From Candidatus Magasanikbacteria bacterium CG1_02_41_34 (GTDB lineage Bacteria; Patescibacteriota; Patescibacteriia; Magasanikbacterales; UBA922), in NCBI GenBank assembly GCA_001871445.1, contig MNVD01000011.1, forward strand, positions 29,382-93,381: a stretch of 64,000 nt of DNA, read 5' to 3'. This document shows, in pieces, positions 1 to 64,000 of the stretch. A program made the translations under genes and the position numbers. Under the pieces are notes generated by a model. That model saw nothing but the letters and a program-made list of their open reading frames with translations. It did not search any database and was not told the origin of the DNA. How positions within the stretch are numbered: the first letter of the stretch is position 1; each line of letters starts with the position of its first letter.

Positions 1-1710
1 AATGCCAGTAGTGTCGACAGTACAATGAGAAAAAAACTTATCTCAAATATACATGAGTCTATGTATTTGTATGATACGACTGGAAAAAAACTTACGTACT
101 GGCCAGGGACATATTTACTAAATATGACGAGTGCATCTGTTCGAGATACTATAAGTGATTTTGTTGCACAAGACATCCTTTCTTCTGGATTGTGGGACGG
201 GGTATTTTATGACAATGCATGGGGATCACTTGATTGGGCAATTCCTGGTGGAAATGTGGATTTTGATAGAAATGGAACGAATGATTTGCCTGGATCTGGT
301 AATGCCGTATGGACAGAGGCAACAAGGCACTTATATCAGGAAACAAGAAAAAAAATTGGGAAAGATGCAATCATGGTTGGCAACGGGTGGACAGATATCT
401 ACGCAGATGTGCTCGATGGTATGATGATCGAGGGATTTGATGAAGGAAATTGGACACAGCACATGACATTGTATAGAAACAACCATAGACCAGGAGGGTC
501 TTACAATATTATCAATGTGAATACAGAGAATACAGGATTATCAGCTGATTATAGAGCTATGCGTTTTGGATTGACGAGTTCTTTACTTGAAGATGGGTAT
601 TATTCTTTTGATTTTGGAAATCAAAATCATGGTCAGACGTGGGCATATGATGAGTATGCTGTGCATCTTGGTAATGCCACAGGTATTGCTTCTTCTGATT
701 CTGGAGTAGTAACGTACAATCCTGATGTGTGGAGGAGAGAATATGAACAAGGCATATCGGTAGTGAATAGTACGGGGCAAACAAAACAAATAGACCTTGG
801 TGGAGAATATGAAAAAATTCATGGCATCCAAGACCTTGTTGCCAATGATGGCTCTATTATTTCTGAGCTGACATTAGACGGATATGATGGTCGTGTGTTG
901 CTCAAAACCTTTGATAGTCTTGATGACGTGTTATTCCCCAATGGAGCATTTCTTCGTTTTTTTCGAAATGATGGATCTCGTGTAAGAAATGGTTTTTTTG
1001 TATTTGAAGATGGCTATAAGGGGGGGGATCAAGTAGCACATATTGATCTGAATGGCGATGGATTGAGAGATTTGTTTGTCGTTGCTGGAAATAAAATTCT
1101 TGCCTGGCGACACGATGGTCAACCATACATCAATCCACTGTACCCATACACGGCGAATTACAAAGGTGCACTTCGTGTCATGATAGGCGATATAAACAAT
1201 GATAACAATATGGAAGTATATGTTGCACCAGAATCAGGTTACCCTGCACCAATCAAAGTATATACACGATATGGATTTCCATTGCGTCAAGATTGGTTTC
1301 CGTTTGGTGAGACGTACAATGGAGGATATACCTTGGCACTCGCAGGATCGTCTCCTGTAGAAACAAAACATATTTTACTTGGTAGTGGTACCGGAGTGGA
1401 GCCTCGTGTTGGCATCTATACATGGGATTATAAATTTTTAAACAGCTGGCTTGCATTTGAAAAGTCATTTACCGGAGGGGTCAACGTTGCTGCTGGAGAT
1501 GTTAATGGAGATGATATTGATGAAGTGGTTGTCGGAGCTGGGAAGGGAAAAGGACCTCTTATCAGAGTGTTTAACGAAAATGGTATTCAACAAGGAGAGG
1601 ACATCTCTGCCTATGCATCAGTGGAGAAAACAGGTATTGACGTCCGTGTTCAGGATGTTGATTTTGATGGGAATGCTGATATTATTGGAATGAGCAATGA
1701 TGGATTTTAG
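1..1710 (+). CDS. Secreted/surface protein, 5'-truncated (frame open to the window edge). The N-terminal part may be a glycoside-hydrolase-like domain. The C-terminal part carries FG-GAP/VCBS-type Ca-binding repeats.
   Basis: The frame is open from nt 1 to the stop at 1708-1710. Repeated 'D-x-D/N-x-D-G' motifs are present: 'DLNGDGLRDLFVV', 'GDINNDNNMEVYV', 'GDVNGDDIDEVVVGAG', 'DVDFDGNADIIG'. The N-terminal half contains 'WDGVFYDNAWGS...MVGNGW...MMIEGFDEGNW', which resembles a TIM-barrel hydrolase-like domain. The family assignment of the N-terminal domain is uncertain. Confidence 0.5.
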   Translation, partial: NASSVDSTMRKKLISNIHESMYLYDTTGKKLTYWPGTYLLNMTSASVRDTISDFVAQDILSSGLWDGVFYDNAWGSLDWAIPGGNVDFDRNGTNDLPGSGNAVWTEATRHLYQETRKKIGKDAIMVGNGWTDIYADVLDGMMIEGFDEGNWTQHMTLYRNNHRPGGSYNIINVNTENTGLSADYRAMRFGLTSSLLEDGYYSFDFGNQNHGQTWAYDEYAVHLGNATGIASSDSGVVTYNPDVWRREYEQGISVVNSTGQTKQIDLGGEYEKIHGIQDLVANDGSIISELTLDGYDGRVLLKTFDSLDDVLFPNGAFLRFFRNDGSRVRNGFFVFEDGYKGGDQVAHIDLNGDGLRDLFVVAGNKILAWRHDGQPYINPLYPYTANYKGALRVMIGDINNDNNMEVYVAPESGYPAPIKVYTRYGFPLRQDWFPFGETYNGGYTLALAGSSPVETKHILLGSGTGVEPRVGIYTWDYKFLNSWLAFEKSFTGGVNVAAGDVNGDDIDEVVVGAGKGKGPLIRVFNENGIQQGEDISAYASVEKTGIDVRVQDVDFDGNADIIGMSNDGF

Positions 1711-1730
1711 TGACAACACATAGGACGCAT

Positions 1731-1764
1731 AAAAAAACACCGTTTGATTACGGTGTTTTTTTTG
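1731..1764. terminator. Rho-independent-type hairpin between convergent genes
   Basis: An A-run precedes the stem 'acaccgt' (1737-1743). The loop is 'ttgatt' and the second arm is 'acggtgt' (1750-1756). An 8-T run follows. The element lies between the + gene ending at 1710 and the - gene ending at 1775. Confidence 0.6.
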
Positions 1765-1774
1765 TTATGTTATT

Positions 1775-2986
1775 TTATGCATTATTGTGTGCTGTTTTTA
1801 CCTGATGTTTAGCCGTAGGTTTGATATGTGTTGCATATGCTGATTCGTACAAGTTTACAAGCATTTCGGTACTATGTTTCCAATCATAATTTTTGGTGAC
1901 ATATATTTTATTTGCCTGTCCAATGGCATCTTGTTCTTGTTGTGACAAATTCAAAAATTCAAGAATTTTTTCTTCGAGTGCATCAGGATCATTTTCTCTG
2001 AAGAGCATGTGTGGATTTTGGATGAGCTGTATGTGCTCTGGAATGGCAGAAACCAATGTTGGTTTTCCATATCCCATTGCCTCAAGAACAGCCAAGGGCA
2101 TCCCCTCTGTAATTGATGGATGTATAAAGCCAAGTGAGCCTCTAAACAAATCTTCGAGTGCACCACCAGACTGAAAGTCTGTAAAAATAATATCACTACA
2201 GGCACTCGCTTGCTTGTGAAGAGAGGCAACATAGGTATTTGTATATACAGAACCACCAACAATAACAAGTTTTAATGTTCGTACAATGTCGTTTTCTTTG
2301 TGAGACTCTTTGAGATGCACAAAAGCATCGATCAATATATGGCTGGCCTTTGCAGGAATAAGCCTGCTCACAAGAAGTAGATAGTTATTTTTTTCAAGAT
2401 TAAATTCATCTAAGATGGTTGTTTTTGTATGATATGGTACAGTGGCATCTTCATCGTGTATTGTTGTCCCATTTGGTATATAATGTGTTTTTGCCTTAAA
2501 TTCTTTTCTACAATAGGATTCCAATGCTGGTGCAATAACGATTGTTTCATGAGGAAATATATGAGAGAATCGCTCTCCAAGACGAAGCATCGTGCGGGCA
2601 AACCATCCCCATTTTTCGTGGTATCTATCGATAGAGTGAAACGTACTCACAATAAGCGTTTTTGGTGAAAATACTCGTGGAATCCATGACAAAAGAGAAG
2701 GCCCAACCCCGTGGTAGTGAATAATATCTACCTTTTTGAAGATAGCATGAAATGTTGAAAGAAAGGTGTGGACAATAGCATCAAGGTGCTTTGTACGGAT
2801 CGTAGGGACCGTTGTAATCGTTATACCATTCACGTTGCCATGCTGCTTGCCTCCATACCATTCACGATTGTATACCGTGACTGTATGCCCATAACGAACA
2901 AGACGTTCACTGATTTCAGCGACGTGTCGTTCCACCCCACCGTAGTGAGCTGGATAGCCTTTTTGTCCGATCATTGCAATCTTCAT
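1775..2986 (-). CDS. GT4-family glycosyltransferase (GT-B fold)
   Basis: The N-terminus 'MKIAMIGQKGYPAHYGGVERHV' is typical of GT4. The C-terminal motif is 'EGMPLAVLEAMGYGKPTLVSAI' (E-x7-E). An alternative in-frame ATG lies at 3049, giving 21 extra residues. ATG 2986 is preferred. Confidence 0.75.
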   Translation of the reverse strand: MKIAMIGQKGYPAHYGGVERHVAEISERLVRYGHTVTVYNREWYGGKQHGNVNGITITTVPTIRTKHLDAIVHTFLSTFHAIFKKVDIIHYHGVGPSLLSWIPRVFSPKTLIVSTFHSIDRYHEKWGWFARTMLRLGERFSHIFPHETIVIAPALESYCRKEFKAKTHYIPNGTTIHDEDATVPYHTKTTILDEFNLEKNNYLLLVSRLIPAKASHILIDAFVHLKESHKENDIVRTLKLVIVGGSVYTNTYVASLHKQASACSDIIFTDFQSGGALEDLFRGSLGFIHPSITEGMPLAVLEAMGYGKPTLVSAIPEHIQLIQNPHMLFRENDPDALEEKILEFLNLSQQEQDAIGQANKIYVTKNYDWKHSTEMLVNLYESAYATHIKPTAKHQVKTAHNNA

Positions 2987-3101
2987 ATGTTCGTGTTCAC
3001 CTTTTGAGGATAATACAAATTTGCCTAAATTAACAGAAAAATATACCATATGTTCGTGTGTTTGTCAAGTGTGTTGATGCGTTGGTAAAGATAATTAAAA
3101 A

Positions 3102-3125
3102 AGCGCTCTATAGAGCGCTTTTTTA
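3102..3125. terminator. Palindromic hairpin with flanking A-run and T-run. It lies downstream of the minus-strand gene 3139..4932.
   Basis: Sequence 'aaaaaagcgctctatagagcgcttttttaa'. It contains the perfect palindrome gcgctcta|tagagcgc, flanked by an A-run and a T-run. Confidence 0.6.
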
Positions 3126-3138
3126 ATAGATTTTCTTG

Positions 3139-4932
3139 CTACTGTACCCGTACACCTTTTGATTGTCCTATGGAGTCACTAACAAGTGATGCTGATACCG
3201 ATCCGTAGGATGTTGTGAGTGTGTTGTCTATATACGGATCTCTGGCAGATACCGTTGCTCCTGAGGTCAATGCAGGAATTGTCCCTATGGCAGAAGCACT
3301 TGGTGTTACTGCAATTTCAAAATATATACCAACGGTTTCATAGGGATTCATCGTTCTTGCATACCAGGTTGCTTTTCCTGTTGTAGGATTGAACGTAATA
3401 TCGCCGCCACGACTGACGCTTGATTTTCCAGTCCACACAGCTCCTGTGGCAAGTGTTGTTGAAAAGGATATGTCTTCTAGTTCACCTACGGTATTATGTA
3501 TCTGTGTAAAAATCCAATACGTTGTTTCTTCCCCGACCTGTGGTGGCAGTGAACCTCGTCCGAGCTGATCTCCTTCGTCCGTATAATAGCGTGATGATTG
3601 GCTGAGTGATAGTGTTGTTCCTACTGGAAGTGGTGGTGTTTCTGTCAGTGTATGATACGTGTAGGCAGGAAGAGAAAATATATTAGCATCAAATGAGATC
3701 GATGGCGCAAATACTGCTCCTTGTGTTGCCTGGATTACGTTTGTTGCATTGACGAGTGTGTTGATGGTCACAGGAATTGTTTCTCCTGGCTGCAACATAC
3801 TTTTTTTCAAGTTTACTGTTTTTCCAAGCACGGTCACACGTGAATGTTCGAGTGGAGTATTTCCTGTATTTTCAACACGAAGTGTCAAGAGTATGTTGTC
3901 ACCGAGTGTGACATAGGTATTATCCCAAGATGCCGAAATTTTCACTTGTGGTGTTGCAAGCGGAAGGGTAAAAGGGTGTTGTACTTCTGGCAGTGGATAT
4001 TCCACTGTCGGTACAGATATCCATGGTACAAATGACCAAGGAAAATTTGAGGGACCTGTCGGTGGTGAGATATGAATAGTACCCGATAGCGTTGCTTTGT
4101 CATGAGAATTGAGATTTGATATGTACCACTTTCCTTCGTCAAAATCAATGCTTCCAATCGAAGACGTTGCCGTATCCCATGTGGCATACCCATGATCTTC
4201 TTGTATATCAATATAAAAATCTGGAAATACAAAGTCCTGCTGATTTGTTACCGTGAGTGAAACAGGAATAGATGTGTTTGCAATATATTGCGGTGGTCCA
4301 TCAAATGAAATATTGAGACTTTGTTCACGAGTCGTGAGATACAACCGACGTACATCAGATTCAGGTGTTTGTTTCCCCTCCTGTGTATAAAGAAGCATGG
4401 TATTGAAAGACTGATGTTCTCCTGGAGAGCTAAACAGTTGTCCTGAAATAGTAACCTTTCCTACTTCACCTGGTGGCAGTGATGCCACAGCAATACGAAT
4501 TGTGTTGTCTTTTTCGAGTATATATGGCTCAGTTGATGAGGTTATAATGAATCCTCTATATGTATGAAGAATAAGTTCTGGTTGTATGAGTGTGACATTG
4601 CTTTCATTTGTATACGTGATACGAAGCAAAACTTCGTCACCACTGCGAAAACGTTCTTGTGTGACCTCTGCTGTCACATCGAGATGCACGAGTGCAGTGA
4701 TTGTAGGGTCATAGAGCCACCAAAACATGGTTGCAACAAAAAGCACAATTGTTGATAGCGTGAGGAGCATGTCAAACACAAATAATTTTTTCGCATGAGA
4801 AAATTTGAGGTGATACTGCGTTTTGTATCTCATCTCCGCATGGTGAATAGGGGAGAGGAGGAGAGCCGCAAACCACTTGTGAGGATTGTGTTTGAATTGG
4901 TGAAAAGTGAAGTGTTGCTCGTAAAATTTCAT
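3139..4932 (-). CDS. Membrane-anchored protein with CARDB/DUF11-like repeats ('conserved repeat domain'). Function unknown.
   Basis: N-terminal TM helix 'LLTLSTIVLFVATMFWWLY'. Repeated beta-sandwich-like segments such as 'LTLRVENTGNTPLEHSRVTVLGKTV...PGETIPVTINT' and 'LRITYTNESNVTLIQPELILHTY'. The family call comes from the pattern only. Confidence 0.4.
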   Translation of the reverse strand: MKFYEQHFTFHQFKHNPHKWFAALLLSPIHHAEMRYKTQYHLKFSHAKKLFVFDMLLTLSTIVLFVATMFWWLYDPTITALVHLDVTAEVTQERFRSGDEVLLRITYTNESNVTLIQPELILHTYRGFIITSSTEPYILEKDNTIRIAVASLPPGEVGKVTISGQLFSSPGEHQSFNTMLLYTQEGKQTPESDVRRLYLTTREQSLNISFDGPPQYIANTSIPVSLTVTNQQDFVFPDFYIDIQEDHGYATWDTATSSIGSIDFDEGKWYISNLNSHDKATLSGTIHISPPTGPSNFPWSFVPWISVPTVEYPLPEVQHPFTLPLATPQVKISASWDNTYVTLGDNILLTLRVENTGNTPLEHSRVTVLGKTVNLKKSMLQPGETIPVTINTLVNATNVIQATQGAVFAPSISFDANIFSLPAYTYHTLTETPPLPVGTTLSLSQSSRYYTDEGDQLGRGSLPPQVGEETTYWIFTQIHNTVGELEDISFSTTLATGAVWTGKSSVSRGGDITFNPTTGKATWYARTMNPYETVGIYFEIAVTPSASAIGTIPALTSGATVSARDPYIDNTLTTSYGSVSASLVSDSIGQSKGVRVQ

Positions 4933-5024
4933 ATGGTGATAGTATACGTCTTTTCTGGATGCATTGGAAGAATACGCAACTCAATCTTCTTAAAACAAAA
5001 AATCGGCTTTCACCGATTCTTTGT

Positions 5025-5363
5025 TTATGAAGTTACCTCTTGAGTTTCATCCTCTTTGTTTTTGTGTAATCTCTTTGCTGACTTCTTGCTGGGAGAGTAA
5101 AGGGTATTCTTAATTTTCCACTTATCCACATACTGTCCAATGCCTTTTGTATTCGATTTATTTCGAACGGTCGTCTTCTGTTGTGACCACTTTACTAGAC
5201 TTTCGAAGTTGATCTTGTATCTTCCTGCTACCACTACATAGGTCACTTCTTGGCTTTTGATTGCTCGTCGTATAGTCTGAGGGTTCACCCCAAAGAGGCG
5301 AGCTGCCTCGGATATAGATACTCGAACAATTTCTTGACCTTCGTTTTGAATGATTTCAGGCAT
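5025..5363 (-). CDS. Small excisionase-family (MerR-like) HTH DNA-binding protein
   Basis: Motif 'VSISEAARLFGVNPQTIRRAIKSQEVTYVVVAGRYKINFESLVKW', followed by a basic C-terminal tail. The ATG at 5363 is preferred over the ORF-track TTG at 5387. Confidence 0.55.
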   Translation of the reverse strand: MPEIIQNEGQEIVRVSISEAARLFGVNPQTIRRAIKSQEVTYVVVAGRYKINFESLVKWSQQKTTVRNKSNTKGIGQYVDKWKIKNTLYSPSKKSAKRLHKNKEDETQEVTS

Positions 5364-5803
5364 ATTTGTGTATGTTTTTGTATACAAAATGTATCATAAA
5401 ACCACTTTTTTGTCAAGAGCGTTATCTTTCTTTTTTATTTAAATAGTATACTAGTATATACAAAAACTGCATCTGTAGTACTGTGCGTAGAATAATATTG
5501 AGCAAAGTATACAATAATATATACAAATAGGTACAACAATGTAGAGTTTCCTTTTGTGAATATATGTATATTGTACGACGCATATTAGACGGTTGGTACG
5601 TATATGAGTCAAATTATAACGTAGTTTATTAGCATTGTTGACATTTTTTGTACACTTTTGACATTCAACCTATAAACAATTGCACTATTACACCTCGTAA
5701 GTATGGATTTTTTTAGGTATATCTGCTATACTGCTCTCGTTTCCGGTTGAAATGGATGGACAAAGGAACTGTAACGTTTTCTTATCTTTCACGTCTTCTA
5801 TTT

Positions 5804-6361
5804 ATGAAGAAGGTTAAAAGCCGAATCATTGTACAACGCATACAGAAAGGAAAGGATAGTAATGCTTTCGCAGAGCTATATGACGCGTATGTAGAAAAGA
5901 TGTATCGGTTCATTTCATTTAAAGTGGGCAATCGCCATGTTGCTGAGGATCTGACTAGTGAGTTGTTTCTCAAACTTTGGGAATATCTGACTACCGGAAA
6001 GCAGGTGGACATACAGAGTCTCAACGGACTCGTGTATAGAATGGCGAGAAACCTAGTTATCGATTATTATCGAAAACATGCAGCAGTACAGGAATGTGCG
6101 GTTGAAGATATTTTGCATATATCCGATGGTGTAGATATTGCCGAGCGAGTACATCTTGATATCGAAGTTACAAGTATCCTTTCTCATGTACGAGATTTGA
6201 AACAAGAATATCAGGAGGTTATTCTCCTCAGGTACATTGAAGAACTTTCTATCAAAGAAATTGCAGAAGTGATGAAAAAAAAACGTGGAGCTGTCCGAGT
6301 TACATTGCATCGAGCGACAAAAACACTTCAAGATATACTCATAGATCATCCTTCATCGTAA
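5804..6361 (+). CDS. ECF-type sigma-70 family RNA polymerase sigma factor
   Basis: Region 2 reads 'FAELYDAYVEKMYRFISFKVGNRHVAEDLTSELFLKLWEYL'. Region 4 HTH reads 'ILLRYIEELSIKEIAEVMKKKRGAVRVTLHRATKTLQ'. The ORF-track start (5747) is a TTG. The in-frame ATG at 5804 gives a typical length of about 185 aa. Confidence 0.8.
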   Translation: MKKVKSRIIVQRIQKGKDSNAFAELYDAYVEKMYRFISFKVGNRHVAEDLTSELFLKLWEYLTTGKQVDIQSLNGLVYRMARNLVIDYYRKHAAVQECAVEDILHISDGVDIAERVHLDIEVTSILSHVRDLKQEYQEVILLRYIEELSIKEIAEVMKKKRGAVRVTLHRATKTLQDILIDHPSS

Positions 6362-6371
6362 TACTCATTTT

Positions 6372-7718
6372 GTGTCAAGAATACTCAAAGCACAACTCAA
6401 AAAAGTAAAAAACCTTGAAGGACGTATCAATCCTGACCAGGCTTGGGTTGCGCGTACAAAAACATCATTACTCCAAACAATTGCTTCTGAGACTATAGTA
6501 GCTACAACACCTGTCCGTGCAATGGTAGGAAAAAAACGAGCAGAACAGATGCTTCAAGGGTTTCAAGCTTTTTTCCCAAAAAATATTTTTTCACAAGCAA
6601 GACCAGTATTTATTTCATTGCTGGTTTTTTTGCTTGCTGGGAGTGGGTGGATTGCAAGCGCAAGTGCATCAGAAAGTCTTCCTGGTGACACGTTATGGCA
6701 AGTAAAATTGGCATCAGAAAAAACACAGATTGTTCTTGCAAGCATTACCGGTAATGATAAAAAGAACGTTGCTCTCCAGCTCAAATTTGCAGCACGACGA
6801 GCTGACGAGATCAAGATTGTTACTGGCGAAGAAAAATTTGCACCTGAAGAAAAAGCAAAGCGTGCAGGAGAGGGACTCAAGCAGTTGCAAGAAAACATTG
6901 CTTCTGTAGATACTGCTGTTCATTCTGATGAACAAAAAGAAGATATTAGTAAAGGCGCAAAAGAACTCAATGAGAGTACGGCACAAATCAGTGCTACATT
7001 AAAAGAAGTTGCAAGTACAGTGCAGGATGGTGATGCAGATGCCACACTTACCAAACAAGTCGCCGCAGCACAGCAAGCTGTCGATGAAGTGGGTATCAAT
7101 GCTGTGAAGGTCGCCGTAGAAGGTGCGCAAAATGATGTAGAGCGCACTGCTGCTCAAGTGTTGGTAGAAGAAAAAATAGTCTCAGTGCTCTCTGATGCTG
7201 ATGGTGCGTTGTCCAAAAATGCAGAAGCAAAGGCGCTCATCGAGAATGTAGATGTATCTGAAGGAACTGACGCTACTCACGTTTCTTCTACGATTGCGTT
7301 GAATGACGCACAAGCATCGAGTACTACTGTTACAACAGTAACGAGTGTTTTCGGCACAACAAGTACTGTTAAAGGAATTTCTACTGAAGGAGATGGTGTA
7401 GTTCCTTCACAGACAACAAAACAAATGGTTACTGCCATCCTGGAGCAAGCAGACAAAACGTCTGAGGCAGTGCAAGCGCAAGTTGATCAAATAAAGCAGC
7501 TTATTTCAAACAATGATTTGACTGGGGCACTCGAAAAAGCAAAAGAATTGAAACGAACAACTGTTGTTTCCACACTTCAGACATTGGAAATAAACAAAAC
7601 TGTAGAGCAAGTGACGAATGCTACGCAAACAAAAACATCTGTTGTTCCAAGTAGTAGTGTCACACCACAAAAAACAATTCTTGTACCGATAATATCTACA
7701 AGTACTAGTAAGATCTAG
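6372..7718 (+). CDS. Putative anti-sigma factor or sigma-associated membrane protein. It has a DUF5667-like extracytoplasmic domain and a coiled-coil region rich in Ala, Thr and Ser.
   Basis: A GTG start lies 11 nt after the sigma stop, which suggests translational coupling. There is a short cytoplasmic N-terminus and then a TM helix, 'PVFISLLVFLLAGSGWIASASA'. The segment 'LPGDTLWQVKLASEKTQIVLASITG' resembles DUF5667. A long Ala/Glu/Lys coiled-coil region follows, then a Thr/Ser-rich tail. Confidence 0.45.
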   Translation: MSRILKAQLKKVKNLEGRINPDQAWVARTKTSLLQTIASETIVATTPVRAMVGKKRAEQMLQGFQAFFPKNIFSQARPVFISLLVFLLAGSGWIASASASESLPGDTLWQVKLASEKTQIVLASITGNDKKNVALQLKFAARRADEIKIVTGEEKFAPEEKAKRAGEGLKQLQENIASVDTAVHSDEQKEDISKGAKELNESTAQISATLKEVASTVQDGDADATLTKQVAAAQQAVDEVGINAVKVAVEGAQNDVERTAAQVLVEEKIVSVLSDADGALSKNAEAKALIENVDVSEGTDATHVSSTIALNDAQASSTTVTTVTSVFGTTSTVKGISTEGDGVVPSQTTKQMVTAILEQADKTSEAVQAQVDQIKQLISNNDLTGALEKAKELKRTTVVSTLQTLEINKTVEQVTNATQTKTSVVPSSSVTPQKTILVPIISTSTSKI

Positions 7719-8052
7719 TAACGCACCATGTGTGTACGTGTGTGTTGCTCTAAGATGAAGAGGGGCAGTACACACGTGTACGATATGTGCACGGACGTTA
7801 ATTCAACTTATGACGTGTTACTGTATGGCTTTTCCTTCGACCTCTGGTCGGGGGAGGCTGCCATACAGTAGGCACCTTCTTGATTTGTTCACCCATATTG
7901 GGTGAGATCAAGAACCCATAATACAAAGGTCGAGTCTTCCCAGGCGTATCATGGCATGTACTCTGGGTACATAACACTTCATCTTTATTGACCGTCCTTG
8001 CTATCGCTATGGATGAGCGCAACAAAGGTGGAGCATATATATAAATATTATT

Positions 8053-11000
8053 ATGACTGATGTAATTAACCTTACAAAAAAGGCATTTACATGGTCTGTC
8101 GTTGTAATGACGATAGCCTGGAGTATTGGTCTTTCTGCACTCGCAGCACCTCTTGCTGCAAATGCTGCAGATTGTCCTACACTCGAAGCTGGAGATCTTT
8201 TTAAAGTAAAAGGAAACACAGCTGTATATCTCCTCGACGCAGACATGAAACGTTTGTACTTCCCACATTCTGATGTATATCACACATGGTTTAGTGATTT
8301 CTCAGGTGTTGTAGAAATTGATTCTACATGTGTAAGTGCATACCCAAACGCTGTAAACCCATCTGGTGTTGACTACCGACCAGGCTCACGCCTTGTAAAA
8401 GTAGTTATCTCACCTGAAGTATATGCTGTAGGACCTGGCAATATGCGCCATCTCCTCGGTAGTGAAGAAGAAGCCTCATCACTTTATGGTGCTAACTGGG
8501 CTTCTCTTGTTCGTGATGTTCACGACTTCCACTGGCCAAACTATACGACTGGTGCAGAAGTTAATGGACTTATGAATGGTATGCTTGTAAAGCGTGCTGA
8601 TACTTCTGATGTGACTACTGTGTACGTTGTACAAGATGGAAAACTCCATACTGTAGACGGAACACTTCCTGCTTTTGTAAAAGCAGATGTCCGCACTGTA
8701 GCATCAACACTCGTTGACGCTCTTGAATTGAGCGTTGACTCTGTAACAGCTGCTTCACTTACTGCTGACCCTTCACAGGGAAGTGGAAGTGGAACTCCTG
8801 GAACACCCGTAGTAACTGGTGGAAACGTTTCTGTTTCTCTCGCTGCTGAAACTCCAGGATCTACTGATATTCTTTCTGACAGTGGTTCTGATTACAACCA
8901 AGCAAACATTCCTTTCACCGCTGTACGATTTACAGCTGGAAGTGACGCTGTTGTTGTAAAGACAGTCAAGTTCACGCGAACTGGTATTGCTTCAGACTCT
9001 GATCTTGGAAATTTGTATCTTTATGATGGAGACGCTCGACTTGCAGAATATACAAGCTTTAATGCTAAAGTTGTAACATTCTCAAATAGCACTGGTCTCT
9101 TTACTGTCCCTGCAAACAGCAGTAAGACCGTTATGCTCCGTGGTGACCTTGCAAAATCTGCAGTCACTGGTGGCAAAAAGATCGGATTTGAAGTAGCTAG
9201 CTCTGATCATGTTGTGATCAATGGTGGTAGTGTTACTGGATCATTTCCTGTAGCTGGTAGTCAAATGGCTACTGCACAGGTAACTGATCTTGGTGATCTA
9301 TATCTCACTGGATACACAACATTCCCTGCAACGGTAAAAGCTGATGAAGCTGGAAAAGAACTCTGGCGCATGACCTTGAACGCTGCAGAACAAGACATGG
9401 AACTTCGTTACATGAAATTGACCATGATTGGTACAATTTCTACGAGCGATGTTCAAAACTTGAAACTTGAAGTTGGTGGTGCCCAAGTTGGTGCTACTGC
9501 AAACATTTCTGACGACAGAACTGTTATCTTTGATCTTTCAAGTGCTCCTATTGCTGTGAATGCTGGACAAAGTAAGATTGTTGTCCTTCGTGGTGATATG
9601 ATGGGTGGATCTGGACGTGTATTCAAGTTTAGTGTACAACGTCAAAATGATCTCAAAGCATACGACACAGAATATGGTGTCTATGTAAATCCAACTATCA
9701 CAACTGCTGCTACTTCATTTGGAGTTGTAGAGCCAGAAACTGGAAATGGTACTGACGTAGACAGTGGAACACTCACTATTGGTGTTGCTACTGATTCACC
9801 TACCGGAAGCACTGTTGACGGTGGTACAGGTGTCACCCTAGCTAAATTTACCTTTGATGCCTCTGGTGAAAGTGTAAAGGTAACCAGTTTGCCTGTCTAT
9901 TGTACTGGATCTGACAATACTGACATTCTTGCAAATGTAAAAGTTTTGCTTAATGGCTCACAAGTCGGTTCTACGGATGCTGCAATGACATGTTCTGGTG
10001 TTGGTGGAGTAAACAGCTTTACCTTTGGCAACACATTTGTTGTTGACAGAGATACTGATTCTGTTGTAACTATCGTAGCTGATACTACAGATGCTACGAT
10101 CGTAAATGCTGCTACTCTTTCTGTAAGTCTCAATACTGGTGATACTGGTAATGGGCAAGGTCAAACAACATTGACCGGTATCACTACTACAGGATTGACT
10201 GCTCGTACTCTTACGGTACGAAGTGGAGTCGTGACTGTTTCAGAAAACTCAGCATTTGGTGACAAAACAGCTACAAACCCAACTGGTACTGTAAATGCAG
10301 CTGGTGCACGAATTGCATCATTTGTTATTACAGCTGGTTCTGGTGAAGCTGCTGATGTAACACAAATTTCACTTGCTGATGATGCTACGACAGGATTGGC
10401 ATCAAACTACCAAAAGCTCATGTTGATGCATGATGGTGTACAGATTGGTACAACCGTCAATACACTCAACACAACTGCAAGCACTTACTCATTTACTCCA
10501 TCTACTGCTATCCGTATCGCTGCTGGACAACAGTATGTAGTAGATGTCTATGCTGACATCAAGAGTAGTGCTGCTGATGCTGGTGAAGCTGCATATGCAC
10601 CTGTTCGTCTCGCTGCTACTGCAGTTACTGCGACAGGTGTGAACACAACATCAAATATTAGCTCAACAAACAGTGCTACATCTCTTCAGAATGCATATAT
10701 CGCTGCAAGTGGTAACTTGACTGTTGCTATTTCTGGTGATACTGCTGAAGCTGCTCAAATCGTTCTTGGATCTACAGCTGTAGAACTTGGAACATTCGAA
10801 TTGACAGCTGATGCTGCTGAAAGAATCAACGTTACAGATCTCGTTGTATCTGTTTCGTCTACTGCTGGATACCAAGGTACACTCCGAAACCTCCGCCTCT
10901 ATAAGGACGGTGTTGCATTTGGACCAGCCGTGAATCTTCCAACAGGAGCTGCATCTACTGGAACCTACTACAATGCGACCTTCTCTGGTCTTGCATTGAC

Positions 11001-11718
11001 AGTAGAAAAGAACAGTACTGCAGTAATCACTGTAAAAGCAGACGTTACTACTTTCACCAATGGTGGTGCAAATGGAGACGTAAATGGTTCATTCTTCGCT
11101 GCAATGTTGTCTAACGTTGGAAGTGGAAGTGAACCTGTAACTGCTGTCGGTGAATCATCTGGTGCAAGTATTACCGGTGCACAACTTGACATGGGTACTT
11201 CCCCTGATCTCAATCAAGTCGCAAATGAGATGGTTGCATACCGATCGAAAATTACTGTAGCATTCGCAGGTGACTCACCTAGTGGATCATCTGTTGGAGC
11301 AAGTGCTCAGACTATCGCGAAGTTCGTCGTATCAAACTCAAGCAATGTAGGAAACTACAAAGCAACAGTGAACACAATGAACTTTGCTATTAGCAATACA
11401 GGAATCTCAAATACAGCAACACGAACGATGAATGTATATAAAGATTCTGTTTCTGCTAGCAACTTGCTTGCTACGACCACTGCTGGTTCAGGCACCTTGA
11501 ACTTCGCTGATACTAGTATCAGCACGTTTACAGATGTTGATATCACAGCTGGAAGCTCAAAGACCTTCGTTGTAACACTTGATACAAGTGATGCTGGTAC
11601 TGATGACAAATTGTCTATCGGATTGGCTCAAGGAGATATCGTTTGGTCTGATGACGCTGTAAACGTCATCACCGAAGTAGATGGTCTCCCTCTCGTATCC
11701 AAGACACTTACCTACTAA
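8053..11718 (+). CDS. Giant secreted surface protein with tandem repeats, rich in Thr, Ser, Ala and Gly. It is a candidate S-layer or adhesin glycoprotein.
   Basis: Signal peptide 'KKAFTWSVVVMTIAWSIGLSALAAPLAANA|AD'. About 1221 aa with almost no charged or aromatic core. It contains recurring ~100-120 aa modules. Examples are 'TAVRFTAGSDAVVVKTVKFTRTG...LYLYDGDARL...VTFSN...VPANSSKTVMLRGDL', 'MELRYMKLTMIGTIS...LKLEVGGAQVG...VIFDLS...VNAGQSKIVVLRGDM' and 'LRNLRLYKDGVAFG...ATFSGLALTVEKNSTAVITVKADV'. No stop codon interrupts 3.6 kb. Confidence 0.7.
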   Translation: MTDVINLTKKAFTWSVVVMTIAWSIGLSALAAPLAANAADCPTLEAGDLFKVKGNTAVYLLDADMKRLYFPHSDVYHTWFSDFSGVVEIDSTCVSAYPNAVNPSGVDYRPGSRLVKVVISPEVYAVGPGNMRHLLGSEEEASSLYGANWASLVRDVHDFHWPNYTTGAEVNGLMNGMLVKRADTSDVTTVYVVQDGKLHTVDGTLPAFVKADVRTVASTLVDALELSVDSVTAASLTADPSQGSGSGTPGTPVVTGGNVSVSLAAETPGSTDILSDSGSDYNQANIPFTAVRFTAGSDAVVVKTVKFTRTGIASDSDLGNLYLYDGDARLAEYTSFNAKVVTFSNSTGLFTVPANSSKTVMLRGDLAKSAVTGGKKIGFEVASSDHVVINGGSVTGSFPVAGSQMATAQVTDLGDLYLTGYTTFPATVKADEAGKELWRMTLNAAEQDMELRYMKLTMIGTISTSDVQNLKLEVGGAQVGATANISDDRTVIFDLSSAPIAVNAGQSKIVVLRGDMMGGSGRVFKFSVQRQNDLKAYDTEYGVYVNPTITTAATSFGVVEPETGNGTDVDSGTLTIGVATDSPTGSTVDGGTGVTLAKFTFDASGESVKVTSLPVYCTGSDNTDILANVKVLLNGSQVGSTDAAMTCSGVGGVNSFTFGNTFVVDRDTDSVVTIVADTTDATIVNAATLSVSLNTGDTGNGQGQTTLTGITTTGLTARTLTVRSGVVTVSENSAFGDKTATNPTGTVNAAGARIASFVITAGSGEAADVTQISLADDATTGLASNYQKLMLMHDGVQIGTTVNTLNTTASTYSFTPSTAIRIAAGQQYVVDVYADIKSSAADAGEAAYAPVRLAATAVTATGVNTTSNISSTNSATSLQNAYIAASGNLTVAISGDTAEAAQIVLGSTAVELGTFELTADAAERINVTDLVVSVSSTAGYQGTLRNLRLYKDGVAFGPAVNLPTGAASTGTYYNATFSGLALTVEKNSTAVITVKADVTTFTNGGANGDVNGSFFAAMLSNVGSGSEPVTAVGESSGASITGAQLDMGTSPDLNQVANEMVAYRSKITVAFAGDSPSGSSVGASAQTIAKFVVSNSSNVGNYKATVNTMNFAISNTGISNTATRTMNVYKDSVSASNLLATTTAGSGTLNFADTSISTFTDVDITAGSSKTFVVTLDTSDAGTDDKLSIGLAQGDIVWSDDAVNVITEVDGLPLVSKTLTY

Positions 11719-11770
11719 TCGTCTAAACAATTCTATTGTTTAGCATAGTAGTTCTCTTCTCGAAGAGATC

Positions 11771-11799
11771 AAACACCCCCGGAATTCGGGGGTGTTTTG
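11771..11799 (+). terminator. Strong rho-independent terminator after the giant surface-protein gene
   Basis: The sequence 'acacccccg gaatt cgggggtgt' gives a 9-bp GC-rich stem with a 5-nt loop. A T-run, 'tttt', follows at 11795-11798. Confidence 0.8.
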
Positions 11800-11858
11800 A
11801 TCTATCCATGTTACTTGCTTCGGAGGCGTCTATCGGCTATACTATTGTTCATATGTAT

Positions 11859-14099
11859 ATGAATAAAATAACAAAGATCATTGTAGGAGGGCTCTTTGTT
11901 TCTGTTATTTTTCCTCTTCTCTTCACCCCTCAGACTATGTTTCCTTGGGGGTATGGGAAAGAGTTGTTTTTTGTATTTCTCATTGCATGTTTAGGGTTGC
12001 TTTCTCTACCGATATTGTGGAAGTACAAAAATACTACAACAGCTATGATGAGTCATATCACCATGGTTGATGTATTTTTTTTGTTGTTTATATGTTCATT
12101 TTTTCTCAGTACGTTCCTAGGTTTTGAGCCTGTTCGTAGTTTTTGGGGAGATCAAAGTAGAGGAGGGGGAGCGCTATTGTGGGGACAACTCGGAGTGTAT
12201 TACGTATTCCTTCGTATATTTTTTCAAACCAAAAAACAATGGAGGTACTTTGGCATGGGTATTATAGGGGTAGGACTAGTAGGAAGCCTTATTGCATGGC
12301 TAGGTGCGTATACGTCAGCATTTTCTGGCGTTATTATGAAAAGTAGTCATCTCAGTGGACTCGCAGGCAATCCTATATTTTTTGCATCGTCATTGATACC
12401 ACCCTTATATGTTTCACTTTCTTTTCTCTTTGTAGAGACAGAAAAGTGGAAACGTTACATATTCGGTGGTGTTGCAGGTATTTTGCTCATTACTCTGCTT
12501 GCGACACAAGTGCGAGGAGCATTTCTTGGGTTGCTCGTGTCTCTTGTCAGTATGGGGGTATATTTTACGATTGCAAAAAAAGCGTTTGTGAAAAAAAGAA
12601 GGATTTCCGTTTTGCTTTCTTTAGTTGTAAGTAGTGTATTGATTGTGGGGTTAATTTTTTGGAATACTCGAACGAGCGTACTTGCAGAAGTCTCACCAAC
12701 ACTGTCTCGTATGTTTACCATATCTACAGAGACAGGCACTGGACAAACGCGTCTTATGGCATGGAAGATCGCATTGAGGGGAGCTGTAGAGCATCCTGTC
12801 TTAGGATGGGGGCCAGAGTCATTTCAATTTATATTTGACACCTATTACAACCCTGCATTTTTAAGATTTTCTTTTTCGGAAACAGTGTGGGATCGTCCAC
12901 ATAATTTTTTTCTTTCAATTTTGACAGGACAAGGGCTTGTGGGGCTGTCACTCTATCTGTTTTTTTTGGCTTTGTTGGCAGGGGCCTTATTCAAAAAAAT
13001 TCGACAGGAGGTGAACCCTGCACAGGTGTGGTTTCTTCTGTTTCTTTTTGGTGGGATTGTGAACTATGTAGTCCAAAGTTTTTTTGGTGTGGAAGTATTC
13101 CATTCCCTCATTGTGTGGGTTGCATTTTTGGCATATGTATCTTTTGTTATTGGATCGAACACACAGAGCGCCTCATGGTTTCAAGGATCTCATCATAAAT
13201 CTATCGTACTTGTTGGTGCTGGTATTCTTCTCCTTTGTACCCCGTGGATTTTGTTCACAGTCCCACGATTGTATCAATCGAGTGTTGCTATGGCTTCAAG
13301 TAGAGATATCGCTCGATCAGGAAACTCTGAAGGGTGGAAGGAATCAGTGGAAAAAGTAGTAGGGATAGATGCTCCTATACAGTGGGAGCAAGCAAGATAT
13401 ATTGTACAGGATATTTCTTATCTTGATGGAGCAAAACTATTGAAAAGCAAAGATCTCAGTCTAATTGCCCCCAAACTTTTGAATATATTTGAAACTGATA
13501 TATCTCGAAATCCAAAATCATATCAATATTATTTTTGGACTGCAGAGCTCTATGGATTTATGGGTGAATATATGGATTCGCAGTACTTGGAAAAAAATAA
13601 AGAATTTTTGCTTAGGGCAGGAGAGCATAGCCCTACACAGCAACGTATTCCACTTCTTTTGGCAAAAAATGATATCCTAAACGGAAACGTTGATGGTGGT
13701 GTTGAGAGGCTTCATCAATTGTTGGATACAGATCCAAGCATAGCTGAGGTCCGTTGGTTTTATGGCCTTGCGCTTATTGAACAGGGTAATAAAGATAGTG
13801 GGCTGGAAGAACTTGAAGCAAGTGGTTCTTTTGGTTTTACTGTTGATTCTAATATCGTATATGTGATAGATTTGTATGCACAAGATGAACAATATGAACA
13901 TATTATTCCATTGTATCAATTGTTGATACAGCGTCATCCTGGCGAGAGTACGTGGTATGCCAGAATTGCCGCAACATACGCAGCAATGGGACAAAGAGAT
14001 AATGTGATAGAAGCTATCAATACTGCTGTAGAGTTAGATCCTTCCTTAAAAACAGAAGCCATGGAATTTTTACAGTCTCAAGGAATTTCCTCCTTTTGA
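11859..14099 (+). CDS. Wzy_C-domain polytopic membrane protein with a C-terminal TPR domain. It belongs to the O-antigen ligase / O-oligosaccharyltransferase / polymerase family.
   Basis: At least 10 predicted TM helices. Family motifs are 'QVRGAFLGLLVSL', 'HPVLGWGPESFQFIF' and 'RPHNFFLSILTGQGLVGL'. The third matches the H-N-x-x-L-E...G-x-x-G signature seen in WaaL and PglL. About 300 C-terminal residues look like TPR ('AATYAAMGQRDNVIEAINTAVELDPSL'). The ATG at 11859 is preferred over the ORF-track start at 11736, which would overlap the upstream terminator. Confidence 0.65.
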   Translation: MNKITKIIVGGLFVSVIFPLLFTPQTMFPWGYGKELFFVFLIACLGLLSLPILWKYKNTTTAMMSHITMVDVFFLLFICSFFLSTFLGFEPVRSFWGDQSRGGGALLWGQLGVYYVFLRIFFQTKKQWRYFGMGIIGVGLVGSLIAWLGAYTSAFSGVIMKSSHLSGLAGNPIFFASSLIPPLYVSLSFLFVETEKWKRYIFGGVAGILLITLLATQVRGAFLGLLVSLVSMGVYFTIAKKAFVKKRRISVLLSLVVSSVLIVGLIFWNTRTSVLAEVSPTLSRMFTISTETGTGQTRLMAWKIALRGAVEHPVLGWGPESFQFIFDTYYNPAFLRFSFSETVWDRPHNFFLSILTGQGLVGLSLYLFFLALLAGALFKKIRQEVNPAQVWFLLFLFGGIVNYVVQSFFGVEVFHSLIVWVAFLAYVSFVIGSNTQSASWFQGSHHKSIVLVGAGILLLCTPWILFTVPRLYQSSVAMASSRDIARSGNSEGWKESVEKVVGIDAPIQWEQARYIVQDISYLDGAKLLKSKDLSLIAPKLLNIFETDISRNPKSYQYYFWTAELYGFMGEYMDSQYLEKNKEFLLRAGEHSPTQQRIPLLLAKNDILNGNVDGGVERLHQLLDTDPSIAEVRWFYGLALIEQGNKDSGLEELEASGSFGFTVDSNIVYVIDLYAQDEQYEHIIPLYQLLIQRHPGESTWYARIAATYAAMGQRDNVIEAINTAVELDPSLKTEAMEFLQSQGISSF

Positions 14100-14119
14100 T
14101 ACATGTTATCTATACTTAT

Positions 14120-14752
14120 ATGAACAAAAAAAAATATATCATTTTTATCCTTATCACTGTACTTTTCGTTGCCGGAGGTGCTTACTTGTTTGTACAACGT
14201 TCTCATTCTTCGCTGCAGAACGAACAGTATTATAGTAAGACATCATACATCGAAGCACTACACGCATTTTCATTGGAGCATCCTGAACTGAGTGAGTTTA
14301 CGACCCTTGTAGACGAAGAAGAAGCAAAAATTGCAGCAGCTCCGTCAAATACAGAGGGATATCTGAGTCTTGGGTTGGCATGGAAAAGTCTTGCAGACAG
14401 GGCAGGAGACCCTCCAAACATGTTTTATGAAGCAGCATTTGAAGTATATAAGAGAGGTATAGAACTTACGGATAGAAGGGATACAACGTTTTTAAAAAAT
14501 GCAGCAAACATGGCGGAGTTTCAAAAGGATTTTGATACCTCTGAAACATTATTGCAAGAAGCTATTGTAGCAACTCCGGGTGATGCTGATCTATATATTC
14601 GGTTAGCAGACGTATATACATATCTTATGAAGAAGCCGACACAAGAAATTATAGATTTTTTGGATACTGGCATTGAAATTTTGCCAAATGCGACAAGATT
14701 AGAAAATTACAAAAAACGTCTAGAGACGAATGAGCAGAGTAATAATTTATAA
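14120..14752 (+). CDS. Small membrane-anchored TPR-like protein (hypothetical)
   Basis: N-terminal TM helix 'YIIFILITVLFVAGGAYLFV', then a helical repeat region. It lies between the two Wzy_C-TPR paralogs. ATG at 14120. Confidence 0.35.
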   Translation: MNKKKYIIFILITVLFVAGGAYLFVQRSHSSLQNEQYYSKTSYIEALHAFSLEHPELSEFTTLVDEEEAKIAAAPSNTEGYLSLGLAWKSLADRAGDPPNMFYEAAFEVYKRGIELTDRRDTTFLKNAANMAEFQKDFDTSETLLQEAIVATPGDADLYIRLADVYTYLMKKPTQEIIDFLDTGIEILPNATRLENYKKRLETNEQSNNL

Positions 14753-14758
14753 ATTTTC

Positions 14759-16846
14759 ATGTTGTACTCAAAATTGTTAGATAAAACCGAACAAATACTC
14801 CGTTATACAATATTGTGTTTGATCACGACAACTTTTTTAGTCCCATTGATCATGGCTCCATCTTTTATTTTTCCTTTTATTGTACCAAAAATACTGGCAT
14901 TTCGCACAATTGTTATTTTGATGAGTGTTACGTATGTCATGTTGCTCTGGAAATATCCAAAAAAATATGCACCTGGAAAAAACATTGTTACTATAAGCGT
15001 ATTCCTTTTTTTGTTCAGTTTTGCTATATCTACATTTACTGGTGTAGATTGGTATAGAAGTCTTTGGGACAATCATGAACGAATGTTGGGACTTTTTACC
15101 TTTGTTCATTATGTTATTTATTTTTTCGTGTTGTCGAGTGTCATACAGTCGAAGGAAGAATGGATACAATTGTTTCGTTTTTTTCTCGGTGCAGGGATGC
15201 TGGTAGTTATTATTGGCGTATGGCAAAAATCAATCAATCCTGAACTTTTGCTCAATAGAGGTGCTTTTCGTGTCTCTTCTACACTTGGAAATGCTATCTA
15301 CTTAAGTGGATATGGCCTTTTTTTGGCTACAATCGGTGCATTACTTGCATATTGGGAGAATGTAAACATGTGGCGTATTTATGCCGCAATTGGGGCTTTT
15401 CTTGGTATAGTAGGTATTTTTTTAGGAGGAACACGAGGAACCTTGCTTGGGTTTCTCGCTGGCTTGGGAATTGGTCTTGCTTGGTTTATATTCTATGCAA
15501 AAGCAAATAAAAGAATGAAGAAATTTGTATTGCTGGGTACAAGTTGTTTGTTGATGTTTTTTGTGTCTTTGTTCTTTTTTCGTAGTTCGGATGTCGTGCG
15601 TCACATGCCATTGATTGGTCGTCTTGCCGAAACATCATTGTCGTCAGGGACTGCGGAAACACGTATTATGGCGTGGCAGATTGCTTTTGAAGCGTGGAAA
15701 GATAAACCATTTTTTGGGTGGGGACCAAATAATTTTTATTATGCATTTAACGAATTCTACAACCCAACGTTTCTCGAGCATGGATATCAAGAGACATGGT
15801 TTGATAATGCACATAATATTGTCATGAATACACTCACGACACAGGGTGCTTTTGGACTGGCAGTGTATATTATCCTATTTGGTGGAGCAATATATGCTCT
15901 GATAAAAATGAAAGATGACGATATACTTGGCGGGCTGGTAAGTGTTATCATTGTCAGTTTTCTGATAGCACATTTTATTCACAATGTATTCGTATTCGAA
16001 AATCCTACGTCATATTTGTACTTTTTTACGATACTAGGTTTTATCGCCAGTTCGTACAAAACCTTTTTAAAGAAAACAAAAACCGTGAAAGTTAAAAACG
16101 TTGTATCGCAACACCTTGGGGTAGGAAAAATGTCTATACTTTTGTTTGTTGCACTACTTTTTGTGTTTTCAACAGAAATAAATCCAGCTCGAGCAAATAA
16201 GACCATTGCTCTAGCTATCAAATCTGTCAGTACAGACCCTGAACTAAGTATTGCTCAGTATCGTAAGGCAACATCAATCCCAAGTCCTCATATTGATGAT
16301 ATTAGGAATGATATGTCCCGCATTTATTTACAGGCAATACCTTTTTTGATTGATCAGCATCAAAATGAAATAGCAAATACATATTTTGCAGAAGCAAAAA
16401 AGAGTATGGAAGAAAATCTTCTTTTGCATCCACGAGATATTCGTGTGCATATGCAGTTGGCTCAGGTGCTTTTGCAGGGAGCGCGGCTAAAACAGGATAT
16501 TTCCTATATTCAGCAGGCAAAACAGATACTGCGTATTGCATTGGTCTATTCTCCCAAACGTCAACAGTTAGTTTTTCAATATACTCAAATATTGGATATT
16601 CTTACTGAATATGATGAGGCCTTATCTCTTCTAAGACAAGTTGTAGACGACGACCCTCATATTGTAGAAAGTTGGGCACGGTTGATTTATATGTATGGAA
16701 GAGCAGGAGAAAAGGACTTGGCTGTACAGGTATATCAAGAAGCATTAACAGCTGGTATTGATTTTAGTGGTGATTTTTCAAATACGGTAAATTCAGTAAT
16801 ATCGGCATCTACATCATCGACATCCAATATTCATTCAGTAGAGTAA
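14759..16846 (+). CDS. Second Wzy_C-domain membrane protein with a C-terminal TPR domain, paralogous to 11859..14099
   Basis: Same motif set as the first paralog: 'GTRGTLLGFLAGL', 'DKPFFGWGPNNFYYAF' and 'NAHNIVMNTLTTQGAFGL'. The TPR-like tail reads 'VDDDPHIVESWARLIYMYGRAGEKDLAVQVYQEAL'. Confidence 0.65.
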   Translation: MLYSKLLDKTEQILRYTILCLITTTFLVPLIMAPSFIFPFIVPKILAFRTIVILMSVTYVMLLWKYPKKYAPGKNIVTISVFLFLFSFAISTFTGVDWYRSLWDNHERMLGLFTFVHYVIYFFVLSSVIQSKEEWIQLFRFFLGAGMLVVIIGVWQKSINPELLLNRGAFRVSSTLGNAIYLSGYGLFLATIGALLAYWENVNMWRIYAAIGAFLGIVGIFLGGTRGTLLGFLAGLGIGLAWFIFYAKANKRMKKFVLLGTSCLLMFFVSLFFFRSSDVVRHMPLIGRLAETSLSSGTAETRIMAWQIAFEAWKDKPFFGWGPNNFYYAFNEFYNPTFLEHGYQETWFDNAHNIVMNTLTTQGAFGLAVYIILFGGAIYALIKMKDDDILGGLVSVIIVSFLIAHFIHNVFVFENPTSYLYFFTILGFIASSYKTFLKKTKTVKVKNVVSQHLGVGKMSILLFVALLFVFSTEINPARANKTIALAIKSVSTDPELSIAQYRKATSIPSPHIDDIRNDMSRIYLQAIPFLIDQHQNEIANTYFAEAKKSMEENLLLHPRDIRVHMQLAQVLLQGARLKQDISYIQQAKQILRIALVYSPKRQQLVFQYTQILDILTEYDEALSLLRQVVDDDPHIVESWARLIYMYGRAGEKDLAVQVYQEALTAGIDFSGDFSNTVNSVISASTSSTSNIHSVE

Positions 16847-16856
16847 CGGTGGTAGT

Positions 16857-17645
16857 ATGCCAAAAATAAGTGTTCTATTATGCGTGTATAACGGTGATGA
16901 CTATGTACGCGGTGCTCTTGATAGTATTCTTTCTCAGACGTATAGTGATTTTGAGTGTGTTATTATTGATGACGCTTCCTCAGACACAACACCACACATA
17001 CTACGTGAGTATGCATCAAAAGATAATAGGATACATATACATACAAATGATAAAAATATGGGACTCACAGCATCTCTCCAAGATGGGCTGTCATATTGCA
17101 ATGGAAAGTATATAGCAAGAATGGATGTCGATGATATTGCAAGACGTGATAGGTTCGAAAAGCAATATGCATTTATGGAAGAACATCCTGACGTGGCGTT
17201 ATGTGGTTCCTTTGCAACTGTTATCGATGAAAAAGAAAGTACTATTGGAAAAAAGATATTTCCGACATCCTCAGTAGATATAAAAAAAAGACTTTTATTT
17301 AACAATCAGTTTGTTCACTCTACTCTTTTTTTTATAAAAGAAAAAATAGTAGACATTGGAGGGTATGATGTTTTTTTCAAAAAAAGTCAGGATTATGATT
17401 TGGTATTCCGTGTTGGATCTGTATACACCGTTGCAAATATTCCTGAATATCTTGTATCATGGCGCTTGGGCTCTCGGAGCATTTCTTGGCAGAGTAGGGG
17501 ACAAGAAATGTATGCGCTTCGGGCACGATGGAACGCAATTACAAGATATGGATATCCAAAAATCAATGGAATATACCACATTGTGGTACGAGCAATTTGG
17601 TTGTGTGTACCACTTTCGTTAAAAAGAAAGCGATATGTTCGTTAG
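16857..17645 (+). CDS. GT2-family glycosyltransferase
   Basis: 'ISVLLCVYNGDDYVRGALDSILSQTYSDFECVIIDDASSDTT', followed by a DxD-type motif, 'ARMDVDD'. Confidence 0.8.
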   Translation: MPKISVLLCVYNGDDYVRGALDSILSQTYSDFECVIIDDASSDTTPHILREYASKDNRIHIHTNDKNMGLTASLQDGLSYCNGKYIARMDVDDIARRDRFEKQYAFMEEHPDVALCGSFATVIDEKESTIGKKIFPTSSVDIKKRLLFNNQFVHSTLFFIKEKIVDIGGYDVFFKKSQDYDLVFRVGSVYTVANIPEYLVSWRLGSRSISWQSRGQEMYALRARWNAITRYGYPKINGIYHIVVRAIWLCVPLSLKRKRYVR

Positions 17646-18585
17646 TCTTATTATTCCCACAATTGTAGAAAGAAAAAATGAACTTGTTCGTTTATTGTCT
17701 TCCGTGGCATCTCAAAAAAAAATACCTGATGAAGTTATTATTGTTATGCAGGGATTTGGTAATAATTATGTATCAGCTGTAGCATCTATACAGCAATCGT
17801 TTCCAATGCTTACATTCGTATGTATTCAGAGTAGTATCCGCTCCCTTACAAAAGCTCGAAATGAGGGGGTGTGTAAAAGTAGGGGAGATATTATTGCATT
17901 TTCAGATGATGATATTATATTGGAGCCCAACTATATTGAAAAAATGATTCATTTTTTTGAAACATATCCCAAGGCACTTGGTGTTCAGGGACTTATTACA
18001 GACTTTGTAGAGGGACACACAAAAAAAATTGGGGGAAATTCATTTGTGTATGCCTGTTACAATGTGTTTGCCAAAATATTCTTATTGAATAATAGTAGTA
18101 CCAAAAACAAGTTATTACTATCTGGACGTAGTCAATATGCGACTCATGTAAAAACTGTGACACCCTGTGAATGGCTCAGTGGTATCGGAGCGTATAGAAA
18201 ATCTGTATTTACAGAGTTTACGTTTGACGAATCACTAGGTGGGTATGCACTCGGTGAGGACAAATTGTTTTCATATCCAATAAATCAAACATATCCAGGT
18301 GTATTGTATATTGACCCTTCAATTCGTTGCAAACATGTGTATGGAGAACAAGGTCGACCTAAAAATGAAGAATTGGTTCGTATGAAGGTGCAAAATATTC
18401 ACTATATCTGGAATAAACTGATGTCAGATCGTGGGTTTCTTGCCAAAATTGCGTTTTGGTGGGCGAATATAGGAGATTTCATCAGCGTGTTTTTTGCATC
18501 TATACTGCGTGTATATTCTTTTCGTTTTTTTTTGCTTCATGTGAGAGCCTATTTTGCACTTATTGGACATACGTATGATACCTAA
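17635..18585 (+). CDS. GT2-like glycosyltransferase
   Basis: 'VSLIIPTIVERKNELVRLLSSVASQ...DEVIIVMQG' and 'IAFSDDDIILEPNY'. It overlaps the previous gene by 11 nt. Confidence 0.6.
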   Translation: MFVSLIIPTIVERKNELVRLLSSVASQKKIPDEVIIVMQGFGNNYVSAVASIQQSFPMLTFVCIQSSIRSLTKARNEGVCKSRGDIIAFSDDDIILEPNYIEKMIHFFETYPKALGVQGLITDFVEGHTKKIGGNSFVYACYNVFAKIFLLNNSSTKNKLLLSGRSQYATHVKTVTPCEWLSGIGAYRKSVFTEFTFDESLGGYALGEDKLFSYPINQTYPGVLYIDPSIRCKHVYGEQGRPKNEELVRMKVQNIHYIWNKLMSDRGFLAKIAFWWANIGDFISVFFASILRVYSFRFFLLHVRAYFALIGHTYDT

Positions 18586-19717
18586 AAAACAAAATAAACA
18601 ATTAGTTCTTTTTTTCACGTATGGTGTATCCCTGGCTATTTGGGAAAAAGCAGGGACCCTGGGGCGTGATGCTCGTCTATATCAAGAATTACAAAAGCAT
18701 AATATAGACGTGCTATTTGTAACATACGGTAAAAGCAGAAGAGAAAAAGAATTGGCTGATAGATTGGGGATCTCTATTTTTTATAACAAGTGGCATCTTC
18801 CAACATTCTTATACTATGTGTTTCTTCCGGTATTGTTACTATTTCAATCTTACAAAAATATAGGTTGGATTAAATCCCATCAGTATATAGGTGTTTTTCC
18901 TGCATATGTATATGCAAGATTGAAAAAAGTCTCATATGTCGCTCGCGGAGGCTATCTTCCTACCTATTTTTTTGCAAAAGAAAAAAGATATAGTCTTCGG
19001 CGTTGGCTGAAATATATCTTTGTGAGTATTGACGAATGGATAGTGGTCAAGAAGGCAACTGTAATTTGTCTTCCAAGCAAAGAGGAAGAAGAGTATTTAC
19101 AGAGGAAATATACGACATGTTGTCCCAACATTGTCTATCAACCAAACTGGGTTGATACTGATACTTTTTTTCCTCTACCTCTTGCAAATAAAAAGAAAGA
19201 TATCCTTTTTGTTGGTCGTTTGGAATCTCAAAAAAGACCACTGCTTTTTTTGGATGCATATAAAAAAATAGGGAAGGGAGTAAGCGGAACGCTTGTGGGA
19301 ACAGGCTCTCTGGCAAGCACCGTATCGGATATTATTGCAGACAATGATCTTTCTCTTCATTTTTTACATAATCGATTGCCGAATAATGATTTGATTCCTA
19401 TTTATCAATCGCATAAAGTATATGTGCTTACTTCTTCCTATGAGGGAGGGTCTGCAAAAACTGTATTAGAAGCGATGGCATGTGGTGTTCCTGTTGTTGT
19501 TACAAATGGATTTGGTCTTGCTGCCACGGTTACTGATGGATATGATGGATTTGTCTGTCCGCCAGATCCTGACATCTTGGCAAAAAAAATTGACCTGCTC
19601 CTCACGAATGAAAGTGTATATACTCGTATGAGTGAGCATGCTCGGTCTACAAGTATACAAAAATTTAGTATGCAGGCCGTTTTGAAAAATGAACTTGCAT
19701 GGTTACACAATTATTGA
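18575..19717 (+). CDS. GT4-family glycosyltransferase
   Basis: C-terminal motif 'EGGSAKTVLEAMACGVPVVVTNGFGLAATVTDGYDGFV'. The ATG at 18575 is preferred over the TTG at 18554. It overlaps the upstream gene by 11 nt. Confidence 0.7.
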   Translation: MIPKKQNKQLVLFFTYGVSLAIWEKAGTLGRDARLYQELQKHNIDVLFVTYGKSRREKELADRLGISIFYNKWHLPTFLYYVFLPVLLLFQSYKNIGWIKSHQYIGVFPAYVYARLKKVSYVARGGYLPTYFFAKEKRYSLRRWLKYIFVSIDEWIVVKKATVICLPSKEEEEYLQRKYTTCCPNIVYQPNWVDTDTFFPLPLANKKKDILFVGRLESQKRPLLFLDAYKKIGKGVSGTLVGTGSLASTVSDIIADNDLSLHFLHNRLPNNDLIPIYQSHKVYVLTSSYEGGSAKTVLEAMACGVPVVVTNGFGLAATVTDGYDGFVCPPDPDILAKKIDLLLTNESVYTRMSEHARSTSIQKFSMQAVLKNELAWLHNY

Positions 19718-19754
19718 TACAGTACTATTCTTATACTCGTGAAGCATAGATACT

Positions 19755-20777
19755 ATGAAAAAAGCACTTATTACAGGTATTACCGGTCAAGATGGCTCTT
19801 ATCTTGCTGATTTTCTTTTGGAGAAGGGATACGAAGTACATGGTATTATCCGTCGTTCGAGTAGTTTCAATACTGAACGAATTGACCATATATACAAAGA
19901 TCCTCATGAAAAAGGTGTGAAGATGTTTTTGCATTATGGAGATTTGGCAGACGCGAGTAATATCGAACGTATTTTGAAGAAAATCAAGCCAGATGAAGTA
20001 TATAATCTTGGAGCACAAAGTCATGTTCGTGTAAGTTTTGATATCCCTGCCTATACTGGAGATGTTGTCGGGCTAGGGACACTGCGATTACTTGAGGCAA
20101 TTAGAAATTCAGGTATTGATACAAAATTTTATCAAGCGTCTAGTTCTGAAATGTTTGGAAAAGTTCAGGAAACTCCACAAAAAGAAACAACGCCATTTTA
20201 TCCACGTTCACCATATGGATGTGCAAAAGTTTTTGCCTATTGGACGACGATAAATTATCGTGAGAGTTATGGAATGTTCGCATGTAATGGAATTCTTTTT
20301 AATCATGAATCACCTCGACGTGGAGGAACATTTGTTACAAAAAAGATTGTAGACGGTCTCATACACATAAAAGAAGGAAAACAAGACACCCTCTTTTTAG
20401 GGAACCTTGATGCAAAACGTGACTGGGGATACGCAAAAGAGTATGTAGAAGCCATGTGGCTTATGTTACAACAAGATACTCCTGACGATTTTGTCATAGC
20501 CACAGGAGAGACACATAGTCCACGTGAGTTTGTAGAAGAAGCCGCAGGATTGCTGGGTTTTGATATTGAATGGAGAGGAGATGGACTCAAAGAAAAAGGT
20601 ATTGATAAAAATAGTGGAAAGACGATTATTGAAATTGATCCAAAATATTTTCGTCCAGCTGAAGTAGATTTACTTATTGGGGACGGGACAAAAGCAAAGA
20701 ATATGCTCAATTGGGAACCAAAAGTGAAGTTTAAAGAGTTGGTTAAAATTATGGTGGAGGAAGGAATCGGGAAATAG
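19755..20777 (+). CDS. gmd: GDP-mannose 4,6-dehydratase
   Basis: '[47 protein letters not shown]'. Also '[10 protein letters not shown]' (the YxxxK motif) and 'NHESPRRG'. Confidence 0.9.
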
Positions 20778-20783
20778 TTATAT

Positions 20784-21698
20784 ATGAGAGAAGTAGAAAC
20801 AGAATTAATACCAGTCCAGGAAGCTCTTGAACGGTTTCGGGGAGAAATACAAGAAACTCATTCTGTATCTTTTCAAATTATGGAGATCGGCGGTATCCAC
20901 CCAGATAAAGGAAATGAACCATTTTTTGATCCATATACTCAGCAAGAAAGTACAGAAGACTTTAGTAATATTGGGAAACATTGCATAGCCGTCGGATATT
21001 GTGCAGATAAAATAGCTGAAAAGCTTTTGGAAAAAAAAGCGTTGACTCCAGAAGATTTTCATACTATTGTTGCTAGGGCGCTGGTTCATGATGTGATGCG
21101 TCGTCTCGTCGCTTGCGAAAGGAGAACAAAACAATCATTTGAAGAATGGGAAATACATAATGAAGATGATGTTGCACTTCATGAATTGTTTGAAAATTTT
21201 TCAGAAGAGGATGCACCCGGGAAAGACATGATTAATTATTTGGGAGTAGCTGGACGTGAAACAGGGCACATGAGTCTAAAAGAATTTGTTACGCTTGACC
21301 CTGAAGGAAAGCCTATACTCAAACCAGACAAAACACTTGTTGACATAATTGTACATGTGGCAGATGATATGACAGCGTCACCAAAACCTGGAGTTTCTGA
21401 AGAAACGAAATTTGTAGCAATTGAAGAACGAATGAGATTGGGGAATTTTCCCGAAAGACACCCACACTTATTTAGATCTGGTTTTGGATTTGACGCAGAC
21501 AATCATCCTGTCTTAGTGGATGATGTACATGATCAGTTAGTAATACAAGGATTGAAACAAGTAAAGTCTTATAAAGAGTGGCAAATATTGGTGTTTACTT
21601 TTTGTACTGATCGATTATCCAATATAATTGATCCACATTCATCATCTTCTTCACGTGAACATATAAAAAAAATTGTGAATAGTGGATTACTTACATAA
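20784..21698 (+). CDS. HD-domain (metal-dependent phosphohydrolase-like) protein inserted between gmd and fcl
   Basis: H...HD signature: 'HCIAVGYCADKIAEKL...ARALVHDVMRRL'. There are no other recognisable motifs. The function is unknown. Confidence 0.4.
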   Translation: MREVETELIPVQEALERFRGEIQETHSVSFQIMEIGGIHPDKGNEPFFDPYTQQESTEDFSNIGKHCIAVGYCADKIAEKLLEKKALTPEDFHTIVARALVHDVMRRLVACERRTKQSFEEWEIHNEDDVALHELFENFSEEDAPGKDMINYLGVAGRETGHMSLKEFVTLDPEGKPILKPDKTLVDIIVHVADDMTASPKPGVSEETKFVAIEERMRLGNFPERHPHLFRSGFGFDADNHPVLVDDVHDQLVIQGLKQVKSYKEWQILVFTFCTDRLSNIIDPHSSSSSREHIKKIVNSGLLT

Positions 21699-21704
21699 AT
21701 TACT

Positions 21705-22640
21705 ATGAACAAAGACTCGAAAATATATGTAGCAGGCCATAACGGAATGGTTGGTTCTGCAATTGTAAGAAAATTACAAGCAGAAGGGTATACCAATTTT
21801 GTTTTTCGGACGAGCAGGGAGCTTGATTTGCGTGATCAAAAAGCCACAGCAGATTTTTTTGCAATAGAAAAACCAGAATATGTTTTTTTGGCTGCTGCAA
21901 AAGTAGGCGGAATACTTGCAAACAAGGAACAAAAAGGTGAGTATTTTTATGATAACGCAATGATTGAGTTGAATGTTATTCACAACGCATATAAAAGTGG
22001 GGTAAAGAAATTATTTTTCTTAGGGAGTAGTTGTATTTATCCAAAATTTTCTGAACAACCGATTAAAGAAGAATATTTGATGACTGGGCACCTGGAACCC
22101 ACGAATGACGCATATGCGGTGGCGAAAATTGCAGGAATACAAATGTGCAAGGCGTATTACGAACAATATGGATTTCAATCAATTTCTGTCATGCCATGTA
22201 ATCTGTATGGTCCTGGAGACAATTTTGATCCAAAGACGTCGCATGTATTACCAGCGTTACTTCATAAAGTCATTGAAGCAAAAGAACATGGGGATAAAGA
22301 AATTGTGATGTGGGGGACAGGAAAGCCAAAACGAGAATTTTTGTATGTTGATGATGTTGCGAGCGCCTGTGTTTTTCTTATGAATAGTGATGTTGAAAAT
22401 GATATATTTAATGTTGGTATGGGAGATGACATCGCTATCAAGGATCTTCTTTCATTAATTTGTGAGATAGTTGGATTTGAAGGTGAGATTACGCACGACT
22501 TGGAGAAGCCCGATGGGACCCCACGAAAGTTGTTGGATGTAGGCAAGTTGCACGATCTTGGGTGGAAGCATGAAATTGAGCTGAGAGAAGGAATTGAAAA
22601 ATTGTATGCTTGGTATACAGAGCATAGAGATAACAAATAA
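21705..22640 (+). CDS. fcl: GDP-L-fucose synthase (GDP-4-keto-6-deoxy-D-mannose 3,5-epimerase/4-reductase)
   Basis: 'KIYVAGHNGMVGSAIVRKLQAEGYTNFVF', 'YAVAKIAGIQMCKAY', 'PCNLYGPGDNF'. Confidence 0.88.
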   Translation: MNKDSKIYVAGHNGMVGSAIVRKLQAEGYTNFVFRTSRELDLRDQKATADFFAIEKPEYVFLAAAKVGGILANKEQKGEYFYDNAMIELNVIHNAYKSGVKKLFFLGSSCIYPKFSEQPIKEEYLMTGHLEPTNDAYAVAKIAGIQMCKAYYEQYGFQSISVMPCNLYGPGDNFDPKTSHVLPALLHKVIEAKEHGDKEIVMWGTGKPKREFLYVDDVASACVFLMNSDVENDIFNVGMGDDIAIKDLLSLICEIVGFEGEITHDLEKPDGTPRKLLDVGKLHDLGWKHEIELREGIEKLYAWYTEHRDNK

Positions 22641-22644
22641 TAGT

Positions 22645-23613
22645 ATGAAAAAAGCATTGGTATTTGGTATTTGTGGACAAGATGCGGCGTATATGTCGGA
22701 GTTGTTACTTGAAAAGGGGTATGAAGTTTACGGAATTGGAAGATCCGTTACTCATGAAAGGTTATGGCGCTTAGATGAGCTTGGTATAACTGAAAAAATT
22801 AATATTTCCAGTGGAGATATCACTGATGCTTCTTATTTAGTTCAATTATTTTCTGATATACAGCCAGATGAGTGCTACAATTTTGCAGCAATTTCATTTA
22901 TAGGACAATCATGGAAGACAGCCGAGACCACGTTGCATGTGAATACTACTGGTGTATTACACATGTTGGAGGCAATAAAGACGGTTTCTAAACATACACG
23001 TCTGTATCAAGCTGGCAGTTCAGAGATATTTGGTCGTCCAGATACAAACATTCAAGATGAAACTACTCTTAGTAATCCATGCAATCCGTATGGTGCTTCA
23101 AAACTTGCTGCATATAATTTTTTGCATATTTATAGAGAGGCGTATGGTATTTTTGCATCAAATGCATATTGTTATAATCATGAATCTCCTTTGCGTGGTA
23201 TCGAGTATATAACACGAAAAATTACTGATGGTGTTGCGCGTATTTCTCTTGGAATGGCAAAAGAGCTTCGGCTTGGCAATATTGAATCATCGAGAGATTG
23301 GGGACATGCAAGAGATTATGTTCAAGCCATGTGGTTGATGCTCCAGCAAGATAAACCAGATGATTATGTTCTTGCAACAGGTCAGACACATAGTATAAAA
23401 GATTTGCTTACCATTGCGTTTGCTCATGCAGGAGTAGACAATTGGGAAAAATATGTTGTTGAGGATGAAAAATTCTATAGACCATTAGAACCCCATACAT
23501 TGTGTGGAAACAATGCAAAAGCAAAAGAAAAATTGCGCTGGGAACCTTCTACTTCATTTGAGACTTTGGTAGGGGAGATGGTTACAGCAGACATAAAAAG
23601 GCTCAAACGGTAA
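22645..23613 (+). CDS. Second GDP-mannose 4,6-dehydratase-family paralog (GMD-like or Rmd-like SDR)
   Basis: '[34 protein letters not shown]', 'YGASKLAAYN', 'NHESPLRG'. The ATG at 22645 lies just after the fcl stop. The ORF-track start at 22594 overlaps fcl. Confidence 0.7.
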   Translation: MKKALVFGICGQDAAYMSELLLEKGYEVYGIGRSVTHERLWRLDELGITEKINISSGDITDASYLVQLFSDIQPDECYNFAAISFIGQSWKTAETTLHVNTTGVLHMLEAIKTVSKHTRLYQAGSSEIFGRPDTNIQDETTLSNPCNPYGASKLAAYNFLHIYREAYGIFASNAYCYNHESPLRGIEYITRKITDGVARISLGMAKELRLGNIESSRDWGHARDYVQAMWLMLQQDKPDDYVLATGQTHSIKDLLTIAFAHAGVDNWEKYVVEDEKFYRPLEPHTLCGNNAKAKEKLRWEPSTSFETLVGEMVTADIKRLKR

Positions 23614-23615
23614 GT

Positions 23616-24677
23616 ATGTTTAGAAAAATTCAAAAAGGTCTCGTAGTTTTAAAAAATAACGTATGGAATCCAAATAAGCTTATTTTTATTTCAGAGCCTA
23701 TCAATTGGGTTATAGAAGAAATTTGTTTTGAACTCATTAACAAAATAAATAAGAAGTATTCAATAAAATCAAACATAAGTTACTCACCAATTTTTTTGAA
23801 AAATAAAATCTTGCATTTTTCAAGTATTGCCACACTAGTAAAAAGGAATGGCCTCGTACATTTTGATACATCAAACAAATCTGTTCTCAGCTGGTATCAT
23901 ATTTTGGAAAATGATCAGAAAATTTCCTTTATCCCGGAATTGAATAAGAGGATTGATTTTGTGCACACAGCATGTCGTACAACACAGCAAGATTTGATTG
24001 GGCATGGTTTTGATGAAAAAAAAGTAATTTTAATTCCAGAAGGAATCAAACTAGAAAATTTTAGAGTTTTTTCTGAAAAACAGAAAATTAAAGTTAAAGA
24101 AGAATTGCAGTTACCCAAAAATAAGATTATTATTGGTTCATTTCAAAAAGATGGACATGGGTGGAAAAATGGTTTGGAACCAAAAGAAGAGAAGGGGCCT
24201 GATGTTTTTTGTGATGTTGTAGAAAAATTATCAGAACAATTTGATATACATGTGTTGCTTACGGGGCCTGCCAGGGGGTATGTGAAAAACCGATTAGAAA
24301 AAGCTGGAATATCATATACACATGAATATGTAAAAGAGTATACTGACATTGTGAAATATTATAATGCGCTAGATGTATATATCATAGGCTCTAGAGTAGA
24401 GGGTGGACCGAAAGCATTGTTAGAATCTTGGGCATGTGGTGTCCCGCTTGTCTCTACGAAAGTTGGTATGTCTGCAGATCTTATACGAAATGGTGAAAAT
24501 GGTTTTTTGGCAGAAGTGGAAGATATTGATGATATAACCGAAAAAGTCATACATATTTTGAATAATAACGAGAGTAAAGAAAAGTGTATACGTGGTGGTT
24601 TAACAGATGTACAAACGTATAGTTGGGACAACATTTCACAAATGTATTTTGAACGCATGTATAAAAAATTAATATGA
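23616..24677 (+). CDS. GT4-family glycosyltransferase
   Basis: 'EGGPKALLESWACGVPLVSTKVGMSADLIRNGENGFL'. Confidence 0.75.
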   Translation: MFRKIQKGLVVLKNNVWNPNKLIFISEPINWVIEEICFELINKINKKYSIKSNISYSPIFLKNKILHFSSIATLVKRNGLVHFDTSNKSVLSWYHILENDQKISFIPELNKRIDFVHTACRTTQQDLIGHGFDEKKVILIPEGIKLENFRVFSEKQKIKVKEELQLPKNKIIIGSFQKDGHGWKNGLEPKEEKGPDVFCDVVEKLSEQFDIHVLLTGPARGYVKNRLEKAGISYTHEYVKEYTDIVKYYNALDVYIIGSRVEGGPKALLESWACGVPLVSTKVGMSADLIRNGENGFLAEVEDIDDITEKVIHILNNNESKEKCIRGGLTDVQTYSWDNISQMYFERMYKKLI

Positions 24678-25747
24678 AAGTGAGTTTGAGTATAAAAAAA
24701 GTAGAAGGCCCTTTTGGTGGAGGTGCTATATTTGCCAACACGGTTTCCGAATATTTGGTGAGTAGAGGAATTGAAGTGGTACATACGTTAGATGATGCTG
24801 ATATTGACGTCGTGTTACACGTGAATCCGTTTCCTTTTATAATGAAATCGTCATCATATTCTTTTTTTGATGCATATATATATAAATTAAAGCATCCTAA
24901 AACAGTTATTATACAGGGGATTCATGAGTGTGACGAAAGAAAAGGCACACATTATATGAATAAACTTTTGGTAAATGCCTGTAATCATGCTGATTTTGTT
25001 ATTTTTGTGGCAAGTTGGCTGAAGCCATTATTAGAAAAAAATGGTCTTGATAAAAAGAAACCTTCACAAGTTATTTTGCACGGAGTTCCCGAAGAGATTT
25101 TTAATACAAAAGACAAAAACTTTTGGGACAAACATAGTAAAATGAAAATAGTCACACATCATTGGGGTGGCCAATTTTTGAAAGGACATGATTTTTATCA
25201 GCGATTAGACAAATTGTTAGCGAGTAGTGAGTTTGGTGATAAATTTGAATTTACGTATATTGGCAATTATCCAAGCAATCTAGAATATAAAAATACAACG
25301 TTGATTGCCCCGATATCTGGAAGTGTACTTGGCGAAGAATTGAAGAATCATGATGTCTATATCACGGGATCTCGTAATGAGCCTGCAGGGATGCATCACG
25401 TAGAAGGTGCACTATGTGGTCTGCCTTTACTCTATATCGATTCAGGTGCACTTAAGGAATATTGTGACGGATATGGTATTGAGTTTAATGAGGATAATTT
25501 TGAAGAAAAGATCTTGGAAATGTATCGTGATTACGATATATATTTAGAAAAAGTGAAGAAATATGACAGAGTGGCTTCAAAAATGGGACAGGAATATTAT
25601 GAGTTGCTGACAGAATTATATAAAAATAGAGACCAATATGCGTTTAAAAATAAAAAAAATATTGGAAAGATTTTTTTTATTAGTATATATTCCTTTTTTT
25701 ATGACGGAATTTGGAGACTTAGAAGAATATTGAAATTGCTCAAGTAA
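24674..25747 (+). CDS. GT-B-fold glycosyltransferase-like protein
   Basis: Gly-rich N-terminal loop 'EGPFGGGAIFAN'. C-terminal motif 'EPAGMHHVEGALCGLPLLYIDSGALKEY'. It overlaps the previous gene by 4 nt. Confidence 0.5.
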   Translation: MKVSLSIKKVEGPFGGGAIFANTVSEYLVSRGIEVVHTLDDADIDVVLHVNPFPFIMKSSSYSFFDAYIYKLKHPKTVIIQGIHECDERKGTHYMNKLLVNACNHADFVIFVASWLKPLLEKNGLDKKKPSQVILHGVPEEIFNTKDKNFWDKHSKMKIVTHHWGGQFLKGHDFYQRLDKLLASSEFGDKFEFTYIGNYPSNLEYKNTTLIAPISGSVLGEELKNHDVYITGSRNEPAGMHHVEGALCGLPLLYIDSGALKEYCDGYGIEFNEDNFEEKILEMYRDYDIYLEKVKKYDRVASKMGQEYYELLTELYKNRDQYAFKNKKNIGKIFFISIYSFFYDGIWRLRRILKLLK

Positions 25748-25756
25748 TAGTAATAT

Positions 25757-26824
25757 ATGGAGTGGATTTTTGAATTAAAAAAAGAAACGGCTTCTTTTTT
25801 AGCACACATGGAAGGAAAAAAACGTCCGGGATTTTTCAAGTATTCATATTCAGGAGATTACTTTGGAGAGCGTGTACATTGGGGACTTGGGCAATCAGCT
25901 TTTTTTCTCAAAATCGTATACACACTCAATATACAAGATCAATTTGAAAAAGAAATTGAAGAAGTAGAAAAATATATAAAGACATTTGAACATGATTCAG
26001 GATTATATTTTGATCCGTTAGTTCGTTTACTTTCTTCACCGAGAAGTGTATTTAATGGTTTGAGATATCGAGATTGGAACCATGCTGTTGGGATGTATAC
26101 CAAGCTTGGTGAAACACGACAGGCTATTTCATCTCTGAGATTGTTTGATCAAAATATTGTGTCAAAATATCCAAAATCACTCCCACGTGATGAAAAGGGT
26201 ATTGAAAGGTATCTTTCACAATTGCAGTGGACACGTCCGTGGCATGCTGGTGCTCATTATAGTATTTTGGTCTTTTTTTTATACACAAGCAAGCTTCATA
26301 ATAAAGAAATATTAATAGAAACGGCACAAGAGTGGCTCAAAAATGTAGCACAAAAGGATGGTTTTTGGTATACAGAAGGTGCAAGTTTGCAAGAACGTAT
26401 CAATGGTGCTATGAAAGTCATCACAGGTATGAATGTGCTGGGTAAAGTGACGTTACATAACCCTGGAGGTTTGATTGATGTGTGTCTCGAGTCTCAGCAT
26501 GATACACAAGCCTGTGATAATTTTAATATATTGTACGTATTGAAGTATGCTAATCTCGCGACTAATGGGCAATATCGTCATGAAGAAATAGTTTCATTTG
26601 TTGAAGATCGTTTGGAATTATACAAAAAGTACTATTACAAAGATAAAGGTGGTTTTTCATTTTTTGAAAACAAGGCAAATACACGTTACTATGGCGCTCG
26701 TTTGTCTCGCGGGTATGATGAGCCTGATATGCACGGGACTGTCCTATTTTTGTGGGGAGTAAGTATAATCGCACAGATACTTGGCATTGAAAAAGAGCTC
26801 AACATACGAGAATTTAGAACATAG
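25757..26824 (+). CDS. Hypothetical protein (possibly alpha/alpha-toroid, hydrolase- or lyase-like). No diagnostic motif.
   Basis: A 355-aa ORF in an operon context. It is rich in Trp and Tyr and has no TM helix. Confidence 0.3.
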   Translation: MEWIFELKKETASFLAHMEGKKRPGFFKYSYSGDYFGERVHWGLGQSAFFLKIVYTLNIQDQFEKEIEEVEKYIKTFEHDSGLYFDPLVRLLSSPRSVFNGLRYRDWNHAVGMYTKLGETRQAISSLRLFDQNIVSKYPKSLPRDEKGIERYLSQLQWTRPWHAGAHYSILVFFLYTSKLHNKEILIETAQEWLKNVAQKDGFWYTEGASLQERINGAMKVITGMNVLGKVTLHNPGGLIDVCLESQHDTQACDNFNILYVLKYANLATNGQYRHEEIVSFVEDRLELYKKYYYKDKGGFSFFENKANTRYYGARLSRGYDEPDMHGTVLFLWGVSIIAQILGIEKELNIREFRT

Positions 26825-26834
26825 CTGACACCCT

Positions 26835-26864
26835 TTGACACTTATTGGCCCTTTATGGTAATAT
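26835..26864 (+). promoter_or_regulatory. Near-consensus sigma-70-type promoter upstream of the HTH gene
   Basis: TTGACA (26835-26840), an 18-nt spacer, then TAATAT (26859-26864). It lies 24 nt upstream of the ATG at 26889. Confidence 0.5.
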
Positions 26865-26888
26865 ACAATTGTTGGTCTAATTGTAAAT

Positions 26889-27134
26889 ATGGGTGAAATC
26901 AAACCAAATGAAGTATATACCACTGCTGAAGTAGAGACCCTTTTGAAAGTGAGTAAAAGTACTGTGAAACGCCTGATAAAAAAAGGTCTTATTCGTACTA
27001 ATAAAATTGGTGGACAATATCGTATTTTGGGGCACGAGCTTTTACGTATGTTATCTCCTGATGTGGATAAGAAAGCAACAAACGCATACAAATCAATAAA
27101 GGAAAAGACCAAGAAACGTGTTAAAAATTGGTAA
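26889..27134 (+). CDS. Small excisionase-family HTH DNA-binding protein
   Basis: 'VYTTAEVETLLKVSKSTVKRLIKKGLIRTNKIGGQYRILGHELLRML', followed by a Lys-rich tail. It is the same family as 5025..5363. Confidence 0.55.
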   Translation: MGEIKPNEVYTTAEVETLLKVSKSTVKRLIKKGLIRTNKIGGQYRILGHELLRMLSPDVDKKATNAYKSIKEKTKKRVKNW

Positions 27135-27227
27135 TTGTATGGGAATATGTGTCACTTATGGAAAATAACAAGCTGGCTCTGTATTAGAATTTTTTTTTAA
27201 ATTAAGTTTTTTGATTTAGCCTCTGAT

Positions 27228-28790
27228 ATGACCGTTTCCTATGTCAGAAAAATTCAAAACGGATCAATTGCACTTTTTACGTCTCAAACAGTGACAGCAT
27301 TTATTGCAATTGTAACAACTCCATTACTCATACGTACACTTGGCCTCGAAATGTACGGATTGTATATGGCTTTTCTTTCTTTTGCGAGCGTGACTGGAGG
27401 AGTAAATTTAGGGATGAATAGCGCACTAGTTAATAAAATTAGTTTTCTTTTTGCTGAAAAAAAATATTCTGACATAACAAAATTAATAAGCGGTTTTTTG
27501 TTGTTATATACCATAGTTTTAGTACTGGTGTTGTCTCTTGTTGTTTTTTTGTCTAAATTTGGATTTATAAATATACGAGCGTTGTTGAATGCTGCTTCGT
27601 TTTCAAGTCTACCAGTACTAGAAATCATAACTATAGTTCTTTTTACAGTTTTGTTTAATAGTTTTTTTGGTGCAGTTTTCCCGGCCTTTTTAACGGGTAT
27701 TAATCAAATATCACAATTACAAAAAATTGTCATAGGATATAGTATTTTTTATAATCTTTTCTATATCCCATTCTTACTTTTTTTGAAGCCTTCAATTTAT
27801 GAGTTAGTTCTTTTTCAGCTGTGTAGTGATTTGTTTAAATTTGTGGTTATATTTTGGTTTGTTCATAGATCTTATTCTTGGCTGAGGGTTGTTTTAAAAT
27901 TTTCTTACTTGAAAAATGCATTGAAAATGGTTAGATCCGGTATTGAGTATTTTTTGTCTTTTTTGGCTCAATCGTATTGGTCAAAAATAGATATATTAAT
28001 CATTTCTCATTTTTTAGGGAATGCACTTGTGTCGGTATATGTAATTACCGAGAAGGTGTTTAGATTCCCCTCTAATTTATTTAGTATAGCTTCTGCAGCA
28101 CAACCAAGTTTTGCTCAATTGTATGCTGCACAAAAGAAGTCAGAACTTAGCATATTATTTATACGTGTTTTGAGATTGCACTTTATTAGTAAATTTGTTT
28201 TTATTTCAATTTTTGCTGTTTTTTTTAAGGAGTTTGTTGAGATTTGGATTCCTTATGAAAAAGTATTTTTTAGCTATGGGTTGGTTGCATTATTTTCTAT
28301 AATTTTTTTGTCATATGCATGGGGTGGGCCTTTCGTTATATGCCTAAATGCAATGTTTAAACAAAGATATTTAATACTATCTAGTGTTGTAGGCCTTATC
28401 ATCAATGTCGTGCTTTCACTAGTACTTGTCAACAGGATGGGATTGATAGGTGTTGTGGTTGCTACCGTAGTTGTGCATCCTTTTTTCTTTGGTATAGTTA
28501 GTCCATATATTTTAAGAAGGTTTATAGATATAAATCCTACTTTTGAGTATTTTAGAATAGTAATTCGTCTAATTGGACCTTTTCTATTATTCTTGGTAGG
28601 GTACAGGCTCTTAGTTTTGTTTATTGCACAGACTATACTATCAATATTTTTTTTCTTTTTGTTGACGAGTATGTATGTATATTTAGTATATAGGTATAGT
28701 TTGATTGATGAAGAACAACTTTTTTTTCAACATAAAATTAATAATATAATGCATAGATTTAAACGAATATTTATAAATAATACAAATTAA
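27228..28790 (+). CDS. wzx: Polysaccharide/oligosaccharide-unit flippase (Wzx-like, MOP superfamily)
   Basis: 520 aa and about 12-14 TM helices, very hydrophobic. The N-terminus 'SIALFTSQTVTAFIAIVTTPLLIRTLGLEMYGLYMAFLSFASV' is typical of the PST/Wzx family. Confidence 0.6.
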   Translation: MTVSYVRKIQNGSIALFTSQTVTAFIAIVTTPLLIRTLGLEMYGLYMAFLSFASVTGGVNLGMNSALVNKISFLFAEKKYSDITKLISGFLLLYTIVLVLVLSLVVFLSKFGFINIRALLNAASFSSLPVLEIITIVLFTVLFNSFFGAVFPAFLTGINQISQLQKIVIGYSIFYNLFYIPFLLFLKPSIYELVLFQLCSDLFKFVVIFWFVHRSYSWLRVVLKFSYLKNALKMVRSGIEYFLSFLAQSYWSKIDILIISHFLGNALVSVYVITEKVFRFPSNLFSIASAAQPSFAQLYAAQKKSELSILFIRVLRLHFISKFVFISIFAVFFKEFVEIWIPYEKVFFSYGLVALFSIIFLSYAWGGPFVICLNAMFKQRYLILSSVVGLIINVVLSLVLVNRMGLIGVVVATVVVHPFFFGIVSPYILRRFIDINPTFEYFRIVIRLIGPFLLFLVGYRLLVLFIAQTILSIFFFFLLTSMYVYLVYRYSLIDEEQLFFQHKINNIMHRFKRIFINNTN

Positions 28791-28793
28791 TAT

Positions 28794-30206
28794 ATGAACA
28801 GATATTTTGTAGAGTTTGAAAACAATATTACTTCACAGTGGGGTGAAGATGGTATTCTTGAAGAAATTTTTAGGCGGATTGGTGATGGAACAAAAATGGC
28901 CATTGAATTTGGTGCGTGGGATGGGAAGCATTGTAGTAATGTTTGGAACCTGTGGAACAACAAAGGGTGGTCAGCAATATTGATAGAATCTGAGGAAAAA
29001 AGAGTTGAAGAATTAAAGCAGAATATTGAAGGATTTGATAACGTAATACCTGTACACGCTTTTGTAGAAACTGAGGGTGATAATACGTTGGATAAAATTC
29101 TTGGCAAGTATCTGCCCGGGAAAAAGGTTGATTTACTTTGTATAGATGTAGATGGAGATGATTATCATATTTTGGAATCAATTGAAACAATAAAACCGCG
29201 TGTAATTGTTATTGAATATAACCCCACTGTTCCTCCACACATAGATATTGTACAAGCAGAAGGTGAATATTTTGGGGCATCTGCAAAAGCTTTGAATAGA
29301 CTTGCGACAGACAAGGGATATGTATTGGTAGATATCACTTCTACTAACATGATTTTTGTAATTGATGATGAATTTCAAAAGATTGACATATCTAGACAAA
29401 CGGTGGATGAACTCTTTGACAAAAGTTTGCTGACTTATGTTATTAGTGGATATGGAGGCTATTCTTTCTTAACTCGTTTACCAAGATTTTCCAATTTTTT
29501 CCAGTTTCGTCGTAAGAAAAAGGTTGGTTTGTCTATACGTGATAAAGACACTTCATGTATTCCCGTTATTATTCGTAGGAATGAATCAATGCTTGCTTTT
29601 GTGAGTAAACGGTTCCATGTCCCCGGTACAAAAGTCACATGGCATCGTGTGTTGGTCCGGTTGATTAATAAAAAAAGAGAATTAAAATTCAGATGGACTC
29701 ATTACAAGAAGCAGAAGACTATACGAGCATATCAAAAAAAATATGATATAAGTACGATGCTTGAAACGGGTACCTATAAAGGGGACATGGTATTTAAGAT
29801 GCGTAATGTATTTAAGAAAATTTATACAATAGAATTAGGGAAGAAGTTGTACGAAGATGCTTGTGTTCGTTTGAAAGATTTTTCTCACATAACATTACTT
29901 CATGGAGATAGTGGAGAAAAAATTACTGAAATACTAACTTCTATAAAAGAACCGACATTGTTTTGGCTTGATGGACATTATTCCGGTGGTGAGACAGCTT
30001 TAGGAAATTTGGAAACGCCTGTGATTGCGGAGTTAAAAAGTATACTAAAACATCCTGTCAAAAATCATGTGATTTTAATTGATGATGCTCGTTGTTTTAA
30101 TGGGGAAAAGGATTATCCCACAATGAAAGAGCTTACTGCTTTAGTTACCCAATTTTCAAATTACACATTGGAGGTTAAGAATGACATAATTAGAGTAGTT
30201 AATTAA
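28794..30206 (+). CDS. Two-domain methyltransferase: an FkbM-family N-domain plus a class I (TylF/macrocin-OMT-like) C-domain
   Basis: The N-domain reads 'MAIEFGAWDGKHCSNVWNL...LLCIDVDGDDYHILESI'. The C-domain reads 'LETGTYKGDMVFKM...LHGDSGEKITEIL...LFWLDGHYSGGET...HVILIDD'. Confidence 0.5.
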   Translation: MNRYFVEFENNITSQWGEDGILEEIFRRIGDGTKMAIEFGAWDGKHCSNVWNLWNNKGWSAILIESEEKRVEELKQNIEGFDNVIPVHAFVETEGDNTLDKILGKYLPGKKVDLLCIDVDGDDYHILESIETIKPRVIVIEYNPTVPPHIDIVQAEGEYFGASAKALNRLATDKGYVLVDITSTNMIFVIDDEFQKIDISRQTVDELFDKSLLTYVISGYGGYSFLTRLPRFSNFFQFRRKKKVGLSIRDKDTSCIPVIIRRNESMLAFVSKRFHVPGTKVTWHRVLVRLINKKRELKFRWTHYKKQKTIRAYQKKYDISTMLETGTYKGDMVFKMRNVFKKIYTIELGKKLYEDACVRLKDFSHITLLHGDSGEKITEILTSIKEPTLFWLDGHYSGGETALGNLETPVIAELKSILKHPVKNHVILIDDARCFNGEKDYPTMKELTALVTQFSNYTLEVKNDIIRVVN

Positions 30207-30227
30207 AACACAATAGATATTAAAAAC

Positions 30228-31298
30228 ATGAAAATACTTTTCGCGTTTAATTTATTTTATTATGATTCACACGAATTGAATTGTGCGTATTATTTTTTTG
30301 TTGACACCTGTTTAAAAATGGGCCATCAAGTTCAGATTGTCGATTTTGGGACACTAAATAGAACAAGCGGTCAAAGATCAATTTCCTCCTTAGTAATGAG
30401 TTATGTGACAAATTATAAGCCAGACCTATTATTTACAGTACCTTCTGGGCGAGAATTGTCAAAGAGTTTATTATTCATAATAAAAAATTTTACAAATACA
30501 GTGACCTTGGCTTGGAATAGTGATGATGACCGGCGCTGGGAAAATTATTCTAGTACATATGTTGACTTGTATGACTTAATGATTACCACATATGAAAATA
30601 TTTTTGATAAGGCTAGAAAAGAAGGACATAACAATGTTTTGCTCAGTCAATGGGCGTCTAATCCGGACTATAATAAACCAATAAAAGGCTTGTCAAAAAA
30701 ATACGATGTAGCTTTTGTTGGTGTCGCCTATGGTGATAGGCCTAATTATATTCAACATTTAATTAATAAGGGTTTTAACGTAAAAGTTGCTGGTAAAAAT
30801 TGGGATAAATATATTTCTGATAGTGATTCTACGCTATCTCAACAAGACATGAGCTTGATTTATAATCAATCGAAGATTGCATTGGTTTTTTCAGGTGGGT
30901 ACGAGAAGGGGAAACAAATAAAGGGAAGAGTTTTTGAAACACCTGCATATAAAGTATGTACCTTTATTGAGGATACTCCGGGATTGGAGAAATTTTATAT
31001 CGATAAGAAAGAAGTAGTCAGTTTCACTGATAAAAATGATTTAGTTGAAAAATTAAAGCTATATTTAGAAGATGATGAATTAAGAGAAAAAGTGGCCCAA
31101 AATGGATACAAAAAAACCAACACATTTAACACGTATCAAAAACGAATGGAGGATATTTTTATTGAAGTTGGGAAAATACAAAAAAAAAATAATATCATTT
31201 CAAGATGGTTGGGAAGGATATTATTAAAAATATCAATTGAGAGTGCTAGGATATATAGTTTATCTAAAAAGATTATAAAAAAACTGAAATTTATATAA
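30228..31298 (+). CDS. CgeB-family / GT-B-like glycosyltransferase-domain protein
   Basis: 'YDVAFVGVAYGDRPNYIQHLINKGFNVKVAGKNWDKY' and 'RVFETPAYKVCTFIEDTPGLEKFY'. Confidence 0.35.
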   Translation: MKILFAFNLFYYDSHELNCAYYFFVDTCLKMGHQVQIVDFGTLNRTSGQRSISSLVMSYVTNYKPDLLFTVPSGRELSKSLLFIIKNFTNTVTLAWNSDDDRRWENYSSTYVDLYDLMITTYENIFDKARKEGHNNVLLSQWASNPDYNKPIKGLSKKYDVAFVGVAYGDRPNYIQHLINKGFNVKVAGKNWDKYISDSDSTLSQQDMSLIYNQSKIALVFSGGYEKGKQIKGRVFETPAYKVCTFIEDTPGLEKFYIDKKEVVSFTDKNDLVEKLKLYLEDDELREKVAQNGYKKTNTFNTYQKRMEDIFIEVGKIQKKNNIISRWLGRILLKISIESARIYSLSKKIIKKLKFI

Positions 31299-31336
31299 AT
31301 AAAAATTTCAGTAGGTATGTCTGCTTGTAAAAAAAT

Positions 31337-32059
31337 ATGAAGAAAAAATATTCATTCGGAGGAGCAAAAAGATTTTTTATTCATTGCTTAAGAAAACCCT
31401 TTATAAGTATGCGTATCTATAAGCATGCTCCTCGTATTTTTTTGTTATTCAAATTTGGTGTCGGTAAAAATAAAAATACACAGTCATATTGGAGCGGAGT
31501 TCACGCATCTGAAGGACATCTGGGAGAAACACAGCATTCGAGATTTGGTAATTCAGTTTCGTCGTTACTAGATCGTATAGATTTTACTGATAGGGATGTT
31601 TTGGATGTTGGATGTGCTCGAGGAACTTTTTTGGAAAGTATACCAGAAGCAAAATCACGTACAGGAGTTGACATTTCTCATGCTGCTGTAGCGGAAGTAC
31701 AAAAAAAAGGTATGATGGCATGGCAGGTCACACTTCCTTACTTATACTTAAAAAAACAGTTTGATATTGTTACTTGCTTTGAAACGTTGGAACATGTCTT
31801 GAAATGGCAAGAAACTATAATTCAACTTGTTCGTCATACTCGAGACAATGGTTATGTCATTATTTCAGTCCCCTTTGAAGATAGTATCGTTATAGATGAA
31901 CATGTTGTATACTTTGATGTATCACGTATATATAAAGAGATGAGAAAACATCTTACTGTTGTGGAGATGCGTATACTGGGTCCCTGGATACTTGTGGTAG
32001 GTCAAAAAAAGAAGTATGTCCGTGGGCAAGTGTATGATGCATATCCAGAACTACTGTGA
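31337..32059 (+). CDS. Class I SAM-dependent methyltransferase
   Basis: Motif I 'VLDVGCARGTFLESI'. The acidic motif is 'DIVTCFETLEHV'. Confidence 0.6.
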   Translation: MKKKYSFGGAKRFFIHCLRKPFISMRIYKHAPRIFLLFKFGVGKNKNTQSYWSGVHASEGHLGETQHSRFGNSVSSLLDRIDFTDRDVLDVGCARGTFLESIPEAKSRTGVDISHAAVAEVQKKGMMAWQVTLPYLYLKKQFDIVTCFETLEHVLKWQETIIQLVRHTRDNGYVIISVPFEDSIVIDEHVVYFDVSRIYKEMRKHLTVVEMRILGPWILVVGQKKKYVRGQVYDAYPELL

Positions 32060-32140
32060 TGTTTGCAAAAGATAGATCGTTAGATGTATGTCTCCTCAAG
32101 ACATGTTGCAGAGAAGGTTTTTAAAGTATATTTTTGATGT

Positions 32141-33226
32141 ATGAAAGAGAAAATAGATTTATCAAAGAAAGCAATAGAGATGTGGAATACATTTGATACA
32201 GATCAAAAAAGTTTTTGGTCTGATTATTTTGAATTGCAAACTGTCTCAATAGAAGATATAAATAAATTTTCTTCATACAGTCATGAATATTTATATTCTC
32301 TAAATAATGAAGAAATCACCAAAGTAGTTTTTTGTATTGTCGTTGAGATTTTGAGATACAATGATATGCATAAAATGAATAGAGCGTTTTTTGGTAATTC
32401 TGGAGGATTGGATAGTGCTACAGTCTGTGCCTTATTGTCAAAAGCCAAAAAAATGGCTAAAGATTTGGGCAATGATTTTGATATTATTTCTTTGGGGTTA
32501 CCAATATATAGTAATCCAGAGCATGATATGCGTGCAAAACAAACTGCACAGAAATTCGAAATAAGTCATGTATTAATAGAAAATCTTGACAATGTTTTGA
32601 AAGAGTGTAAAAAATCTTTAAGTCCGTTGGTTGAAGATTTTAATTTTAATGAAGAAGAAGTGCGTCGTGGTTTTGGTAATGTGAAGGCACGAATGAGGAT
32701 GATTGTAAATTTTTTTGGAACAACGCAACCAGGAAGCTATGTTGTTTCAACTGACAACTTGTCAGAGCTCTACATGGCCTTTTGGACACTCATGGGAGAT
32801 GTGGGGGCATTTGGGCCAATTCAAAATATTTTCAAAGGTTTGGAATTGCCCTCTATTGCGTTTGCACTCGGTGTACCCGAAGAGACGTTGGGTGCAAAAC
32901 CAACAGATGGATTGGAAATACATGCATCATTGGATGAAAGAGAGGGTGGGGATGTCGATGCCTTCAAAGGTGTTCAGTATCCGCATCTTGATGCTATTAT
33001 TTGTTATGCTGTAAAAAATGGTTTAATGTTGGACAAAGACACATTTGTTACGGTTCCAGCCGGAAATATTGATTCGGATTTTGCAACCCAAGAAGTTGTG
33101 GATGGCTTGGTAAGACAGATGTCTAGTCCTGGCTCTGTGTGGAAGAGAAAGAGTGGATCTATTGGTACTGCCATTTGCAGAGAAGATCTCGGTTTATCTC
33201 CTCTAGAGAATATTACGTTAGTTTGA
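32141..33226 (+). CDS. NadE-family PP-loop ATP pyrophosphatase (NAD+ synthetase-like amidating enzyme)
   Basis: PP-loop 'FGNSGGLDSATVCALLSKA'. The NadE-type segment is 'VSTDNLSELYMAFWTLMGDVGAFGPI...LGVPEETLGAKPTDGLE'. Confidence 0.55.
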   Translation: MKEKIDLSKKAIEMWNTFDTDQKSFWSDYFELQTVSIEDINKFSSYSHEYLYSLNNEEITKVVFCIVVEILRYNDMHKMNRAFFGNSGGLDSATVCALLSKAKKMAKDLGNDFDIISLGLPIYSNPEHDMRAKQTAQKFEISHVLIENLDNVLKECKKSLSPLVEDFNFNEEEVRRGFGNVKARMRMIVNFFGTTQPGSYVVSTDNLSELYMAFWTLMGDVGAFGPIQNIFKGLELPSIAFALGVPEETLGAKPTDGLEIHASLDEREGGDVDAFKGVQYPHLDAIICYAVKNGLMLDKDTFVTVPAGNIDSDFATQEVVDGLVRQMSSPGSVWKRKSGSIGTAICREDLGLSPLENITLV

Positions 33227-33235
33227 AGATATACT

Positions 33236-34285
33236 ATGAAACCAACAGTATATATAACCGGTGGATCAAAAAATCCAAGCGGCGGAACAAAAGTCATGAA
33301 TGAATTGACTAATCTTTTTATTGAAAAAGGTTTTGAAAGTTATGCTGTAACTTCAGACGATAGTGGTCCAGCAAGTTTTTTGGAAAATCCCGCCCCTACG
33401 TTGAGTATAAATGAATATGAAAATGGGCTAAAAGAGGATGACATCACGATTGATTTTTGGCCTACCAAGAGATTTTTTAATATATCAAGTAGAAAAAAAA
33501 ATAAGAGAAGAGTTTTTTGGCAGCATGGGGCATCCATACCCATAGGAAATGAATTCGCGGGAGAAGATGTTTTTAAAAAGGGGAACCCCTATACACACCA
33601 TTGGAATGTGAGTAGTGCGTGCGCTGATTATATTGAGTATGCGTATGATTTAAAAAATATTGATATTGTTCATCCATTTTTTGATACAGACATAATGAAA
33701 AAATTTGTTGCAGAAAAAGATAAGCATTCACGAGAAGGGTTCTTAATTTTAGCTAGACGAGGACAAAAGTATATACCAAAAATCATTAAAAAATTTGGGA
33801 CAACGCAAAAAATTACAGTGATGAAACCTCCGTTTCATGAAAAAGATTTCTTTGCACAATTGTTAACGCACGAATTTTATATTTCCGTGGATGATGGCAT
33901 ACACAATGTTATATTAAAAAATAAAATAAAAACAGAAATAAAAAAAATAGTTAATAAAGATTTTAGGATTAAAGAGAATTCAAGAAACAACTGGATAATC
34001 CCAAAAGGTAATTTATTGGGTTTTCCGATGCCACCTGTCGAAGCTGCCTTGTTGGGAACGGTTGTCATTGGTTTTGCTATGGGTGGTGGATTGGAATGGA
34101 TGAATGATAAAAATTGTTTTTTAGCAAAAGATAAAAATGAAAAATCGTTATTTGAAAATATTGAAAAAGCAATTCAAACTCCTTTGCCTGATTTACATAT
34201 AACCAAAGAACAATCTTTTAAAGATATACAAAAGTTTACTAAGACACATACATGGGATCAGATTACTAATTCATTATCTTTATGA
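33236..34285 (+). CDS. Hypothetical, possibly a divergent GT-B glycosyltransferase
   Basis: N-terminus 'VYITGGSKNPSGGTKVMNELTNLF'. The C-terminal segment 'PVEAALLGTVVIGFAMGGGLEWMNDKNCFL' is weakly GT-B-like. Confidence 0.3.
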   Translation: MKPTVYITGGSKNPSGGTKVMNELTNLFIEKGFESYAVTSDDSGPASFLENPAPTLSINEYENGLKEDDITIDFWPTKRFFNISSRKKNKRRVFWQHGASIPIGNEFAGEDVFKKGNPYTHHWNVSSACADYIEYAYDLKNIDIVHPFFDTDIMKKFVAEKDKHSREGFLILARRGQKYIPKIIKKFGTTQKITVMKPPFHEKDFFAQLLTHEFYISVDDGIHNVILKNKIKTEIKKIVNKDFRIKENSRNNWIIPKGNLLGFPMPPVEAALLGTVVIGFAMGGGLEWMNDKNCFLAKDKNEKSLFENIEKAIQTPLPDLHITKEQSFKDIQKFTKTHTWDQITNSLSL

Positions 34286-35082
34286 TTAAAAAAATTATTA
34301 AACAATTTTTTGGATATTTTGGCTTTGATTTGATAAAAAGAAAGAATGTCGAGAGGAAAACTATGTCGGGTATATTGAAGCAGATTTCCAAACAGTGGCA
34401 GCCAGATGTGGTTGTGGACGTTGGGGCAGCTTTTGGTGAATGGTCAAAAGAATGTTATAGTGTATTCCCCAAAGCAAAATATGTATTATTGGAGCCTTTG
34501 GAAGAATACAATAAACCCCTGACAAAAGTTAAAAATAAAATTACAGATTCTATATTTTTGCCAGTAGCCGCTTGCCCTCAAAATGGTAAAATCAATTTTC
34601 ACGTACACGAAGACTTGGTTGGATCTTCGTTAAAAAATGAAACAGAAGGACCGGAAGTTGATGGTAAGGTCAGGATTGTAGAAGGTAAGACTTTGGACAA
34701 TGTCTGTAGTGAAAATGAATTGCAAGGAAATTTTTTAATAAAGATTGATGTTCAAGGAGCGGAATTGGATGTTCTTCGGGGTGCACAGCATATGTTAGCT
34801 AATACACAGTGTGTTATTTTAGAGGTCTCATTTTTCAAATCTTTTGTTAATGCTCCAGACGTATATGAAGTCATTATATTTATGAAAGAAAAAGGTTTTG
34901 TTATTTACGACATAGGTTCTTTTTTATATAGACCTTATGACGGAGCATTGTCTCAGACTGATATGGTTTTTGTAAGAGAAACAAGTATACTCAGAAAATT
35001 TCATGGGTATGCAACTCCAGAACAACGAAACATTCAGAACGATAAATTTAAGAAGCAACGCAATTCGTTTTATGGTATATAA
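34282..35082 (+). CDS. FkbM-family methyltransferase
   Basis: 'VVVDVGAAFGEWSKE', '...LIKIDVQGAELDVLRGAQHML'. It overlaps the upstream gene by 4 nt. Confidence 0.6.
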   Translation: MIKKIIKQFFGYFGFDLIKRKNVERKTMSGILKQISKQWQPDVVVDVGAAFGEWSKECYSVFPKAKYVLLEPLEEYNKPLTKVKNKITDSIFLPVAACPQNGKINFHVHEDLVGSSLKNETEGPEVDGKVRIVEGKTLDNVCSENELQGNFLIKIDVQGAELDVLRGAQHMLANTQCVILEVSFFKSFVNAPDVYEVIIFMKEKGFVIYDIGSFLYRPYDGALSQTDMVFVRETSILRKFHGYATPEQRNIQNDKFKKQRNSFYGI

Positions 35083-35226
35083 TATGTTCAATAACAAAAT
35101 ATATTTGTTGACAACATATCCCTTTTTTCTATTCCAGAATACAAAAAATAAGCCATATGAATCAATAAAATTTTTTACAAAAGAACATACGTGGAATAAA
35201 CAATCAGAGTTGTAAATCTATAATAT

Positions 35227-36051
35227 ATGACAAATAATCAAACAATTGAGGATGTAAAAAACTATTGGAACAAGAGGCCGTGTAATATTCGACATTCAAA
35301 TAAGGAGGTGGGTACAAGGGAATATTTTGATGAAGTAGAAAAAAGGAAATACTTCGTAGAGCCTCATATTCCTGGTTTTGCAGAGTTTGAAAAATGGAAA
35401 GGTAAAAATGTTATGGAGATAGGGTGTGGTCTAGGTACAGATACCATGAGTTTTTTGCGTTCAGGAGCACGAGTTACCGCGATTGATCTCTCTAAAGAGT
35501 CTGTAATGATGGCAGAAAAACGCGCGGAGGTATTTGGTCTGCAAGATCGGGTAGATTTTTATGTTGCAAATGCTGAAAAACTTGATGACGTTGTTCCTAT
35601 CAAACAGTATGATTTGATATATTCATTTGGGGTTATACATCATACACCCCATCCCGAAGTAGTAGTTGAGAAAATAAAAAAATATCTTCCAAAAGGTGGT
35701 GTATTTAAAATGATGGTATATTATAAATTTTCTTGGAAAGTTTTGTGGATCATTATGAGATATGGAAAATTTCAATTTTGGAAGATAAAAGAGTTGGTAC
35801 CAAAATATTCAGAGGCACAAGTAGGGTCTCCTGTCACTTTTTATTATAGTAGAAGGGAAGTGAAGAAGTTATTGGAAGGTTTTGAAATAAAAAATATATT
35901 TGTTGATCACATATTTCCTTTTTCTATTCCTGAATACAAAAAATATGAATATAAAAAAGTTTGGTATTTCCGTTTTATGCCAAAATCGTTGTTCCTTCTC
36001 TTAGAGAAAATGTTTGGATGGCATTTATGTATAACCGCTGTAAAAAAGTAA
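35227..36051 (+). CDS. Class I SAM-dependent methyltransferase
   Basis: 'VMEIGCGLGTDTMSFLRSGARVTAIDLS', '...YDLIYSFGVIHH'. Confidence 0.65.
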   Translation: MTNNQTIEDVKNYWNKRPCNIRHSNKEVGTREYFDEVEKRKYFVEPHIPGFAEFEKWKGKNVMEIGCGLGTDTMSFLRSGARVTAIDLSKESVMMAEKRAEVFGLQDRVDFYVANAEKLDDVVPIKQYDLIYSFGVIHHTPHPEVVVEKIKKYLPKGGVFKMMVYYKFSWKVLWIIMRYGKFQFWKIKELVPKYSEAQVGSPVTFYYSRREVKKLLEGFEIKNIFVDHIFPFSIPEYKKYEYKKVWYFRFMPKSLFLLLEKMFGWHLCITAVKK

Positions 36052-36060
36052 TTTATATAT

Positions 36061-37368
36061 ATGCAACATATTTCAATAATCGGACTTGGCAAATTAGGGG
36101 CTTGTATGGCAGCAACGTATGCGAGCAAGGAACATCGTGTAATTGGAGTTGATATAAATCAAAATGTTGTAAATGCAATTAATGATGGGAAAGCACCTGT
36201 TGATGAAAAAGATCTTGCAGAATATATTGAAAAAAGTGGCGAAAGACTTCGGGCAACTACTGACTACAATGATGCTGTAAAAAATAGCGATATTACATTT
36301 ATTATAGTTCCAACTCCTACAGACGAGACCGGCGGTTTTACATCTCGCTATGTTCAAAAGGCATGTGAGAGCATCGGAGCTGTATTAAAAGAAAAAGAGA
36401 CTTATCACCTGGTGGTTTTGACCAGTACACTTTTACCAGAAGTTTGCGAAGAAGAGGTAATCTCTGTTCTTGAAAAGTTTTCTCAAAAAAAATGTGGAAA
36501 AGATTTTGGTTTTTGTTATAGTCCTGAATTTATTGCGATAGGTACGGTCATACACGATCTATTGAATCCAGATTTCTTCTTGATAGGAGAGTTTGATAAG
36601 AAGTCTGGAGATATACTAGAGAATTTTTATAATTCTGTTTCAGACAACAATGCTCTCTGTAAACGTATGAGTATAACATCTGCAGAACTTACTAAGATTA
36701 GTATAAATTCTTTTCTTACCATGAAAATAACGTATGCTAATATGCTTGCTGAGATTTCAGAACATATTCCCGGTGTAAATGTTGATCATGTCACAAATGC
36801 TCTTGGCAGTGATAAACGGATAGGGAAATATTATTTACATGCTGGACTTGGGTTTGGTGGACCGTGTTTTCCACGAGATAATCGAGCGTTCGCCTATATG
36901 GCAAAAAAGAGGGGTGTCGAAGCACCATTTGCGCAGCAAACTGATGAATACAATAAAACAATTATTAATAGAGCTATAAAATATATTAAAGAGAATATAG
37001 AAAAGGGAGGGGCGGTTGGTATTATTGGCCTTAGTTATAAACCGGGTACATATTTTTGTGAAGAATCTCAAGCCATATCTATAGCCAAACAATTATCAGA
37101 AGATGGATATAGCGTACATGTATTCGAACCCTATGGTCATTCTCATGCCAAAGAACTTTTAGGAGATAGTGTTTCGTATTGTGAATCTTTAAATGAGTGT
37201 ATAGAAAAGAGTTCTCTATTGTTTTTAAGTAATAGGGATAAAGAACTATCTGTTTTGCCAAAATTGCTAGATTCATCTAGCCGTAAAATTATTCTAGACC
37301 CATGGCGTCAGTTTGATAAAGGTGAATTTAGGAATAGCTCAACATATATTACATTTGGAATTAGATAG
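36061..37368 (+). CDS. Nucleotide-sugar dehydrogenase (UDP-glucose / UDP-ManNAc 6-dehydrogenase family)
   Basis: The NAD-binding N-terminus is 'ISIIGLGKLGACMAATYA'. The catalytic motif is 'GLGFGGPCFPRD'. Confidence 0.85.
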   Translation: MQHISIIGLGKLGACMAATYASKEHRVIGVDINQNVVNAINDGKAPVDEKDLAEYIEKSGERLRATTDYNDAVKNSDITFIIVPTPTDETGGFTSRYVQKACESIGAVLKEKETYHLVVLTSTLLPEVCEEEVISVLEKFSQKKCGKDFGFCYSPEFIAIGTVIHDLLNPDFFLIGEFDKKSGDILENFYNSVSDNNALCKRMSITSAELTKISINSFLTMKITYANMLAEISEHIPGVNVDHVTNALGSDKRIGKYYLHAGLGFGGPCFPRDNRAFAYMAKKRGVEAPFAQQTDEYNKTIINRAIKYIKENIEKGGAVGIIGLSYKPGTYFCEESQAISIAKQLSEDGYSVHVFEPYGHSHAKELLGDSVSYCESLNECIEKSSLLFLSNRDKELSVLPKLLDSSSRKIILDPWRQFDKGEFRNSSTYITFGIR

Positions 37369-37371
37369 ATT

Positions 37372-37995
37372 ATGAAAAAATATATAAAAAAAATTACACT
37401 TAAAATCTTTAAAATTTTTGGTATAACAAGGAAAAGAATAGCTTTTCCTATGTTTCGTCATGATATATATTCACAAAACGGAGAGGACGGGATTGTGGAA
37501 TTTATAATTAAAAAAATTCCTTCTTTACCAAAGTATATAATTGATATAGGGGCAAATGATGGTGTGTTGGGAAGTAACAGTCGTTTGTTGATAGAAAAAT
37601 ATAAGTTTGGGGGCCTATTAGTTGAGCCATTTAGCGAGGCGTTCAAAAAATTGGAAGAATTATATGCACATAATGATAACGTAGAGATAAGTAATTTTGC
37701 AGTTGGCTGTGAATCTACCATTGAGGGCAAAATAAATTGGCATGGGCATTTTTCGCAAATGAAGTCTCAGATTGTTAATATCAATGATTTGTTGTCGCAA
37801 TATAATATCCCAAAAGATATAGGATTTTTGTCTATAGATATTGACGGAAATGATAACGATGTTTTATCAGCGATAGACTGGACGGAATACTCACCCATAT
37901 TTGTTATTCAGAGATTGATTCTTCGTCTGACAAGAATTTACAAGAACAAATCAATATTATGGACGACGCGGGGTATTTACCTATGCTTCATATAG
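37372..37995 (+). CDS. FkbM-family methyltransferase
   Basis: 'YIIDIGANDGVLGSNSRLL', '...FLSIDIDGNDNDVL'. Confidence 0.55.
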   Translation: MKKYIKKITLKIFKIFGITRKRIAFPMFRHDIYSQNGEDGIVEFIIKKIPSLPKYIIDIGANDGVLGSNSRLLIEKYKFGGLLVEPFSEAFKKLEELYAHNDNVEISNFAVGCESTIEGKINWHGHFSQMKSQIVNINDLLSQYNIPKDIGFLSIDIDGNDNDVLSAIDWTEYSPIFVIQRLILRLTRIYKNKSILWTTRGIYLCFI

Positions 37996-38099
37996 GAAAT
38001 GTGTTTTATTGTAGAAAAGAGTATAGTGGTAGATTCTTTTTTAATTGGAAATTGAAATTGGAAAATGAATTTGGTTTTTTTAAGCAGTAGCAATTTAGT

Positions 38100-38999
38100 A
38101 TGTCTGAGAAAAAATACCCCAAAATTACATTGGTGACAACTTGCTATAATCATGCAGATTTTATTGCAGAGACAATTGAATCTATTCTATTCCAAGAATA
38201 TCCCAATTTAGAATATATTGTGATAGACGACGGAAGTACTGATGGAAGTTGGGATATTATACAAACATATAAAGATAAGCTTACTGTATGTGAGCACATG
38301 GATGGATATAGGACAACACCCACAATAGCGCTTAATTATGCGATAAAAAAAGGGACAGGGGGAATAATGGGGTGGTTAAATAGTGATGATATTCTTTTAC
38401 CTGGAAGTTTATTTCGGATAGCTCAAATATTTACCGATAATGAAAACGTTGAATGGCTTACTGGAATGGCAAGTACAATTAATATTAAATCAGAACTTGT
38501 TAATTCTACATTGCGGTTAAAAAACAAATATGATTTTTTAATTGGAGATTGGAAAATCATTCAACAAGAGTCCACTTTTTGGCGTAGATCTCTTTGGGAT
38601 AAAACGGGAGGGACTCTGTGTAAAGAATGGGCATTTGATACAGAGCTATGGACACGTTTTTTTATGGAAACAGATCATTATCATGTGGATGTTCCGCTCG
38701 GTGCTTTTAGAAAAGGGCCACAGAGCAAAAGTGTAAGTGATGAAAAATCTTTTTTGGATCCGAGTGAAAGACATTTATCTAAAATGAGAGAAAAAACACG
38801 TATCAAGGATAAAATATATACAGTTTTGTATGTTGTATGTAAAAAGGTATTTTGGCCAGTGTTGGCTATAATTCCTTCTTCTTGGTATGTTCGTGTCCCT
38901 ATTTTGAATATATTTAGTTATACGTTGCTGAAGTATTCATTTAGTAAGGCTAAATGGTGTGAAAAAAGAATTAATCCTTTTAAAACTAAATTTTTATAA
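38100..38999 (+). CDS. GT2-family glycosyltransferase
   Basis: 'KITLVTTCYNHADFIAETIESILFQEYPNLEYIVIDDGSTDGS'. A DxD-type motif follows ('NSDDIL'). Confidence 0.7.
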   Translation: MSEKKYPKITLVTTCYNHADFIAETIESILFQEYPNLEYIVIDDGSTDGSWDIIQTYKDKLTVCEHMDGYRTTPTIALNYAIKKGTGGIMGWLNSDDILLPGSLFRIAQIFTDNENVEWLTGMASTINIKSELVNSTLRLKNKYDFLIGDWKIIQQESTFWRRSLWDKTGGTLCKEWAFDTELWTRFFMETDHYHVDVPLGAFRKGPQSKSVSDEKSFLDPSERHLSKMREKTRIKDKIYTVLYVVCKKVFWPVLAIIPSSWYVRVPILNIFSYTLLKYSFSKAKWCEKRINPFKTKFL

Positions 39000-39337
39000 A
39001 GATCGCAAAAAGTTTTCTGTAGAGGAATATGATCAATCATTTGACGAAAGTTATGCAGATGCTTTTATAGAGAGTTTTTCTTTGAACACCTCGAAAGTAC
39101 TGAATTGTAAACTATCAAAATCATGAGAAGGCCAGACTATTGCTATGGCACAACTCAGTACATTTCTCGGCCGTGTATAGCGCAAAACAAATATAACCTG
39201 ATACCAATTTGATTTAAGAGAGTTAAATCGAGTGCATCTGGGGGGTGGGTAGCTTGATTTATTGCCTCTGTCCGAGTAGACTGTGTATATAACAAGTTGG
39301 GTAATCTACAGAGATAGTCCAAGTAATATACCTACAT

Positions 39338-39763
39338 GTGGACAGTATAACAGTCAATAATTCAGGAATAATTAGTCTCCAAACGTTCAAAGATGGTTTT
39401 GATGGTATTTTGTCTATTGCTGAGTCTGGGAAACAAATTCCTTTTGATGTAAAGTGCACATATTATATTTATAACTTAGTAAACCACGAATCTGTCGTGC
39501 GTGGTAAACATGCTCATAAGTCTCTCAAACAGGCAATCTTTTGTATCAACGGTTCATTTACGTTGTCCCTTGATGATGGTGAGAGTAAACAGGAGATCAT
39601 AATGGATAACCATGGTGTAGGTGTGTATCTTGGACCGGAGTTGTGGCACACAATGACAAATTTCAAGAATAATTGTATTTTGCTTGTGTTGGCATCAGAT
39701 TGGTATGATGAGTCTGACTACATACGAGAGTATGGTGAATTTCTTGCATATATAAAAAAGTAA
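39338..39763 (+). CDS. FdtA/WxcM-like cupin. The family is that of NDP-4-keto-6-deoxyhexose 3,4-ketoisomerases.
   Basis: '[43 protein letters not shown]...[10 protein letters not shown]'. The start is a GTG at 39338 and is uncertain. Confidence 0.55.
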
Positions 39764-39764
39764 T

Positions 39765-40850
39765 ATGATTCCATTTGTCGATTTTAAAACTCAATATAAT
39801 AATTTGAAAACTGAGATAGATAAGGCCGTTCATCGAGTGCTTGACAGTGGGTGGTATATCTTGGGAAATGAGGGAATAGCTTTTGAACAGGAATTTGCTT
39901 CGTATGTAGGTACAACATATTGTGTGGGTGTCGCTTCTGGTACAGAAGCGATTGCTCTTGGTCTTATGGCGCTTGGAATAGTTCACGGTGATGAGGTTAT
40001 TACCACAAGTCTCACCGCATATCCAACAATCACGGCAATTGTTCAGTCCGGAGCAACCCCAGTACTTGTTGATATACATACTGAAGATGGTCTGATAGAT
40101 GTTTCAAAAATTGAACAACACATTACATCCAAAACAAAAGCAATAGTCCCGGTTCATCTTTATGGGCAGAGTTGCGACATGGATGCCATCAAGATTGTTG
40201 CAGACAAGCATGATCTTATGATAGTAGAAGATTGTGCTCAAGCCGTAGGTGCCTTATACGAGGGGAAAAAAGTTGGATCGATAGGAGAATGTGGTGCATT
40301 TTCTTTTTATCCTACGAAAAATCTTGGTGCGTATGGTGATGGTGGAGCTATTACTACAAATAACGAGGAATTATATAATCGATTGCTCGCAATGAGAAAT
40401 TATGGACAAACCTCTCGTTACTCACATGATAGTGCGGGGATTAACAGTAGACTTGACGAAATGCAAGCAGCAATATTGCGTGTCAAACTCCTTCATTTGG
40501 ATAAGGATAATAATAGACGGAAAAGTATTGCTCAAAGATATAAAAATGAACTTGTTGGAGTTGAGACACTTTTAGAGCGGACGTATGGTGAAGGTGTGTA
40601 TCATTTATTTGTAGTAAAGACAGACAAAAGAGAGGAATTCATGAAATATATGGAGGAGAATGAAATTAAGACGTTAATTCATTTTCCAATGCCAATTCAT
40701 GCACAAAAAGCATTTGTATGGGAAAGGGATGACGAATATACAAATGCGACTCAGTTTGCAAGCATGATAGTAAGCATTCCTATATATCCAGAATTGGAAG
40801 ATGACCAAATCGATACAATAATTTCAACTATTAATGCCTTTGATAATTAA
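39765..40850 (+). CDS. DegT/DnrJ/EryC1/StrS-family PLP-dependent sugar aminotransferase
   Basis: '[10 protein letters not shown]', '...[44 protein letters not shown]', where the Lys falls in the 'YPTKNLG' motif. Confidence 0.85.
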
Positions 40851-40853
40851 CAT

Positions 40854-41774
40854 ATGCGTGTCTCCATTGTTATCCCTGTCTATAATGGTTCTGAAAGTAT
40901 AGAGAGACTAGTAAGTGGGCTGGTAGAAAAAGTTGGTTCTTTGTATGATTTAGAAATTGTACTAGTAAATGATTTTTCGCCAGATAACTCAAGAGATGTT
41001 TGTGTGGACGTACAAAAACGGTTTTGTAAAAATGTTAAATTTTATAGTTTGGCCAAAAATGCAGGAGAACACAACGCAGTCATGGCAGGTCTCAATAAAT
41101 GTACAGGTGACTATGCTATCATCATGGATGATGATTTTCAAAATCCAATTAGTGAAGTAATAAAACTTATTACATACATCAGTGAACATGATTACGATGT
41201 CGTATATACATATTATGAAGAGAAAAAGCATTCACGTTTTCGTAATTTAGGAAGTTCTTTTAATGACAAGGTCGCAAATATAATGCTTCAAAAGCCAAAA
41301 GATTTGTACCTCTCCAGCTTCAAGGTGATAAACCGGTTTACGATAAATAATATAATTTCATACAAGCTACCTTTTCCATATATTGATGGACTTATCTTAC
41401 GTACGACACGTCATATTGGAAAGCTCAAAGTGGAGCACGCAGCTCGCGAGGTAGGGAAATCGAATTATACACTCAAAAAATTGGTATCATTGTGGTCCAA
41501 CATGTTTATCAATTTTTCTATATTACCACTTCGCATCATGGTCGCTGTTGGATTTCTTTTTGCAGCATGTTCTTTTATTTTTGGAGTATTTGTCGTGTAT
41601 GAAAAATTTACAGACCCGTCACTTCCTCTTGGTTATCCATCACTCCTTATTGCGATTTTGATGTTGTCAGGTATTCAATTAATTTCTATTGGGGTCATGG
41701 GTGAATATATCGGACGTATGTTTTTATCACAAAATAAAACTCCTCAATATACTATAAGAGAGTCATTTGAATAA
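40854..41774 (+). CDS. GtrB/ArnC/CsbB-like polyprenyl-phosphate sugar transferase. It is a GT2 enzyme with a C-terminal TM anchor.
   Basis: The GT2 N-terminus is 'VSIVIPVYNGSESIERLV...IVLVNDFSPDNS'. The DxD-type motif is 'IIMDDDFQNP'. The C-terminal part has two TM helices, 'FSILPLRIMVAVGFLFAACSFIFGVFVV...LLIAILMLSGIQLISIGVMGEYI'. Confidence 0.7.
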   Translation: MRVSIVIPVYNGSESIERLVSGLVEKVGSLYDLEIVLVNDFSPDNSRDVCVDVQKRFCKNVKFYSLAKNAGEHNAVMAGLNKCTGDYAIIMDDDFQNPISEVIKLITYISEHDYDVVYTYYEEKKHSRFRNLGSSFNDKVANIMLQKPKDLYLSSFKVINRFTINNIISYKLPFPYIDGLILRTTRHIGKLKVEHAAREVGKSNYTLKKLVSLWSNMFINFSILPLRIMVAVGFLFAACSFIFGVFVVYEKFTDPSLPLGYPSLLIAILMLSGIQLISIGVMGEYIGRMFLSQNKTPQYTIRESFE

Positions 41775-41785
41775 TAGTACTGTTT

Positions 41786-42529
41786 ATGGAAAAGTATGAA
41801 TATGATGCAATGTATAAATATGAGAATAATCATTGGTGGTATTTGGTATTGGATGATTTGATAAAGAAATATTTAGATAATAAAATCAATGATGACAAAA
41901 TTAATACCCTTCATATTTTTGATGCAGGATGTGGAACAGGGAGGATGATAAAATTGTTGAGTTCCTATGGTGAAGTTCATGGGATCGATTTTTCTGAAGA
42001 GGCAGTTAATTTTTCAAGGAAAAGAGGGTGTAAAAATGTAAAAAAGGAAGATTTAAATAAGTGGAATCCAAAAAATGAAAAGTACGATGTCATTACCTGT
42101 CTAGATGTACTTTACCATTCAAATATAAAAGATGATCTAGATGTGATGAAAGTTTTTTATAGAGCTCTAAAATCAGATGGAATTTTGATAATGAATGTAC
42201 CTGCGTTTGATTTTTTAAAAAGGAACCATGATTTAAAGGTTTCTACAAAAAAGAGGTATATAAAAAAAATACTTAAAAATAATTTAAAAAAAATAGGTTT
42301 TAAGATAGAAATACAGACATATAGATTACCTCTTCTTTTCTTTGTTATTTCGTTTAAAAAAATAATCGAATTTTTTCTAAAATCAACGGATGAAACATCG
42401 GAGTTAAAAGAGTTGCCAACTTTTTTCAATCGATTATTATTTTTTGTACATAGATTAGAAAATAGAATTATATTAAGTAGAGTATCAATTCCCTTTGGAA
42501 GCTCTGTGTTTGTTGTCTGTCGAAAATAA
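41786..42529 (+). CDS. Class I SAM-dependent methyltransferase
   Basis: 'IFDAGCGTGRMIKLL', 'YDVITCLDVLYH'. Confidence 0.6.
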   Translation: MEKYEYDAMYKYENNHWWYLVLDDLIKKYLDNKINDDKINTLHIFDAGCGTGRMIKLLSSYGEVHGIDFSEEAVNFSRKRGCKNVKKEDLNKWNPKNEKYDVITCLDVLYHSNIKDDLDVMKVFYRALKSDGILIMNVPAFDFLKRNHDLKVSTKKRYIKKILKNNLKKIGFKIEIQTYRLPLLFFVISFKKIIEFFLKSTDETSELKELPTFFNRLLFFVHRLENRIILSRVSIPFGSSVFVVCRK

Positions 42530-42552
42530 ATATTAGAGATAAATATAACATT

Positions 42553-43179
42553 ATGAAACATAATATATTAGAAATAATAAAGAAAATAATACATGAATTA
42601 GCTGAAAGACCTGTTATTTTTAATTTACTTCGTCGTATATTGGAATTTAACTATAGAGGAGAAAAAAGAGTCATCCGAGATGAAATTACTGTGTATGATC
42701 GAGTACTTGATTTGGGTTGCGGAACTGGAGAACTTTGTAAAGAATTTATCTCAAAAAAATATGTAGGAATTGATTTAAATGATTTATATATACGATATGC
42801 TAAAGAGAAATATCCTGATTATATATTTGAAACAATGGATGCGACTCAATTGCAGTTTTCTGATAATAGCTTCGATACCATATTAATTTCAGGGGTTTTA
42901 CATCATTGTAATAACGAAGTTGCGATGTCCATTTTGAAAGAAGTACATAGGGTCTTAACACCAAATGGTAAAGTAATTATATGGGAAGATGCGTTGACAT
43001 GTAGTAAGATGAATATAGTAGGTCGGGTAATTCAAAAATTAGATGAAGGTGAACATATTTTAGATAAGGACGGTTATCTCAATCTTTTTCATTTATATTT
43101 TAAAATCACTAAATCATACAACATGGTCAGTGGTTTTTGTGATTACCATGTATTTATTTTGGAAAGTAAATCTAATTAA
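42553..43179 (+). CDS. Class I SAM-dependent methyltransferase
   Basis: 'VLDLGCGTGELCKEF', 'FDTILISGVLHH'. Confidence 0.65.
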   Translation: MKHNILEIIKKIIHELAERPVIFNLLRRILEFNYRGEKRVIRDEITVYDRVLDLGCGTGELCKEFISKKYVGIDLNDLYIRYAKEKYPDYIFETMDATQLQFSDNSFDTILISGVLHHCNNEVAMSILKEVHRVLTPNGKVIIWEDALTCSKMNIVGRVIQKLDEGEHILDKDGYLNLFHLYFKITKSYNMVSGFCDYHVFILESKSN

Positions 43180-43196
43180 AATCTATCAATTCATTT

Positions 43197-45320
43197 ATGA
43201 TAAAATTTCAAAATATAATGAAAAAAATTAGACATATACGGGATCCCAGAATCATTTTTTTGATAGTAACTGTCTTTTTTTGTTTTGAATATTTTATTTT
43301 GGGTCCTTTTTCTTATGCACGCATTGGAGACAATCTAGATAGTTTTGTAATAAGAGCTGTAGTATATTGGCAGAGTATGTTTCGCGATGGAATGATGAGT
43401 TATTGGCTTCCTTATTTTACTGGTGGCATGGACAGACTATCAAATATGTCTTCGTTTGGTGAAATAGGTAATTTATTATATATTTTTCCTGCATGGTTTG
43501 CCTCGGCAATTGTTATTTTATCTTCAGTTTTTTTTGGAGGGTATTATACTTTTAAGATTGGTCATGAAATTTTGGATTTGGATAAAAAAGCTAGTCTTAT
43601 CGCTGGTATTTTATTTTCATCGTTTTTTGTCATTCAGGATCTCAAACCGTTTATGTTAGGGATCGTGGTGTTGCCATTTACTTTATTTTTTTTAGAAAAG
43701 ATATTTTTTAACAAAACTTTTTCTTTATTTAAGAAAAGTATACTTTTCCTCATATTAGGAATCGTGTTTTCGTCTTTTTCGTCTATTACATTAACCATGC
43801 CTTTTGTGGCAATTGCAATAGTAGTTTGGTTTACTCTAGTTAGAAAACAAAAAAATTTAATTTTTTATTTATTACTTTCCATTTTTTTTCTTTTGTCTTT
43901 TCTATTGAAATCTCAAGAGATTTGGAGTTTATTTATTAACACACCATTATCTCGCCGTAGTGCTGAATCATTGTATTATAAAGCAGACCTAAGTCAATTA
44001 TTATCTGAGCTTAGAAATACTTTTAAGACTAACAGCATCGCTCTTCTCATAGTTTTTTTTGGATTTTTTCTTTCGAAAAAAGATAAATTATTTATTATAT
44101 TAATGACTATCTCTCTAGTGTTTATGTTATTACCTACATTTTTTCCAATATTATCAGGTAGTAATTTTGGAAGAGTGTTAGGTCCTTTTCGTAATTTTGG
44201 TTTTAAGTGTTTATATCTTGTTTCTCCTTTATTTTTTTCTTTGGCGGCTGGATACGTATTTAATTATTTTAAAGATACAAGAGCTAGTGTGTTTCTACAA
44301 AAGACCAATAAAGATTACTTATTTTACATACAGAATATCCTAATTTCGATTACTTTGGTTCTGGTTGTTTTTGTAAATTTTTCTATAAAAACGAATCATT
44401 TTTATGTCTGGTTGAAAACTGGTGGATATTATGCAAATACTCACAGTCCTGATGTGTCAGCGTTGGTTGATAGAGAAAAAAATTCTTTACCTTATCGCGT
44501 TGCAATCATAAGTCCTAAATCTTATAAAAGTCTTTATCCCTTTTTATCAAATTTTTATGGATTGGAAACTTCTGATGCTTCCACCGACGTGATGCCACAA
44601 AGAATTGATGAATTTTTTAGGATTATGTCAAATGCAGACACTCGGACATCCCAGTATTTTTTACCAGATGTTGATAGCCAAACAGCAAAGAAAATGATGA
44701 CAAATTTTGATTTGAATAATTTGGTCAATACATCACTTATGTCGTTATTCAATGTGAAATTTGTCTTGACTGACCATATCATCAATTCTGACGGTTTTGA
44801 ATTAATTCAGACTCCTAGCGTGAGTGAATGGAAATCATGGACAGACATGAAAGAATCGGAGAAAATTAAACTTAAATTGGAAGAAAATTTTTTTGGCAAA
44901 AAATTATTAGTGTATGAAAACAAAAATTCTTTTCCAAGATTTTTTTTGGCAAAAAAAGTGGAATTTTTTGATACAGATAATGATCTCTTGAATGCCTTAT
45001 CAGATGCTGATATAAAAAGATTGAGAGAAACTGTTTTTTTGTTAAAACAATACACTGACAAAATTCCTGAAATGAATGGTGTCGATACAGATGTTGATGT
45101 CATAGAATATTCAAATGATAAAATAAAATTGAAAGTTGAAACTGATGGACCATCTGTGTTAGTCATTAGTAATAATTTTACTCCTTTTTGGGAAGTCTAT
45201 GTGGATGGGGTAAAGAAAGAGATAATCCCAGCCTACCATGCTTTAATGGCTGTATCGCTTGAGAGAAATAATAATGAAGTAGAATTAATCTATAAACCTC
45301 CATATGTAGTAAAATTATAG
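43197..45320 (+). CDS. Large polytopic membrane protein, likely a GT-C-fold glycosyltransferase (YfhO- or GtrC-like), with a C-terminal soluble domain
   Basis: 707 aa. There are about 12 TM helices in the first 400 aa or so, followed by a roughly 300-aa hydrophilic C-domain. It sits between a GtrB-like gene and a GtrA-like gene. No family-specific motif was confirmed. Confidence 0.45.
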   Translation: MIKFQNIMKKIRHIRDPRIIFLIVTVFFCFEYFILGPFSYARIGDNLDSFVIRAVVYWQSMFRDGMMSYWLPYFTGGMDRLSNMSSFGEIGNLLYIFPAWFASAIVILSSVFFGGYYTFKIGHEILDLDKKASLIAGILFSSFFVIQDLKPFMLGIVVLPFTLFFLEKIFFNKTFSLFKKSILFLILGIVFSSFSSITLTMPFVAIAIVVWFTLVRKQKNLIFYLLLSIFFLLSFLLKSQEIWSLFINTPLSRRSAESLYYKADLSQLLSELRNTFKTNSIALLIVFFGFFLSKKDKLFIILMTISLVFMLLPTFFPILSGSNFGRVLGPFRNFGFKCLYLVSPLFFSLAAGYVFNYFKDTRASVFLQKTNKDYLFYIQNILISITLVLVVFVNFSIKTNHFYVWLKTGGYYANTHSPDVSALVDREKNSLPYRVAIISPKSYKSLYPFLSNFYGLETSDASTDVMPQRIDEFFRIMSNADTRTSQYFLPDVDSQTAKKMMTNFDLNNLVNTSLMSLFNVKFVLTDHIINSDGFELIQTPSVSEWKSWTDMKESEKIKLKLEENFFGKKLLVYENKNSFPRFFLAKKVEFFDTDNDLLNALSDADIKRLRETVFLLKQYTDKIPEMNGVDTDVDVIEYSNDKIKLKVETDGPSVLVISNNFTPFWEVYVDGVKKEIIPAYHALMAVSLERNNNEVELIYKPPYVVKL

Positions 45321-45366
45321 TGTTCAATTTATTTATTCAAATAGGAGTTTTTAGTAATTATTACTA

Positions 45367-45777
45367 ATGATAAAACATATAATGAAAATTATCAGTCCTC
45401 AATTAATAAGATTTATATTCGTTGGAAGTGTAAATATGGTTTTGAGTTATAGTATTTTTTTGATATGTATTTATTTTTTTTATTTTCATTATACTTTAGC
45501 TCTTATCGTTGAATATTTTTTTGGTATTCTAAATAGTTATTTTTGGAATAGAAGATGGACTTTTAAGAGTGATGGTAATGTCAAGAAGGAAATTAGAAAA
45601 TTTATTTTTGTATATCTCGTGATGTTTGGTTTAAATTATGTATTACTTTCTATATTTATAGACTTGATTAATATGAGAGTTTTTTTTGCACAAATGGTAG
45701 CTATAATAATTATTACCCCCGTAACCTTTTTAGCTCATAAAATGTGGTCTTTTGTTAAGAAAGAAACACACAATTAA
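45367..45777 (+). CDS. GtrA-family small membrane protein (a polyprenyl-P-sugar flippase component)
   Basis: 136 aa with 4 TM helices. The N-terminus 'LIRFIFVGSVNMVLSYSIFLICIYFF' resembles the GtrA 'F..VG...t..d' start. Confidence 0.6.
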   Translation: MIKHIMKIISPQLIRFIFVGSVNMVLSYSIFLICIYFFYFHYTLALIVEYFFGILNSYFWNRRWTFKSDGNVKKEIRKFIFVYLVMFGLNYVLLSIFIDLINMRVFFAQMVAIIIITPVTFLAHKMWSFVKKETHN

Positions 45778-45781
45778 TTTT

Positions 45782-46612
45782 ATGAATCCTCTTATCTCAG
45801 TAATTATGCCATGTCACAGTGATGGGCTTTATATAGCACAAGCTATTAAGGCTGTACAAGCTCAGACGTACACCAATTGGGAGCTTATTATTGTTGATGA
45901 CCATAGTATTGATAATACAGCAAAAATTGTAGAATCATTTGTAAAAGATGATACGAGAATTCGTTATGTATTTTTGGAAGAAGAAGATACGGAGCGAATT
46001 AATAAAAAAGGAGACAATATAAATGCTGGATGGCTTGCGCGTAATTATGGCATGTCTTTGGCAAATGGTGAACTTATTACATTTCAAGACGCAGATGATG
46101 GATCACACACAAATCGTTTTGAAATTCAATTGTATGGGATGGAAAAATATAAAAGTGATCATGTCGTTGTGGATTGGCGTAAGTATAGTGACGATTTAAA
46201 TGAAACGGTATATGATGTGGATATAGATACTTTGCAAGTGATCGATACAGACACTATTTTGAAAACTGTACAAAAAAATAAAAAAGGATTTTTTAAGTAT
46301 CCATTTTCAAGAAATGAAGATAACAATTACTTATCATCAGTTGCTCATAGGTTTGATAGAAAATATTTGAGATCTTGGGACTCGTATCCTTTGGCAGCAA
46401 GTATGCCATTATTTAGACGCTCTGTGTTAGGCGAAGTCCGTTTTAGGCAGTTATATGAGCGTGTCTGGCCATCAGGAAGAGGACGAGGCGCTGATAGAGA
46501 TTTTAATTTTTGGCTTGCAGAGACTTGTAAAACAAGTATAGGACTTGAAGTTCCATTGGTGTTGTGGCGTCATAATGGTTTAGATAATAAAAAATATGTA
46601 GATAGAAATTAG
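45782..46612 (+). CDS. GT2-family glycosyltransferase
   Basis: 'ISVIMPCHSDGLYIAQAIKAVQAQTYTNWELIIVDDHSIDNT', '...FQDADDGS'. The ATG at 45782 lies just after the GtrA stop. Confidence 0.7.
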   Translation: MNPLISVIMPCHSDGLYIAQAIKAVQAQTYTNWELIIVDDHSIDNTAKIVESFVKDDTRIRYVFLEEEDTERINKKGDNINAGWLARNYGMSLANGELITFQDADDGSHTNRFEIQLYGMEKYKSDHVVVDWRKYSDDLNETVYDVDIDTLQVIDTDTILKTVQKNKKGFFKYPFSRNEDNNYLSSVAHRFDRKYLRSWDSYPLAASMPLFRRSVLGEVRFRQLYERVWPSGRGRGADRDFNFWLAETCKTSIGLEVPLVLWRHNGLDNKKYVDRN

Positions 46613-46613
46613 T

Positions 46614-47702
46614 ATGAAAAAAACAAAAATACTATTTATATTTCGTACACCAATGGAAAACATCGGGCAAATTAATGATGGAAAAGTCGATGAGCCTGCA
46701 GAATTTTTATGGGGTATGAAAGATTTGGATCGTTCAATATATGATGTACGTTTTATAAATGCCCCTCGTTTTGGTAAGCGAACAGGTATACGTAGATTCA
46801 CATGGATTTTTGAGGTGGTATTTGCGAAGTATGTCCGTATAGGATTGCCTATAGATATATATTTGAAATATAAAAAAGATATTGTTTGGGCAGATGAAAT
46901 AGTATGTACATATGATCAGGTGTCTATCGGTATATTATTTTGGCGTTTATTCGGCTTTCTTAGAAAGAAAAAAATTCACGCAATTGTAATGAGCTTATCT
47001 GAGCGTATCGTATATTTTAAAAACATTTATCCATTGAAATGGTTTGTTTCATTGCTGTTGCGTCAAGCTGATACTATATTAACTCTTTCAGATGTGGCCT
47101 CACAGGCGATTGAAAAAGAATACGGTGTAGAACGAACAAAAATATATACATGGTATTTTGGGATCGACATTGATTTTTGGAAATCAAAAAAAGAAAATAT
47201 GATATATGATATCATGTCTATTGGAAATGATATGAATCGTGATTTTGAGACACTTATCAGTGCTATTTCATCTGATGATAAGGTAGTTCTTGTGACTAAA
47301 AAAAATATTAGACAAGTGCATAATGATGCGGTTACCGTACTTTCTGGTATTGAGAATACAGAAGTAAGAGAATTATACAATAAGTCTCGTATTATTGTTA
47401 TACCAAGTATTGCCCTAAAAACAGAATCTGCTGGATTAAGCTGTTTTTTGCAAGCACTTTCTTGTGAGAGACCTGTTATTATATCGGATTCACCACCTTT
47501 TAGAGAAATATTTAAAGATGGTATGCATTGTCTTTTTTATATCCCTGGTTCGGTAGATGATTTACGTAAAAAAATTGAATTGTTGAAGAATGATGAAAAA
47601 TTAGCCAAAAAAATAGCAACACAGGGTTATGAATTAGTACGTAATAGGTATACTTGCAAAGACATGTCTAATCAGTTAGACTATCTATTCAAACATAGGT
47701 AA
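46614..47702 (+). CDS. GT4/GT-B glycosyltransferase
   Basis: The C-terminal region 'KTESAGLSCFLQALSCERPVIISDSPPFREIFKDGMHCLFY' is GT4-like (E-x7-E). Confidence 0.65.
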   Translation: MKKTKILFIFRTPMENIGQINDGKVDEPAEFLWGMKDLDRSIYDVRFINAPRFGKRTGIRRFTWIFEVVFAKYVRIGLPIDIYLKYKKDIVWADEIVCTYDQVSIGILFWRLFGFLRKKKIHAIVMSLSERIVYFKNIYPLKWFVSLLLRQADTILTLSDVASQAIEKEYGVERTKIYTWYFGIDIDFWKSKKENMIYDIMSIGNDMNRDFETLISAISSDDKVVLVTKKNIRQVHNDAVTVLSGIENTEVRELYNKSRIIVIPSIALKTESAGLSCFLQALSCERPVIISDSPPFREIFKDGMHCLFYIPGSVDDLRKKIELLKNDEKLAKKIATQGYELVRNRYTCKDMSNQLDYLFKHR

Positions 47703-47711
47703 TATACTTTT

Positions 47712-49091
47712 ATGAACATACTCTACATCGGTGCCGGCTTCGTAGGAGCTTGCTCAGCTGCCGTCTCCGCAGACAGTGGGCATAAAGCTCTTGTCTATGA
47801 TATTGACACAACCAAAATTGAAAAATTAGGGAGTGGAGATCGAGATGTTATTGAATCTTGCCTTTTTGAAAAAGGACTTGGTGATTTGTTGATACGTAAT
47901 AATGAACGTATTGTTTTTACCACTGATTATGCGAAAGTGGAAGCGTTCCTTGACACGTGTGATGCTGTGTTCATGTGTCTTCCTACTCCTGAGGTAGGGA
48001 ATACTGGGGAAAGTGATTTGTCATATTATCGAGCTGCTGCAAATGATCTTGCTGAGGCTCTCGTAAAGAGAAATGATGGAAAACAAGAAGGATATATCGT
48101 TGTTGTAAATAAAAGTACTGTCCCTATTGAAATGGTGGATGAAACTGCACATATCCTGGATAGTCATGGTGTTACATCATACGGTGTTGTTTCAAATCCA
48201 GAATTTCTTGTAGAAGGAAAGGCCATTCAAGGTGCTCTGAAGCCTGATCGTATTGTGGTAGGGGCATGGAACCAAAAGGATTTTGATGTCATGAAACAAG
48301 TGTATCAGCGTTTTTATGACGCTCCAGACGTAAAGTATCTTGAAGTCAACCCAAAAGAAGCTGCTGCTGGTAAACTTTTAGCAAATTATTATTTGTTTGC
48401 AAAACTCGCGATTTGTTTTGATGTCATCGGAAGAACTGCTGAAACATTTTCAGATATTCAATTTGAAGTACTTCGAAAGATTATTGCTTCAGATGTGCGT
48501 ATTGGTGGATGGGGTTTTTATGACAGTCTTTATGCTGGAGGAAGTTGTCTTATAAAAGATGCACGGTCTTTGTCTCATCAATTGCAAACATCTGGACAGG
48601 AAGCCACATTAGTGAATGATACGTATGTCGCGAACCGAAGGCAACTAGAAACATTTCTTGCTCGAGCTGAAAATGATGCTCATTTTGATTGGCGTGGAAA
48701 AAAAGTAGCACTGCTCGGAACAGCGTTCAAACGAGATACCAACGATATTCGTAATTCTCCCAGTATTGATATTCTTCATTTTTGTAAGGAACAAGATGTT
48801 GTTGATGTCGCTGTGTATGATCCTTCTGCCCTTCCTTTGTTTCAGGAGATGTTTCCAGCGTCTGAGAGTATTCATTATACTCAACATGAGTTTGATGCCA
48901 TTGTGGACGCAGATGTTGTTATCATCGCTACTGATTGGCCACAGTTTCGAGGGCTTGCTGATGTCATGATCGGAGAACTTAAGAAAAAACCACTTGTCAT
49001 GGATGGACGTCGTATGTTGCAGCATCGATACGATGATCTCAAAGAAGCTGGTTTTCAGATTATTGCTGTAGGGAGTCCCTTCATTTCATAA
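47712..49091 (+). CDS. ugd: UDP-glucose 6-dehydrogenase-family nucleotide-sugar dehydrogenase
   Basis: 'MNILYIGAGFVGACSAAV', '...LYAGGSCLIKD', '...GTAFKRDTNDIRNSPSI'. Confidence 0.8.
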   Translation: MNILYIGAGFVGACSAAVSADSGHKALVYDIDTTKIEKLGSGDRDVIESCLFEKGLGDLLIRNNERIVFTTDYAKVEAFLDTCDAVFMCLPTPEVGNTGESDLSYYRAAANDLAEALVKRNDGKQEGYIVVVNKSTVPIEMVDETAHILDSHGVTSYGVVSNPEFLVEGKAIQGALKPDRIVVGAWNQKDFDVMKQVYQRFYDAPDVKYLEVNPKEAAAGKLLANYYLFAKLAICFDVIGRTAETFSDIQFEVLRKIIASDVRIGGWGFYDSLYAGGSCLIKDARSLSHQLQTSGQEATLVNDTYVANRRQLETFLARAENDAHFDWRGKKVALLGTAFKRDTNDIRNSPSIDILHFCKEQDVVDVAVYDPSALPLFQEMFPASESIHYTQHEFDAIVDADVVIIATDWPQFRGLADVMIGELKKKPLVMDGRRMLQHRYDDLKEAGFQIIAVGSPFIS

Positions 49092-49103
49092 ATAGGAACA
49101 TAT

Positions 49104-50021
49104 ATGTCAACCTATCTCATCACTGGGGGCGCAGGCTTCATTGGAACAAATCTTACAAAGCAGTTATTGGAAGAAGGGCATACTGTTCGCATTATTGATA
49201 ATTATGCAGGAGGTAAAAAGGAAGAACGTATACAAGAAGGAGCAGAATATATAGAAGGAGATATACGTGACTTTGATATGCTCCTTCGTGTAATGGATGG
49301 AGTGGATGGTGTGTTTCACATGGCAGCACTGCCACGAGTAACATTTTCTGTTGAACATCCTTTGGAAACGCATGATGTAAATGTAAATGGTACCCTCAAT
49401 GTCTTTTTGGCGGCAAGAGATGCTGGAGTAAAAAAAGTAGTGTTTTCTTCATCCTCTTCTACATACGGTGATCTCCCAAAAGAAATGTATCCTGTCAAAG
49501 AAGAGGGTGTTGTCAAAATGCCTCTTGCACCATATGCACTGCATAAGTTCATAGGAGAACAATATGCACGTATTTTTTCTTCATTGTATGGTCTCAAAAC
49601 AGTCTCTCTCGTGTATTTCAATGTGTATGGTCCTTATGCTGATCCAAATGGAGCCTATGCGCTCGTGATCGCAAAATTTCTTCAACAAGTAAAAAATGGT
49701 GAGCCGATGACTATTTGTGGTGATGGAGAATATTATCGTGACTACACACATGTATCTGATATTGTACGAGCAAATATTCTTGCCATGACATCAGATACTG
49801 TGGGGAAAGGAGAGACTATCAATATTGGAAATGACAATCCGCATTCAGTCAATGACATTGTGAAGCTTATTGGTGGAGATTCTGTGAATATTGATCCACG
49901 TCCAGGAGACGTTAGGTTTACACAAGCAAACATCACAAAAGCAAAGCAACTCCTTGGGTGGAAGCCTACTGTTGAATTAGTAGATGGGATTGCAGAATTA
50001 AAAAAAGAATGGGAAGTGTAA
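49104..50021 (+). CDS. NAD-dependent nucleotide-sugar epimerase/dehydratase (SDR). It is probably a UDP-hexose or uronate 4-epimerase.
   Basis: 'YLITGGAGFIGTNLTKQLLEEGHTVRIIDN', 'YALHKF' (the YxxxK motif), '...SSSTYGD'. Confidence 0.8.
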   Translation: MSTYLITGGAGFIGTNLTKQLLEEGHTVRIIDNYAGGKKEERIQEGAEYIEGDIRDFDMLLRVMDGVDGVFHMAALPRVTFSVEHPLETHDVNVNGTLNVFLAARDAGVKKVVFSSSSSTYGDLPKEMYPVKEEGVVKMPLAPYALHKFIGEQYARIFSSLYGLKTVSLVYFNVYGPYADPNGAYALVIAKFLQQVKNGEPMTICGDGEYYRDYTHVSDIVRANILAMTSDTVGKGETINIGNDNPHSVNDIVKLIGGDSVNIDPRPGDVRFTQANITKAKQLLGWKPTVELVDGIAELKKEWEV

Positions 50022-50041
50022 AAAATATGTTATGCCTATGT

Positions 50042-50069
50042 TAAAATATACACTTACGTGTATATTTTT
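50042..50069 (+). terminator. AT-rich hairpin followed by a T-run, ending the long plus-strand operon
   Basis: 'aaaatatacac ttac gtgtatatttt' followed by 'tttt'. The stem has few G/C pairs, so confidence is moderate. Confidence 0.45.
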
Positions 50070-50339
50070 TTGGATTATCCTATAAATATGGTTTTCAATT
50101 TCTTTTCTCTGTTTTTTAAGAATGTATTTTTCTTAATAAAGAAAAGAAGTAATTTTTGTTGAATAAACACAATAAAGACTGAAATACAAATTATAATTAT
50201 ATATTTTATAAAAATATAATCAAATTCTTTAAAATGTAAGAAAAGTGTGATAGGAATATGCCATAGATATATCCATAGTGTCGATGAGCCAATAAAATGG
50301 AAAATTTCGGTGTGTCATATGTATGGGTGTGGTATTTAT

Positions 50340-51731
50340 TTACTGTCCCATCCCACGCATCACAACATTGACCGTTTTCAAGAGAATAGACAGATCGAGT
50401 AATATTGATCTGTTTTTTATATAATATAAATCGTACTGCAGTTTTTGCAGAGACTGTTCGAGTGTATCTGTATAGTGTTGATTAACTTGTGCCCAGCCGG
50501 TGATACCAGGTTTTACCAGGTGGCGAACTTGATAGTATGGCATTCTACTTTCTAATTGGCTCACAATCTCTGGCCGTTCTGGACGCGGTCCAATAATACT
50601 AATATCTCCTCTGATTAAATTAATCGCTTGTGGAAGTTCGTCAATGCGAGATTTTCTCAAAAATCTGCCAACATGAGTTACACGCGAATCATTTTTTGTG
50701 GCAAACTGTACTCCTTCGGTTTCTGCACTGCCGTCTGGTGCCAATGCATACATGGAACGAAATTTGAACAACTGAAAGGTCGTAGCTGACATTCCTACTC
50801 GTTCTTGACGAAAAATAACAGGGCCTTTTGATTCAATACGTATTGCAAGTGCAATGGCTGGGTAGAGGATAAAAAAACAAAGGAGCATTAACAGACCTAG
50901 TACAACATCAAACATTCTTCGGACACGACCGTAGACAGGATGGACACTTTGTTGCAAGTGATCCAAAAACCAATGTTCTGAAAAAATATACGGTGGGATG
51001 CGACCGGTGATAGATTCGTAGAGCGAGGCAAGGCTTAAAATATGCGTTTGCCAAAAGAGTAATTCATACAATTCTTGAACTATGGATGTATCATTCTTGA
51101 TATTGTGTGCCACCACTACTGTGTCAATTGTATGTACGGATACAGAGGGACGGATTGCTTTTAGAGATTCATAAAAAGTTGTATTTGGGTATTTGCTTTT
51201 ATCGATATCTTTTGGTCCTGCAATCCATGCTGCAAGTGCATAGCCACGTTCTGGCATGTCATAAATAAGATCTGCAAGTTCAGTCATTTCTTCCATATCT
51301 CCAATAAATAGAACTGGAGAGATCAGTGTTTTTGTTGCGACAAGCGAAGAAAAGATTATTCGCCAGATTGCTACAAAAGAATATCCAGCCATGATACTCA
51401 AGAGAAGTACTGTCTTTGGAGAAATAATTTTCTGTGGCAGGAGATAAAAGAACATGACGCCCATAATGATATTGACCACACTTGCTTGGAGCATACGCGA
51501 AAACAGGACCGAACGATGCTTGTGCCGTGCCAACTCATACAGGCCATTGATATAATTTATAACGACCCAGATGCCTATAAGAATGGCAAACAGTGGTAAA
51601 GTCGTCTCCAATTCATGTACTGAAGGAAGACGAAGATTTCGGAGTGACATGCCAGCAAGGACGCCCAAAAAAAGACAAAGGATATCTCCCAAGAGAAGAA
51701 TAAGTTGTTTTGCGCGATATCTACTATTCAT
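50340..51731 (-). CDS. Polyprenyl-phosphate glycosyl-1-phosphate transferase. It is the initiating sugar transferase of the WbaP/WcaJ/PglC family.
   Basis: Five N-terminal TM helices. The C-terminal catalytic domain reads 'RPLESKGPVIFRQERVGMSATTFQLFKFRSM...KNDSRVTHVGRFLRKSRIDELPQAINLIRGDISIIGPRPERP'. The ATG at 51731 is preferred. The ORF-track start at 51890 would overlap the divergent gene. Confidence 0.8.
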   Translation of the reverse strand: MNSRYRAKQLILLLGDILCLFLGVLAGMSLRNLRLPSVHELETTLPLFAILIGIWVVINYINGLYELARHKHRSVLFSRMLQASVVNIIMGVMFFYLLPQKIISPKTVLLLSIMAGYSFVAIWRIIFSSLVATKTLISPVLFIGDMEEMTELADLIYDMPERGYALAAWIAGPKDIDKSKYPNTTFYESLKAIRPSVSVHTIDTVVVAHNIKNDTSIVQELYELLFWQTHILSLASLYESITGRIPPYIFSEHWFLDHLQQSVHPVYGRVRRMFDVVLGLLMLLCFFILYPAIALAIRIESKGPVIFRQERVGMSATTFQLFKFRSMYALAPDGSAETEGVQFATKNDSRVTHVGRFLRKSRIDELPQAINLIRGDISIIGPRPERPEIVSQLESRMPYYQVRHLVKPGITGWAQVNQHYTDTLEQSLQKLQYDLYYIKNRSILLDLSILLKTVNVVMRGMGQ

Positions 51732-51799
51732 ATTGGTATGAAACAATTGCTCCAGAAATGAAAATATAGTATACTGAAGAGTACATAAAGTATAGCTAT

Positions 51800-53329
51800 A
51801 TGAAGCGAAAAAATCAAGCTTCACTTCTTGCCACAATTGGGTGTCTTTTGGTATCTGTGTTGTATATGACAGATACGCGTGCTGCAACAAAAGAAATTGT
51901 GATTAATGACGACGATACGCAGACGGCAAGTAGAGACGTGGTTTTGGAATTCAATGCACCGACAGGCGTTACTTTGATGCGTGTTTCTGAATCATATTCA
52001 CCTGCAGCAATATCATGGTCACCGTATCGAAAAAAGATTGCATGGACCCTGTCTCGAAATGAAGGGGCGAAGACGGTGTATGTACAGTTTCGGTATAGAG
52101 ATGGTAGTACTACTGAGATTTATAAAGATGCTATCGCTCTCGTTGCTTCTGATGATACTGATCCGCAAAAGGTTGTAATCAATGGCGGTGAAACATCTAC
52201 GAAATCACGAAAGGTTACCCTTTCTCTCACCTATAACAAAGATACAGAAGATATTTTTATTAGCAATACACGAGAGTTTGCTGCATTCAATAGGTATGAA
52301 CCAACCGCAAAGATCGAGTGGACATTGGCAACGGGTGGTGGAGAAAAAACAGTATATGTACAATTTATGAAAGCCAATGATGATTATCAAACCGTACAAG
52401 ATACCATTGACTACGAAGAACAACCAAATGAAATTCCCGGAGGCACTGTTGTACAATCTCCAGATTCGCAGATGTATTATCTTGGATTTGATGGACAAAT
52501 ACATCCGTTTTTACATGCCTCCGTGTTTCATTCTTGGTTTGACAGTATCTCTGATGCAAAGATACAGACCGTCACCAATGTTGAATTGAGACAATATCAA
52601 GTTGGCAAATCTGTCTGTATCCGTGGTGGTACATGGTTGGTCAAGTTTGGCAATTTGTCACAGATCTATGCCTCTGAACTTGGGTGTAGACTGGTTCCCT
52701 TATTGTCCGATGTTGAAGCACAATTGATATACGGAGAACAGTGGAGAAAACGTATTGTAGTACTCAGTGAAATTGAAATCGCAAACTATACGATCCTGGA
52801 TCGAGGTGTAGAAGACAAAGACAACAAAATTGTTGATAAAGATAAGGATGGTGTAGATGCTCTCACTGAAGATTTGTATGGAAGTAATGATCGATTGCCC
52901 GACAGCGATGGGGATGGACTTACTGATGTAGAAGAAATAGCGGTGTGGTTTACTGACCCTATCGACAGTGATACTGACAATGATGGTGTGCGAGACAAGG
53001 AACAGGTACTCACAGAGTTTCTCCCTTCGATCAAAGAAAAAAAAGAACGTATAGGCACGGGTATCTATCAGTATCCAGGTGGTCTCCTCATTCTTTCACA
53101 GGATGACGGCAAATATTATATGAGCCACGTCGATGGTTTTACCTATTACATGTCACGACGGACTTCTGACAATATATTTACATCAAATAATTTTGATACA
53201 ACGTTTATCGTACCATCATCATCGCAACTTTCATTTACTGTTCGCACTCGTTGGTATGTGGAAGCCAATGCTGATGTCCTCAAGTATCCTTCATTAATAA
53301 CAAAATTAGGAAATTTGTATGCACTATAA
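51800..53329 (+). CDS. Secreted repeat protein with thrombospondin-type-3-like Ca-binding Asp-rich repeats
   Basis: Signal peptide 'LLATIGCLLVSVLYMTDTRAA'. Two tandem ~90-aa repeats are present: 'VINDDDTQTASRDVVLEF...ISWSPYRKKIAWTLSRNEGAKTVYVQF' and 'VINGGETSTKSRKVTLSL...TAKIEWTLATGGGEKTVYVQF'. The Asp-rich stretch is 'DKDKDGVDALTEDLYGSNDRLPDSDGDGLTDVEEIAVWFTDPIDSDTDNDGVRD'. Confidence 0.5.
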   Translation: MKRKNQASLLATIGCLLVSVLYMTDTRAATKEIVINDDDTQTASRDVVLEFNAPTGVTLMRVSESYSPAAISWSPYRKKIAWTLSRNEGAKTVYVQFRYRDGSTTEIYKDAIALVASDDTDPQKVVINGGETSTKSRKVTLSLTYNKDTEDIFISNTREFAAFNRYEPTAKIEWTLATGGGEKTVYVQFMKANDDYQTVQDTIDYEEQPNEIPGGTVVQSPDSQMYYLGFDGQIHPFLHASVFHSWFDSISDAKIQTVTNVELRQYQVGKSVCIRGGTWLVKFGNLSQIYASELGCRLVPLLSDVEAQLIYGEQWRKRIVVLSEIEIANYTILDRGVEDKDNKIVDKDKDGVDALTEDLYGSNDRLPDSDGDGLTDVEEIAVWFTDPIDSDTDNDGVRDKEQVLTEFLPSIKEKKERIGTGIYQYPGGLLILSQDDGKYYMSHVDGFTYYMSRRTSDNIFTSNNFDTTFIVPSSSQLSFTVRTRWYVEANADVLKYPSLITKLGNLYAL

Positions 53330-55304
53330 AAAAACTTTTTTGTTATACATCGGGGGTTTTTTGACGGTATTATGTTTGCCTATGTTTGTATACGCCGTAA
53401 ATGACCCTCTCTCACAACAGTGGGCGTTCAATGATACTGGTGTGTATACTGCGTGGGTAAAAACGCAAGGATCACGTGATGTAATTGTGGCAATTATTGA
53501 CAATGGGTTTGATATGCTGCATCCAGATCTTTTGGGAAATGCTTGGCAAAATACTGATGAAGTAGCAAATAACGGTATTGATGATGATAATAATGGGTAT
53601 GTCGATGATGTTTGGGGATGGAGTTTTATTCCAGAAGATGTCGATGGTAATGGTATATTCAGTGATCGAGAATTGCTTGGTACAAATAATCCACGCCCAC
53701 GCCCAGAAGGTCTGACTGATATCGAAAAGCAAGAAGGTATATTGCACCACGGTACCGTAGTAGCAGGTCTTATCGGTGCTGTAGGAAATAATGGCAAAGG
53801 GCTTTCCGGTGTCGCCCAACAAGTACGACTTATGAATGTCCGAGTGGTGGATGAATCAGGACAGGGGACATTCAATATGCTCGATGAAGCAATCCGGTAT
53901 GCAGTAGATAATGGTGCGTCTGTGATCAATATGAGTTTGGTGGGTCCTGGTAATGAAGATATCAAGTCAGCAATTGAGTATGCCTACAAAAAAGGTGTGG
54001 TCGTAATAGCCGCAGCAGGAAATAATCGTCAAGATTTGAATCTTTCACCTCTGTATCCACTCTGTGAAGATGTTGGACTTGCAGAACAACATATTCTTGG
54101 TGTGAGTTCTATTGACGAAGAACATCATATCAGCTCTTTTTCAAATCAAGGATATACGTGTATTGATATTACGGCGCCAGGAGATGACGTCACTTCAACT
54201 GTTAGATTTTCCCCAACAAATGGTTTGTTTGATCAATATCTGGGTGGTTGGCATGGGACATCTTTTGCTGCGCCACTTGTTAGCGGTGCGGCAGCGCTTA
54301 TCAAAGCAATTCAACCATCGTGGGGGCCAAAAGAAATTTATGAGGCATTGCTGTCTACTGTTCACCGTACGGCTGGACAGGATGATGCTGTATATCAAGA
54401 ACTTTTTGGTGCAGGGCTTTTGCAAGTAGACAAGGCTGTTGCCTACGCACTTGAACGAGTGACAGCAAATAAAGATTTTCGAGATATTTTGTTTGTCTCG
54501 GCTCAGACGGGGATATCTGACAACTCTACAGAAGGAAAACCCTCCACTGTCTATGCCAAGGCTCTGCAAGATATTGATGATGTCGCAAATTATGCGATTG
54601 ACGGACAGTCTGGCTTTATTACAGTACAAAAAAAAAGTAATACAGAGCGTTTGATTACCAGATACACAGGAGACTGGGAGTTTGTCGGTTCGTTTACCAT
54701 ATTAGCATCTGGTCCGTTGCATATTGCGTCATTTGATAATACCTTGTTTGTTTCGCCAGACTATCCAGACACCATTCTTTTTTCTGCATATTCATTCGCT
54801 GGCTCGTTGTTGTCGCAATACAATTTGCCACACAAGCATAGTGGTGTCTCCCTTGCTGTGTCTGATAGTGGAGTGCTATATACATATTCGGCGCAACCTA
54901 CGTTGACCGTACAGCATTTTGATGCGCCGTTTACACAGGAGACATCTCACTTTACCGTGCAGAGCTTGGTAAAGAGAGGAAGTATCGTTGCTGCAGATAT
55001 CGATGGGGATCATGTAGAAGAAATTGCTCTTGGTGGTGCAGTAGGAGATCGACCTCTCATGAGTTACTACGAACATGATGGAACGTACAAACGAACATTT
55101 AGTGCATATGATTCATATGTAGGTGGTTTTTCATTGAGATTTGTAGATTATGATCGTGATGGCAAAGATGGCATTATAACAATTCCTTTTAACAATAGTG
55201 AACCTGTGCGTATCTGGACAAACAAATCAAAAAAAATTGCAGAATGGCAAACATTTTCTTCATCTCGAATTGTTGATCAAATTGCAACGGTTCGATTTTT
55301 CTAA
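53319..55304 (+). CDS. Secreted subtilisin-like (S8) serine protease with a C-terminal FG-GAP/VCBS-like repeat domain
   Basis: Signal peptide 'FLLYIGGFLTVLCLPMFVYA'. The Asp region is 'VAIIDNGFD'. The His region is 'HHGTVVAGLIGAVGNNGKGLSGVA'. The Ser motif is 'GTSFAAPLVSGAAALI'. The C-terminus carries 'AADIDGDHVEEIALGG' and 'DYDRDGKDGIITIP'. It overlaps the upstream gene by 11 nt. Confidence 0.8.
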   Translation: MHYKKTFLLYIGGFLTVLCLPMFVYAVNDPLSQQWAFNDTGVYTAWVKTQGSRDVIVAIIDNGFDMLHPDLLGNAWQNTDEVANNGIDDDNNGYVDDVWGWSFIPEDVDGNGIFSDRELLGTNNPRPRPEGLTDIEKQEGILHHGTVVAGLIGAVGNNGKGLSGVAQQVRLMNVRVVDESGQGTFNMLDEAIRYAVDNGASVINMSLVGPGNEDIKSAIEYAYKKGVVVIAAAGNNRQDLNLSPLYPLCEDVGLAEQHILGVSSIDEEHHISSFSNQGYTCIDITAPGDDVTSTVRFSPTNGLFDQYLGGWHGTSFAAPLVSGAAALIKAIQPSWGPKEIYEALLSTVHRTAGQDDAVYQELFGAGLLQVDKAVAYALERVTANKDFRDILFVSAQTGISDNSTEGKPSTVYAKALQDIDDVANYAIDGQSGFITVQKKSNTERLITRYTGDWEFVGSFTILASGPLHIASFDNTLFVSPDYPDTILFSAYSFAGSLLSQYNLPHKHSGVSLAVSDSGVLYTYSAQPTLTVQHFDAPFTQETSHFTVQSLVKRGSIVAADIDGDHVEEIALGGAVGDRPLMSYYEHDGTYKRTFSAYDSYVGGFSLRFVDYDRDGKDGIITIPFNNSEPVRIWTNKSKKIAEWQTFSSSRIVDQIATVRFF

Positions 55305-55313
55305 CCTGTCACT

Positions 55314-56342
55314 ATGAACGACAATCATCCTATCTTTGAGAAAAAAAATGTGCTTGTTACTGGTGGTGCTGGTTTTCTTGGAGCGCATCTGTGTGAGCGA
55401 CTCTTGAAAGAGGCAAAAGTCATTTGTGTGGATGACTTGTCAAATTCAACAATCCAAAACATTGATCATCTTTTGCAGTATCCTGATTTTGAATTTATCA
55501 AGTATGATGCAACCCATCATCTTGATCTCAGTGAATTTCCAGAACTTGATAAATTTGGCATCAAATTTCAGGGTATTCAGGAAGTTTATCATCTTGCATG
55601 TCCAACAAGCCCTAAAAATTTTCAGAATTTAAAATTGCATTCACTTCATGCAAATTCACGAGCCATGCTTTCAACACTTGATCTCGCAGTAAAATATAGA
55701 GCAAAATATTTGTTTACGTCTAGCTCCGTGGTATATGGAGCACCAGAAGCCAGAGAATTTTTTCATGAAGAAGATGAAGGTATTGTAAATCATCTTTCCC
55801 CACGCGCATGCTATGATGAAGGAAAACGATTTGCAGAGACCTGCGTAGAGACCTATCGACAAGTGCATGGCATCGATACCAAAATTGCTCGTGTGTTTAC
55901 TACGTATGGTCCGCGTATGAAATTGCGTGACGGACTTCTTATTCCTGATTTTATTTTGGATGCATTGGTGGGAAGAGATTTAGTTATTTATGGAAATGAA
56001 GATTTGGTACAGTCACTCTGTTATATTTCAGATATGGTTGATGGTCTTGTCCGTCTTATGCATGCTGGTCCAGAAGTTCCCATTGTCAATTTGGGTATTG
56101 ACGAGCCGATGAAGATGGTGGATGTTGCGAATAAGATTATTGCTATGACAGGATCGTTGTCACGAGTAAAATTTGAGGAACCACTCGAATTTCTGACAAA
56201 AAAAGGATTGCCAGATCTGACAAAGGCAAAAGAAGAGCTTGGTTGGATTCCTCTCGTGCGTCTGGATGAGGGGCTCCGAAAAACAATTGACTATACAATT
56301 GCAAATAAGGAAATGCTTGATTTGTCCCGCCAGCGGATGTAA
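55314..56342 (+). CDS. UDP-glucuronate decarboxylase (UXS)-like NAD-dependent epimerase/dehydratase
   Basis: 'KNVLVTGGAGFLGAHLCERLLKEAKVICVDDLSNSTIQNIDHLLQYPDFEFIKYDATHH' shows the UXS/ArnA-C-type layout. 'YDEGKRFAE' is the YxxxK motif. Confidence 0.7.
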   Translation: MNDNHPIFEKKNVLVTGGAGFLGAHLCERLLKEAKVICVDDLSNSTIQNIDHLLQYPDFEFIKYDATHHLDLSEFPELDKFGIKFQGIQEVYHLACPTSPKNFQNLKLHSLHANSRAMLSTLDLAVKYRAKYLFTSSSVVYGAPEAREFFHEEDEGIVNHLSPRACYDEGKRFAETCVETYRQVHGIDTKIARVFTTYGPRMKLRDGLLIPDFILDALVGRDLVIYGNEDLVQSLCYISDMVDGLVRLMHAGPEVPIVNLGIDEPMKMVDVANKIIAMTGSLSRVKFEEPLEFLTKKGLPDLTKAKEELGWIPLVRLDEGLRKTIDYTIANKEMLDLSRQRM

Positions 56343-56354
56343 GGTAGTGCCACT

Positions 56355-57020
56355 ATGTTTTTGGCTATTGTCCCGGCATACAATGAATCTGATCGCGTAG
56401 GATCCGTCGTCCGGAGTCTTCTTTCGTATGTGGATACCGTACTGGTCGTAGATGATGGATCAACTGATACTACTGCTAAGATCGCTAGACAGGCGGGTGC
56501 AACGGTACTTTCTCATAGGCTCAATAGGGGGCAGGGGGCTGCACTGGAAACAGGACATGCCTATGCAAGAAAGATAGGGGCAACACACGTCCTCCATTTT
56601 GATGCTGATGGACAATTTTCTGTCGGAGATATTATCCCTGCACGCGAGGCAATGAAACAAGCCAAGGCAGACGTAGTATTCGGTTCGCGATATGCAACAG
56701 AGAAACACAACCTACGTGTTCCATGGACAAAACGTGTTTTACTCCGTCCCATTGGAAAAATTGTTGATCGACTTTTTGGTGGTGTGCATTTGTCTGATGC
56801 ACACAATGGCTTTCGTATCCTTAATAAAAAAGCGTTAGAGTGTATTCATCTTTCCCACTCTGGTATGGCGCACGCAAGTGAAGTCCCTGCATTGGTAAAA
56901 AAATATGGTCTTAGATACATTGAAGTTCCTGTGTCAGTCACGTACCATGAATATGGACAGGGAGTTAGTGGTGGCATTCGTGTGGTGAGGGATTTAGTTT
57001 TAGGAAAATTTAGTAAGTAA
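56355..57020 (+). CDS. Small GT2-family glycosyltransferase. It resembles a polyprenyl-P sugar synthase but has no TM anchor.
   Basis: 'FLAIVPAYNESDRVGSVVRSLLSYVDTVLVVDDGSTDTT...RLNRGQGAALETG', '...HFDADGQF'. Confidence 0.7.
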   Translation: MFLAIVPAYNESDRVGSVVRSLLSYVDTVLVVDDGSTDTTAKIARQAGATVLSHRLNRGQGAALETGHAYARKIGATHVLHFDADGQFSVGDIIPAREAMKQAKADVVFGSRYATEKHNLRVPWTKRVLLRPIGKIVDRLFGGVHLSDAHNGFRILNKKALECIHLSHSGMAHASEVPALVKKYGLRYIEVPVSVTYHEYGQGVSGGIRVVRDLVLGKFSK

Positions 57021-57040
57021 CGTATTAGTAATTTTTATAT

Positions 57041-57370
57041 ATGATCATCTTTCAATTTTTGTTTATTCTGTTTTCACTTTTTGCCATTATCACTGTCATA
57101 AAGCGAAAAAAAGATGCAGTCATGTCAAATGTAGGAACGACCTTTTGGATTATCTTTTGGATGTTGACAGATGTTGTAGTGTTGTTTCCGGATAGTACCA
57201 CACTCTTTGCAAATAGATTGGGTATTGGACGTGGATCAGACTTGATTACGTATGTGTCACTTGCGATCGTTTTTTTTGTTCTTTTTCGTCTACATGTAAA
57301 ACTTCATGAAATTGAGCGAGATATTACGAGCGTTGTGAGAAAAGATGCATTGAAAGATGTAGACGTATAA
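57041..57370 (+). CDS. DUF2304-like small membrane protein (commonly paired with GT2 genes)
   Basis: 109 aa with 3 TM helices: 'IIFQFLFILFSLFAIITVI', 'FWIIFWMLTDVVVLF' and 'LITYVSLAIVFFVLF'. It lies directly downstream of the GT2 gene. Confidence 0.4.
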   Translation: MIIFQFLFILFSLFAIITVIKRKKDAVMSNVGTTFWIIFWMLTDVVVLFPDSTTLFANRLGIGRGSDLITYVSLAIVFFVLFRLHVKLHEIERDITSVVRKDALKDVDV

Positions 57371-57371
57371 T

Positions 57372-57734
57372 ATGGGTATTCAAGTAGAATTCAATCCAGA
57401 CCTCGCCTTGCGACATATCAATGAATTTGAAGCTGGAAGACGAAAGGAAGCCGAGTGTATACCAGCTACGTTACAAGAAGGAGAAGCATATCTTTTTCTG
57501 AAACAGGGACAACGAAATTATTGGCTTGAAGGAGAAATTCCACTTTTGGAAACAAAAGGAAATGGGGAACTTTCTCTTCCACTTGCCAGTATTCAAATAG
57601 AAGAGGCCACGCATATCATGAAGGACAGTATACTTTGGACACATGGAACATATCGAGTAAAGGAAGTATTTTATGATAAAGATGTACATTTCAATGGTTT
57701 TACAAAAGTACATTCTTCTGCATCCCAAACCTAG
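57372..57734 (+). CDS. Hypothetical protein
   Basis: A 120-aa ORF in an operon position between DUF2304 and GT4. No motif was recognised. Confidence 0.25.
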   Translation: MGIQVEFNPDLALRHINEFEAGRRKEAECIPATLQEGEAYLFLKQGQRNYWLEGEIPLLETKGNGELSLPLASIQIEEATHIMKDSILWTHGTYRVKEVFYDKDVHFNGFTKVHSSASQT

Positions 57735-57761
57735 AATCTAGAATTAAGAATTTCTTCATTT

Positions 57762-58937
57762 ATGAAAATTGCGCACATCGTTTGTTCGTATCCTCCCTAC
57801 TATGGCGGCATGGGCAATGTTGTGTTACAGACAGTACAAGAACTTGGAAAGCGAGGACATGAGGTCGAAGTATTGACGCCTCTGTATAAAACAAAGCCAG
57901 GGATTGCCCCAGAAAATTTTGAAGAACCTGTAAAAGCACAGGTGGACTATGCCAGAAGAATGACTCCTCATATTCAGTATGGGAATGCTGCCCATATTCC
58001 TGAGATAACAGATGAACTTGATACATTTGATCTTGTGCATTTGCATTATCCATTTTTTGGAACAGCAAATCTTGTTCGAAAATGGAAGCTTCGCAATCCT
58101 CACAAGCCATTGGTTATTACGTATCATATGGATTCACGTGCACCAGGGTGGAAAGGATTATTTTTTAAATATTACAATGCATTTTGGATGCCGCGCATTT
58201 TGGGGAGTGCGGATATAGTAATTGGAAGTTCTTTTGACTATATCGAAGCAAGCGATGCTGCGCCAATGTTTCATGCCTCGAGAGACAGGTGGCGTGAGCT
58301 TCCGTTTGGTGTGGATGTGGATAGATTTCAGCCAAGAGATAAGCCGATGGATTTGTTTCAAGAAGCCGGATTTGATCCTGCTATCCCTACTATTCTTTTT
58401 GTAGGTGGTATGGACCAAGCGCATTATTTCAAAGGCGTGGATGTTCTTCTTAAGGCTCTTCTGAGGCTTAAAAAGAACGATTATAGCGTACAAGCATTCT
58501 TTGTGGGGGATGGAGACTTGAGAGCTCGATATGAAGCTCAGGCGAAAGGATATGGTCTCCAGGAGAGAGTCAAATTCCTTGGGTATGTAGAAGATGCATT
58601 GTTACCCATTGCATACAATGCTGCAGATTTGTTTGTGTTATCTTCTACGACACGTGGTGAAGCGTTTGGTATGGTCCTTCTCGAAGCTTTGGCGAGTGGG
58701 GTTCCTGTGGTCGCGAGCGATCTTGCTGGTGTACGGAGTGTTGCAGAAGATGCAGGGATGGTGTTTCCTCCGGGAGATGATTTTGCACTTGCTGAAGTTA
58801 TTGCAGGGTATATTGCGGATCCTCAGAATAAGGAAGATTTTTCGGCCGTGGCTCGTCATGTTGCTCTTGATCTGTATGCGTGGCCACACATTATTGATCA
58901 ACTTGAAGCACTGTACACGGAGCTTGTAGAAGGATAG
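57762..58937 (+). CDS. GT4-family glycosyltransferase
   Basis: 'MKIAHIVCSYPPYYGGMGNVV', '...TTRGEAFGMVLLEALASGVPVVASDLAGVRSV'. Confidence 0.8.
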   Translation: MKIAHIVCSYPPYYGGMGNVVLQTVQELGKRGHEVEVLTPLYKTKPGIAPENFEEPVKAQVDYARRMTPHIQYGNAAHIPEITDELDTFDLVHLHYPFFGTANLVRKWKLRNPHKPLVITYHMDSRAPGWKGLFFKYYNAFWMPRILGSADIVIGSSFDYIEASDAAPMFHASRDRWRELPFGVDVDRFQPRDKPMDLFQEAGFDPAIPTILFVGGMDQAHYFKGVDVLLKALLRLKKNDYSVQAFFVGDGDLRARYEAQAKGYGLQERVKFLGYVEDALLPIAYNAADLFVLSSTTRGEAFGMVLLEALASGVPVVASDLAGVRSVAEDAGMVFPPGDDFALAEVIAGYIADPQNKEDFSAVARHVALDLYAWPHIIDQLEALYTELVEG

Positions 58938-59011
58938 TGTAAATTGCTATACTACGCGTATCTTTTCATCTACTACACTATTCAACTTTTTAACTCTTTA
59001 ATCTTAACTAT

Positions 59012-59326
59012 ATGGGCAAATTTAATAAAGGCGTTGTACTCGGGGGAGTTCTTGGTGCAGCACTTGTGTGGCTCAATACCAGTACAAAAGGAAAACACTA
59101 TCGTAGCCAACTTGTTGAACAAGCATCTGATATTTATGAAAAAGTAAAACAGGAAGTGCAGCAAAGTGGTGCGATGGATAAAATGAATAAAAATAAATAT
59201 GTGTCTATGGTAAAGAAAGCTGTAGATAAACATGCTATTGAAAATGGCATGGTTGCAAATGTAAAAAATACAATTGTACGTCTTCTCAGTAGTCAGTGGA
59301 AAACGTTTAAAAAGGAAGTGAAATAA
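59012..59326 (+). CDS. YtxH-like (DUF948) small membrane-associated protein
   Basis: 'MGKFNKGVVLGGVLGAALVWLNTSTKGKHYRSQL', followed by a charged coiled-coil tail. Confidence 0.45.
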   Translation: MGKFNKGVVLGGVLGAALVWLNTSTKGKHYRSQLVEQASDIYEKVKQEVQQSGAMDKMNKNKYVSMVKKAVDKHAIENGMVANVKNTIVRLLSSQWKTFKKEVK

Positions 59327-59332
59327 TAATTT

Positions 59333-60367
59333 ATGTCATCTCTTGAAACTTATTTTGATAAAGCAATTGAAGCTGGTGCATCAGATATTCATCTTGTGGC
59401 AGGAGAATATCCGATGATTCGTGTCGAGGGGGTGCTTACCAATATTGCGGAAAAAGAACTCACAGAGACAATAGTTACCACACTTGTCAATGAGTTATTA
59501 TCTGCTGACGAACGAAAAGAATTTGAAGAAATAAAGGATGCTGATGTAAGTTATGCACATGGTGATGTACGGTTTCGTGTGAATGTACATAGTCAGGACG
59601 GAAAAGTGGGTGTTGCTGCGCGCCTTATTCCAAAAGAAATTCCTACTCCAGATCAACTTCGGTTTGAGTCTGTCCTTAGGGGTGCGACAGATTTGCTTGA
59701 TGGTCTTGTTCTGGTCGTAGGGCCTACAGGCCATGGAAAATCCACAACGATAGCAAGTCTGATTGAAGAAATAAACAAAAGTAGAAAAGCACATATTATT
59801 ACAATAGAAGATCCTATAGAGTTTGTTTTTGAAGACAAAGAAAGTCTTATCGAACAACGAGAAATTGGGATTGATACACCATCGTTTGCAAGTGCACTCA
59901 AACATATCCTCCGGCAAGATCCTGATGTCATTGTCGTAGGAGAAATGCGTGATCCAGAGACGATTGCCACGGTTCTGACTGCTGCTGAAACAGGACATCT
60001 TGTATTTTCTACCCTCCATACTTCTTCTGCCGCAGAAGCGATTGAGCGTATTGTAGATGTATTTGACGGAGCAAAACAAAAACAAGTTTTAATTCAGCTT
60101 GCGGCAGTCTTACGCATTGTGGTTTCTCAGCAACTTATCCCAACTGTAAATGGAAAGCGTGTGGTTGCTCGTGAAATATTGATCAATACACCTGCTGTAT
60201 CAAATCTTATTCGAGAAAATAATATTTCGCAGATAGGGAGTATACTCCAGACTAATGCAAAAGAGGGGATGATATCTATGGGGCGTGCAGTCGAAGCACT
60301 CGAAAAAGAAGGCTTGATTGATGAAGCGATGGCAAAGAAGCGTACAGAAAAACAACGAAAAGCATAG
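59333..60367 (+). CDS. pilT: Type IV pilus retraction ATPase PilT (secretion ATPase superfamily)
   Basis: 'ASDIHLVAGEYPMIRVEG'. The Walker A site is 'LVLVVGPTGHGKSTTIASLI'. Also 'HIITIEDPIEF', 'VIVVGEMRD' and 'GHLVFSTLHT'. Confidence 0.88.
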   Translation: MSSLETYFDKAIEAGASDIHLVAGEYPMIRVEGVLTNIAEKELTETIVTTLVNELLSADERKEFEEIKDADVSYAHGDVRFRVNVHSQDGKVGVAARLIPKEIPTPDQLRFESVLRGATDLLDGLVLVVGPTGHGKSTTIASLIEEINKSRKAHIITIEDPIEFVFEDKESLIEQREIGIDTPSFASALKHILRQDPDVIVVGEMRDPETIATVLTAAETGHLVFSTLHTSSAAEAIERIVDVFDGAKQKQVLIQLAAVLRIVVSQQLIPTVNGKRVVAREILINTPAVSNLIRENNISQIGSILQTNAKEGMISMGRAVEALEKEGLIDEAMAKKRTEKQRKA

Positions 60368-60400
60368 TGCTTCAAAAAAATATCCTGTACTTGCTGCTTT

Positions 60401-62191
60401 ATGTCACGGAAGAGAATTCAAAACAGAAATACTGCCGTTGCCTCACACTATAGCGAGGAGGTGGCTGAAACCGCGCGGCTTAAGATTGCCGCGCTTTGTA
60501 TCGTGGCGGTGACAGTAGTTCTCGTCATACGACTTTTTTCTCTCATGGTGTTGCAACACGCATTTTATACTGCGCTCGCAGCTGGTTCACATACATTGTA
60601 TGAACAATTATTTCCTGATAGAGGAAGCGTTTACATCCAAGATTCACGCACTGGAGAAGAATTTCCTCTGGCTATCAATAAAGATGTCTTTACGATATTT
60701 GTTGATACTCGCCAACTAGAAACGGAAGAAGATTCCAACAACGTTGTTGATGCACTGGCAAGTGCATTTTCCTATGATGATGAAAAAAAAATGGATATAT
60801 TGGATAGAATCAATGGAAAAGACGATCCGTACGAACCCGTTGAGCAAGATGTTGAAGAATCAATTGTTGATAGTTTGAAAGAAAAAAAATTGCCAGGACT
60901 TGGTTTTGTGCGTCATCCTATTCGGTACTATCCAGAAGGAACCCTCGCCGCACAAACAATCGGATTTGTGGGGAAAACTGATGATGGAAGTGATATTGGA
61001 CGCTATGGGATAGAAGGTTATTGGCAGGAAGAACTTGCTGGGAGCGGGGGATTTCTCGAAGCAAGTAAGAGTCTTGGTGGTGGTGTCATTGCTTTTGCCT
61101 CAAAATCATTCAAACCTGCTCAGGATGGAGCAGATATATTGCTCACCCTCGACCGAACATTGCAGTATAAGGCGTGTGAGAGGATGAGAGTGGCGATGGA
61201 GGATTATGGTGCGACCAGTGGCGCATTACTCATTTTAGAACCCAAAACAGGTGCTATACGTGCTATGTGTTCATTGCCAGATTTTGATCCCAATACATAC
61301 AATAAAGTAGAAGATGCTCGAGCATATAATAACACCACCATTTTTACCCCCTACGAACCGGGTTCTATTTTCAAACCGATCACGATGGCTGCTGCACTCA
61401 ATGAGGAAAAGGTACAGCCTGATACGTATTTTTATGATAGCGGATCTGTGGATGCAAACTGTACCAAACCAATTAAAAATGCAGAGAGTAAAGCCTACAA
61501 AGATCAGACAATGACAGGGGTTTTAGAAAATTCTATCAACACTGGCATGGTGCATGTGGTCCAGCAGTTGGGGAAGCATCCGTTTATTTCATATCTTGAA
61601 TCGTTTGGGTTTGGTGTGAAAATTGGCATTCAGCTTGACAGTGAAACCACAGGAACGATCAATACACTGTATGTCAATAAAAAAGATGATGTGGATTGTT
61701 ATACTGCTACAGCATCATTTGGACAGGGTATCACTGCCACGCCACTCCAGATGGCAAGCGCATTTGCCGCGATTGCAAACGGAGGAACGATGATGAGACC
61801 CTACATTGTCCAGGAAGTACGGTATGCTGATGGAACAATAGATCGAACCGTTCCAGAAGTATTGAGAAACATTGTTAGCAATCATGCCGCGTCACTTCTT
61901 TCTGCCATGCTTGTGCGTGTGATTGATAGCGGACAAGCACATGCGGCGGCTATTCCGGGGTATTATATTGCAGGAAAGACCGGAACAGCGCAAATCGCAG
62001 GACCTGGTGGATATGGTATTGACACCAATCATTCCTTTGTTGGATTTGGACCGGTGGATGATCCGAAGTTTGTCATGATCGTAAAGTTTGAAAAACCAAA
62101 ACGAGCCTATGCCGACAGCACTACGATTCCTGTGTTTGCCGATGTCGGCGCATTTCTCGTTGATTATTATCATATCCCTCCGAGTAGATAA
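60401..62191 (+). CDS. Class B penicillin-binding protein (PBP2/FtsI-type peptidoglycan transpeptidase)
   Basis: N-terminal TM helix 'IAALCIVAVTVVLVIRLFSLMVL'. The SxxK motif is 'PGSIFKPITMAAAL', the SxN motif is 'LENSINTG', and the KTG motif is 'AGKTGTAQI'. Confidence 0.85.
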   Translation: MSRKRIQNRNTAVASHYSEEVAETARLKIAALCIVAVTVVLVIRLFSLMVLQHAFYTALAAGSHTLYEQLFPDRGSVYIQDSRTGEEFPLAINKDVFTIFVDTRQLETEEDSNNVVDALASAFSYDDEKKMDILDRINGKDDPYEPVEQDVEESIVDSLKEKKLPGLGFVRHPIRYYPEGTLAAQTIGFVGKTDDGSDIGRYGIEGYWQEELAGSGGFLEASKSLGGGVIAFASKSFKPAQDGADILLTLDRTLQYKACERMRVAMEDYGATSGALLILEPKTGAIRAMCSLPDFDPNTYNKVEDARAYNNTTIFTPYEPGSIFKPITMAAALNEEKVQPDTYFYDSGSVDANCTKPIKNAESKAYKDQTMTGVLENSINTGMVHVVQQLGKHPFISYLESFGFGVKIGIQLDSETTGTINTLYVNKKDDVDCYTATASFGQGITATPLQMASAFAAIANGGTMMRPYIVQEVRYADGTIDRTVPEVLRNIVSNHAASLLSAMLVRVIDSGQAHAAAIPGYYIAGKTGTAQIAGPGGYGIDTNHSFVGFGPVDDPKFVMIVKFEKPKRAYADSTTIPVFADVGAFLVDYYHIPPSR

Positions 62192-62260
62192 ATTATCAAT
62201 AAACAAAAAACAATAAACAGGTTCACTGTTCATTGTTTTTTGTTTATATTGTGCTTTTGT

Positions 62261-62333
62261 GTCAGGAGGGAGAATCGAACTCCCGACCTTAGGGTTATGA
62301 GTCCTACGCTCTAACCGACTGAGCTACCCTGAC
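62261..62333 (-). tRNA. tRNA with CAT anticodon (elongator tRNA-Met or tRNA-Ile2)
   Basis: The reverse complement folds as a cloverleaf. It reads GTCAGGG-TA-GCTCAGTCGGTTAGAGC-G-TAGGA-CTCATAA-CCCTA-AGGTC-GGGAG-TTCGATT-CTCCC-TCCTGAC. A G1-C pair at the acceptor end argues against an initiator. CCA is not encoded. Confidence 0.8.
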
Positions 62334-62409
62334 TCGGTTTTTGTGAGAAGTATTGTTTTGACATGCTTTTTCCTGTCAGTCGCAATCCCAATTTTATTGG
62401 GATGAAACC

Positions 62410-62484
62410 TGGTAGCCCGTAGGGGAATCGAACCCCTGTTACTAGGATGAGAACCTAGCGTCCTAGCCACTAGACGAACGGGCC
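62410..62484 (-). tRNA. tRNA-Glu (anticodon CTC), with encoded CCA
   Basis: The reverse complement reads GGCCCGT-TC-GTCTAGTGGCTAGGAC-G-CTAGG-TTCTCAT-CCTAG-TAAC-AGGGG-TTCGATT-CCCCT-ACGGGCT-A-CCA. The D-loop is Glu-type and all four stems pair. Confidence 0.8.
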
Positions 62485-62595
62485 TTGCTTTCATGCCTAT
62501 ATGTAGGCAGTGAGCAAGAGTATAGTCACAAATGTACTTTTCGTCAATACAATACCCGTCCTACAGTATGAAGGACAGGTATGTATATAACTGTA

Positions 62596-62931
62596 TTATA
62601 TGGAACTTGGTGTGTTCATCTCAGTATGTTCAGAAATTGATTTCTTTTTTTTGAGACAATCCTTCAATGCTTTGCCAGCTTTAAATTTTGGAACGGTCAC
62701 AGGTGGAATTTGAATTTTTTCAGTAGGATTTTGTGGATTGACTCCTGTGCGTCCTGCGCGTGTTTTTGCACTAAAAGCCCCAAATCCTGCGATGGTCACA
62801 GACCCATCTCGTTGGAGAGTTTTCATGACGACATCGACAAATGCGGCAATCATGTCTTCTGCTTCTTTTTTTGAAACGCCAACTTTTTCGGCGATGCGCT
62901 CTGCAAGCGCAGCTTTGTTTACTTTATTCAT
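62596..62931 (-). CDS. hup: HU-family histone-like DNA-binding protein with a short basic C-terminal extension
   Basis: 'MNKVNKAALAERIAEKVGVSKKEAEDMIAAFVDVVMKTLQRDGSVTIAGFGAFSAKTRAGRTGVNPQNPTEKIQIPPVTVPKFKAGKALKDCL'. Confidence 0.85.
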   Translation of the reverse strand: MNKVNKAALAERIAEKVGVSKKEAEDMIAAFVDVVMKTLQRDGSVTIAGFGAFSAKTRAGRTGVNPQNPTEKIQIPPVTVPKFKAGKALKDCLKKKKSISEHTEMNTPSSI

Positions 62932-63043
62932 ATTAGTAAAGTTATTTCAAACTATATCAATAGTATACAGCAATGATTATTTATGTCAACAGAGCAAAAA
63001 CATTAGGTGCTTAGAAATCAAGGAAGGCTTAGAAGGTATGTAC

Positions 63044-63077
63044 AAAAAAACGTTCGAATTATCTCGAACGTTTTTTA
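63044..63077 (-). terminator. Rho-independent terminator downstream of rny. It is flanked by an A-run and a T-run, so it is bidirectional in shape.
   Basis: 'aaaaaaa cgttcgaa ttatc tcgaacg tttttt'. A 10-bp inverted repeat encloses it: aggcttagaa (63026-35) and ttctaagcct (63096-105). Confidence 0.55.
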
Positions 63078-63123
63078 AATGTTGCTTTCTAAGCCTACTA
63101 GACCTTCCTAGATTTCCGAGCTT

Positions 63124-64000
63124 TTAACGAGCGTACTCAATCACACGTGTTTCTCGGATGACATTTACTTTGATCTCACCTGGATATTGCAATTCACTTT
63201 CAATTTTCCGAGCAATATCTTTTGCTAGGTTGTATGCTGCGTAGTCATCAATTTCTTCTGGTGTGACAAAGACGCGTACTTCACGACCTGCTTGGATAGC
63301 ATAGACTTTTTCGATGCCTGGGAAGCTCATTGCGGTTTCCTCAAGTTCTTTGAGTCTACTTACATACTGTTCATAGGTGTCTCGGCGTGCACCTGTGCGA
63401 GATGCAGAGATTGCATCTGCTGCCATGACCAATTTTGTCAGGAGGAGTGGTGGATTGGTATCATGGTGCGTGTTGCAGACCTCTGCAAAGTCCGCATGCA
63501 TATTGAATTTTTCCATGATTTTCTTTCCGATCTCTGTATGAGCTCCCTCTGTATCATGGTCGATTGCTTTCCCAATATCATGAAAAAATCCTGCTTTTCG
63601 AGCATGTGCTGGGTCCATGCCGACTTCTTCTGCAATAAGTCCCGCAATATGTCCAACTTCGAGAGAATGGTTCAAAACATTTTGTCCGTAACTTGTTCTA
63701 TATTTCAAACGACCTACGATTGATGCGAGTTTTGGATCTGAAGCAATGATACCCATTTCTTGAAGAGCTACTTCACCAGATTTTTTCAAATCAATAGCAA
63801 GATCACGTTTTGCCTCTTCGATGTATTCTTCAATTTTTGCTGGCTGAATACGACCATCCTTGATTAGTTTTTCAATCGCGAGTTGGCAGACACGTCTGCG
63901 GATAGGGGAGAAGCTGGATATAACAAGCATTTCAGGTGTTTCATCAATAATGATTTCACAGCCAGTCATGCGCTCTATTGTCTTGATGTTTCGTCCTTCT
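63124..64000 (-). CDS. rny: Ribonuclease Y, C-terminal KH + HD part. The N-terminus lies beyond the window edge.
   Basis: The KH domain reads 'GRLKYRTSYGQNVLNHSLEV'. The HD domain reads 'GLIAEEVGMDPAHARKAGFFHDIGKAIDHDTEGAHTEIGKKIMEKF'. The C-terminus is '...IKVNVIRETRVIEYAR'. The frame is still open at nt 64000. Confidence 0.85.
   Translation of the reverse strand, partial: EGRNIKTIERMTGCEIIIDETPEMLVISSFSPIRRRVCQLAIEKLIKDGRIQPAKIEEYIEEAKRDLAIDLKKSGEVALQEMGIIASDPKLASIVGRLKYRTSYGQNVLNHSLEVGHIAGLIAEEVGMDPAHARKAGFFHDIGKAIDHDTEGAHTEIGKKIMEKFNMHADFAEVCNTHHDTNPPLLLTKLVMAADAISASRTGARRDTYEQYVSRLKELEETAMSFPGIEKVYAIQAGREVRVFVTPEEIDDYAAYNLAKDIARKIESELQYPGEIKVNVIRETRVIEYAR

Follow-up and report, generated by a model that had tools for sequence, protein, structure and literature searches.

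Does the long run of glycan genes at 16857-50021 in a contig of Candidatus Magasanikbacteria CG1_02_41_34 form one super-operon for one long, heavily methylated glycan, as an earlier note proposed? The window, which is the whole 64,000-nt stretch of DNA analyzed here, encodes proteins identical to NCBI OIO20018-OIO20064 that are also encoded on groundwater contigs from Rifle and Crystal Geyser; the source organism is uncultivated. A gene inventory with Pfam and NCBIfam profiles agrees with the earlier description of an unusually large glycan-assembly locus rich in largely intact SAM methyltransferases (MTases). The cluster is real and of an essentially ordinary kind, a mosaic locus of very large size dedicated to a methylated sugar polymer of the cell surface, and it is notable mainly for its host, a groundwater member of the CPR with a tiny genome, of which the locus makes up ~4%.

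Between 16857 and 50021, 32 plus-strand ORFs of at least 100 aa and an 81-aa HTH_17 gene give 33 genes, rather than the ~36 counted previously (a 55-aa ORF at 38959-39126 is a doubtful gene). The tight, co-directional packing was described correctly, with a median intergenic spacing of 9 nt, 24 of 32 gaps at or below 25 nt, six overlaps and a coding share of ~97%. Gaps above 60 nt measure 64 and 93 nt (flanking the HTH gene), 81, 144 and 338 nt, and what looks like a further gap of 104 nt after 37995 is occupied by the out-of-frame end of the frameshifted gene 37372. Since the whole window is ~90% plus strand with uniformly positive GC skew, co-directionality partly reflects leading-strand bias; promoter and terminator scans were at chance level. 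The limits of the block are arbitrary, because the genes at 5747-16846 and a divergent gene at 50340-51890 belong to the same lineage-conserved unit, and the complete locus spans 5.7-51.9 kb (46 kb). Comparison with homologous loci in relatives (L numbers) separated a conserved head and tail from a variable, low-GC middle at 23.6-47.7 kb. The block combines vertically inherited genes with exchanged low-GC cassettes, and given this mosaic make-up, a side-branch module and an internal conserved regulator gene, a single operon making a single long glycan is not supported.

The conserved head comprises:
5747-6361, + strand, ECF sigma factor (Pfam)
6372-7718, + strand, DUF5667 anti-sigma-like membrane protein (Pfam)
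8053..11718, + strand, 1221-aa secreted protein (signal peptide) of S-layer-like composition, candidate glycan acceptor
11736-14099, + strand, Wzy_C-TPR protein 1, 787 aa, 12 TM (Pfam Wzy_C ~71 bits, TPR)
14096-14752, + strand, small TPR protein (Pfam)
14759-16846, + strand, Wzy_C-TPR protein 2, 695 aa, 12 TM (Pfam Wzy_C ~71 bits, TPR)

The sigma factor, anti-sigma protein, giant secreted protein and two Wzy_C proteins were present in every Magasanikbacteria relative examined, with the sigma/anti-sigma pair in the identical position in L091, L093 and L094 and a separate small TPR protein in L093 and L094. The 695-aa protein has hundreds of orthologues of uniform length (44-51%) in Magasanikbacteria. 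The 1221-aa protein is acidic, rich in T (12.7%), S (10.1%), A (11.5%), V (11.1%) and G (9.6%) and poor in Cys (0.3%); it matched no Pfam domain and carries no recognizable S-layer or anchoring domain. It evolves fast while keeping its position (57, 38 and 28% identity in L094, L093 and L091), and in L089, another CPR genome, a 1150-aa counterpart adjoins a Wzy_C-TPR gene. The two Wzy_C-TPR proteins are candidates for the polymerase and for an O-oligosaccharyltransferase (O-OTase) or ligase. Known S-layer O-OTases are Wzy_C proteins that either carry TPRs at the C terminus or have a small TPR gene ahead of them, and the S-layer glycan O-OTases WsaB and WsfB share the Wzy_C/TPR make-up seen here, small upstream TPR protein included (PMC2943079).

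Glycan assembly itself is represented by the following genes:
16857, 17635 and 18554 (16857..19717), + strand, conserved trio GT2, GT2, GT4 (Pfam, NCBIfam)
23616 and 24674 (within 23616..26824), + strand, GT4 and weak GT-B (Pfam)
25757 (within 23616..26824), + strand, conserved 355-aa protein without family (synteny)
27228..28790, + strand, Wzx-type flippase, 520 aa, 14 TM (Pfam Polysacc_synt 34.8 bits, cut-off 28.2)
30228..31298, + strand, GT-B (Glyco_trans_1_2, Pfam 93.2 bits), partner of a two-domain MTase
33236..34285, + strand, probable GT-B, sub-threshold (Pfam Glycos_transf_1 22.4 bits, cut-off 26.4)
38100..38999, + strand, conserved GT2 (Pfam 80.5 bits)
45752-46612, + strand, GT2 (Pfam)
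46614-47702, + strand, GT4 (Pfam)
50340..51890, - strand, polyprenyl glycosylphosphotransferase (PGT; Bac_transf), 516 aa, divergently encoded initiating enzyme (Pfam 212.9 bits; TIGR03025 363.8 bits, above the cut-off of 295.6)

Five GT2 enzymes were found, within the earlier estimate of five to six (16857, 17635, 38100, 40854 and 45752), as was the reported Wzx. With five GT-B enzymes above threshold (18554, 23616, 24674 barely, 30228 and 46614), the claimed total of at least 12 glycosyltransferases is reached only if the sub-threshold 33236 and the single GT-C candidate, 43197 (DUF6044/YfhO), are counted. The trio at 16857-19717 has 40-55% orthologues in kept order in L094 and L091. The low-GC region begins with the genes at 23616-26824, whose orthologues lie in L094, L095 and L100; among them, 25757 matched neither a family nor a PDB entry, and AF2 modelling from its sequence alone failed (pLDDT 36). 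Against its counterparts in the close relatives L095 and L100 the flippase scores ~200 bits, a strong divergence of the kind expected of a cassette-specific flippase. The MTase adjacency of 30228 recurs in L089, and its orthologues in L007 and L009 are 52% identical; 33236 is conserved in L095, L098, L100 and L007, and 38100 in L092, L095, L097, L098 and L100. In L092, orthologues of 45752 and 46614 (52% and 49%) directly follow that of 38100, and a 45% PGT orthologue keeps position and orientation, followed by a subtilase.

Nucleotide-sugar enzymes, and two further proteins encoded among them (20784 and the NadE-like 32141), are as follows:
19755 (within 19755..23613), + strand, GDP-mannose 4,6-dehydratase (NCBIfam gmd 582 bits, cut-off 415)
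20784 (within 19755..23613), + strand, 304-aa insert protein with a weak HD hint
21705 (within 19755..23613), + strand, GDP-L-fucose synthase (NCBIfam Fcl 469 bits, cut-off 500)
22594 (within 19755..23613), + strand, second GMD paralogue (NCBIfam gmd 342 bits)
32141..33226, + strand, NadE-like PP-loop ATP pyrophosphatase, 361 aa (Pfam NAD_synthase 78.9 bits; TIGR00552 75.7 bits)
36061..37368, + strand, UDP-glucose 6-dehydrogenase-like nucleotide-sugar dehydrogenase (three Pfam domains; TIGR03026 337 bits)
47712-49091, + strand, second, UDP-glucose dehydrogenase-like nucleotide-sugar dehydrogenase (profile matches)
49104-50021, + strand, WbpP/WbgU-like C4-epimerase

The three GDP-sugar genes have 69-84% orthologues in relatives, and 20784 has none in those compared. 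As an RMD, 22594 scored only 127 bits versus 338 bits for its best PDB match, 1RPN, which makes it a second GMD. The predicted GDP-fucose, UDP-glucuronate and 3-amino-dideoxyhexose enzymes were all recovered; the xylose-type assignment did not survive, as 49104 reached 125 bits as a UDP-xylose synthase versus ~200 bits for WbpP/WbgU-type 4-epimerases. The first dehydrogenase has an orthologue in all relatives, and in the conserved tail (47712-50021) GC returns to 0.40, with L092 orthologues of 69% and 75% in kept order. The NadE-like 32141 passes a generic NadE domain model and could be simply an NAD synthetase; it scores far under the NadE equivalog cut-offs, its PDB NadE matches reach at most 60 bits, and its orthologues (59-76%; L092, L095, L097, L098 and L100) always lie within syntenic glycan loci beside the UDP-glucose dehydrogenase gene. 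We infer that 32141 serves in carboxylate adenylation and amidation in the glycan module.

The reported eight SAM-binding domains, three of them FkbM-type, were recovered in seven MTase genes, two in the side-branch module (41786 and 42553) and these five:
28794..30206, + strand, two-domain MTase, 470 aa, N-domain FkbM/Methyltransf_24-like, C-domain COMT/Erm-like class I (Pfam, profiles, structure model)
31337..32059, + strand, class I SAM MTase, 240 aa (Pfam Methyltransf_23 63 bits; motif I VLDVGCARG)
34282..35082, + strand, intact FkbM-family MTase, 266 aa (Pfam 72 bits over 1-172 of 173; TIGR01444 82 bits)
35227..36051, + strand, class I SAM MTase, 274 aa (Pfam Methyltransf_12/31/11 ~62 bits; motif I VMEIGCGLG)
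37372..38093, + strand, FkbM-like MTase pseudogene (frameshift)

The MTases have full-length Pfam matches, and all eight domains retain the glycine loop of motif I as well as the acidic residue that ends beta-2; one gene, 37372, is frameshifted. FkbM assignment is strong for 34282 and weak for the 28794 N-domain, with 37372 the third. The AF2 model of 28794 (pLDDT 85) supports two MTase-like domains, its best Foldseek matches being two-domain PMTs and COMT-like O-MTases; profile matches were to Erm, PIMT, KsgA and COMT, and E324, T325, G326, T327, G330, E347, D372 and D393 are invariant. This family is widespread, in a recurring order of flippase or ABC transporter, this MTase and a Glyco_trans_1_2 enzyme. 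Conserved motifs are present in 34282 (alignment A1), which overlaps the preceding GT gene (33236) by 4 nt and has 54-57% homologues in L092, L007 and L009, with none in the closest relative, L095. Conservation among the MTases of the locus is highest for 35227 (orthologues in L095, 581 bits; L100, 502 bits; L098, 269 bits), and 31337 has no orthologue in any relative examined. O-methylation of sugars by these enzymes is assumed. The MTase density, earlier called unusual, is high but not unique: syntenic loci of relatives hold from one to at least five MTases in their visible parts, and unrelated loci with shared MTase families two to three per 20 kb.

A small gene and a deletion scar lie at the breaks earlier placed at 26.8-27.2 and 39.0-39.3 kb:
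26889..27134, + strand, HTH_17 (MerR/excisionase-like) DNA-binding protein, 81 aa (Pfam HTH_17 48.6 bits)
38985..39214, no strand, deletion scar (nucleotide alignment with L095)

The first interval is no clear break, since it holds the conserved HTH gene, which is called in independent assemblies; in L094 an 80% orthologue immediately precedes Wzx. Ahead of the gene lies a promoter-like site (26835-26864), from a scan at chance level overall. The second is the scar of a deleted gene: the L095 alignment ends at 38985 and restarts at 39214, between which L095 carries a 1.7-kb, 576-aa gene (581 aa in L100), and an 18-aa C-terminal remnant persists at 39007-39060 (E 0.002). No repeats flank the scar. 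In 37372, the 207-aa ORF (37372-37995) loses the reading frame after about residue 181, with the C-terminal 60 codons in another frame to ~38093. Homologues (236-248 aa) match up to query residue 181, and beyond it their C-terminal parts match the other frame (P0378, 59% identity, 80 bits); an intact 239-aa orthologue in L095 is 76% and then 82% identical over the two frames. The site holds no homopolymer, and the frameshifted sequence is identical in at least four assemblies. With one MTase dead and one gene deleted, today's glycan may be less elaborate than the gene list implies.

Downstream of the scar lies a putative side-branch module:
39338-39763, + strand, FdtA-type 3,4-ketoisomerase (Pfam FdtA 144.6 bits)
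39765-40850, + strand, DegT-family aminotransferase (Pfam DegT 390.8 bits)
40854..41774, + strand, ArnC/GtrB/PgfS-like GT2, polyprenyl-phosphate sugar synthase (NCBIfam ArnC 155 bits, PgfS 152 bits, full-length)
41786-42529, + strand, class I SAM MTase (Pfam Methyltransf_11/25; motif I IFDAGCGTG)
42553-43179, + strand, class I SAM MTase (Pfam Methyltransf_11/25; motif I VLDLGCGTG)
43197..45320, + strand, YfhO/DUF6044-like polytopic membrane protein, 707 aa, candidate GT-C (Pfam DUF6044 38.3 bits, cut-off 27; YfhO 27.6 bits, just under the cut-off of 28.5)
45367..45777, + strand, GtrA-family small membrane protein, candidate flippase for a lipid-linked sugar (Pfam GtrA_DPMS_TM 87.7 bits)

All seven genes lack an orthologue in the L092 stretch, where the orthologues of 38100 and 45752 are adjacent, and 39338-45777 thus looks like a self-contained, lipid-linked module. 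L095 has orthologues of FdtA, the aminotransferase, the ArnC-like GT2 and MTase 41786, where its locus ends; in L097 a homologue of 43197 adjoins the 38100 orthologue. The ArnC-like enzyme has two C-terminal TM helices (217, 256), 43197 at least nine, and the GtrA protein four (GC 0.24), an architecture matching multi-component transmembrane glycosylation systems (PMC8035078). FdtA and the aminotransferase would yield an NDP-3-amino-3,6-dideoxyhexose; the window lacks RmlA and RmlB, which a dTDP-3-amino sugar would require. The two MTases (Pfam 56-76 bits; GC 0.27-0.29, the lowest of the locus) could act on nitrogen rather than oxygen, since they adjoin the 3-amino-sugar genes and no N-acyltransferase is present, but likeness to TylM1-type N,N-dimethyltransferases is just marginal (E 0.006-0.01) among otherwise generic class I matches in the PDB.

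Taken together, the PGT, Wzx, two 12-TM Wzy_C-TPR proteins, 11-12 glycosyltransferases and nucleotide-sugar enzymes incline us, by a modest degree, toward a Wzx/Wzy-type surface-glycan pathway, probably for an S-layer protein O-glycan, with 16857-50021 as its biosynthetic core. Its step order, the substrates of the MTases and NadE-like enzyme, the Wzy_C division of labor and the protein acceptor are all inferred. The phosphoglycosyltransferase would begin the repeat unit on polyprenyl phosphate and about ten cytoplasmic GT2 and GT-B enzymes would lengthen it, from donors made in situ (GDP-L-fucose or a 6-deoxyhexose; UDP-glucuronate and its C4 epimer). Soluble MTases would methylate sugars during assembly, the NadE-like enzyme would probably amidate a uronic acid, and Wzx would flip the unit. 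One Wzy_C-TPR protein may then polymerize and the other transfer the glycan to its acceptor, paralogue roles that are a guess because Wzy_C domains occur in polymerases and ligases as well as in O-OTases. The most likely acceptor is the 1221-aa protein, a candidate by composition and conserved adjacency, in 'slg'-type protein O-glycosylation. The three-component module would then decorate the exported glycan: the 3-amino-3,6-dideoxyhexose, possibly methylated by the two MTases, would be loaded on polyprenyl phosphate by the ArnC-like GT2, flipped by GtrA and attached outside the membrane by the YfhO-like GT-C. Known slg clusters share low GC, tight gene packing, FdtA-type sugars and O-methyl caps (PMC2943079), and Kuenenia has an S-layer O-glycan with extensive methylation (PMC5088730).

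Among the window ORFs scanned with Pfam, no Wzz/PCP, Wza, LCP or ABC-transporter gene turned up, which also speaks for the S-layer-type reading. The earlier comparison of the FkbM-type enzymes with WbdD does not fit, since the locus has no Wzm/Wzt ABC transporter; the WbdD methyltransferase domain is not known to be FkbM-type. Further envelope-glycan genes lie outside the reported range:
55314..58937, + strand, SDR epimerase/dehydratase, PpgS-like polyprenyl-P-HexNAc synthase (56355; NCBIfam PpgS 178.9 bits, under cut-off), DUF2304 protein (57041), 120-aa protein and GT4 (57762) (Pfam, NCBIfam)

The ORF listing of the reported block (16857-50021) holds 32 plus-strand ORFs of at least 100 aa; on identical contigs in public databases, an 81-aa gene is called in addition at 26889-27134, as is a 55-aa ORF that is doubtful. 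With one frameshifted gene repaired, the block comprises 33 genes, spaced by a median of 9 nt and overlapping in six cases, with about 97% coding sequence, so the minimal spacing described in the earlier note holds while its count of about 36 genes is too high. Five gaps exceed 60 nt (64, 93, 81, 144, and 338 nt). The first of two breaks that had been reported, at 26.8-27.2 kb, is occupied by the 81-aa gene, and the second, at 39.0-39.3 kb, is the 338-nt gap, a deletion scar. The 81-aa HTH_17 (MerR/excisionase-like) gene lies just 5′ of the Wzx flippase gene and is 80% conserved in L094, a syntenic locus of a relative; larger HTH_17 genes also flank the locus head in L093 and L094.

The unbroken plus-strand run begins at 5747 and includes 39 genes to 50021. 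About 90% of genes across the window lie on the plus strand, and the GC skew stays positive over its whole length, indicating that the co-directionality is partly leading-strand bias. The GC content is 0.40-0.41 in the flanks, 0.33 over 23.6-47.7 kb, and 0.24-0.30 at 41.8-45.8 kb. Scans for sigma-70 promoters and intrinsic terminators gave hits at the level of shuffled sequence, megablast of window positions 1-8000 against PLSDB gave no plasmid match, and the search for IS and repeat signatures around the 39.3-45.8 kb module returned only AT-rich chance matches. tRNA and Rfam scans of the window found only tRNA-Met and tRNA-Glu, at 62.2-62.5 kb. Of ten window proteins looked up, nine are 100% identical to NCBI entries in the range OIO20018-OIO20064 from Candidatus Magasanikbacteria bacterium CG1_02_41_34, a member of the CPR/Patescibacteria, on a contig of 101.6 kb. 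The proteins are also present in two sister MAGs and in Rifle and other groundwater contigs. Since relatives conserve both a head and a tail as a frame, the reported block can be placed as the interior of a larger locus of 46 kb that extends from 5.7 to 51.9 kb. Surface-protein genes lie around this locus at 25-4932 and 51800-55304 (GHL15/FG-GAP, DUF11-repeat, TSP3-repeat, and a 661-aa subtilase), and PilT and PBP2 genes lie downstream at 59.3-62.2 kb.

The Pfam and NCBIfam inventory showed the earlier gene list to be essentially right, with the exception of a "Xyl-type" enzyme.

Glycosyltransferases, nucleotide-sugar enzymes, and membrane components of the locus
16857, 17635, 38100, 40854, 45752, plus strand: five GT2 glycosyltransferases (Pfam/NCBIfam)
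18554, 23616, 24674 (barely), 30228, 46614, plus strand: five GT-B glycosyltransferases above threshold (Pfam/NCBIfam)
33236, plus strand: GT-B glycosyltransferase, sub-threshold (Pfam)
27228-28790, plus strand: Wzx flippase (Polysacc_synt 34.8 bits, cut-off 28.2; 14 predicted TM helices)
50340-51890, minus strand: initiating polyprenyl-phosphate glycosylphosphotransferase (Bac_transf 212.9 bits; TIGR03025 363.8, above the cut-off of 295.6)
19755-20777 and 21705, plus strand: GMD and GDP-fucose synthase (Pfam/NCBIfam)
22594-23613, plus strand: second GMD (PDB 1RPN 338 bits, RMD reductase 127 bits)
36061 and 47712, plus strand: two UDP-glucose-dehydrogenase-like (UGDH) enzymes (Pfam/NCBIfam)
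49104, plus strand: WbpP/WbgU-like 4-epimerase (WbgU/WbpP about 198-200 bits; top NCBIfam match a TviC-type 4-epimerase)
39338, 39765, and 45367, plus strand: FdtA, DegT aminotransferase, and GtrA (Pfam/NCBIfam)

The Wzx flippase and the GDP-Fuc and 3-amino-dideoxyhexose enzymes that had been predicted were thus all recovered, the last two as GMD with GDP-fucose synthase and as FdtA with the DegT aminotransferase. At least 12 glycosyltransferases had been claimed; ten GT2 and GT-B enzymes pass their thresholds, and 12 is reached by counting the sub-threshold 33236 and a candidate GT-C protein at 43197. The "Xyl-type" label did not survive comparison, as 49104 is closer to WbpP/WbgU than to UDP-xylose synthase (about 125 bits), an assignment now ruled out, and GDP-4-keto-6-deoxymannose reductase (RMD) was ruled out for 22594 on the scores listed. 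The two GMD paralogues are kept together in relatives, and in the further locus L007 the second is fused to a fucose-synthase-like enzyme (662 aa). A 304-aa ORF at 20784-21698, inserted between GMD and GDP-fucose synthase, occurs in none of the relatives compared, and its product gives only a weak HD-domain hint (E 0.003). Neither 20784 nor 25757 has a Pfam, NCBIfam, or PDB match, and a single-sequence AlphaFold model of 25757 reached a pLDDT of 36.

Judged by their domains, the initiating phosphoglycosyltransferase, cytoplasmic glycosyltransferases, Wzx, and Wzy_C proteins fit a Wzx/Wzy-type route, in which the cytoplasmic glycosyltransferases would use GDP-Fuc and UDP-GlcA or its epimer. The Wzy_C domain, common to polymerases, ligases, and O-oligosaccharyltransferases (O-OTases), scores about 71 bits in both 12-TM proteins.

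The head of the locus is conserved in the contexts of relatives, where tblastn recovered an ECF sigma factor, a DUF5667 anti-sigma factor, a secreted protein of 1220-1500 aa, Wzy_C, in some cases TPR, and Wzy_C in that order. A separate small TPR protein is present in the window, L093, and L094. Hundreds of Magasanikbacteria proteins, all of similar length, are orthologous to the 695-aa Wzy_C-TPR product of 14759, at 44-51% identity. The sigma/anti-sigma head (5747-16846) suggests envelope-stress control of surface glycosylation. The giant protein at 8053-11718 has a signal peptide, contains 23% Ser+Thr, and is Ala/Val/Gly-rich, acidic, and almost free of Cys; by tblastn against relatives, its position is fixed and its sequence fast-evolving. 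The giant proteins of five loci gave no Pfam domain at E up to 1, and no SLH or other known domain was found in 8053-11718.

Two O-OTases of Gram-positive S-layer glycosylation, WsaB and WsfB, belong to the Wzy_C proteins. A C-terminal TPR occurs in WsfB and PglL, the gene for a small TPR protein lies 5′ of wsaB, and the slg clusters are low in GC and tightly packed, with FdtA sugars and O-methyl caps (PMC2943079). By domain architecture, the candidate proteins of the window show the combination used to recognize O-OTases, Wzy_C with TPR or with a separate TPR protein (PMC2943079). The S-layer O-glycan of Kuenenia is extensively methylated (PMC5088730). Given these features and the traits of the giant protein, we favor, by analogy, an slg-type protein O-glycosylation system, with a wall- or lipid-linked polysaccharide as the main rival. 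Like the slg clusters of Geobacillus stearothermophilus NRS 2004/3a, Paenibacillus alvei, and Aneurinibacillus thermoaerophilus (PMC2943079), the locus places a candidate surface-protein gene beside the glycan genes, encodes an O-OTase candidate with Wzy_C and C-terminal TPR, a small TPR protein, and a Bac_transf initiator, and combines low GC and packed or overlapping ORFs with GDP-6-deoxyhexose and FdtA/FdtB sugars and predicted SAM-dependent O-methylation. Unlike them, it is two to three times larger and belongs to a CPR host, has Wzx where the best-studied slg case has Wzm/Wzt, carries two Wzy_C paralogues, seven methyltransferase genes in place of a single capping domain, and an added three-component module, and its surface protein is without a recognized S-layer domain.

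That last feature would also suit the rival product, a heteropolysaccharide that is free or anchored to wall or lipid (capsule, EPS, or secondary cell-wall polymer), for which one Wzy_C protein would polymerize and the other ligate, with the giant protein as unrelated cargo. The standard parts of Wzx/Wzy-dependent polysaccharide loci include Wzx, a Wzy_C protein, and a phosphoglycosyltransferase, such a route to the Bacillus anthracis secondary cell-wall polymer has been proposed, and three-component modules usually decorate wall polymers, e.g., teichoic acids and rhamnans (PMC8035078). We nevertheless consider this product possible but somewhat unlikely, as the window ORFs scanned with Pfam include no chain-length regulator (no Wzz, GNVR, or tyrosine-kinase domain), no Wza, and no LCP-family ligase, and it would leave unexplained why the giant protein is so strictly conserved together with two Wzy_C-TPR proteins, in Magasanikbacteria and in another CPR class. 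Shared with the E. coli/Salmonella rfb and S. pneumoniae cps loci are the phosphoglycosyltransferase, the glycosyltransferase series, Wzx, a Wzy_C-family membrane protein, embedded nucleotide-sugar genes, and a low-GC, horizontally shuffled, serotype-like middle between conserved flanks, while the window differs from them in being without Wzz/PCP, Wza/Wzc, CpsBCD, or a lipid A-core context, in having Wzy_C with TPR, and in a head of ECF sigma/anti-sigma and giant secreted protein. A classical LPS O-antigen locus with WaaL-type ligation to lipid A-core could be read from this rfb-like gene content and from the public annotation of the Wzy_C proteins as "O-antigen ligase family protein", but is very improbable, since the 64-kb window contains no lipid A, core, or Lpt gene. 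CPR/Patescibacteria are regarded as being without LPS biosynthesis and an outer membrane, which also counts against it. The Wzy_C domain is also common to polymerases and protein O-OTases (PMC2943079).

Within the block, the region 39338-45777 is a second, self-contained unit with all three hallmarks of multi-component transmembrane glycosylation systems, namely an ArnC-like GT2, a GtrA flippase, and a YfhO-like GT-C (PMC8035078). The 40854-41774 product matches ArnC (155 bits) and PgfS (152 bits) over its full length, in both cases below the equivalog cut-off, and has two C-terminal TM helices. GtrA (45367-45777; 4 TM) scores 87.7 bits for GtrA_DPMS_TM against a cut-off of 26.1, and the candidate GT-C (43197-45320; at least nine TM) scores 38.3 for DUF6044 (cut-off 27) and 27.6 for YfhO, just below 28.5. 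As in GtrA/GtrB/GtrV, CsbB/GtcA/YfhO, and ArnC/ArnE-F/ArnT (PMC8035078, PMC7389260), a membrane-anchored polyprenyl-P-sugar GT-A (40854), GtrA, and a polytopic protein (43197) are encoded together, and, as in the arn system, a DegT aminotransferase would supply an amino sugar. The module differs from these systems in its donor, for which the presence of FdtA predicts a 3-amino-3,6-dideoxyhexose, and in containing two SAM methyltransferases and no formyl- or acetyltransferase. As FdtA and the aminotransferase provide for donor synthesis and no N-acyltransferase accompanies them, N-methylation of the amino sugar is conceivable from the gene context. A second lipid-linked sugar module at 55314-58937 encodes a PpgS-like polyprenyl-P-HexNAc synthase (56355) and DUF2304, flanked by an SDR enzyme and a GT4. 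The pairing of PpgS with DUF2304 is known from the GalN modification of mycobacterial arabinogalactan.

The presence of two polyprenyl-P sugar synthases, 40854 and 56355, raises the alternative that several independent glycan systems (a fucose unit, a uronic-acid unit, the amino-sugar module, and the PpgS-like module) are merely co-located and share an orientation along the leading strand, with methyl groups spread over their products and no single long, heavily methylated polymer. Two GMDs, two UGDH-like genes, the internal conserved HTH gene, the 64-144 nt gaps, a mosaic of independently swapped cassettes, and the window-wide plus-strand and GC-skew bias would all agree with this. We think it unlikely, since the window contains a single Wzx and a single initiating phosphoglycosyltransferase, and in relatives the head and tail are conserved as a frame around a variable middle, which argues for one product of varying composition.

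Seven methyltransferase genes were found in the block by Pfam (28794, 31337, 34282, 35227, 37372, 41786, and 42553). The 470-aa product of 28794 has only a weak N-terminal FkbM/Methyltransf_24 match in Pfam, but a profile of 33 homologues matches Erm, PIMT, KsgA, and COMT over positions 300-399, and its AlphaFold model (pLDDT 85) has two Rossmann-like domains of seven strands each, with two-domain phosphoethanolamine N-methyltransferases and COMT/CCoAOMT-like O-methyltransferases as the top Foldseek matches. The family invariants E324, T325, G326, T327, G330, E347, D372, and D393 of the C-terminal domain are those that a SAM site would need. Because 28794 has two methyltransferase domains, the seven genes encode eight, three of them FkbM-like, in agreement with the number predicted. 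The FkbM assignment is clearest for 34282 (PF05050 72.1 bits over 1-172 of 173; TIGR01444 81.9 bits), is cut off by a frameshift in 37372 (32.9 and 42.3 bits), and is partial for the 28794 N-terminal domain (Pfam 24.3-26.2 bits, cut-off 22.7; TIGR01444 20.8, below 37.7). The FkbM profile found no solved relative in the PDB, and the matches from its scan of GTDB representatives did not include the window's own genome. All eight SAM domains keep the glycine loop of motif I and the acidic residue that ends beta-2, and six of the seven genes are intact, so the suspicion that most of these genes might be degenerate is not borne out.

None of the window methyltransferases is orthologous to a characterized enzyme. 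A TylM1/DesVI-type N,N-dimethyltransferase was rejected for 41786, which matches 3PFG and 6M8x only in the SAM-binding core (E 0.006-0.01, about 18-19 bits), and for 42553, which had no such match in the PDB search. Homologues of 28794, 460-530 aa in length, are frequent among cyanobacteria, Bacteroidota, Elusimicrobia, and CPR. This uncharacterized family (about 470-530 aa) lies directly 3′ of Wzx or Wzm/Wzt in the window (28794-31298), in another CPR genome (L089:8574-12468), and in a further locus (L090:7904-11431), and a Glyco_trans_1_2 glycosyltransferase follows the two-domain enzyme in the window and L089.

The exception among the seven genes is 37372, whose 207-aa ORF matches FkbM models only to about residue 180. 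In an exhaustive search, its nearest relatives are 236-248 aa long and homology ends at residue 181, their last 60 residues aligning to another frame as far as about 38093, just before the next gene. An intact 239-aa orthologue in L095, the locus of the closest relative, is 76% and then 82% identical across the two frames. A distant profile, of the 28794 family, had been negative or weak for this frameshift, which was resolved with the closer homologues and the L095 orthologue. The lesion is a fixed 1-nt deletion near 37905, with identical sequence in four or more independent assemblies that come from several samples, and since no homopolymer is present at the site, phase variation was rejected. 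As read from these alignments, 37372-38093 is a putative pseudogene or encodes a truncated product. At 38985-39214, 229 nt stand in place of a gene present in L095 (576 aa) and L100 (581 aa), leaving an 18-codon C-terminal piece at 39007-39060, and the 338-nt gap is thus a deletion scar; the lost gene is without a Pfam match.

The product of 32141-33226, publicly annotated as NAD+ synthase, passes the generic TIGR00552 model (75.7, cut-off 63.65) and scores 80.8 bits against the NF010587 equivalog cut-off of 255. Scores far below equivalog cut-offs speak against NH3-dependent NAD+ synthetase as its identity, and it has N- and C-terminal extensions of about 70 aa relative to PDB NadEs. Its orthologues always lie in glycan loci next to UGDH (L092:2676-3773, L095:9965-11083, L097:5519-6625, L098:2403-3566, and L100:9962-11068). 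From this constant place and the sub-equivalog score we infer that the enzyme may amidate a glycan carboxylate (uronic acid) and not synthesize NAD. This would parallel the AsnB-type enzymes that are found in a comparable place in L090 and L092.

The search for homologous loci separated a conserved head and tail and a recurring sub-module from variable middle cassettes and methyltransferases. Nucleotide and protein comparison of the window with L095, L097, L098, L100, and L092 showed that the middle varies, while the sub-module of NadE-like enzyme, GT-B 33236, methyltransferase 35227, UGDH 36061, and GT2 38100 recurs. Two relatives have a GT2-GT2-GT4-GMD-Fcl-GMD2 series after the head, L094 with the 81-aa HTH gene and Wzx in addition. 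The frame in GCA_964522405.1 ends as in the window (UGDH, epimerase, divergent Bac_transf, and subtilase), in a locus of about 64 kb with at least five methyltransferases in the visible 43 kb. Where the window has Wzx, 28794, 30228, and 31337, L095 instead has a different Wzx, a CotH-like protein of 873 aa, and another methyltransferase. The CotH-kinase-like protein (L095:6631-9252) lies in the cassette after Wzx in place of the two-domain methyltransferase and glycosyltransferase, a hint that the glycan may alternatively be modified by phosphorylation. The FkbM gene 34282 is absent from L095 and present in L092, L097, L098, and an unrelated Wzm/Wzt locus. From the FdtA-to-GtrA module, L095 has FdtA, the aminotransferase, the ArnC-like GT2, and methyltransferase 41786, where that locus ends, and the L092 stretch has no orthologue of any module gene.

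Given the earlier claim that the methylation density is unusual, methyltransferases were compared across loci. The visible parts of relatives contain at least four in L095, three in L098, one or two in L097, one plus an MBOAT in L100, and at least five in L091/L092, and unrelated loci anchored on the same families contain two or three per 20 kb. The seven genes in 14.4 kb of the window are the highest density among the loci compared, but stand on a continuum, with one to at least five in relatives. Heavily methylated glycans are known from mycobacterial MGLP, MMP, and GPLs, and the Rhizobium etli CE3 O-antigen contains methyl-fucoses, 3-O-methyl-6-deoxytalose, and methyl-esterified GlcA. The Kuenenia stuttgartiensis S-layer O-glycan (PMC5088730) and other methylated glycans likewise carry several methyls per glycan on deoxyhexoses or HexNAc; the window has multiple methyltransferases with fucose, 6-deoxyhexose, and uronic-acid genes, and differs in their families (FkbM, two-domain, and generic class I) and number. 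Literature searches on FkbM sugar methylation and the Rhizobium tri-O-methylfucose genes returned nothing usable.

A WbdD-like chain-terminator system, named in the earlier note as an example for FkbM-type enzymes, does not fit the Pfam results, as the block contains no ABC transporter or kinase domain. Homologues of 28794 directly after wzm-wzt in L090 and the closest 34282 homologue in a Wzm/Wzt(Wzt_C) locus make terminal capping plausible as an ancestral role. Unlike WbdD systems, the window has Wzx and is without an ABC transporter, a kinase domain, or a coiled-coil ruler, and a Wzx/Wzy pathway would not be expected to control chain length by capping. Overall, the observation of the gene block was confirmed and its interpretation is supported in part.

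All components belong to known families and the architecture is known; no new type of system is revealed. New are the host organism, the locus size in proportion to the genome, the head of sigma factor, surface protein, and dual Wzy_C, and two uncharacterized enzyme types in conserved synteny; a literature search found no publications on such loci in CPR. CPR genomes are about 1 Mb, and a life attached to other cells is assumed for these bacteria. In a related Magasanikbacteria, the chromosome measures 1.23 Mb, of which such a locus would make up about 4%; together with a middle reshuffled between close relatives, this points to heavy investment in the surface glycan, which is probably under diversifying selection. 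The putative acceptor protein, the two Wzy_C-TPR transferases, the NadE-like enzyme, and the two-domain methyltransferase family are candidates for first biochemical work on the CPR cell surface. A bolder proposal, which we hold to be a long shot, is that Magasanikbacteria and perhaps other CPR have an ECF-sigma-controlled S-layer-type glycoprotein system whose glycan is diversified mainly by swaps of methyltransferase, amidotransferase, and side-branch cassettes, with new chemistry from NadE-family uronic-acid amidation and a two-domain (FkbM-like and COMT-like) methyltransferase working with Glyco_trans_1_2, and with methylation as a strain-level surface code. If true, variable methylation would serve these episymbionts as a code in attaching to hosts or evading phages.

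Two of the contigs compared, CAZFTR010000002.1 (L091/L092, from GCA_964522405.1) and CAYPKD010000009.1 (L009), are titled "uncultured Gammaproteobacteria". The first carries a syntenic locus of the Magasanikbacteria type, with orthologues at 50% (Wzy_C-TPR) and 68% (NadE-like), the second carries several orthologues of window genes, and both labels look wrong.

Follow-up and report, generated by a model that had tools for sequence, protein, structure and literature searches.

An AT-rich, probably serotype-like core in a cell-surface glycan locus of a groundwater Candidatus Magasanikbacteria

Gene content of the glycan locus

The window, the whole 64,000-nt stretch of DNA that was analyzed, comes from an uncultured groundwater Candidatus Magasanikbacteria (CPR/Patescibacteria). 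A first-pass annotation had described the interval 27228-47702 as a likely horizontally acquired, AT-rich glycan module at an excisionase-family HTH gene. Its UDP-glucose dehydrogenase was an exact match to a protein recorded for Candidatus Magasanikbacteria bacterium CG_4_9, and its Wzy_C protein to one from bin CG1_02_41_34. The locus contained the following features, their proteins assigned with Pfam and, for the modules at 11736, 32141 and 47712, also with NCBIfam.

11736..22640, + strand: conserved left module, outside that interval; two Wzy_C+TPR proteins, a TPR protein, GT2, GT2 and GT4 glycosyltransferases, gmd, a 304-aa insert and fcl (GDP-fucose synthase)
23616..26824, + strand: low-GC block left of the HTH gene, set by the change point at 23610; GT1-family glycosyltransferases (23616-24677 and 24674-25747) and a 355-aa protein without Pfam match (25757-26824)
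26826..26851, + strand: three direct repeats with a 10-bp period (TGACACC, TGACACT and a degenerate TGGCCC), a putative operator overlapping the -35 box
26835..26864, + strand: predicted sigma-70-type promoter TTGACA-N18-TAATAT with a TG extension, upstream of the HTH gene
26889..27134, + strand: HTH_17/excisionase-family winged-helix protein, 81 aa (PF12728, 48.6 bits)
27228..32059, + strand: species-unique sub-cassette, consisting of the next four genes
27228-28790, + strand: Wzx flippase
28794-30206, + strand: FkbM-like methyltransferase, 470 aa
30228-31298, + strand: GT1-like transferase
31337-32059, + strand: class-I methyltransferase
32141..37995, + strand: shared sub-module; PP-loop/NAD-synthase-like amidotransferase (32141), GT1-like transferase (33236), FkbM methyltransferase (34282), class-I methyltransferase (35227), NDP-sugar dehydrogenase (36061) and FkbM methyltransferase (37372)
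38100..41774, + strand: GT2 (38100), FdtA 3,4-ketoisomerase (39338), DegT-family aminotransferase (39765) and ArnC/PgfS-like GT2 (40854)
41786..47702, + strand: GC-minimum sub-block (0.296), set by the change points at 41716 and 47720; methyltransferases (41786 and 42553), DUF6044/YfhO-like GT-C membrane protein of 707 aa (43197), GtrA (45367), GT2 (45752) and GT4-type transferase (46614)
47712..50021, + strand: right anchor; UDP-glucose/NDP-sugar dehydrogenase and NAD-dependent epimerase

The right conserved module also held a WbaP-type phosphoglycosyl transferase. The closest non-self relative of the Wzx flippase among 1.84 billion representatives was ∼30% identical, and a search of 5.8 billion proteins recovered just six relatives of the GT-C protein, at 32-49% identity. 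Its YfhO match covered the C-terminal 75 residues only (27.6 bits, cutoff 28.5). GtrA was well matched (PF04138, 87.7 bits), and the GT2 at 40854 had full-length NCBIfam matches to ArnC (1.9e-45) and PgfS (1.5e-44), both under the equivalog cutoffs. The 3' end of gene 35227 is duplicated as a 64-nt stretch at 35087-35150, which looks like a recombination scar. No integrase or transposase, att repeat or adjacent tRNA was found at the cassette.

The HTH open reading frame listed above replaces the one previously given as 26835-27134. Its product scored 34.3 bits against TIGR01764 (cutoff 28.8) and had 61-95% identity to its counterparts in the scanned metagenomic loci (79 non-identical ones). 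The top six PDB fold matches of its AlphaFold model (pLDDT 86.9) were all chains of BldC-DNA complexes, with TM-scores on target of 0.65-0.81 and 31-32% identity. The excisionase-family label is misleading: this is a resident, conserved protein at the head of a putative variable operon, with a predicted BldC-like fold.

The promoter reported by the first-pass annotation is real in so far as it is conserved in relatives, but it lies upstream of the HTH gene and not between HTH and wzx. The -10 box of the relatives read TATAAT in 17 loci and TATACT in 8 and began 12-13 nt after the last repeat unit, in the same register as in this window. Promoter-like matches in general were not enriched in the window (71 found vs 83.7 expected from shuffles). 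The repeats at 26826..26851 were the sole site in the 64 kb with the tandem pattern TGAYACY-N3-TGAYAC. Tandem TGACACC-type repeats stood ahead of the HTH orthologues of 37 out of 38 loci, against an expectation of 0.002 from shuffles, with 2-6 copies per locus and a period of 10 bp in 69/69 intervals. The conserved promoter may drive both the HTH gene and the co-directional cassette, and the BldC-like protein would bind the direct repeats that overlap the -35 box.

Base composition and assembly support

The AT-richness of the interval was confirmed. Its G+C was 0.325, vs 0.385 for 1-27227 and 0.407 for 47703-64000, and in 1-kb windows the mean was 0.325 (sd 0.029, n=20) vs 0.409 in the outer flanks (sd 0.025, n=29; Mann-Whitney p=1e-8). 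A genome-wide G+C of ∼41% was taken from the outer flanks and the bin name only. As had been noted, the encoded proteins were rich in K, N, I and F: the low-GC block had FYMINK and GARP fractions of 0.361 and 0.171, the outer flanks of 0.259 and 0.233. The earlier hand counts were rough: they came close for wzx (∼30%; 0.299), but were too high for the giant gene (47%; 0.433) and gmd (40%; 0.379) and too low for the GT-C gene (20%; 0.297).

Likelihood-based GC change points were located at 13393, 23610, 41716, 47720 and 50488, the strongest being 23610 (LLR 102). The right edge of the low-GC block (47720) was sharp and agreed with the earlier boundary, and G+C returned to ∼0.40 in the right anchor. 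On the left, the main change point places the start of the block at gene 23616, 3.6 kb to the left of 27228; the genes of this extension had G+C of 0.317, 0.331 and 0.362. From left to right the G+C fell in steps, from 0.411 (1-13.4 kb) through 0.370 (13.4-23.6 kb) and 0.336 (23.6-41.7 kb) to 0.296 (41.7-47.7 kb).

The metagenome source and the abrupt change at 47.7 kb could point to a chimera, made in assembly or binning, of two organisms that differ in GC. However, 20 contigs from independent assemblies of several samples (JGI, ENA, Logan, NCBI) matched the window at 99.8-100% identity, ∼10 of them crossed each of the junctions at 23.6, 27.2 and 47.7 kb, and synteny to relatives ran on at both sides. 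The AT-rich block is therefore not an assembly artefact, and the chimera reading, to which we attach practically no probability, is refuted by the independent contigs.

The large deficit and the sharp right edge would also fit a scenario in which a distant low-GC donor supplied an island of ∼20 kb in one recent horizontal transfer, placed between HTH and the dehydrogenase. Against this, the compositional left edge lay outside the proposed boundary, there were internal GC steps, and the synonymous-site GC and dinucleotide signature resembled those of the neighboring DNA. At four-fold sites the segment had a GC of 0.252, compared with 0.241 for 8-23.6 kb and 0.285/0.326 for the outer flanks, and its synonymous-site GC was not different from that elsewhere in the locus (p=0.62). 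RSCU correlated between regions of the window with r=0.80-0.91, and the Karlin dinucleotide distance of the segment to the right flank (80-82) was similar to that between the two outer flanks (84). By four-fold-site GC, RSCU and Karlin distance the block does not stand out as foreign.

Most of the GC deficit was at codon positions 1 and 2 (GC1 0.411 vs 0.52-0.55 in the outer flanks; GC3 0.256 vs 0.31). This, together with the FYMINK enrichment and the synonymous sites that are nearly the same as elsewhere in the locus, speaks for vertical inheritance only, in which an ancestral cassette was lost or diverged in relatives and AT-biased mutation acted on weakly constrained, weakly expressed, membrane-rich genes. 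The same reading is favored by the constant GC skew across the block, by the lowest-GC genes encoding integral membrane proteins (wzx, GT-C and GtrA, the last at 0.236), and by the GC of homologous cassette genes following the host (∼0.33 here, 0.32-0.40 in the relative L125, 0.42-0.46 in L124). However, membrane proteins and fast-evolving genes in the flanks kept G+C values of 0.37-0.42, including genes 51800 (46% identity) and 53319 (57%), which were still at 0.40-0.42. Glycosyltransferases had G+C of 0.39-0.45 as conserved flank genes vs 0.30-0.34 in the cassette, and paralogous dehydrogenases 0.407 vs 0.354. Protein class and a fast rate of evolution are not enough to account for the low GC.

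Cassette turnover among relatives

The comparison of related genomes bore out the expectation that the glycan module is replaced by non-homologous cassettes. Relatives shared the conserved left module (to gmd-fcl-HTH) and the right module (from dehydrogenase 47712), and the exporter, glycosyltransferase, methyltransferase and sugar-modification genes that they carried in between were unrelated. The left module was syntenic in L025, L026 and ∼20 metagenomic loci (Wzy_C 38-53%, gmd 72-94%, fcl 50-91% identity); L025 and L026 retained the giant protein, Wzy_C, GT2, GT2, GT4, gmd and fcl, and in L026 the HTH gene followed fcl directly. In ∼20 of 41 long metagenomic loci Wzy_C-gmd-fcl-HTH was followed by non-orthologous genes, and unrelated genes lay 3' of HTH in ∼25 relatives with the gmd-fcl-HTH module. 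These downstream genes were all co-directional and close-packed, the first being Wzx in seven loci and Wzm/Wzt in two.

On the right side, flank genes were syntenic and 46-92% identical in relatives (65-92% for the anchor in Magasanikbacteria), yet different genes stood upstream of the dehydrogenase. Genes 47712-60367 were syntenic in L021 (46-89%) and L024 (40-76%), and no orthologues of segment genes were found in the 10 kb upstream of the anchor in either. L021 carried an ABC transporter, methyltransferases and DUF2334 there, and L024 an APS kinase, a PAPS-reductase-like protein, a sulfotransferase and a reverse-strand Wzx. Segment orthologues were likewise absent upstream of the right anchor in L029, L033, L036-L039 and L042. 

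The HTH gene marks a real junction, as the first-pass annotation had proposed. DNA homology to L045 and L046 ended at its stop codon (27134), and in L045, the closest relative, it resumed at 32150, with an indel at 34165-35153 and block identities of 82.5%, 71.7% and 81%. In place of 27134-32150, L045 had another 5-kb block encoding a wzx (29% identical), a CotH-like 873-aa protein and a methyltransferase. Orthologues of the 32141..37995 genes were present in L045 (61-88%, gene 34282 absent), L046 (51-77%) and L125 (47-59%). Since parts of the cassette are common to these three relatives, it is a mosaic. The genes at 23616..26824 were seen only in the close relatives L045 (82-86%) and L046, and were missing between fcl and HTH in ∼20 others. 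The 38100..41774 genes had colinear orthologues in L125 (60-63%) and L124 (54-62%), and 41786..47702 was colinear in L125 at 36-47%.

L125, a more distant relative with an anchor identity of 65%, had 12 colinear cassette genes at 36-63%, whereas relatives with 83-92% anchor identity lacked the cassette, an incongruence judged by gene presence or absence and by how similar one anchor gene is. The colinear version in L125 indicates that this cassette type is old in the lineage and not a recent import from a distant low-GC source.

For the single-island reading, these data offer the excisionase-family HTH at the left edge and the absence of the cassette from the nearest relatives by anchor identity. 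They oppose it with the divergence of the L125 cassette, which is about as large as that of the anchors (36-63% vs 65-66%) and argues for long residence in the lineage, with sub-blocks that differ in history relative to L045, with the HTH gene kept in place in dozens of relatives whichever cassette follows, and with the missing integrase, transposase, att-like flanking repeat and tRNA. One bounded horizontal acquisition, as first proposed, is thus very improbable; the cassette is not a discrete mobile island. Vertical inheritance only, although a little less improbable, is also unlikely: the cassettes of relatives are non-homologous rather than degraded versions, they differ in export (Wzx or Wzm/Wzt) and chemistry (sulfation, many methyltransferases), homology breaks exactly at gene boundaries, and the cassette distribution is at odds with anchor similarity. 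Differential loss or long-kept polymorphism would give a similar distribution without lateral transfer.

Non-homologous genes between conserved flanks, the mosaic structure and the lack of mobility genes make it probable, in our judgment, that a cell-surface glycan locus of ∼45 kb has its variable, serotype-like core in the AT-rich interval and that this core is exchanged by flank recombination. Judged by composition the core extends over 23.6-47.7 kb, and synteny places its start at 27135, just past the HTH gene. Exchange probably took place by recombination in the conserved flanks, and homologous recombination there and in shared internal genes could swap whole or partial cassettes among related CPR lineages, a turnover that would need no dedicated mobility machinery. 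AT-richness is a usual property of such variable regions: in relatives, the GC of the 8 kb downstream minus the 8 kb upstream of HTH averaged -0.030 (n=23) and was negative in 19 of the 23 (Wilcoxon p=2.5e-4, for loci that are not phylogenetically independent). The AT-richness could stem from exchange among genes of a lower-GC pool, or from AT drift in genes that evolve fast and are weakly expressed.

Judged from the domain families, the phosphoglycosyl transferase would prime undecaprenyl phosphate, on which cytoplasmic glycosyltransferases may assemble a repeat unit, with GDP-fucose, (amidated) uronic acids and a 3-amino-3,6-dideoxyhexose as building blocks. The genes of 38100..41774 would make the latter and would load a sugar on polyprenyl phosphate. 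Decorated by seven methyltransferases, the unit could then be flipped by Wzx and polymerized or ligated by the Wzy_C/TPR proteins, while the ArnC/PgfS-like GT2, GtrA and GT-C would add a side sugar outside the membrane; 41786..47702 would be an extracytoplasmic glycan-decoration module. The protein-glycosylation locus of the first-pass annotation is a putative reading, drawn from the Wzy_C/TPR proteins and the neighboring secreted giant protein.

Comparison with known glycan loci and regulators

In S-layer glycan (slg) clusters the G+C is 30-43% vs 45-53%, lowest in the strain-specific central genes, and according to a review no JUMPstart sequence lies upstream of them (PMC2943079). The Magasanikbacteria cluster shares with them close-packed, co-directional genes for an exporter, glycosyltransferases, methyl- and sugar-modifying enzymes and NDP-sugar synthesis, a WbaP-type initiating transferase, a Wzy_C-type ligase or O-oligosaccharyltransferase, a large secreted protein encoded nearby, a G+C under the genome average with its minimum in the strain-specific center and, putatively, a side-branch sugar added via a polyprenyl-phosphate intermediate. 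It differs in its CPR host, in its size (∼45 kb, with two Wzy_C+TPR proteins and seven methyltransferases) and in the conserved HTH gene with a direct-repeat promoter that heads the variable part.

No LPS or outer membrane is to be expected in Patescibacteria, unlike in the enterobacterial hosts of O-antigens. Enterobacterial O-antigen (rfb) and pneumococcal cps loci nevertheless show the same replacement of cassettes between conserved flanking genes, the same mosaic of blocks with different histories and the same graded GC, with intermediate pathway genes and the lowest values in wzx and glycosyltransferase genes; in Salmonella, GT/wzx/wzy genes have 28-37% vs 51-52% for the genome (PMC3715488). 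In the present locus, by contrast, the GC deficit is mainly at codon positions 1 and 2, and variation was seen between species-level relatives only, with no within-species serotype series and no cassette polymorphism among the 20 same-species contigs. The GtrA-family protein, the ArnC/PgfS-like GT2 and the polytopic DUF6044/YfhO-like protein, together in the lowest-GC sub-block, resemble the GtrA/GtrB/GtrC and CsbB/GtcA/YfhO systems and Streptococcus mutans Pgf, from which they differ by the sub-cutoff GT2 matches, the short YfhO match and the rarity of the GT-C family.

Streptomyces BldC is a small MerR-like winged-helix regulator that binds head-to-tail on direct repeats (PMC5859096; PDB 6AMA, 6AMK). 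The predicted HTH fold matches it best, with an rmsd of 1.4-2.8 Å and with 31-32% identity over ∼50 residues, and likewise has no effector or dimerization domain of the classical MerR type, and the HTH promoter, like BldC operators, has a variable number of direct repeats one helical turn apart. Unlike in BldC, the sequence similarity alone is not significant (E=0.24), the repeat unit is TGACACC and not AATT-N4-C, there is an additional C-terminal helix (residues 61-80), and the putative targets are glycan genes instead of developmental genes. An AT-rich, swappable center is a pattern well known from O-antigen and S-layer glycan loci; the repeat-bearing operator of the HTH promoter is the only new element found.

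Gene content and composition of the glycan locus

Pfam and NCBIfam searches outlined one long co-directional glycan locus that extends from ∼8 kb to ∼52 kb of the window. Its genes and those at its borders are as follows.

Genes of the glycan locus and its borders (the segment is 27228-47702).
Left of the segment: ECF sigma factor and DUF5667 protein, a divergent pair
8053-11718: 1221-aa protein without Pfam match, signal-peptide-like N-terminus (…LSALAAPLAANA/ADCP)
11736-14099 and 14759-16846: two Wzy_C+TPR proteins (PF04932, 71.7 and 71.4 bits)
3′ of these, left module: GT2, GT2 and GT4 (Pfam/NCBIfam)
Left module: gmd, a 304-aa protein without Pfam match, GDP-fucose synthase (fcl)
22594-23613: second gmd-like dehydratase (341 bits, below the equivalog cutoff of 415)
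Between this dehydratase and the HTH gene: two GT1 genes and a 355-aa protein without assigned function
26889-27134: 81-aa HTH_17 protein
27228-28790: Wzx flippase (PF01943, 34.8 bits, above the cutoff of 28.2; no NCBIfam match)
Within the segment: seven methyltransferases, three of them FkbM-type
Within the segment: GT1-like and GT2 transferases
Within the segment: PP-loop amidotransferase-like protein and NDP-sugar dehydrogenase
39338 and 39765, within the segment: FdtA and DegT aminotransferase
40854: ArnC/PgfS-like GT2 (full-length matches, far below the equivalog cutoffs)
Within the segment: 707-aa GT-C (DUF6044, 38.3 bits, above the cutoff of 27; YfhO, 27.6 bits, below the cutoff of 28.5)
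Within the segment: GtrA-family protein (87.7 bits)
Alongside GtrA: further GT2 and GT4
47712, right of the segment: UDP-glucose dehydrogenase, followed by an epimerase
50340-51890 (−): WbaP-type phosphoglycosyl transferase (PF02397 Bac_transf, 212.9 bits, plus CoA_binding_3)
Right flank: TSP3-repeat protein, S8 peptidase and further envelope genes

Characteristic parts of a Wzx/Wzy-type cluster are present, namely an initiating phosphoglycosyl transferase, whose gene lies just beyond the AT-rich block, Wzx, Wzy_C and a replaceable centre; for the Wzy_C proteins the polymerase, ligase and O-OTase roles are indistinguishable by domain. The 1221-aa protein may be a surface or S-layer-type glycan acceptor. 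Its orthologues in two related loci from the database scans, L025 and L026, share 58–66% identity with it and always lie directly upstream of the Wzy_C/TPR genes. The mechanically called ORF 22594-23613 has a TTG start and overlaps fcl by 47 nt; since gene callers on identical contigs report versions of 335 aa or 322 aa, its true start is probably downstream. The predicted product is a second 4,6-dehydratase, common only to the window and two relatives, L045 and L046.

The first-pass annotation had described 27228-47702 as an AT-rich, likely horizontally acquired glycan module. The composition profile and per-gene statistics gave a G+C of 0.325 for this interval vs. 0.385 to its left and 0.407 to its right. 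For 1-kb windows the values were 0.325 inside (sd 0.029, n = 20) and 0.409 in the outer flanks (sd 0.025, n = 29; Mann-Whitney p = 1e-8). A likelihood search placed change points at 13393, 23610, 41716, 47720 and 50488, with 23610 the strongest by far. The right edge of the proposed interval coincides with one of these, while on the left the composition changes where gene 23616 starts, 3.6 kb beyond the boundary first drawn. G+C falls in steps along the window (0.411, 0.370, 0.336, 0.296). The K/N/I/F-rich character ascribed to the encoded proteins was borne out: FYMINK residues rise from 0.259 in the outer flanks through 0.312 in the left module to 0.361 in the low-GC block (23.6–47.7 kb), and GARP residues drop from 0.233 in the outer flanks to 0.171 in that block. 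The early hand counts were approximate, as the GT-C gene has a G+C of 0.297 rather than ∼20% and the giant surface gene 0.433 rather than 47%. G+C of the cluster is below genome level, taken here from the flanks (0.41) and the bin name, and is lowest in the wzx, glycosyltransferase and processing genes.

The GC deficit of the segment resides mostly in codon positions 1 and 2. Its GC3 (0.256) and four-fold-site GC (0.252) are slightly below those of the outer flanks, and the latter is not below that of the rest of the locus at 8–23.6 kb (0.241; p = 0.62). Neither the GC-normalised dinucleotide signature nor RSCU set the segment apart from neighbouring DNA, and in these measures the distance between the two outer flanks was as large as that between the segment and the right flank. 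GC skew is positive across the whole window. G+C is clearly non-uniform, but synonymous sites, RSCU and dinucleotides carry no clear block signal.

Protein class does not account for the low G+C, as comparable genes are richer in G+C when they lie in the flanks: glycosyltransferases have 0.39–0.45 there and 0.30–0.34 in the cassette, the dehydrogenase 0.407 and its cassette paralogue 0.354, and the 12-TM Wzy_C proteins 0.37–0.40 compared with 0.30 for Wzx. Nor does rapid evolution alone account for it, since flank genes that are only 46–57% identical to those of L021, a relative with a syntenic right flank, keep 0.40–0.42. Across 23 related loci, G+C in the 8 kb that follow the HTH gene averaged 0.030 below that of the preceding 8 kb and was lower in 19 of the 23 (Wilcoxon p = 2.5e-4, the loci not being independent of one another). 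Upstream of the dehydrogenase, the cassettes of several relatives are 0.02–0.05 below the conserved flank. Homologous cassette genes follow the host G+C, slightly below it, and orthologues shared by the window and the generally AT-rich L045 locus are equal in G+C. Exchange within a lower-GC gene pool and AT drift in weakly constrained genes may both contribute. Published accounts of Salmonella O-antigen clusters (PMC3715488) and of Firmicutes S-layer glycan clusters (PMC2943079) report the same graded pattern and raise the same question on its cause.

Replacement of the central genes between conserved flanks

On the right, the UDP-glucose dehydrogenase gene served as anchor; it has hundreds of homologues at 69–92% identity, and relatives of the right flank were collected by look-ups and a genome scan. 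In L021 and L027 (anchor 83% identical), L024 (73%), L029, L039 and L042, the region from 47712 to ∼60 kb is syntenic, and the right-flank genes of the window are 46–89% identical to those of L021. No orthologues of segment genes were found in the 10 kb upstream of the anchor in any of these loci. L021 carries there an ABC transporter, six methyltransferases and a DUF2334 deacetylase-like protein, L024 a sulfation set (APS kinase, PAPS-reductase-like protein and sulfotransferase) together with a kinase and a Wzx on the reverse strand, and L023 (anchor 92%) different genes again. The 435-aa dehydrogenase of the segment was considered as a moved orthologue of the second anchor-side dehydrogenase in L021 and L023 and was rejected at only 21–27% identity. 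Several loci with Magasanikbacteria-type synteny and anchors at 56–69% (L029, L031, L033, L037, L039, L042) are labelled 'uncultured Gammaproteobacteria bacterium', and these labels look unreliable. A 67% identical dehydrogenase also occurs within 63% GC DNA in L035, labelled Acidobacteriota.

On the left, the Wzy_C/TPR proteins tracked close relatives poorly, their homologues dropping from 53% to at most 41% identity, and they evolve too fast to be suited to this use. The same query nevertheless recovered L025 and L026, which keep the left module (giant protein, Wzy_C, TPR, Wzy_C, GT2, GT2, GT4, gmd and fcl); L026 has an HTH orthologue directly 3′ of fcl. A metagenome scan with the HTH protein returned 80 loci, 79 of them at 61–95% identity and one with a copy identical to that of the window. 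The order Wzy_C (38–45%), gmd (72–79%), fcl (50–64%) and HTH was kept in ∼20 of 41 long loci, in which the genes 3′ of the HTH gene were not orthologous to those of the window. Genes downstream of the HTH gene in relatives are all co-directional and tightly packed, the first of them encoding Wzx in seven sampled loci and Wzm/Wzt in two. Other arrangements were also seen: L052 and L117 have gmd and fcl downstream of the HTH gene, and in L040 (CAYNEQ010000003.1) the dehydrogenase-epimerase anchor lies ∼6.6 kb upstream of the left-module DUF11 and HTH(−) genes.

The non-homologous replacement anticipated in the first-pass annotation was found on both sides, with unrelated central genes next to conserved flanks. 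By the synteny of relatives, a hypervariable glycan operon begins directly after the conserved HTH gene, and the dehydrogenase gene, likewise conserved, forms its right border.

Mosaic structure and proposed mode of exchange

The closest relatives were L045 and L046 (HTH 95% and 80% identical). They have in common with the window 21.7–27.1 kb and genes 32141, 33236, 35227, 36061 and 37372, at 51–88% identity; their Wzx is only 29% identical to that of the window, and the window genes 28794-32059 and 34282 are absent from both. At the DNA level, homology to L045 covers 21692-27134 (82.5%), up to the HTH stop codon, restarts at 32150 (71.7%), is interrupted at 34165-35153 and continues over 35154-38084 at 81%. 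A 64-nt direct repeat with 84% identity occurs at 35087-35150 (intergenic) and 35882-35945 (3′ end of gene 35227), its intergenic copy adjoining the extra gene 34282 that is missing from L045. To judge from the sequence, this repeat looks like a recombination scar.

A different left context for L045 was considered and rejected, as the 3′ end of gmd forms its first ORF, with CotH, VTC and DUF4956 genes inserted between gmd and fcl. Variation also occurs at a second, small site, the junction of gmd and fcl. In most relatives these two genes are direct neighbours; the junction holds the 304-aa gene in the window (20784-21698), an MBOAT gene and a 286-aa gene in L025 (12322-14689; GC 0.28 vs. 0.42), an IS (rve) transposase in L026 (19527-20537) and the CotH/beta-helix, VTC and DUF4956 trio in L045 (576-4775).

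The Wzx of the window had no relative above ∼30% identity among 1.84 billion representative proteins, and the GT-C protein had six relatives only (32–49%). One of the six, L125 (anchor 65%), has 12 colinear cassette genes at 36–63% identity that end at the same anchor; L124 has an FdtA-DegT-GT2-MT-GT-C sub-module beside an HTH_17 gene. The cassette type is absent at 83–92% anchor identity and present at 65%, which is incongruent with flank similarity, and cassette divergence is similar to anchor divergence. This distribution fits cassette exchange, or a long-maintained polymorphism, within related CPR lineages. A recent import from a distant donor does not fit, since the cassette is about as diverged as the anchor and is colinear in L125. 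Built as a mosaic of sub-blocks, the cassette is old in the lineage.

Signatures of a mobile element were also searched for. No integrase, recombinase or transposase Pfam domain was present in any ORF of at least 90 aa at 22.6–50 kb, and among the relatives only L026 has an rve transposase (IS). The repeat search detected no att-like flanking direct repeats at the segment boundaries, and the tRNA scan of the window no tRNA beside the segment; the only tRNA genes of the window, tRNA-Met(CAT) and tRNA-Glu(CTC), lie at 62259-62484 (−), 14.5 kb from the AT-rich block, to which they bear no relation. The HTH protein matches the excisionase-family DNA-binding domain TIGR01764, but it is without a partner integrase and is kept in place in 80 of 80 scan loci (79 of them non-identical) with varied cassettes, so that a role as excisionase alongside an integrase is not supported. 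A mobile integrative island marked by an excisionase is not supported.

An assembly chimera was excluded, as 20 contigs from independent assemblies (JGI, ENA, Logan and NCBI), retrieved by exact-protein look-up of two flank genes, are 99.8–100% identical to the window across all junctions. No strain-level cassette variants were found among these same-population contigs. Several of the same-population assemblies break alike: L014, L016 and L019 end at 33702-33780, L004-L008 start at 44346-44431, and L003, L008 and L010 all end at 50436. These shared break sites may stem from microdiversity in the population or from a loss of coverage within the cassette.

The initial reading of a laterally exchanged glycan module was right in kind, whereas the discrete island with an excisionase did not stand. 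A better description of the block is a variable core, mosaic in structure, within a conserved locus, which related lineages probably swap by recombination.

The HTH gene, its promoter and comparison with known systems

Promoter- and terminator-like sites in the window did not exceed shuffled expectation, so scans alone are uninformative in this AT-rich DNA. The TTGACA-N18-TAATAT promoter (26835-26864, TG-extended) that the first-pass annotation had noted at the segment boundary is kept as credible because of its conservation in relatives; its position is upstream of the HTH gene. Alignment of the upstream regions of L026, L045-L124 and the window revealed 2–6 direct repeats of TGACACC with a period of exactly 10 bp in 69 of 69 intervals. 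Three copies are present in 24 loci, and in L097 the number rises to six, all perfect TTGACACCTA units in tandem. A TATAAT/TATACT box starts 12–13 nt past the last unit. The tandem motif occurs in 37 of 38 loci, compared with 0.002 expected from shuffles. In the window, where this is the only tandem TGACACC-type site within 64 kb, the units start at 26826, 26836 and 26846 (the last degenerate), with TAATAT in the expected register. No terminator-like site was found between the HTH gene and wzx.

The six top PDB hits of a single-sequence AlphaFold model of the HTH protein (pLDDT 86.9) were all BldC-DNA complexes (TM-score on target 0.65–0.81, 31–32% identity), with Xis, TorI and RacA lower; by sequence the match to BldC is weak (phmmer E = 0.24, 15 bits). 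On the basis of the model, the 81-aa protein is predicted to be a small stand-alone MerR-like winged helix with the BldC fold. On DNA, BldC forms head-to-tail multimers over direct repeats whose number varies (PMC5859096). From this fold and the direct repeats, we infer that the HTH protein would bind the TGACACC repeats and autoregulate, perhaps thereby controlling, the variable operon. A second HTH_17 gene, at 5025-5387 (−) beside the divergent ECF sigma/DUF5667 pair, is 65–77% identical in L026, L040 and L058 vs. 26–45% for its neighbours. It was rejected as a paralogue with the same operator, being 17% identical and without TGACACC repeats upstream.

A wider and rather unlikely reading is that the HTH protein and its promoter form a lineage-wide control and exchange point for the diversity of surface glycans among Magasanikbacteria and their CPR relatives. 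In that case the protein would multimerise on the repeats and switch the whole downstream variable operon, the copy number (2–6) would tune or phase-vary expression, and the conserved HTH-promoter DNA would act as left homology arm for cassette swaps. We know of no description of such a combined regulator and recombination anchor for other polysaccharide loci. To our knowledge, almost nothing is known of gene regulation in the CPR group, and the BldC-like protein with its direct-repeat promoter provides a concrete hypothesis that can be tested in vitro.

Bacteria of this CPR lineage are ultra-small and probably host-attached. The present locus suggests that their surface sugars also diversify, presumably under phage or host-recognition pressure, and CPR 'glycotypes' in metagenomes could be catalogued with two practical anchors, fcl-HTH at the left end and the UDP-glucose dehydrogenase at the right.

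Enterobacteria, pneumococci and S-layer-bearing Firmicutes provide the textbook cases of low-GC glycan cassettes with lateral exchange. The same cassette architecture, with mapped breakpoints, is seen here in an uncultured CPR lineage, and the variable glycan core itself is an already well-known kind of locus. Of the GtrA/GtrB/GT-C three-component system, the segment encodes candidate counterparts in GtrA, the ArnC/PgfS-like GT2 and the DUF6044 GT-C, the GT2 and YfhO scores being below cutoff. The newly seen element is the conserved, predicted BldC-like HTH protein that heads the variable region, together with its promoter of direct repeats at a 10-bp period. A candidate operator for head-to-tail binding as in the BldC family is seen in the 2–6 direct repeats at this period in 37 of 38 promoters.

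Follow-up and report, generated by a model that had tools for sequence, protein, structure and literature searches.

Gene content of the locus

The window, by which we mean the whole 64,000-nucleotide stretch of DNA analysed here, comes from Candidatus Magasanikbacteria, which belongs to the Candidate Phyla Radiation. Five ORFs that a sequence-only reading had reported at 40854-45777 were all found on the + strand where it had placed them, closely packed, with intergenic gaps of 3 to 46 nt. They encode an ArnC/GtrB-type polyprenyl-phosphate glycosyltransferase (GT2), two class I SAM methyltransferases (MT1 and MT2), a 707-aa GT-C-fold transferase and a GtrA-family protein. That reading described three genes of a GT2/GT-C/GtrA system plus two inserts. 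The three-component assignment held in every computational test proposed for it and the five ORFs were as described, but the boundaries were drawn too narrowly, as the module begins two genes upstream with an FdtA-type ketoisomerase and a sugar 3-aminotransferase. Family or fold was computed directly for each protein, and the assignments were strong for all seven, which counts in favour of the amino-sugar module proposed below. Operon structure was deduced from gene spacing only, and promoter and terminator scans gave chance-level results, which count against it.

The glycosyltransferases and the GtrA-family protein

The GT2 (306 aa, 40854-41774, + strand) matches PF00535 with 95.7 bits. Its closest solved relative is ArnC (9hwj), which aligns over the full length of the protein (residues 2-303 against 9-312, E 7.8e-38), and solved GtrB (5ekp) likewise aligns over the full length, at E 5e-31. 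The alignment covers the DxDxQNP and GEYIGR motifs, and the two TM helices and the DxD motif lie within it. The expected C-terminal double-TM anchor is present as two hydrophobic helices at about residues 230-248 and 264-282. Full-length NCBIfam matches were obtained to ArnC (1.9e-45) and PgfS (1.5e-44), both under the equivalog cut-offs. The architecture is common to both families, and orthology was rejected for ArnC (NF007986, 155.2 bits against a cut-off of 529) and for PgfS (NF047588, 152.5 against 500). The protein thus has the features of a GtrB/CsbB/ArnC-type component and is predicted to make a polyprenyl-P-monosaccharide.

The 707-aa protein (43197-45320, + strand) had been likened to GtrC or YfhO as a GT-C candidate. 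The GT-C fold was borne out, but by Pfam the protein belongs to DUF6044 (PF19510, 38.3 bits against a cut-off of 27, residues 18-479), a sister family of YfhO. YfhO itself (PF09586) scored 27.6 bits, below its cut-off of 28.5, and matched only C-terminal residues 631-704. A profile of the GT-C family gathered 491 representatives at E<1e-30 and reached YfhO-annotated proteins at about 1e-34, so we regard the protein as a relative of YfhO and not a member. Its AlphaFold2 model (pLDDT 94.5) consists of a helical membrane domain that ends near residue 408 and a soluble domain of mixed alpha/beta structure at 409-707, in agreement with the large soluble C-domain noted earlier; the model supports 11 to 13 TM helices, which makes the earlier count of about 12 a fair one. 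The C-terminal domain is predicted to be extracytoplasmic.

The fold is not that of a transporter: in a Foldseek comparison with the PDB, the top 13 matches were all GT-C enzymes, namely AftD (2.4e-6), STT3, AftA, DPY19 and, only in 12th place, ArnT, whereas the first transporter appeared at a probability of 0.06. The acidic first outer loop anticipated for a GT-C enzyme was also found: of 80 homologues, 85-94% have an acidic residue at the positions of D45, D48 and D79, and the loop motif is D45-N-L-D48. Two arginines, R254 (79/80) and R434, show little or no variation, and 99% of homologues have an acidic residue at position 457 (E457). As modelled, the protein is therefore a polytopic GT-C with an acidic first loop.

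The last gene (45367-45777, + strand) encodes a 136-aa small membrane protein that aligns to GtrA over the entire profile (PF04138, 87.7 bits, positions 1-117 of 117), as the sequence-only reading had proposed. Its hydrophobicity scan gave overlapping segments clustered in two regions, at about residues 8-48 and 76-119. By family, this putative flippase is a candidate for the flipping component of three-component systems.

Predicted amino-sugar genes and the conserved methyltransferase

The two upstream genes lie outside the region first described. The first (39338..39763, + strand, 141 aa) encodes an FdtA-type NDP-4-keto-6-deoxyhexose 3,4-ketoisomerase (PF05523, 144.6 bits, above threshold). 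Its closest solved structure is FdtA (2pa7, E 3.8e-36), and the paired-histidine motif RGxHAHK is kept, with RGKHAHK aligning to RGFHAHK of 2pa7, which places the protein among the FdtA/QdtA cupins with the HxH motif. The second (39765..40850, + strand, 361 aa) encodes a DegT-family sugar aminotransferase (PF01041, 390.8 bits). Its best solved relatives are 7b0d (383 bits), DesV (2oga, 334), QdtB (3frk, 321), WlaRG (5u1z, 299) and WbpE (256); the 4-aminotransferases perosamine synthase (187) and ArnB (179) score lower. By these scores it groups with the DesV/QdtB-like 3-aminotransferases. The window holds two Gmd-like genes in place of RmlA and RmlB, neither of which is present to provide dTDP-4-keto-6-deoxyglucose, and this counts against the amino-sugar module.

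MT1 (41786-42529, + strand, 247 aa) and MT2 (42553-43179, + strand, 208 aa) each match several class I SAM-methyltransferase Pfam families above their cut-offs (Methyltransf_11/25/31 for MT1; Methyltransf_25 and _11, 76 bits, for MT2), and they share 26% identity across the SAM-binding core. MT1 has 848 homologues, the best 120 of which are 45-54% identical over about the full length. Residues E13, W17, W18, D46-G52, D68, D107, R146, H148, D149, R157, Y179, R180 and N226 are invariant, and the AlphaFold2 model (pLDDT 93.6) has a generic class I fold. The family is large, well conserved and tied to the aminotransferase-GT2 pair. In 9 of 10 MT1-family contexts from several phyla (Magasanikbacteria, Prolixibacteraceae, an assembly deposited as 'Proteobacteria bacterium' and other assemblies), the genes for the aminotransferase, GT2 and MT1 lie side by side, often with overlaps, in the order [FdtA or SDR]-DegT-GT2-MT1. 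Identity to the window proteins in these contexts is 43-72% for DegT, 52-82% for GT2 and 45-50% for MT1; the aminotransferase orthologues lie directly upstream of GT2-MT1 in eight loci besides the window, and FdtA adjoins the aminotransferase in the window and in four others (L001, L002, L007 and L013).

This trio, a direct result of the gene-context comparison, argues for an amino-sugar route. FdtA and the aminotransferase keep their place beside GT2 and MT1 in different phyla, so that an amino sugar is the probable donor, by a logic nearest that of the Arn pathway. Consistent with this, the GT2 reaches 133.9 bits against ArnC, an enzyme that acts on an amino sugar, but 111.4 bits against GtrB. 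In three loci (L009, L010 and L012), the cassette stands alone with a polytopic membrane protein among unrelated genes, and the aminotransferase product therefore has no obvious consumer besides the GT2.

The same observations bear on a more classical explanation, in which side branches of a neutral sugar (Glc, Gal or GlcNAc) are attached by a Gtr/CsbB-YfhO-type system, a separate cytoplasmic repeat-unit glycosyltransferase uses the product of FdtA and the aminotransferase, and the methyltransferases, incidental in position, O-methylate the polymer or another sugar. FdtA and FdtB genes mostly serve cytoplasmic glycosyltransferases in O-antigen and S-layer glycan loci, and the window contains many cytoplasmic GT2 and GT4 genes. 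Moreover, all characterised GtrB/CsbB-type systems with a YfhO-like GT-C transfer one of these three sugars (PMC8035078, Table 1). The specificity of a GT2 cannot be read from its sequence, a point that favours this explanation and counts against an amino-sugar donor. Against it stand the trio being kept together across phyla, its stand-alone occurrence with no other glycosyltransferase nearby, and the higher score of the GT2 against ArnC than against GtrB, and we consider it quite improbable.

The suggested methylation of the donor sugar agrees with the conserved adjacency of GT2 and methyltransferase genes. In 6 of 7 contexts of close GT-C homologues, GT2 is followed by a small methyltransferase or methyltransferase-like gene and then by GT-C. 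The two methyltransferase genes between GT2 and GT-C are not equivalent, however: MT1 is a conserved member, whereas MT2, like GtrA, is a variable addition. Over some 14 kb surrounding the module, L002 and the window are colinear, which speaks for the proposed module, yet MT2 and GtrA are absent from L002 at this position. A search of L001-L013 found no MT2 orthologue, only generic matches of 21-30% identity to other methyltransferases, which suggests that MT2 is specific to the window locus. A 41% identical GtrA orthologue lies after MT1 in L007. Two sets of contexts count against the amino-sugar module: in three short contigs with close GT-C homologues (P0003, P0005 and L016), GT2-methyltransferase-GT-C occurs without FdtA or DegT directly upstream, and three loci with more distant GT-C homologues (L004-L006) are without MT1.

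The probable substrate of MT1 is the donor sugar. No N-acyl- or N-formyltransferase gene adjoins the cassette in 8 of 9 cases, which leaves the methyltransferase as the only candidate amine-modifying enzyme; the exception, L013, has a Formyl_trans_N gene two genes upstream of FdtA. The best solved matches of the MT1 profile are mostly N-methyltransferases (phosphoethanolamine N-methyltransferase, BamL, DesVI, TylM1 and CalS10), and the invariant D107 together with H111, conserved in 81%, aligns with the D-x-x-x-H of phosphoethanolamine N-methyltransferase. Against N-methylation, the matches to DesVI (2.9e-6) and TylM1 (about 2e-5) are confined to profile positions 30-134, so that the likeness to sugar N-methyltransferases lies in the SAM-binding core, and the sugar O-methyltransferases AtmM and RebM are fold matches of equal rank.

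One possible explanation for these mixed signals is that the lipid-carrier amino-sugar route operates as proposed while the methyltransferases O-methylate a hydroxyl of the donor, with the 3-amino group either left free and cationic, like that of Ara4N in Arn, or acylated by an enzyme encoded elsewhere. The occurrence of methyltransferase genes between GT2 and GT-C even where no aminotransferase adjoins fits this idea, as do several further methyltransferases in the locus, by which methylated sugars appear to be common in its glycan. By contrast, the lean of the MT1 profile towards N-methyltransferases, the retained D-x-x-x-H and a pathway order that mirrors Tyl1a-TylB-TylM1 speak for methylation of the amine. 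A further point against O-methylation is that, as established for ArnB and ArnA, the aminotransferase equilibrium would be unfavourable unless the amine undergoes an irreversible step. We find O-methylation somewhat doubtful and favour the 3-amino group as the site.

A proposed pathway and its relation to known systems

Taken together, these data make it fairly probable that the genes at 39338-45777, which all run in the same direction, work as a single module that uses a lipid-linked amino sugar for extracytoplasmic glycosylation. Most likely, their products synthesise an amino sugar, couple it to a lipid carrier in the membrane, flip it to the outer side and transfer it to a surface polymer. 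The interpretation that fits best is an Arn-like lipid-carrier route that handles a 3-amino-3,6-dideoxyhexose. In this route, FdtA would convert an NDP-4-keto-6-deoxyhexose to its 3-keto form, and the DesV/QdtB-like aminotransferase would produce the NDP-3-amino-3,6-dideoxyhexose. MT1, possibly together with MT2, would methylate the sugar, most likely on the 3-amino group by the logic of Tyl1a-TylB-TylM1 (mycaminose). We infer both the identity of this donor and the site and order of its methylation, for which the substrate may be the nucleotide sugar or the lipid-linked sugar at the inner membrane face; in either case, methylation probably precedes transfer of the sugar outside the membrane. 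The ArnC/GtrB-type GT2 would then place the sugar on undecaprenyl phosphate, GtrA would carry the lipid-linked sugar across the membrane, and the DUF6044 GT-C enzyme would transfer it to an acceptor outside.

The acceptor is probably the glycan of the surrounding Wzx/Wzy-like/WbaP locus, or a surface protein. Glycosylation of a surface protein instead of a polysaccharide (an S-layer protein, a pilin or the 1221-aa protein at 8053-11718), as by PgfS/PgfM of Streptococcus mutans or in protein O-mannosylation, touches the acceptor only and is compatible with the remaining steps. It would agree with the full-length PgfS match of the GT2 and with the presence in the window of genes for candidate large surface proteins and for two Wzy_C/TPR ligase-like proteins; Candidate Phyla Radiation bacteria are not known to have teichoic acids. 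We nevertheless regard a protein acceptor as unlikely, because the module lies inside a Wzx/WbaP-type glycan locus, in a position conserved in colinear L002, and no link was found between GT-C and any particular protein. The independence from the Wzx/WbaP route and the side-branch modification put forward in the sequence-only reading are conjectural.

The pathway had been described as phage/teichoic-acid-type. Its lipid-carrier, extracytoplasmic scheme stands, but the closest logic is that of Arn, not of phage Gtr glucosylation. Known three-component or multi-component transmembrane systems are GtrA-GtrB-Gtr* of Shigella and Salmonella phages and CsbB-GtcA-YfhO of Bacillus, Staphylococcus and Listeria. 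The module shares with them a membrane-anchored GT2 of the type that charges polyprenyl phosphate, a small GtrA-family membrane protein and a polytopic GT-C with an acidic first-outer-loop motif and an outer C-terminal domain (PMC8035078, PMC11127046). It differs in that its GT-C is of DUF6044 and not of YfhO proper or the Gtr* families, its donor is probably an amino sugar from two dedicated in-module enzymes, one or two methyltransferase genes lie between GT2 and GT-C, and its host is a Candidate Phyla Radiation bacterium. Compared with PgfS-PgfM1-PgfE-PgfM2 of S. mutans, both have polytopic membrane partners and the GT2 matches PgfS over its full length, but well under the equivalog cut-off (152 against 500 bits); no methyltransferase or aminotransferase is known among the Pgf components.

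The Arn pathway (ArnB-ArnA-ArnC-ArnD-ArnE/F-ArnT), which modifies lipid A, has a logic in common with the route proposed for the module: an NDP-amino sugar is formed by a DegT aminotransferase, loaded onto undecaprenyl phosphate by an ArnC-type GT2 and handed on by a GT-C enzyme on the far side of the membrane. We rejected identity with Arn proper, as the aminotransferase is of the 3-amino type and not ArnB-like, and the GT-C falls in DUF6044, outside the ArnT family. Where Arn uses Ara4N, the proposed sugar is a 6-deoxyhexose formed through FdtA; GtrA replaces ArnE/F; and the host is without lipid A. The module also has no formyltransferase or deformylase: among window ORFs of at least 150 aa, none carries a Formyl_trans or deacetylase domain. 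At the conserved accessory position there is a SAM methyltransferase. The module resembles the dTDP-mycaminose/desosamine and dTDP-Fuc3NAc/Qui3NAc pathways (Tyl1a-TylB-TylM1, DesV-DesVI and FdtA-FdtB-FdtC) in its succession of FdtA/Tyl1a-type ketoisomerase, DesV/QdtB-like 3-aminotransferase and ~250-aa SAM methyltransferase. MT1, however, is not detectably a member of the TylM1/DesVI family beyond the common SAM-binding core, and the proposed destination of the product is a lipid carrier and the cell surface, where those pathways supply a macrolide aglycone or a cytoplasmic O-antigen glycosyltransferase. The type of pathway is already known, whereas the present combination of genes has not previously been described.

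Layout of the module and its predicted membrane glycosylation enzymes

The sequence-only reading had proposed a three-component GtrB / GT-C / GtrA module with two intercalated methyltransferases at 40854-45777. All five of its ORFs lie on the + strand at exactly those coordinates, with spacings of 3 to 46 nt, and the kind of system proposed is borne out, as the GT2, GT-C and GtrA proteins pass sequence or fold tests. Its extent was drawn too short, because two upstream genes were left out: an FdtA-type 3,4-ketoisomerase gene (39338-39763) and a DegT-family aminotransferase gene (39765-40850) directly precede the GT2 gene, overlapping or abutting, and are part of the module. Exact-sequence look-ups assigned the window to Candidatus Magasanikbacteria bacterium CG1_02_41_34, of the Candidate Phyla Radiation (Patescibacteria), and found the module proteins deposited there under no names other than 'glycosyltransferase', 'class I SAM-dependent methyltransferase' or 'hypothetical protein'. 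DNA similarity searches with the region gave no plasmid match. Scans of 38000-47000 found promoters (54 sites against 49.6 expected) and terminators (2 against 3.2) at chance level and were uninformative on operon limits. A stretch of 340 nt without an ORF (38999-39338) separates FdtA from the GT2 gene before it (38100-38999), compared with 8 nt at the same junction of the colinear metagenome locus L002; the promoter scans were uninformative here as well.

The GT2 of the module (40854-41774) matches Pfam Glycos_transf_2 and aligns over its full length with the NCBIfam models ArnC (1.9e-45) and PgfS (1.5e-44), far under the equivalog cut-offs of both. Its nearest solved structure is ArnC (9hwj; E 7.8e-38, residues 2-303 against 9-312), followed by Synechocystis GtrB (5ekp; 5e-31). 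Alignment with the solved relatives extends to the catalytic D-x-D-x-Q-N-P stretch and to GEYIGR near the C terminus, where a hydrophobicity scan places a pair of helices (about 230-248 and 264-282). Together, these alignments, motifs and helices identify GT2, as judged from sequence, as a polyprenyl-phosphate glycosyltransferase of the ArnC/GtrB type, orthologous to no characterised enzyme.

The 707-aa protein (43197-45320) matches DUF6044 over residues 18-479 with 38.3 bits, above the Pfam threshold, and narrowly misses YfhO (27.6 bits against 28.5), the latter over its C-terminal 75 residues only. Word-indexed searches returned only seven close relatives, whereas an exhaustive profile search retrieved 491 cluster representatives at E<1e-30 and, with the limit relaxed to E<1e-3, over 20,000; a profile of 80 family members reached YfhO-annotated proteins at about 1e-34. 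The AlphaFold2 model based on that 80-member alignment (mean pLDDT 94.5, pTM 0.92) has a helical membrane domain, ending near residue 408, followed at 409-707 by a domain of mixed alpha/beta structure. In a Foldseek search of the PDB, the best 13 matches comprised GT-C enzymes exclusively (AftD, STT3 of yeast and human, AftA, DPY19 and ArnT), and transporters appeared at probabilities of 0.06 or less only. A basic N terminus precedes the first transmembrane helix (about 19-40). The first loop, which comes next, contains D45-N-L-D48 and G77-x-D79-R; among the 80 homologues, an acidic residue occupies the position of D45 in 93%, of D48 in 85% and of D79 in 94%. Conservation is complete or almost complete at R254 (79 of 80 homologues) and R434, and 99% have an acidic residue at position 457 (E457). 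The first-loop residues fit the 'DxD or modified DxD' hallmark of the GT-C enzymes of such systems (PMC8035078). Because the top fold matches are exclusively GT-C and the first loop is conserved and acidic, the protein neither lacks GT-C hallmarks nor resembles a transporter, and its assignment as a GT-C candidate stands. The 470-aa window protein at 28794-30206, which has no Pfam match, is unrelated to it.

The 136-aa protein at 45367-45777 belongs to the GtrA family, as had been suggested, matching the whole GtrA profile with 87.7 bits. The region between the first methyltransferase gene, MT1, and the downstream GT2 and asparagine-synthase genes behaves like a variable slot. It holds MT2, GT-C and GtrA in the window (42553-45777), where GC is lowest (0.28 against 0.34-0.43 in the surroundings), GT-C alone in L002 (9981-12134) and GtrA alone in L007, another Magasanikbacteria genome (7735-8119).

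Probable amino-sugar synthesis and the two methyltransferases

The FdtA-type protein scores 144.6 bits against PF05523 and retains the HxH motif, and its closest solved structure is FdtA (2pa7; 3.8e-36). The best relatives of the aminotransferase are solved 3-aminotransferases (DesV, 334 bits; QdtB, 321; WlaRG, 299; WbpE, 256), with far lower scores against the 4-aminotransferases perosamine synthase (187 bits) and ArnB (179). The usual substrate of FdtA is a dTDP-sugar; neither RmlA nor RmlB was found in the 64-kb window. Two genes resembling GDP-mannose 4,6-dehydratase, with a GDP-fucose synthase gene between them, lie at 19755-23613; one is a strong match and the other falls below the equivalog cut-off (341.6 bits against 415).

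Where the gene cassette occurs without FdtA, an SDR precedes the aminotransferase (L008, 4006-4986; L009, 3855-4850; L010, 1481-2461; L012, 2959-3954). These SDRs form a distinct family with mutual identities of 58-74%, and by eye they show VNGINK at the catalytic YxxxK position of extended SDRs, so that the tyrosine seems to be replaced by asparagine. The adjoining aminotransferases are still 43-60% identical to the 3-aminotransferase of the window. The window epimerase at 49104-50021 was considered as a counterpart of these SDRs and rejected at 26-31% identity.

MT1 (41786-42529, 247 aa) has 848 homologue matches; the best 120 listed share 45-54% of residues with it over roughly the full length. 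Its predicted structure (pLDDT 93.6) matches the generic class I methyltransferase fold, with phosphoethanolamine N-methyltransferases and sugar O-methyltransferases equally ranked, and so is uninformative on the substrate. The family profile, compared with the PDB, prefers the N-methyltransferases PMT, BamL/BpumL, DesVI, TylM1 and CalS10, over the SAM-binding core only. Arginines R146, R157 and R180 and the pair H148-D149 are invariant in the family. D107-x-x-x-H111 aligns with the D-x-x-x-H of PMT, which has a part in amine methylation next to phosphate, and by analogy this likeness is suggestive of amine methylation by MT1.

Both methyltransferases had been read as intercalated in the module; MT1 proved to be a core member, and MT2 (42553-43179, 208 aa) is variable, as is GtrA. 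No MT2 orthologue was found in the related loci, and MT2 has only the generic core in common with MT1. The N-terminal helix of MT2 (42595-42693, residues 15-47) resembles the conserved C-terminal helix of MT1 (42401-42490, residues 206-235; 39% over 33 aa, single-comparison E 0.001), which could reflect a permuted arrangement of one substrate-binding element. A 201-aa protein is encoded between GT2 and GT-C in the contexts of two close GT-C homologues, L016 (461-1066) and the contig of P0003 (2301-2906). The L016 protein matches class I methyltransferases below threshold (E 0.002-0.08), and its glycine motif is degenerate; for the gene on the P0003 contig, no Pfam hit is recorded. The product may be an inactive or divergent methyltransferase. 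Orthology between MT2 and the L016 gene was not supported, the two aligning at only 24% over 59 aa.

Conservation of the aminotransferase-GT2-MT1 cassette

L002 and the window are colinear between the UDP-glucose dehydrogenase gene at 36061 and the epimerase gene ending at 50021, and L002 keeps FdtA-aminotransferase-GT2-MT1-GT-C without MT2 and GtrA. Nine of ten MT1 contexts contain the order [FdtA or distinctive SDR]-aminotransferase-GT2-MT1, and one holds a solitary MT1 homologue. The hosts include another Magasanikbacteria genome, in which GtrA comes next, Prolixibacteraceae and a deposit labelled 'Proteobacteria bacterium' (L010); one cassette lies amid LPS-core-type genes (Kdo kinase and heptosyltransferase domains). 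Across these contexts, identity to the window proteins is 43-72% for the aminotransferase, 52-82% for GT2 and 45-50% for MT1. In several loci the cassette and a polytopic membrane protein stand alone among unrelated genes, which makes GT2 the sole plausible consumer of the aminotransferase product.

Scans of metagenomes and of genomes with the GT-C alignment gave three loci each, too few for co-occurrence statistics. On short contigs, close GT-C homologues follow GT2 and a methyltransferase or methyltransferase-like gene of 201-261 aa; more distant homologues adjoin other amino-sugar genes, without MT1. The polytopic proteins listed after MT1, at most candidates for a GT-C role, have 629 aa (L010), 470 aa (L008), 474 aa (L009 and L012), 574 aa (L007) and 435 aa (L001). 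Pfam scans of these six gave no matches except a weak PMT_2 in L001 (E 0.003), and for the two compared with the window GT-C (L010 and L007) the hhalign probability of relatedness was below 1%.

The order in L001, an 83-kb metagenome contig, is FdtA-aminotransferase-GT2-(435-aa membrane protein)-MT1-GT-C. At 2016-20258, two paralogous DUF6044 GT-C genes lie around its cassette, and the contig further carries a third, PMT_2-type GT-C with its own methyltransferases, a methyltransferase-GT2 fusion and a GtrA gene. These three GT-Cs and their associated genes amount to several neighbouring lipid-carrier glycosylation systems.

A possible pathway and its relation to known systems

In the pathway that we propose, FdtA would isomerise an NDP-4-keto-6-deoxyhexose, with dTDP and GDP as the candidate nucleotide carriers, and the sugar would then be aminated at C3. 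It would also be methylated, at an uncertain stage; analogy with Tyl1a-TylB-TylM1 makes N-3 the most likely site. The ArnC-like GT2 would transfer it to undecaprenyl phosphate, GtrA would flip it across the membrane and the DUF6044 GT-C would pass it to an extracytoplasmic acceptor. Around the module lie genes for a Wzx-like flippase, two Wzy_C/TPR proteins and a WbaP-type initiating transferase, along with many for cytoplasmic glycosyltransferases, so that the locus's own glycan is the most economical acceptor; a surface protein may be the acceptor instead.

At 5747-16846, an ECF sigma factor gene and a DUF5667 gene come before one for a 1221-aa protein without a Pfam match; next, a 218-aa ORF lies between the genes of two Wzy_C (O-antigen ligase-like) paralogues, which both have TPR repeats at the C terminus. 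This region could serve the same locus in the ligation of protein or glycan. An FkbM-type methyltransferase ORF (37372-37995) encodes 207 aa, compared with 266 aa in its paralogue (34282-35082), and has no counterpart at the L002 position; it may be truncated or recently inserted.

Three-component extracytoplasmic glycosylation shapes serotype, phage receptors and cationic-antimicrobial resistance. To our knowledge, what is added in nearly all studied cases is plain glucose, galactose, GlcNAc or pentofuranose, and the window locus points to a variant in which the sugar delivered is a modified amino sugar. One tentative possibility, which we consider rather unlikely as a whole, is that the trio forms an uncharacterised multi-phylum pathway in which an N-methylated 3-amino-3,6-dideoxyhexose (mycaminose- or ravidosamine-like) is displayed through undecaprenyl phosphate and a GT-C, methylation serving as the irreversible step in place of the transient N-formylation of Arn and yielding a permanently cationic decoration. 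Such sugars are so far known to us from antibiotics only. Should the donor be neutral instead, the locus would be an ordinary example of a common system.

The module has the same architecture as the three-component (multi-component) transmembrane glycosylation systems (PMC8035078; PMC11127046), all three defining parts having passed sequence or fold tests. The system type is well known, and the uncharacterised part is the conserved aminotransferase-GT2-methyltransferase cassette; its methyltransferase belongs to a family that is widely conserved and, across several phyla, closely linked with ArnC-like enzymes. In the library searched, no relevant paper was found on DUF6044 or on the coupling of a methyltransferase with ArnC-like enzymes. 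ArnD and the polyprenyl-P-ribose epimerases are precedents for modifying a lipid-linked sugar ahead of flipping (PMC11127046). The closest logic is that of the Arn pathway (aminotransferase, ArnC, flippase, GT-C), yet the module differs from Arn in every specific component, and a methyltransferase takes the position of formylation and deformylation. If the cassette makes a methylated cationic surface sugar, the Arn paradigm would no longer be confined to lipid A, and there would be a way into the cell-envelope chemistry of Candidate Phyla Radiation bacteria, of which almost nothing is known.
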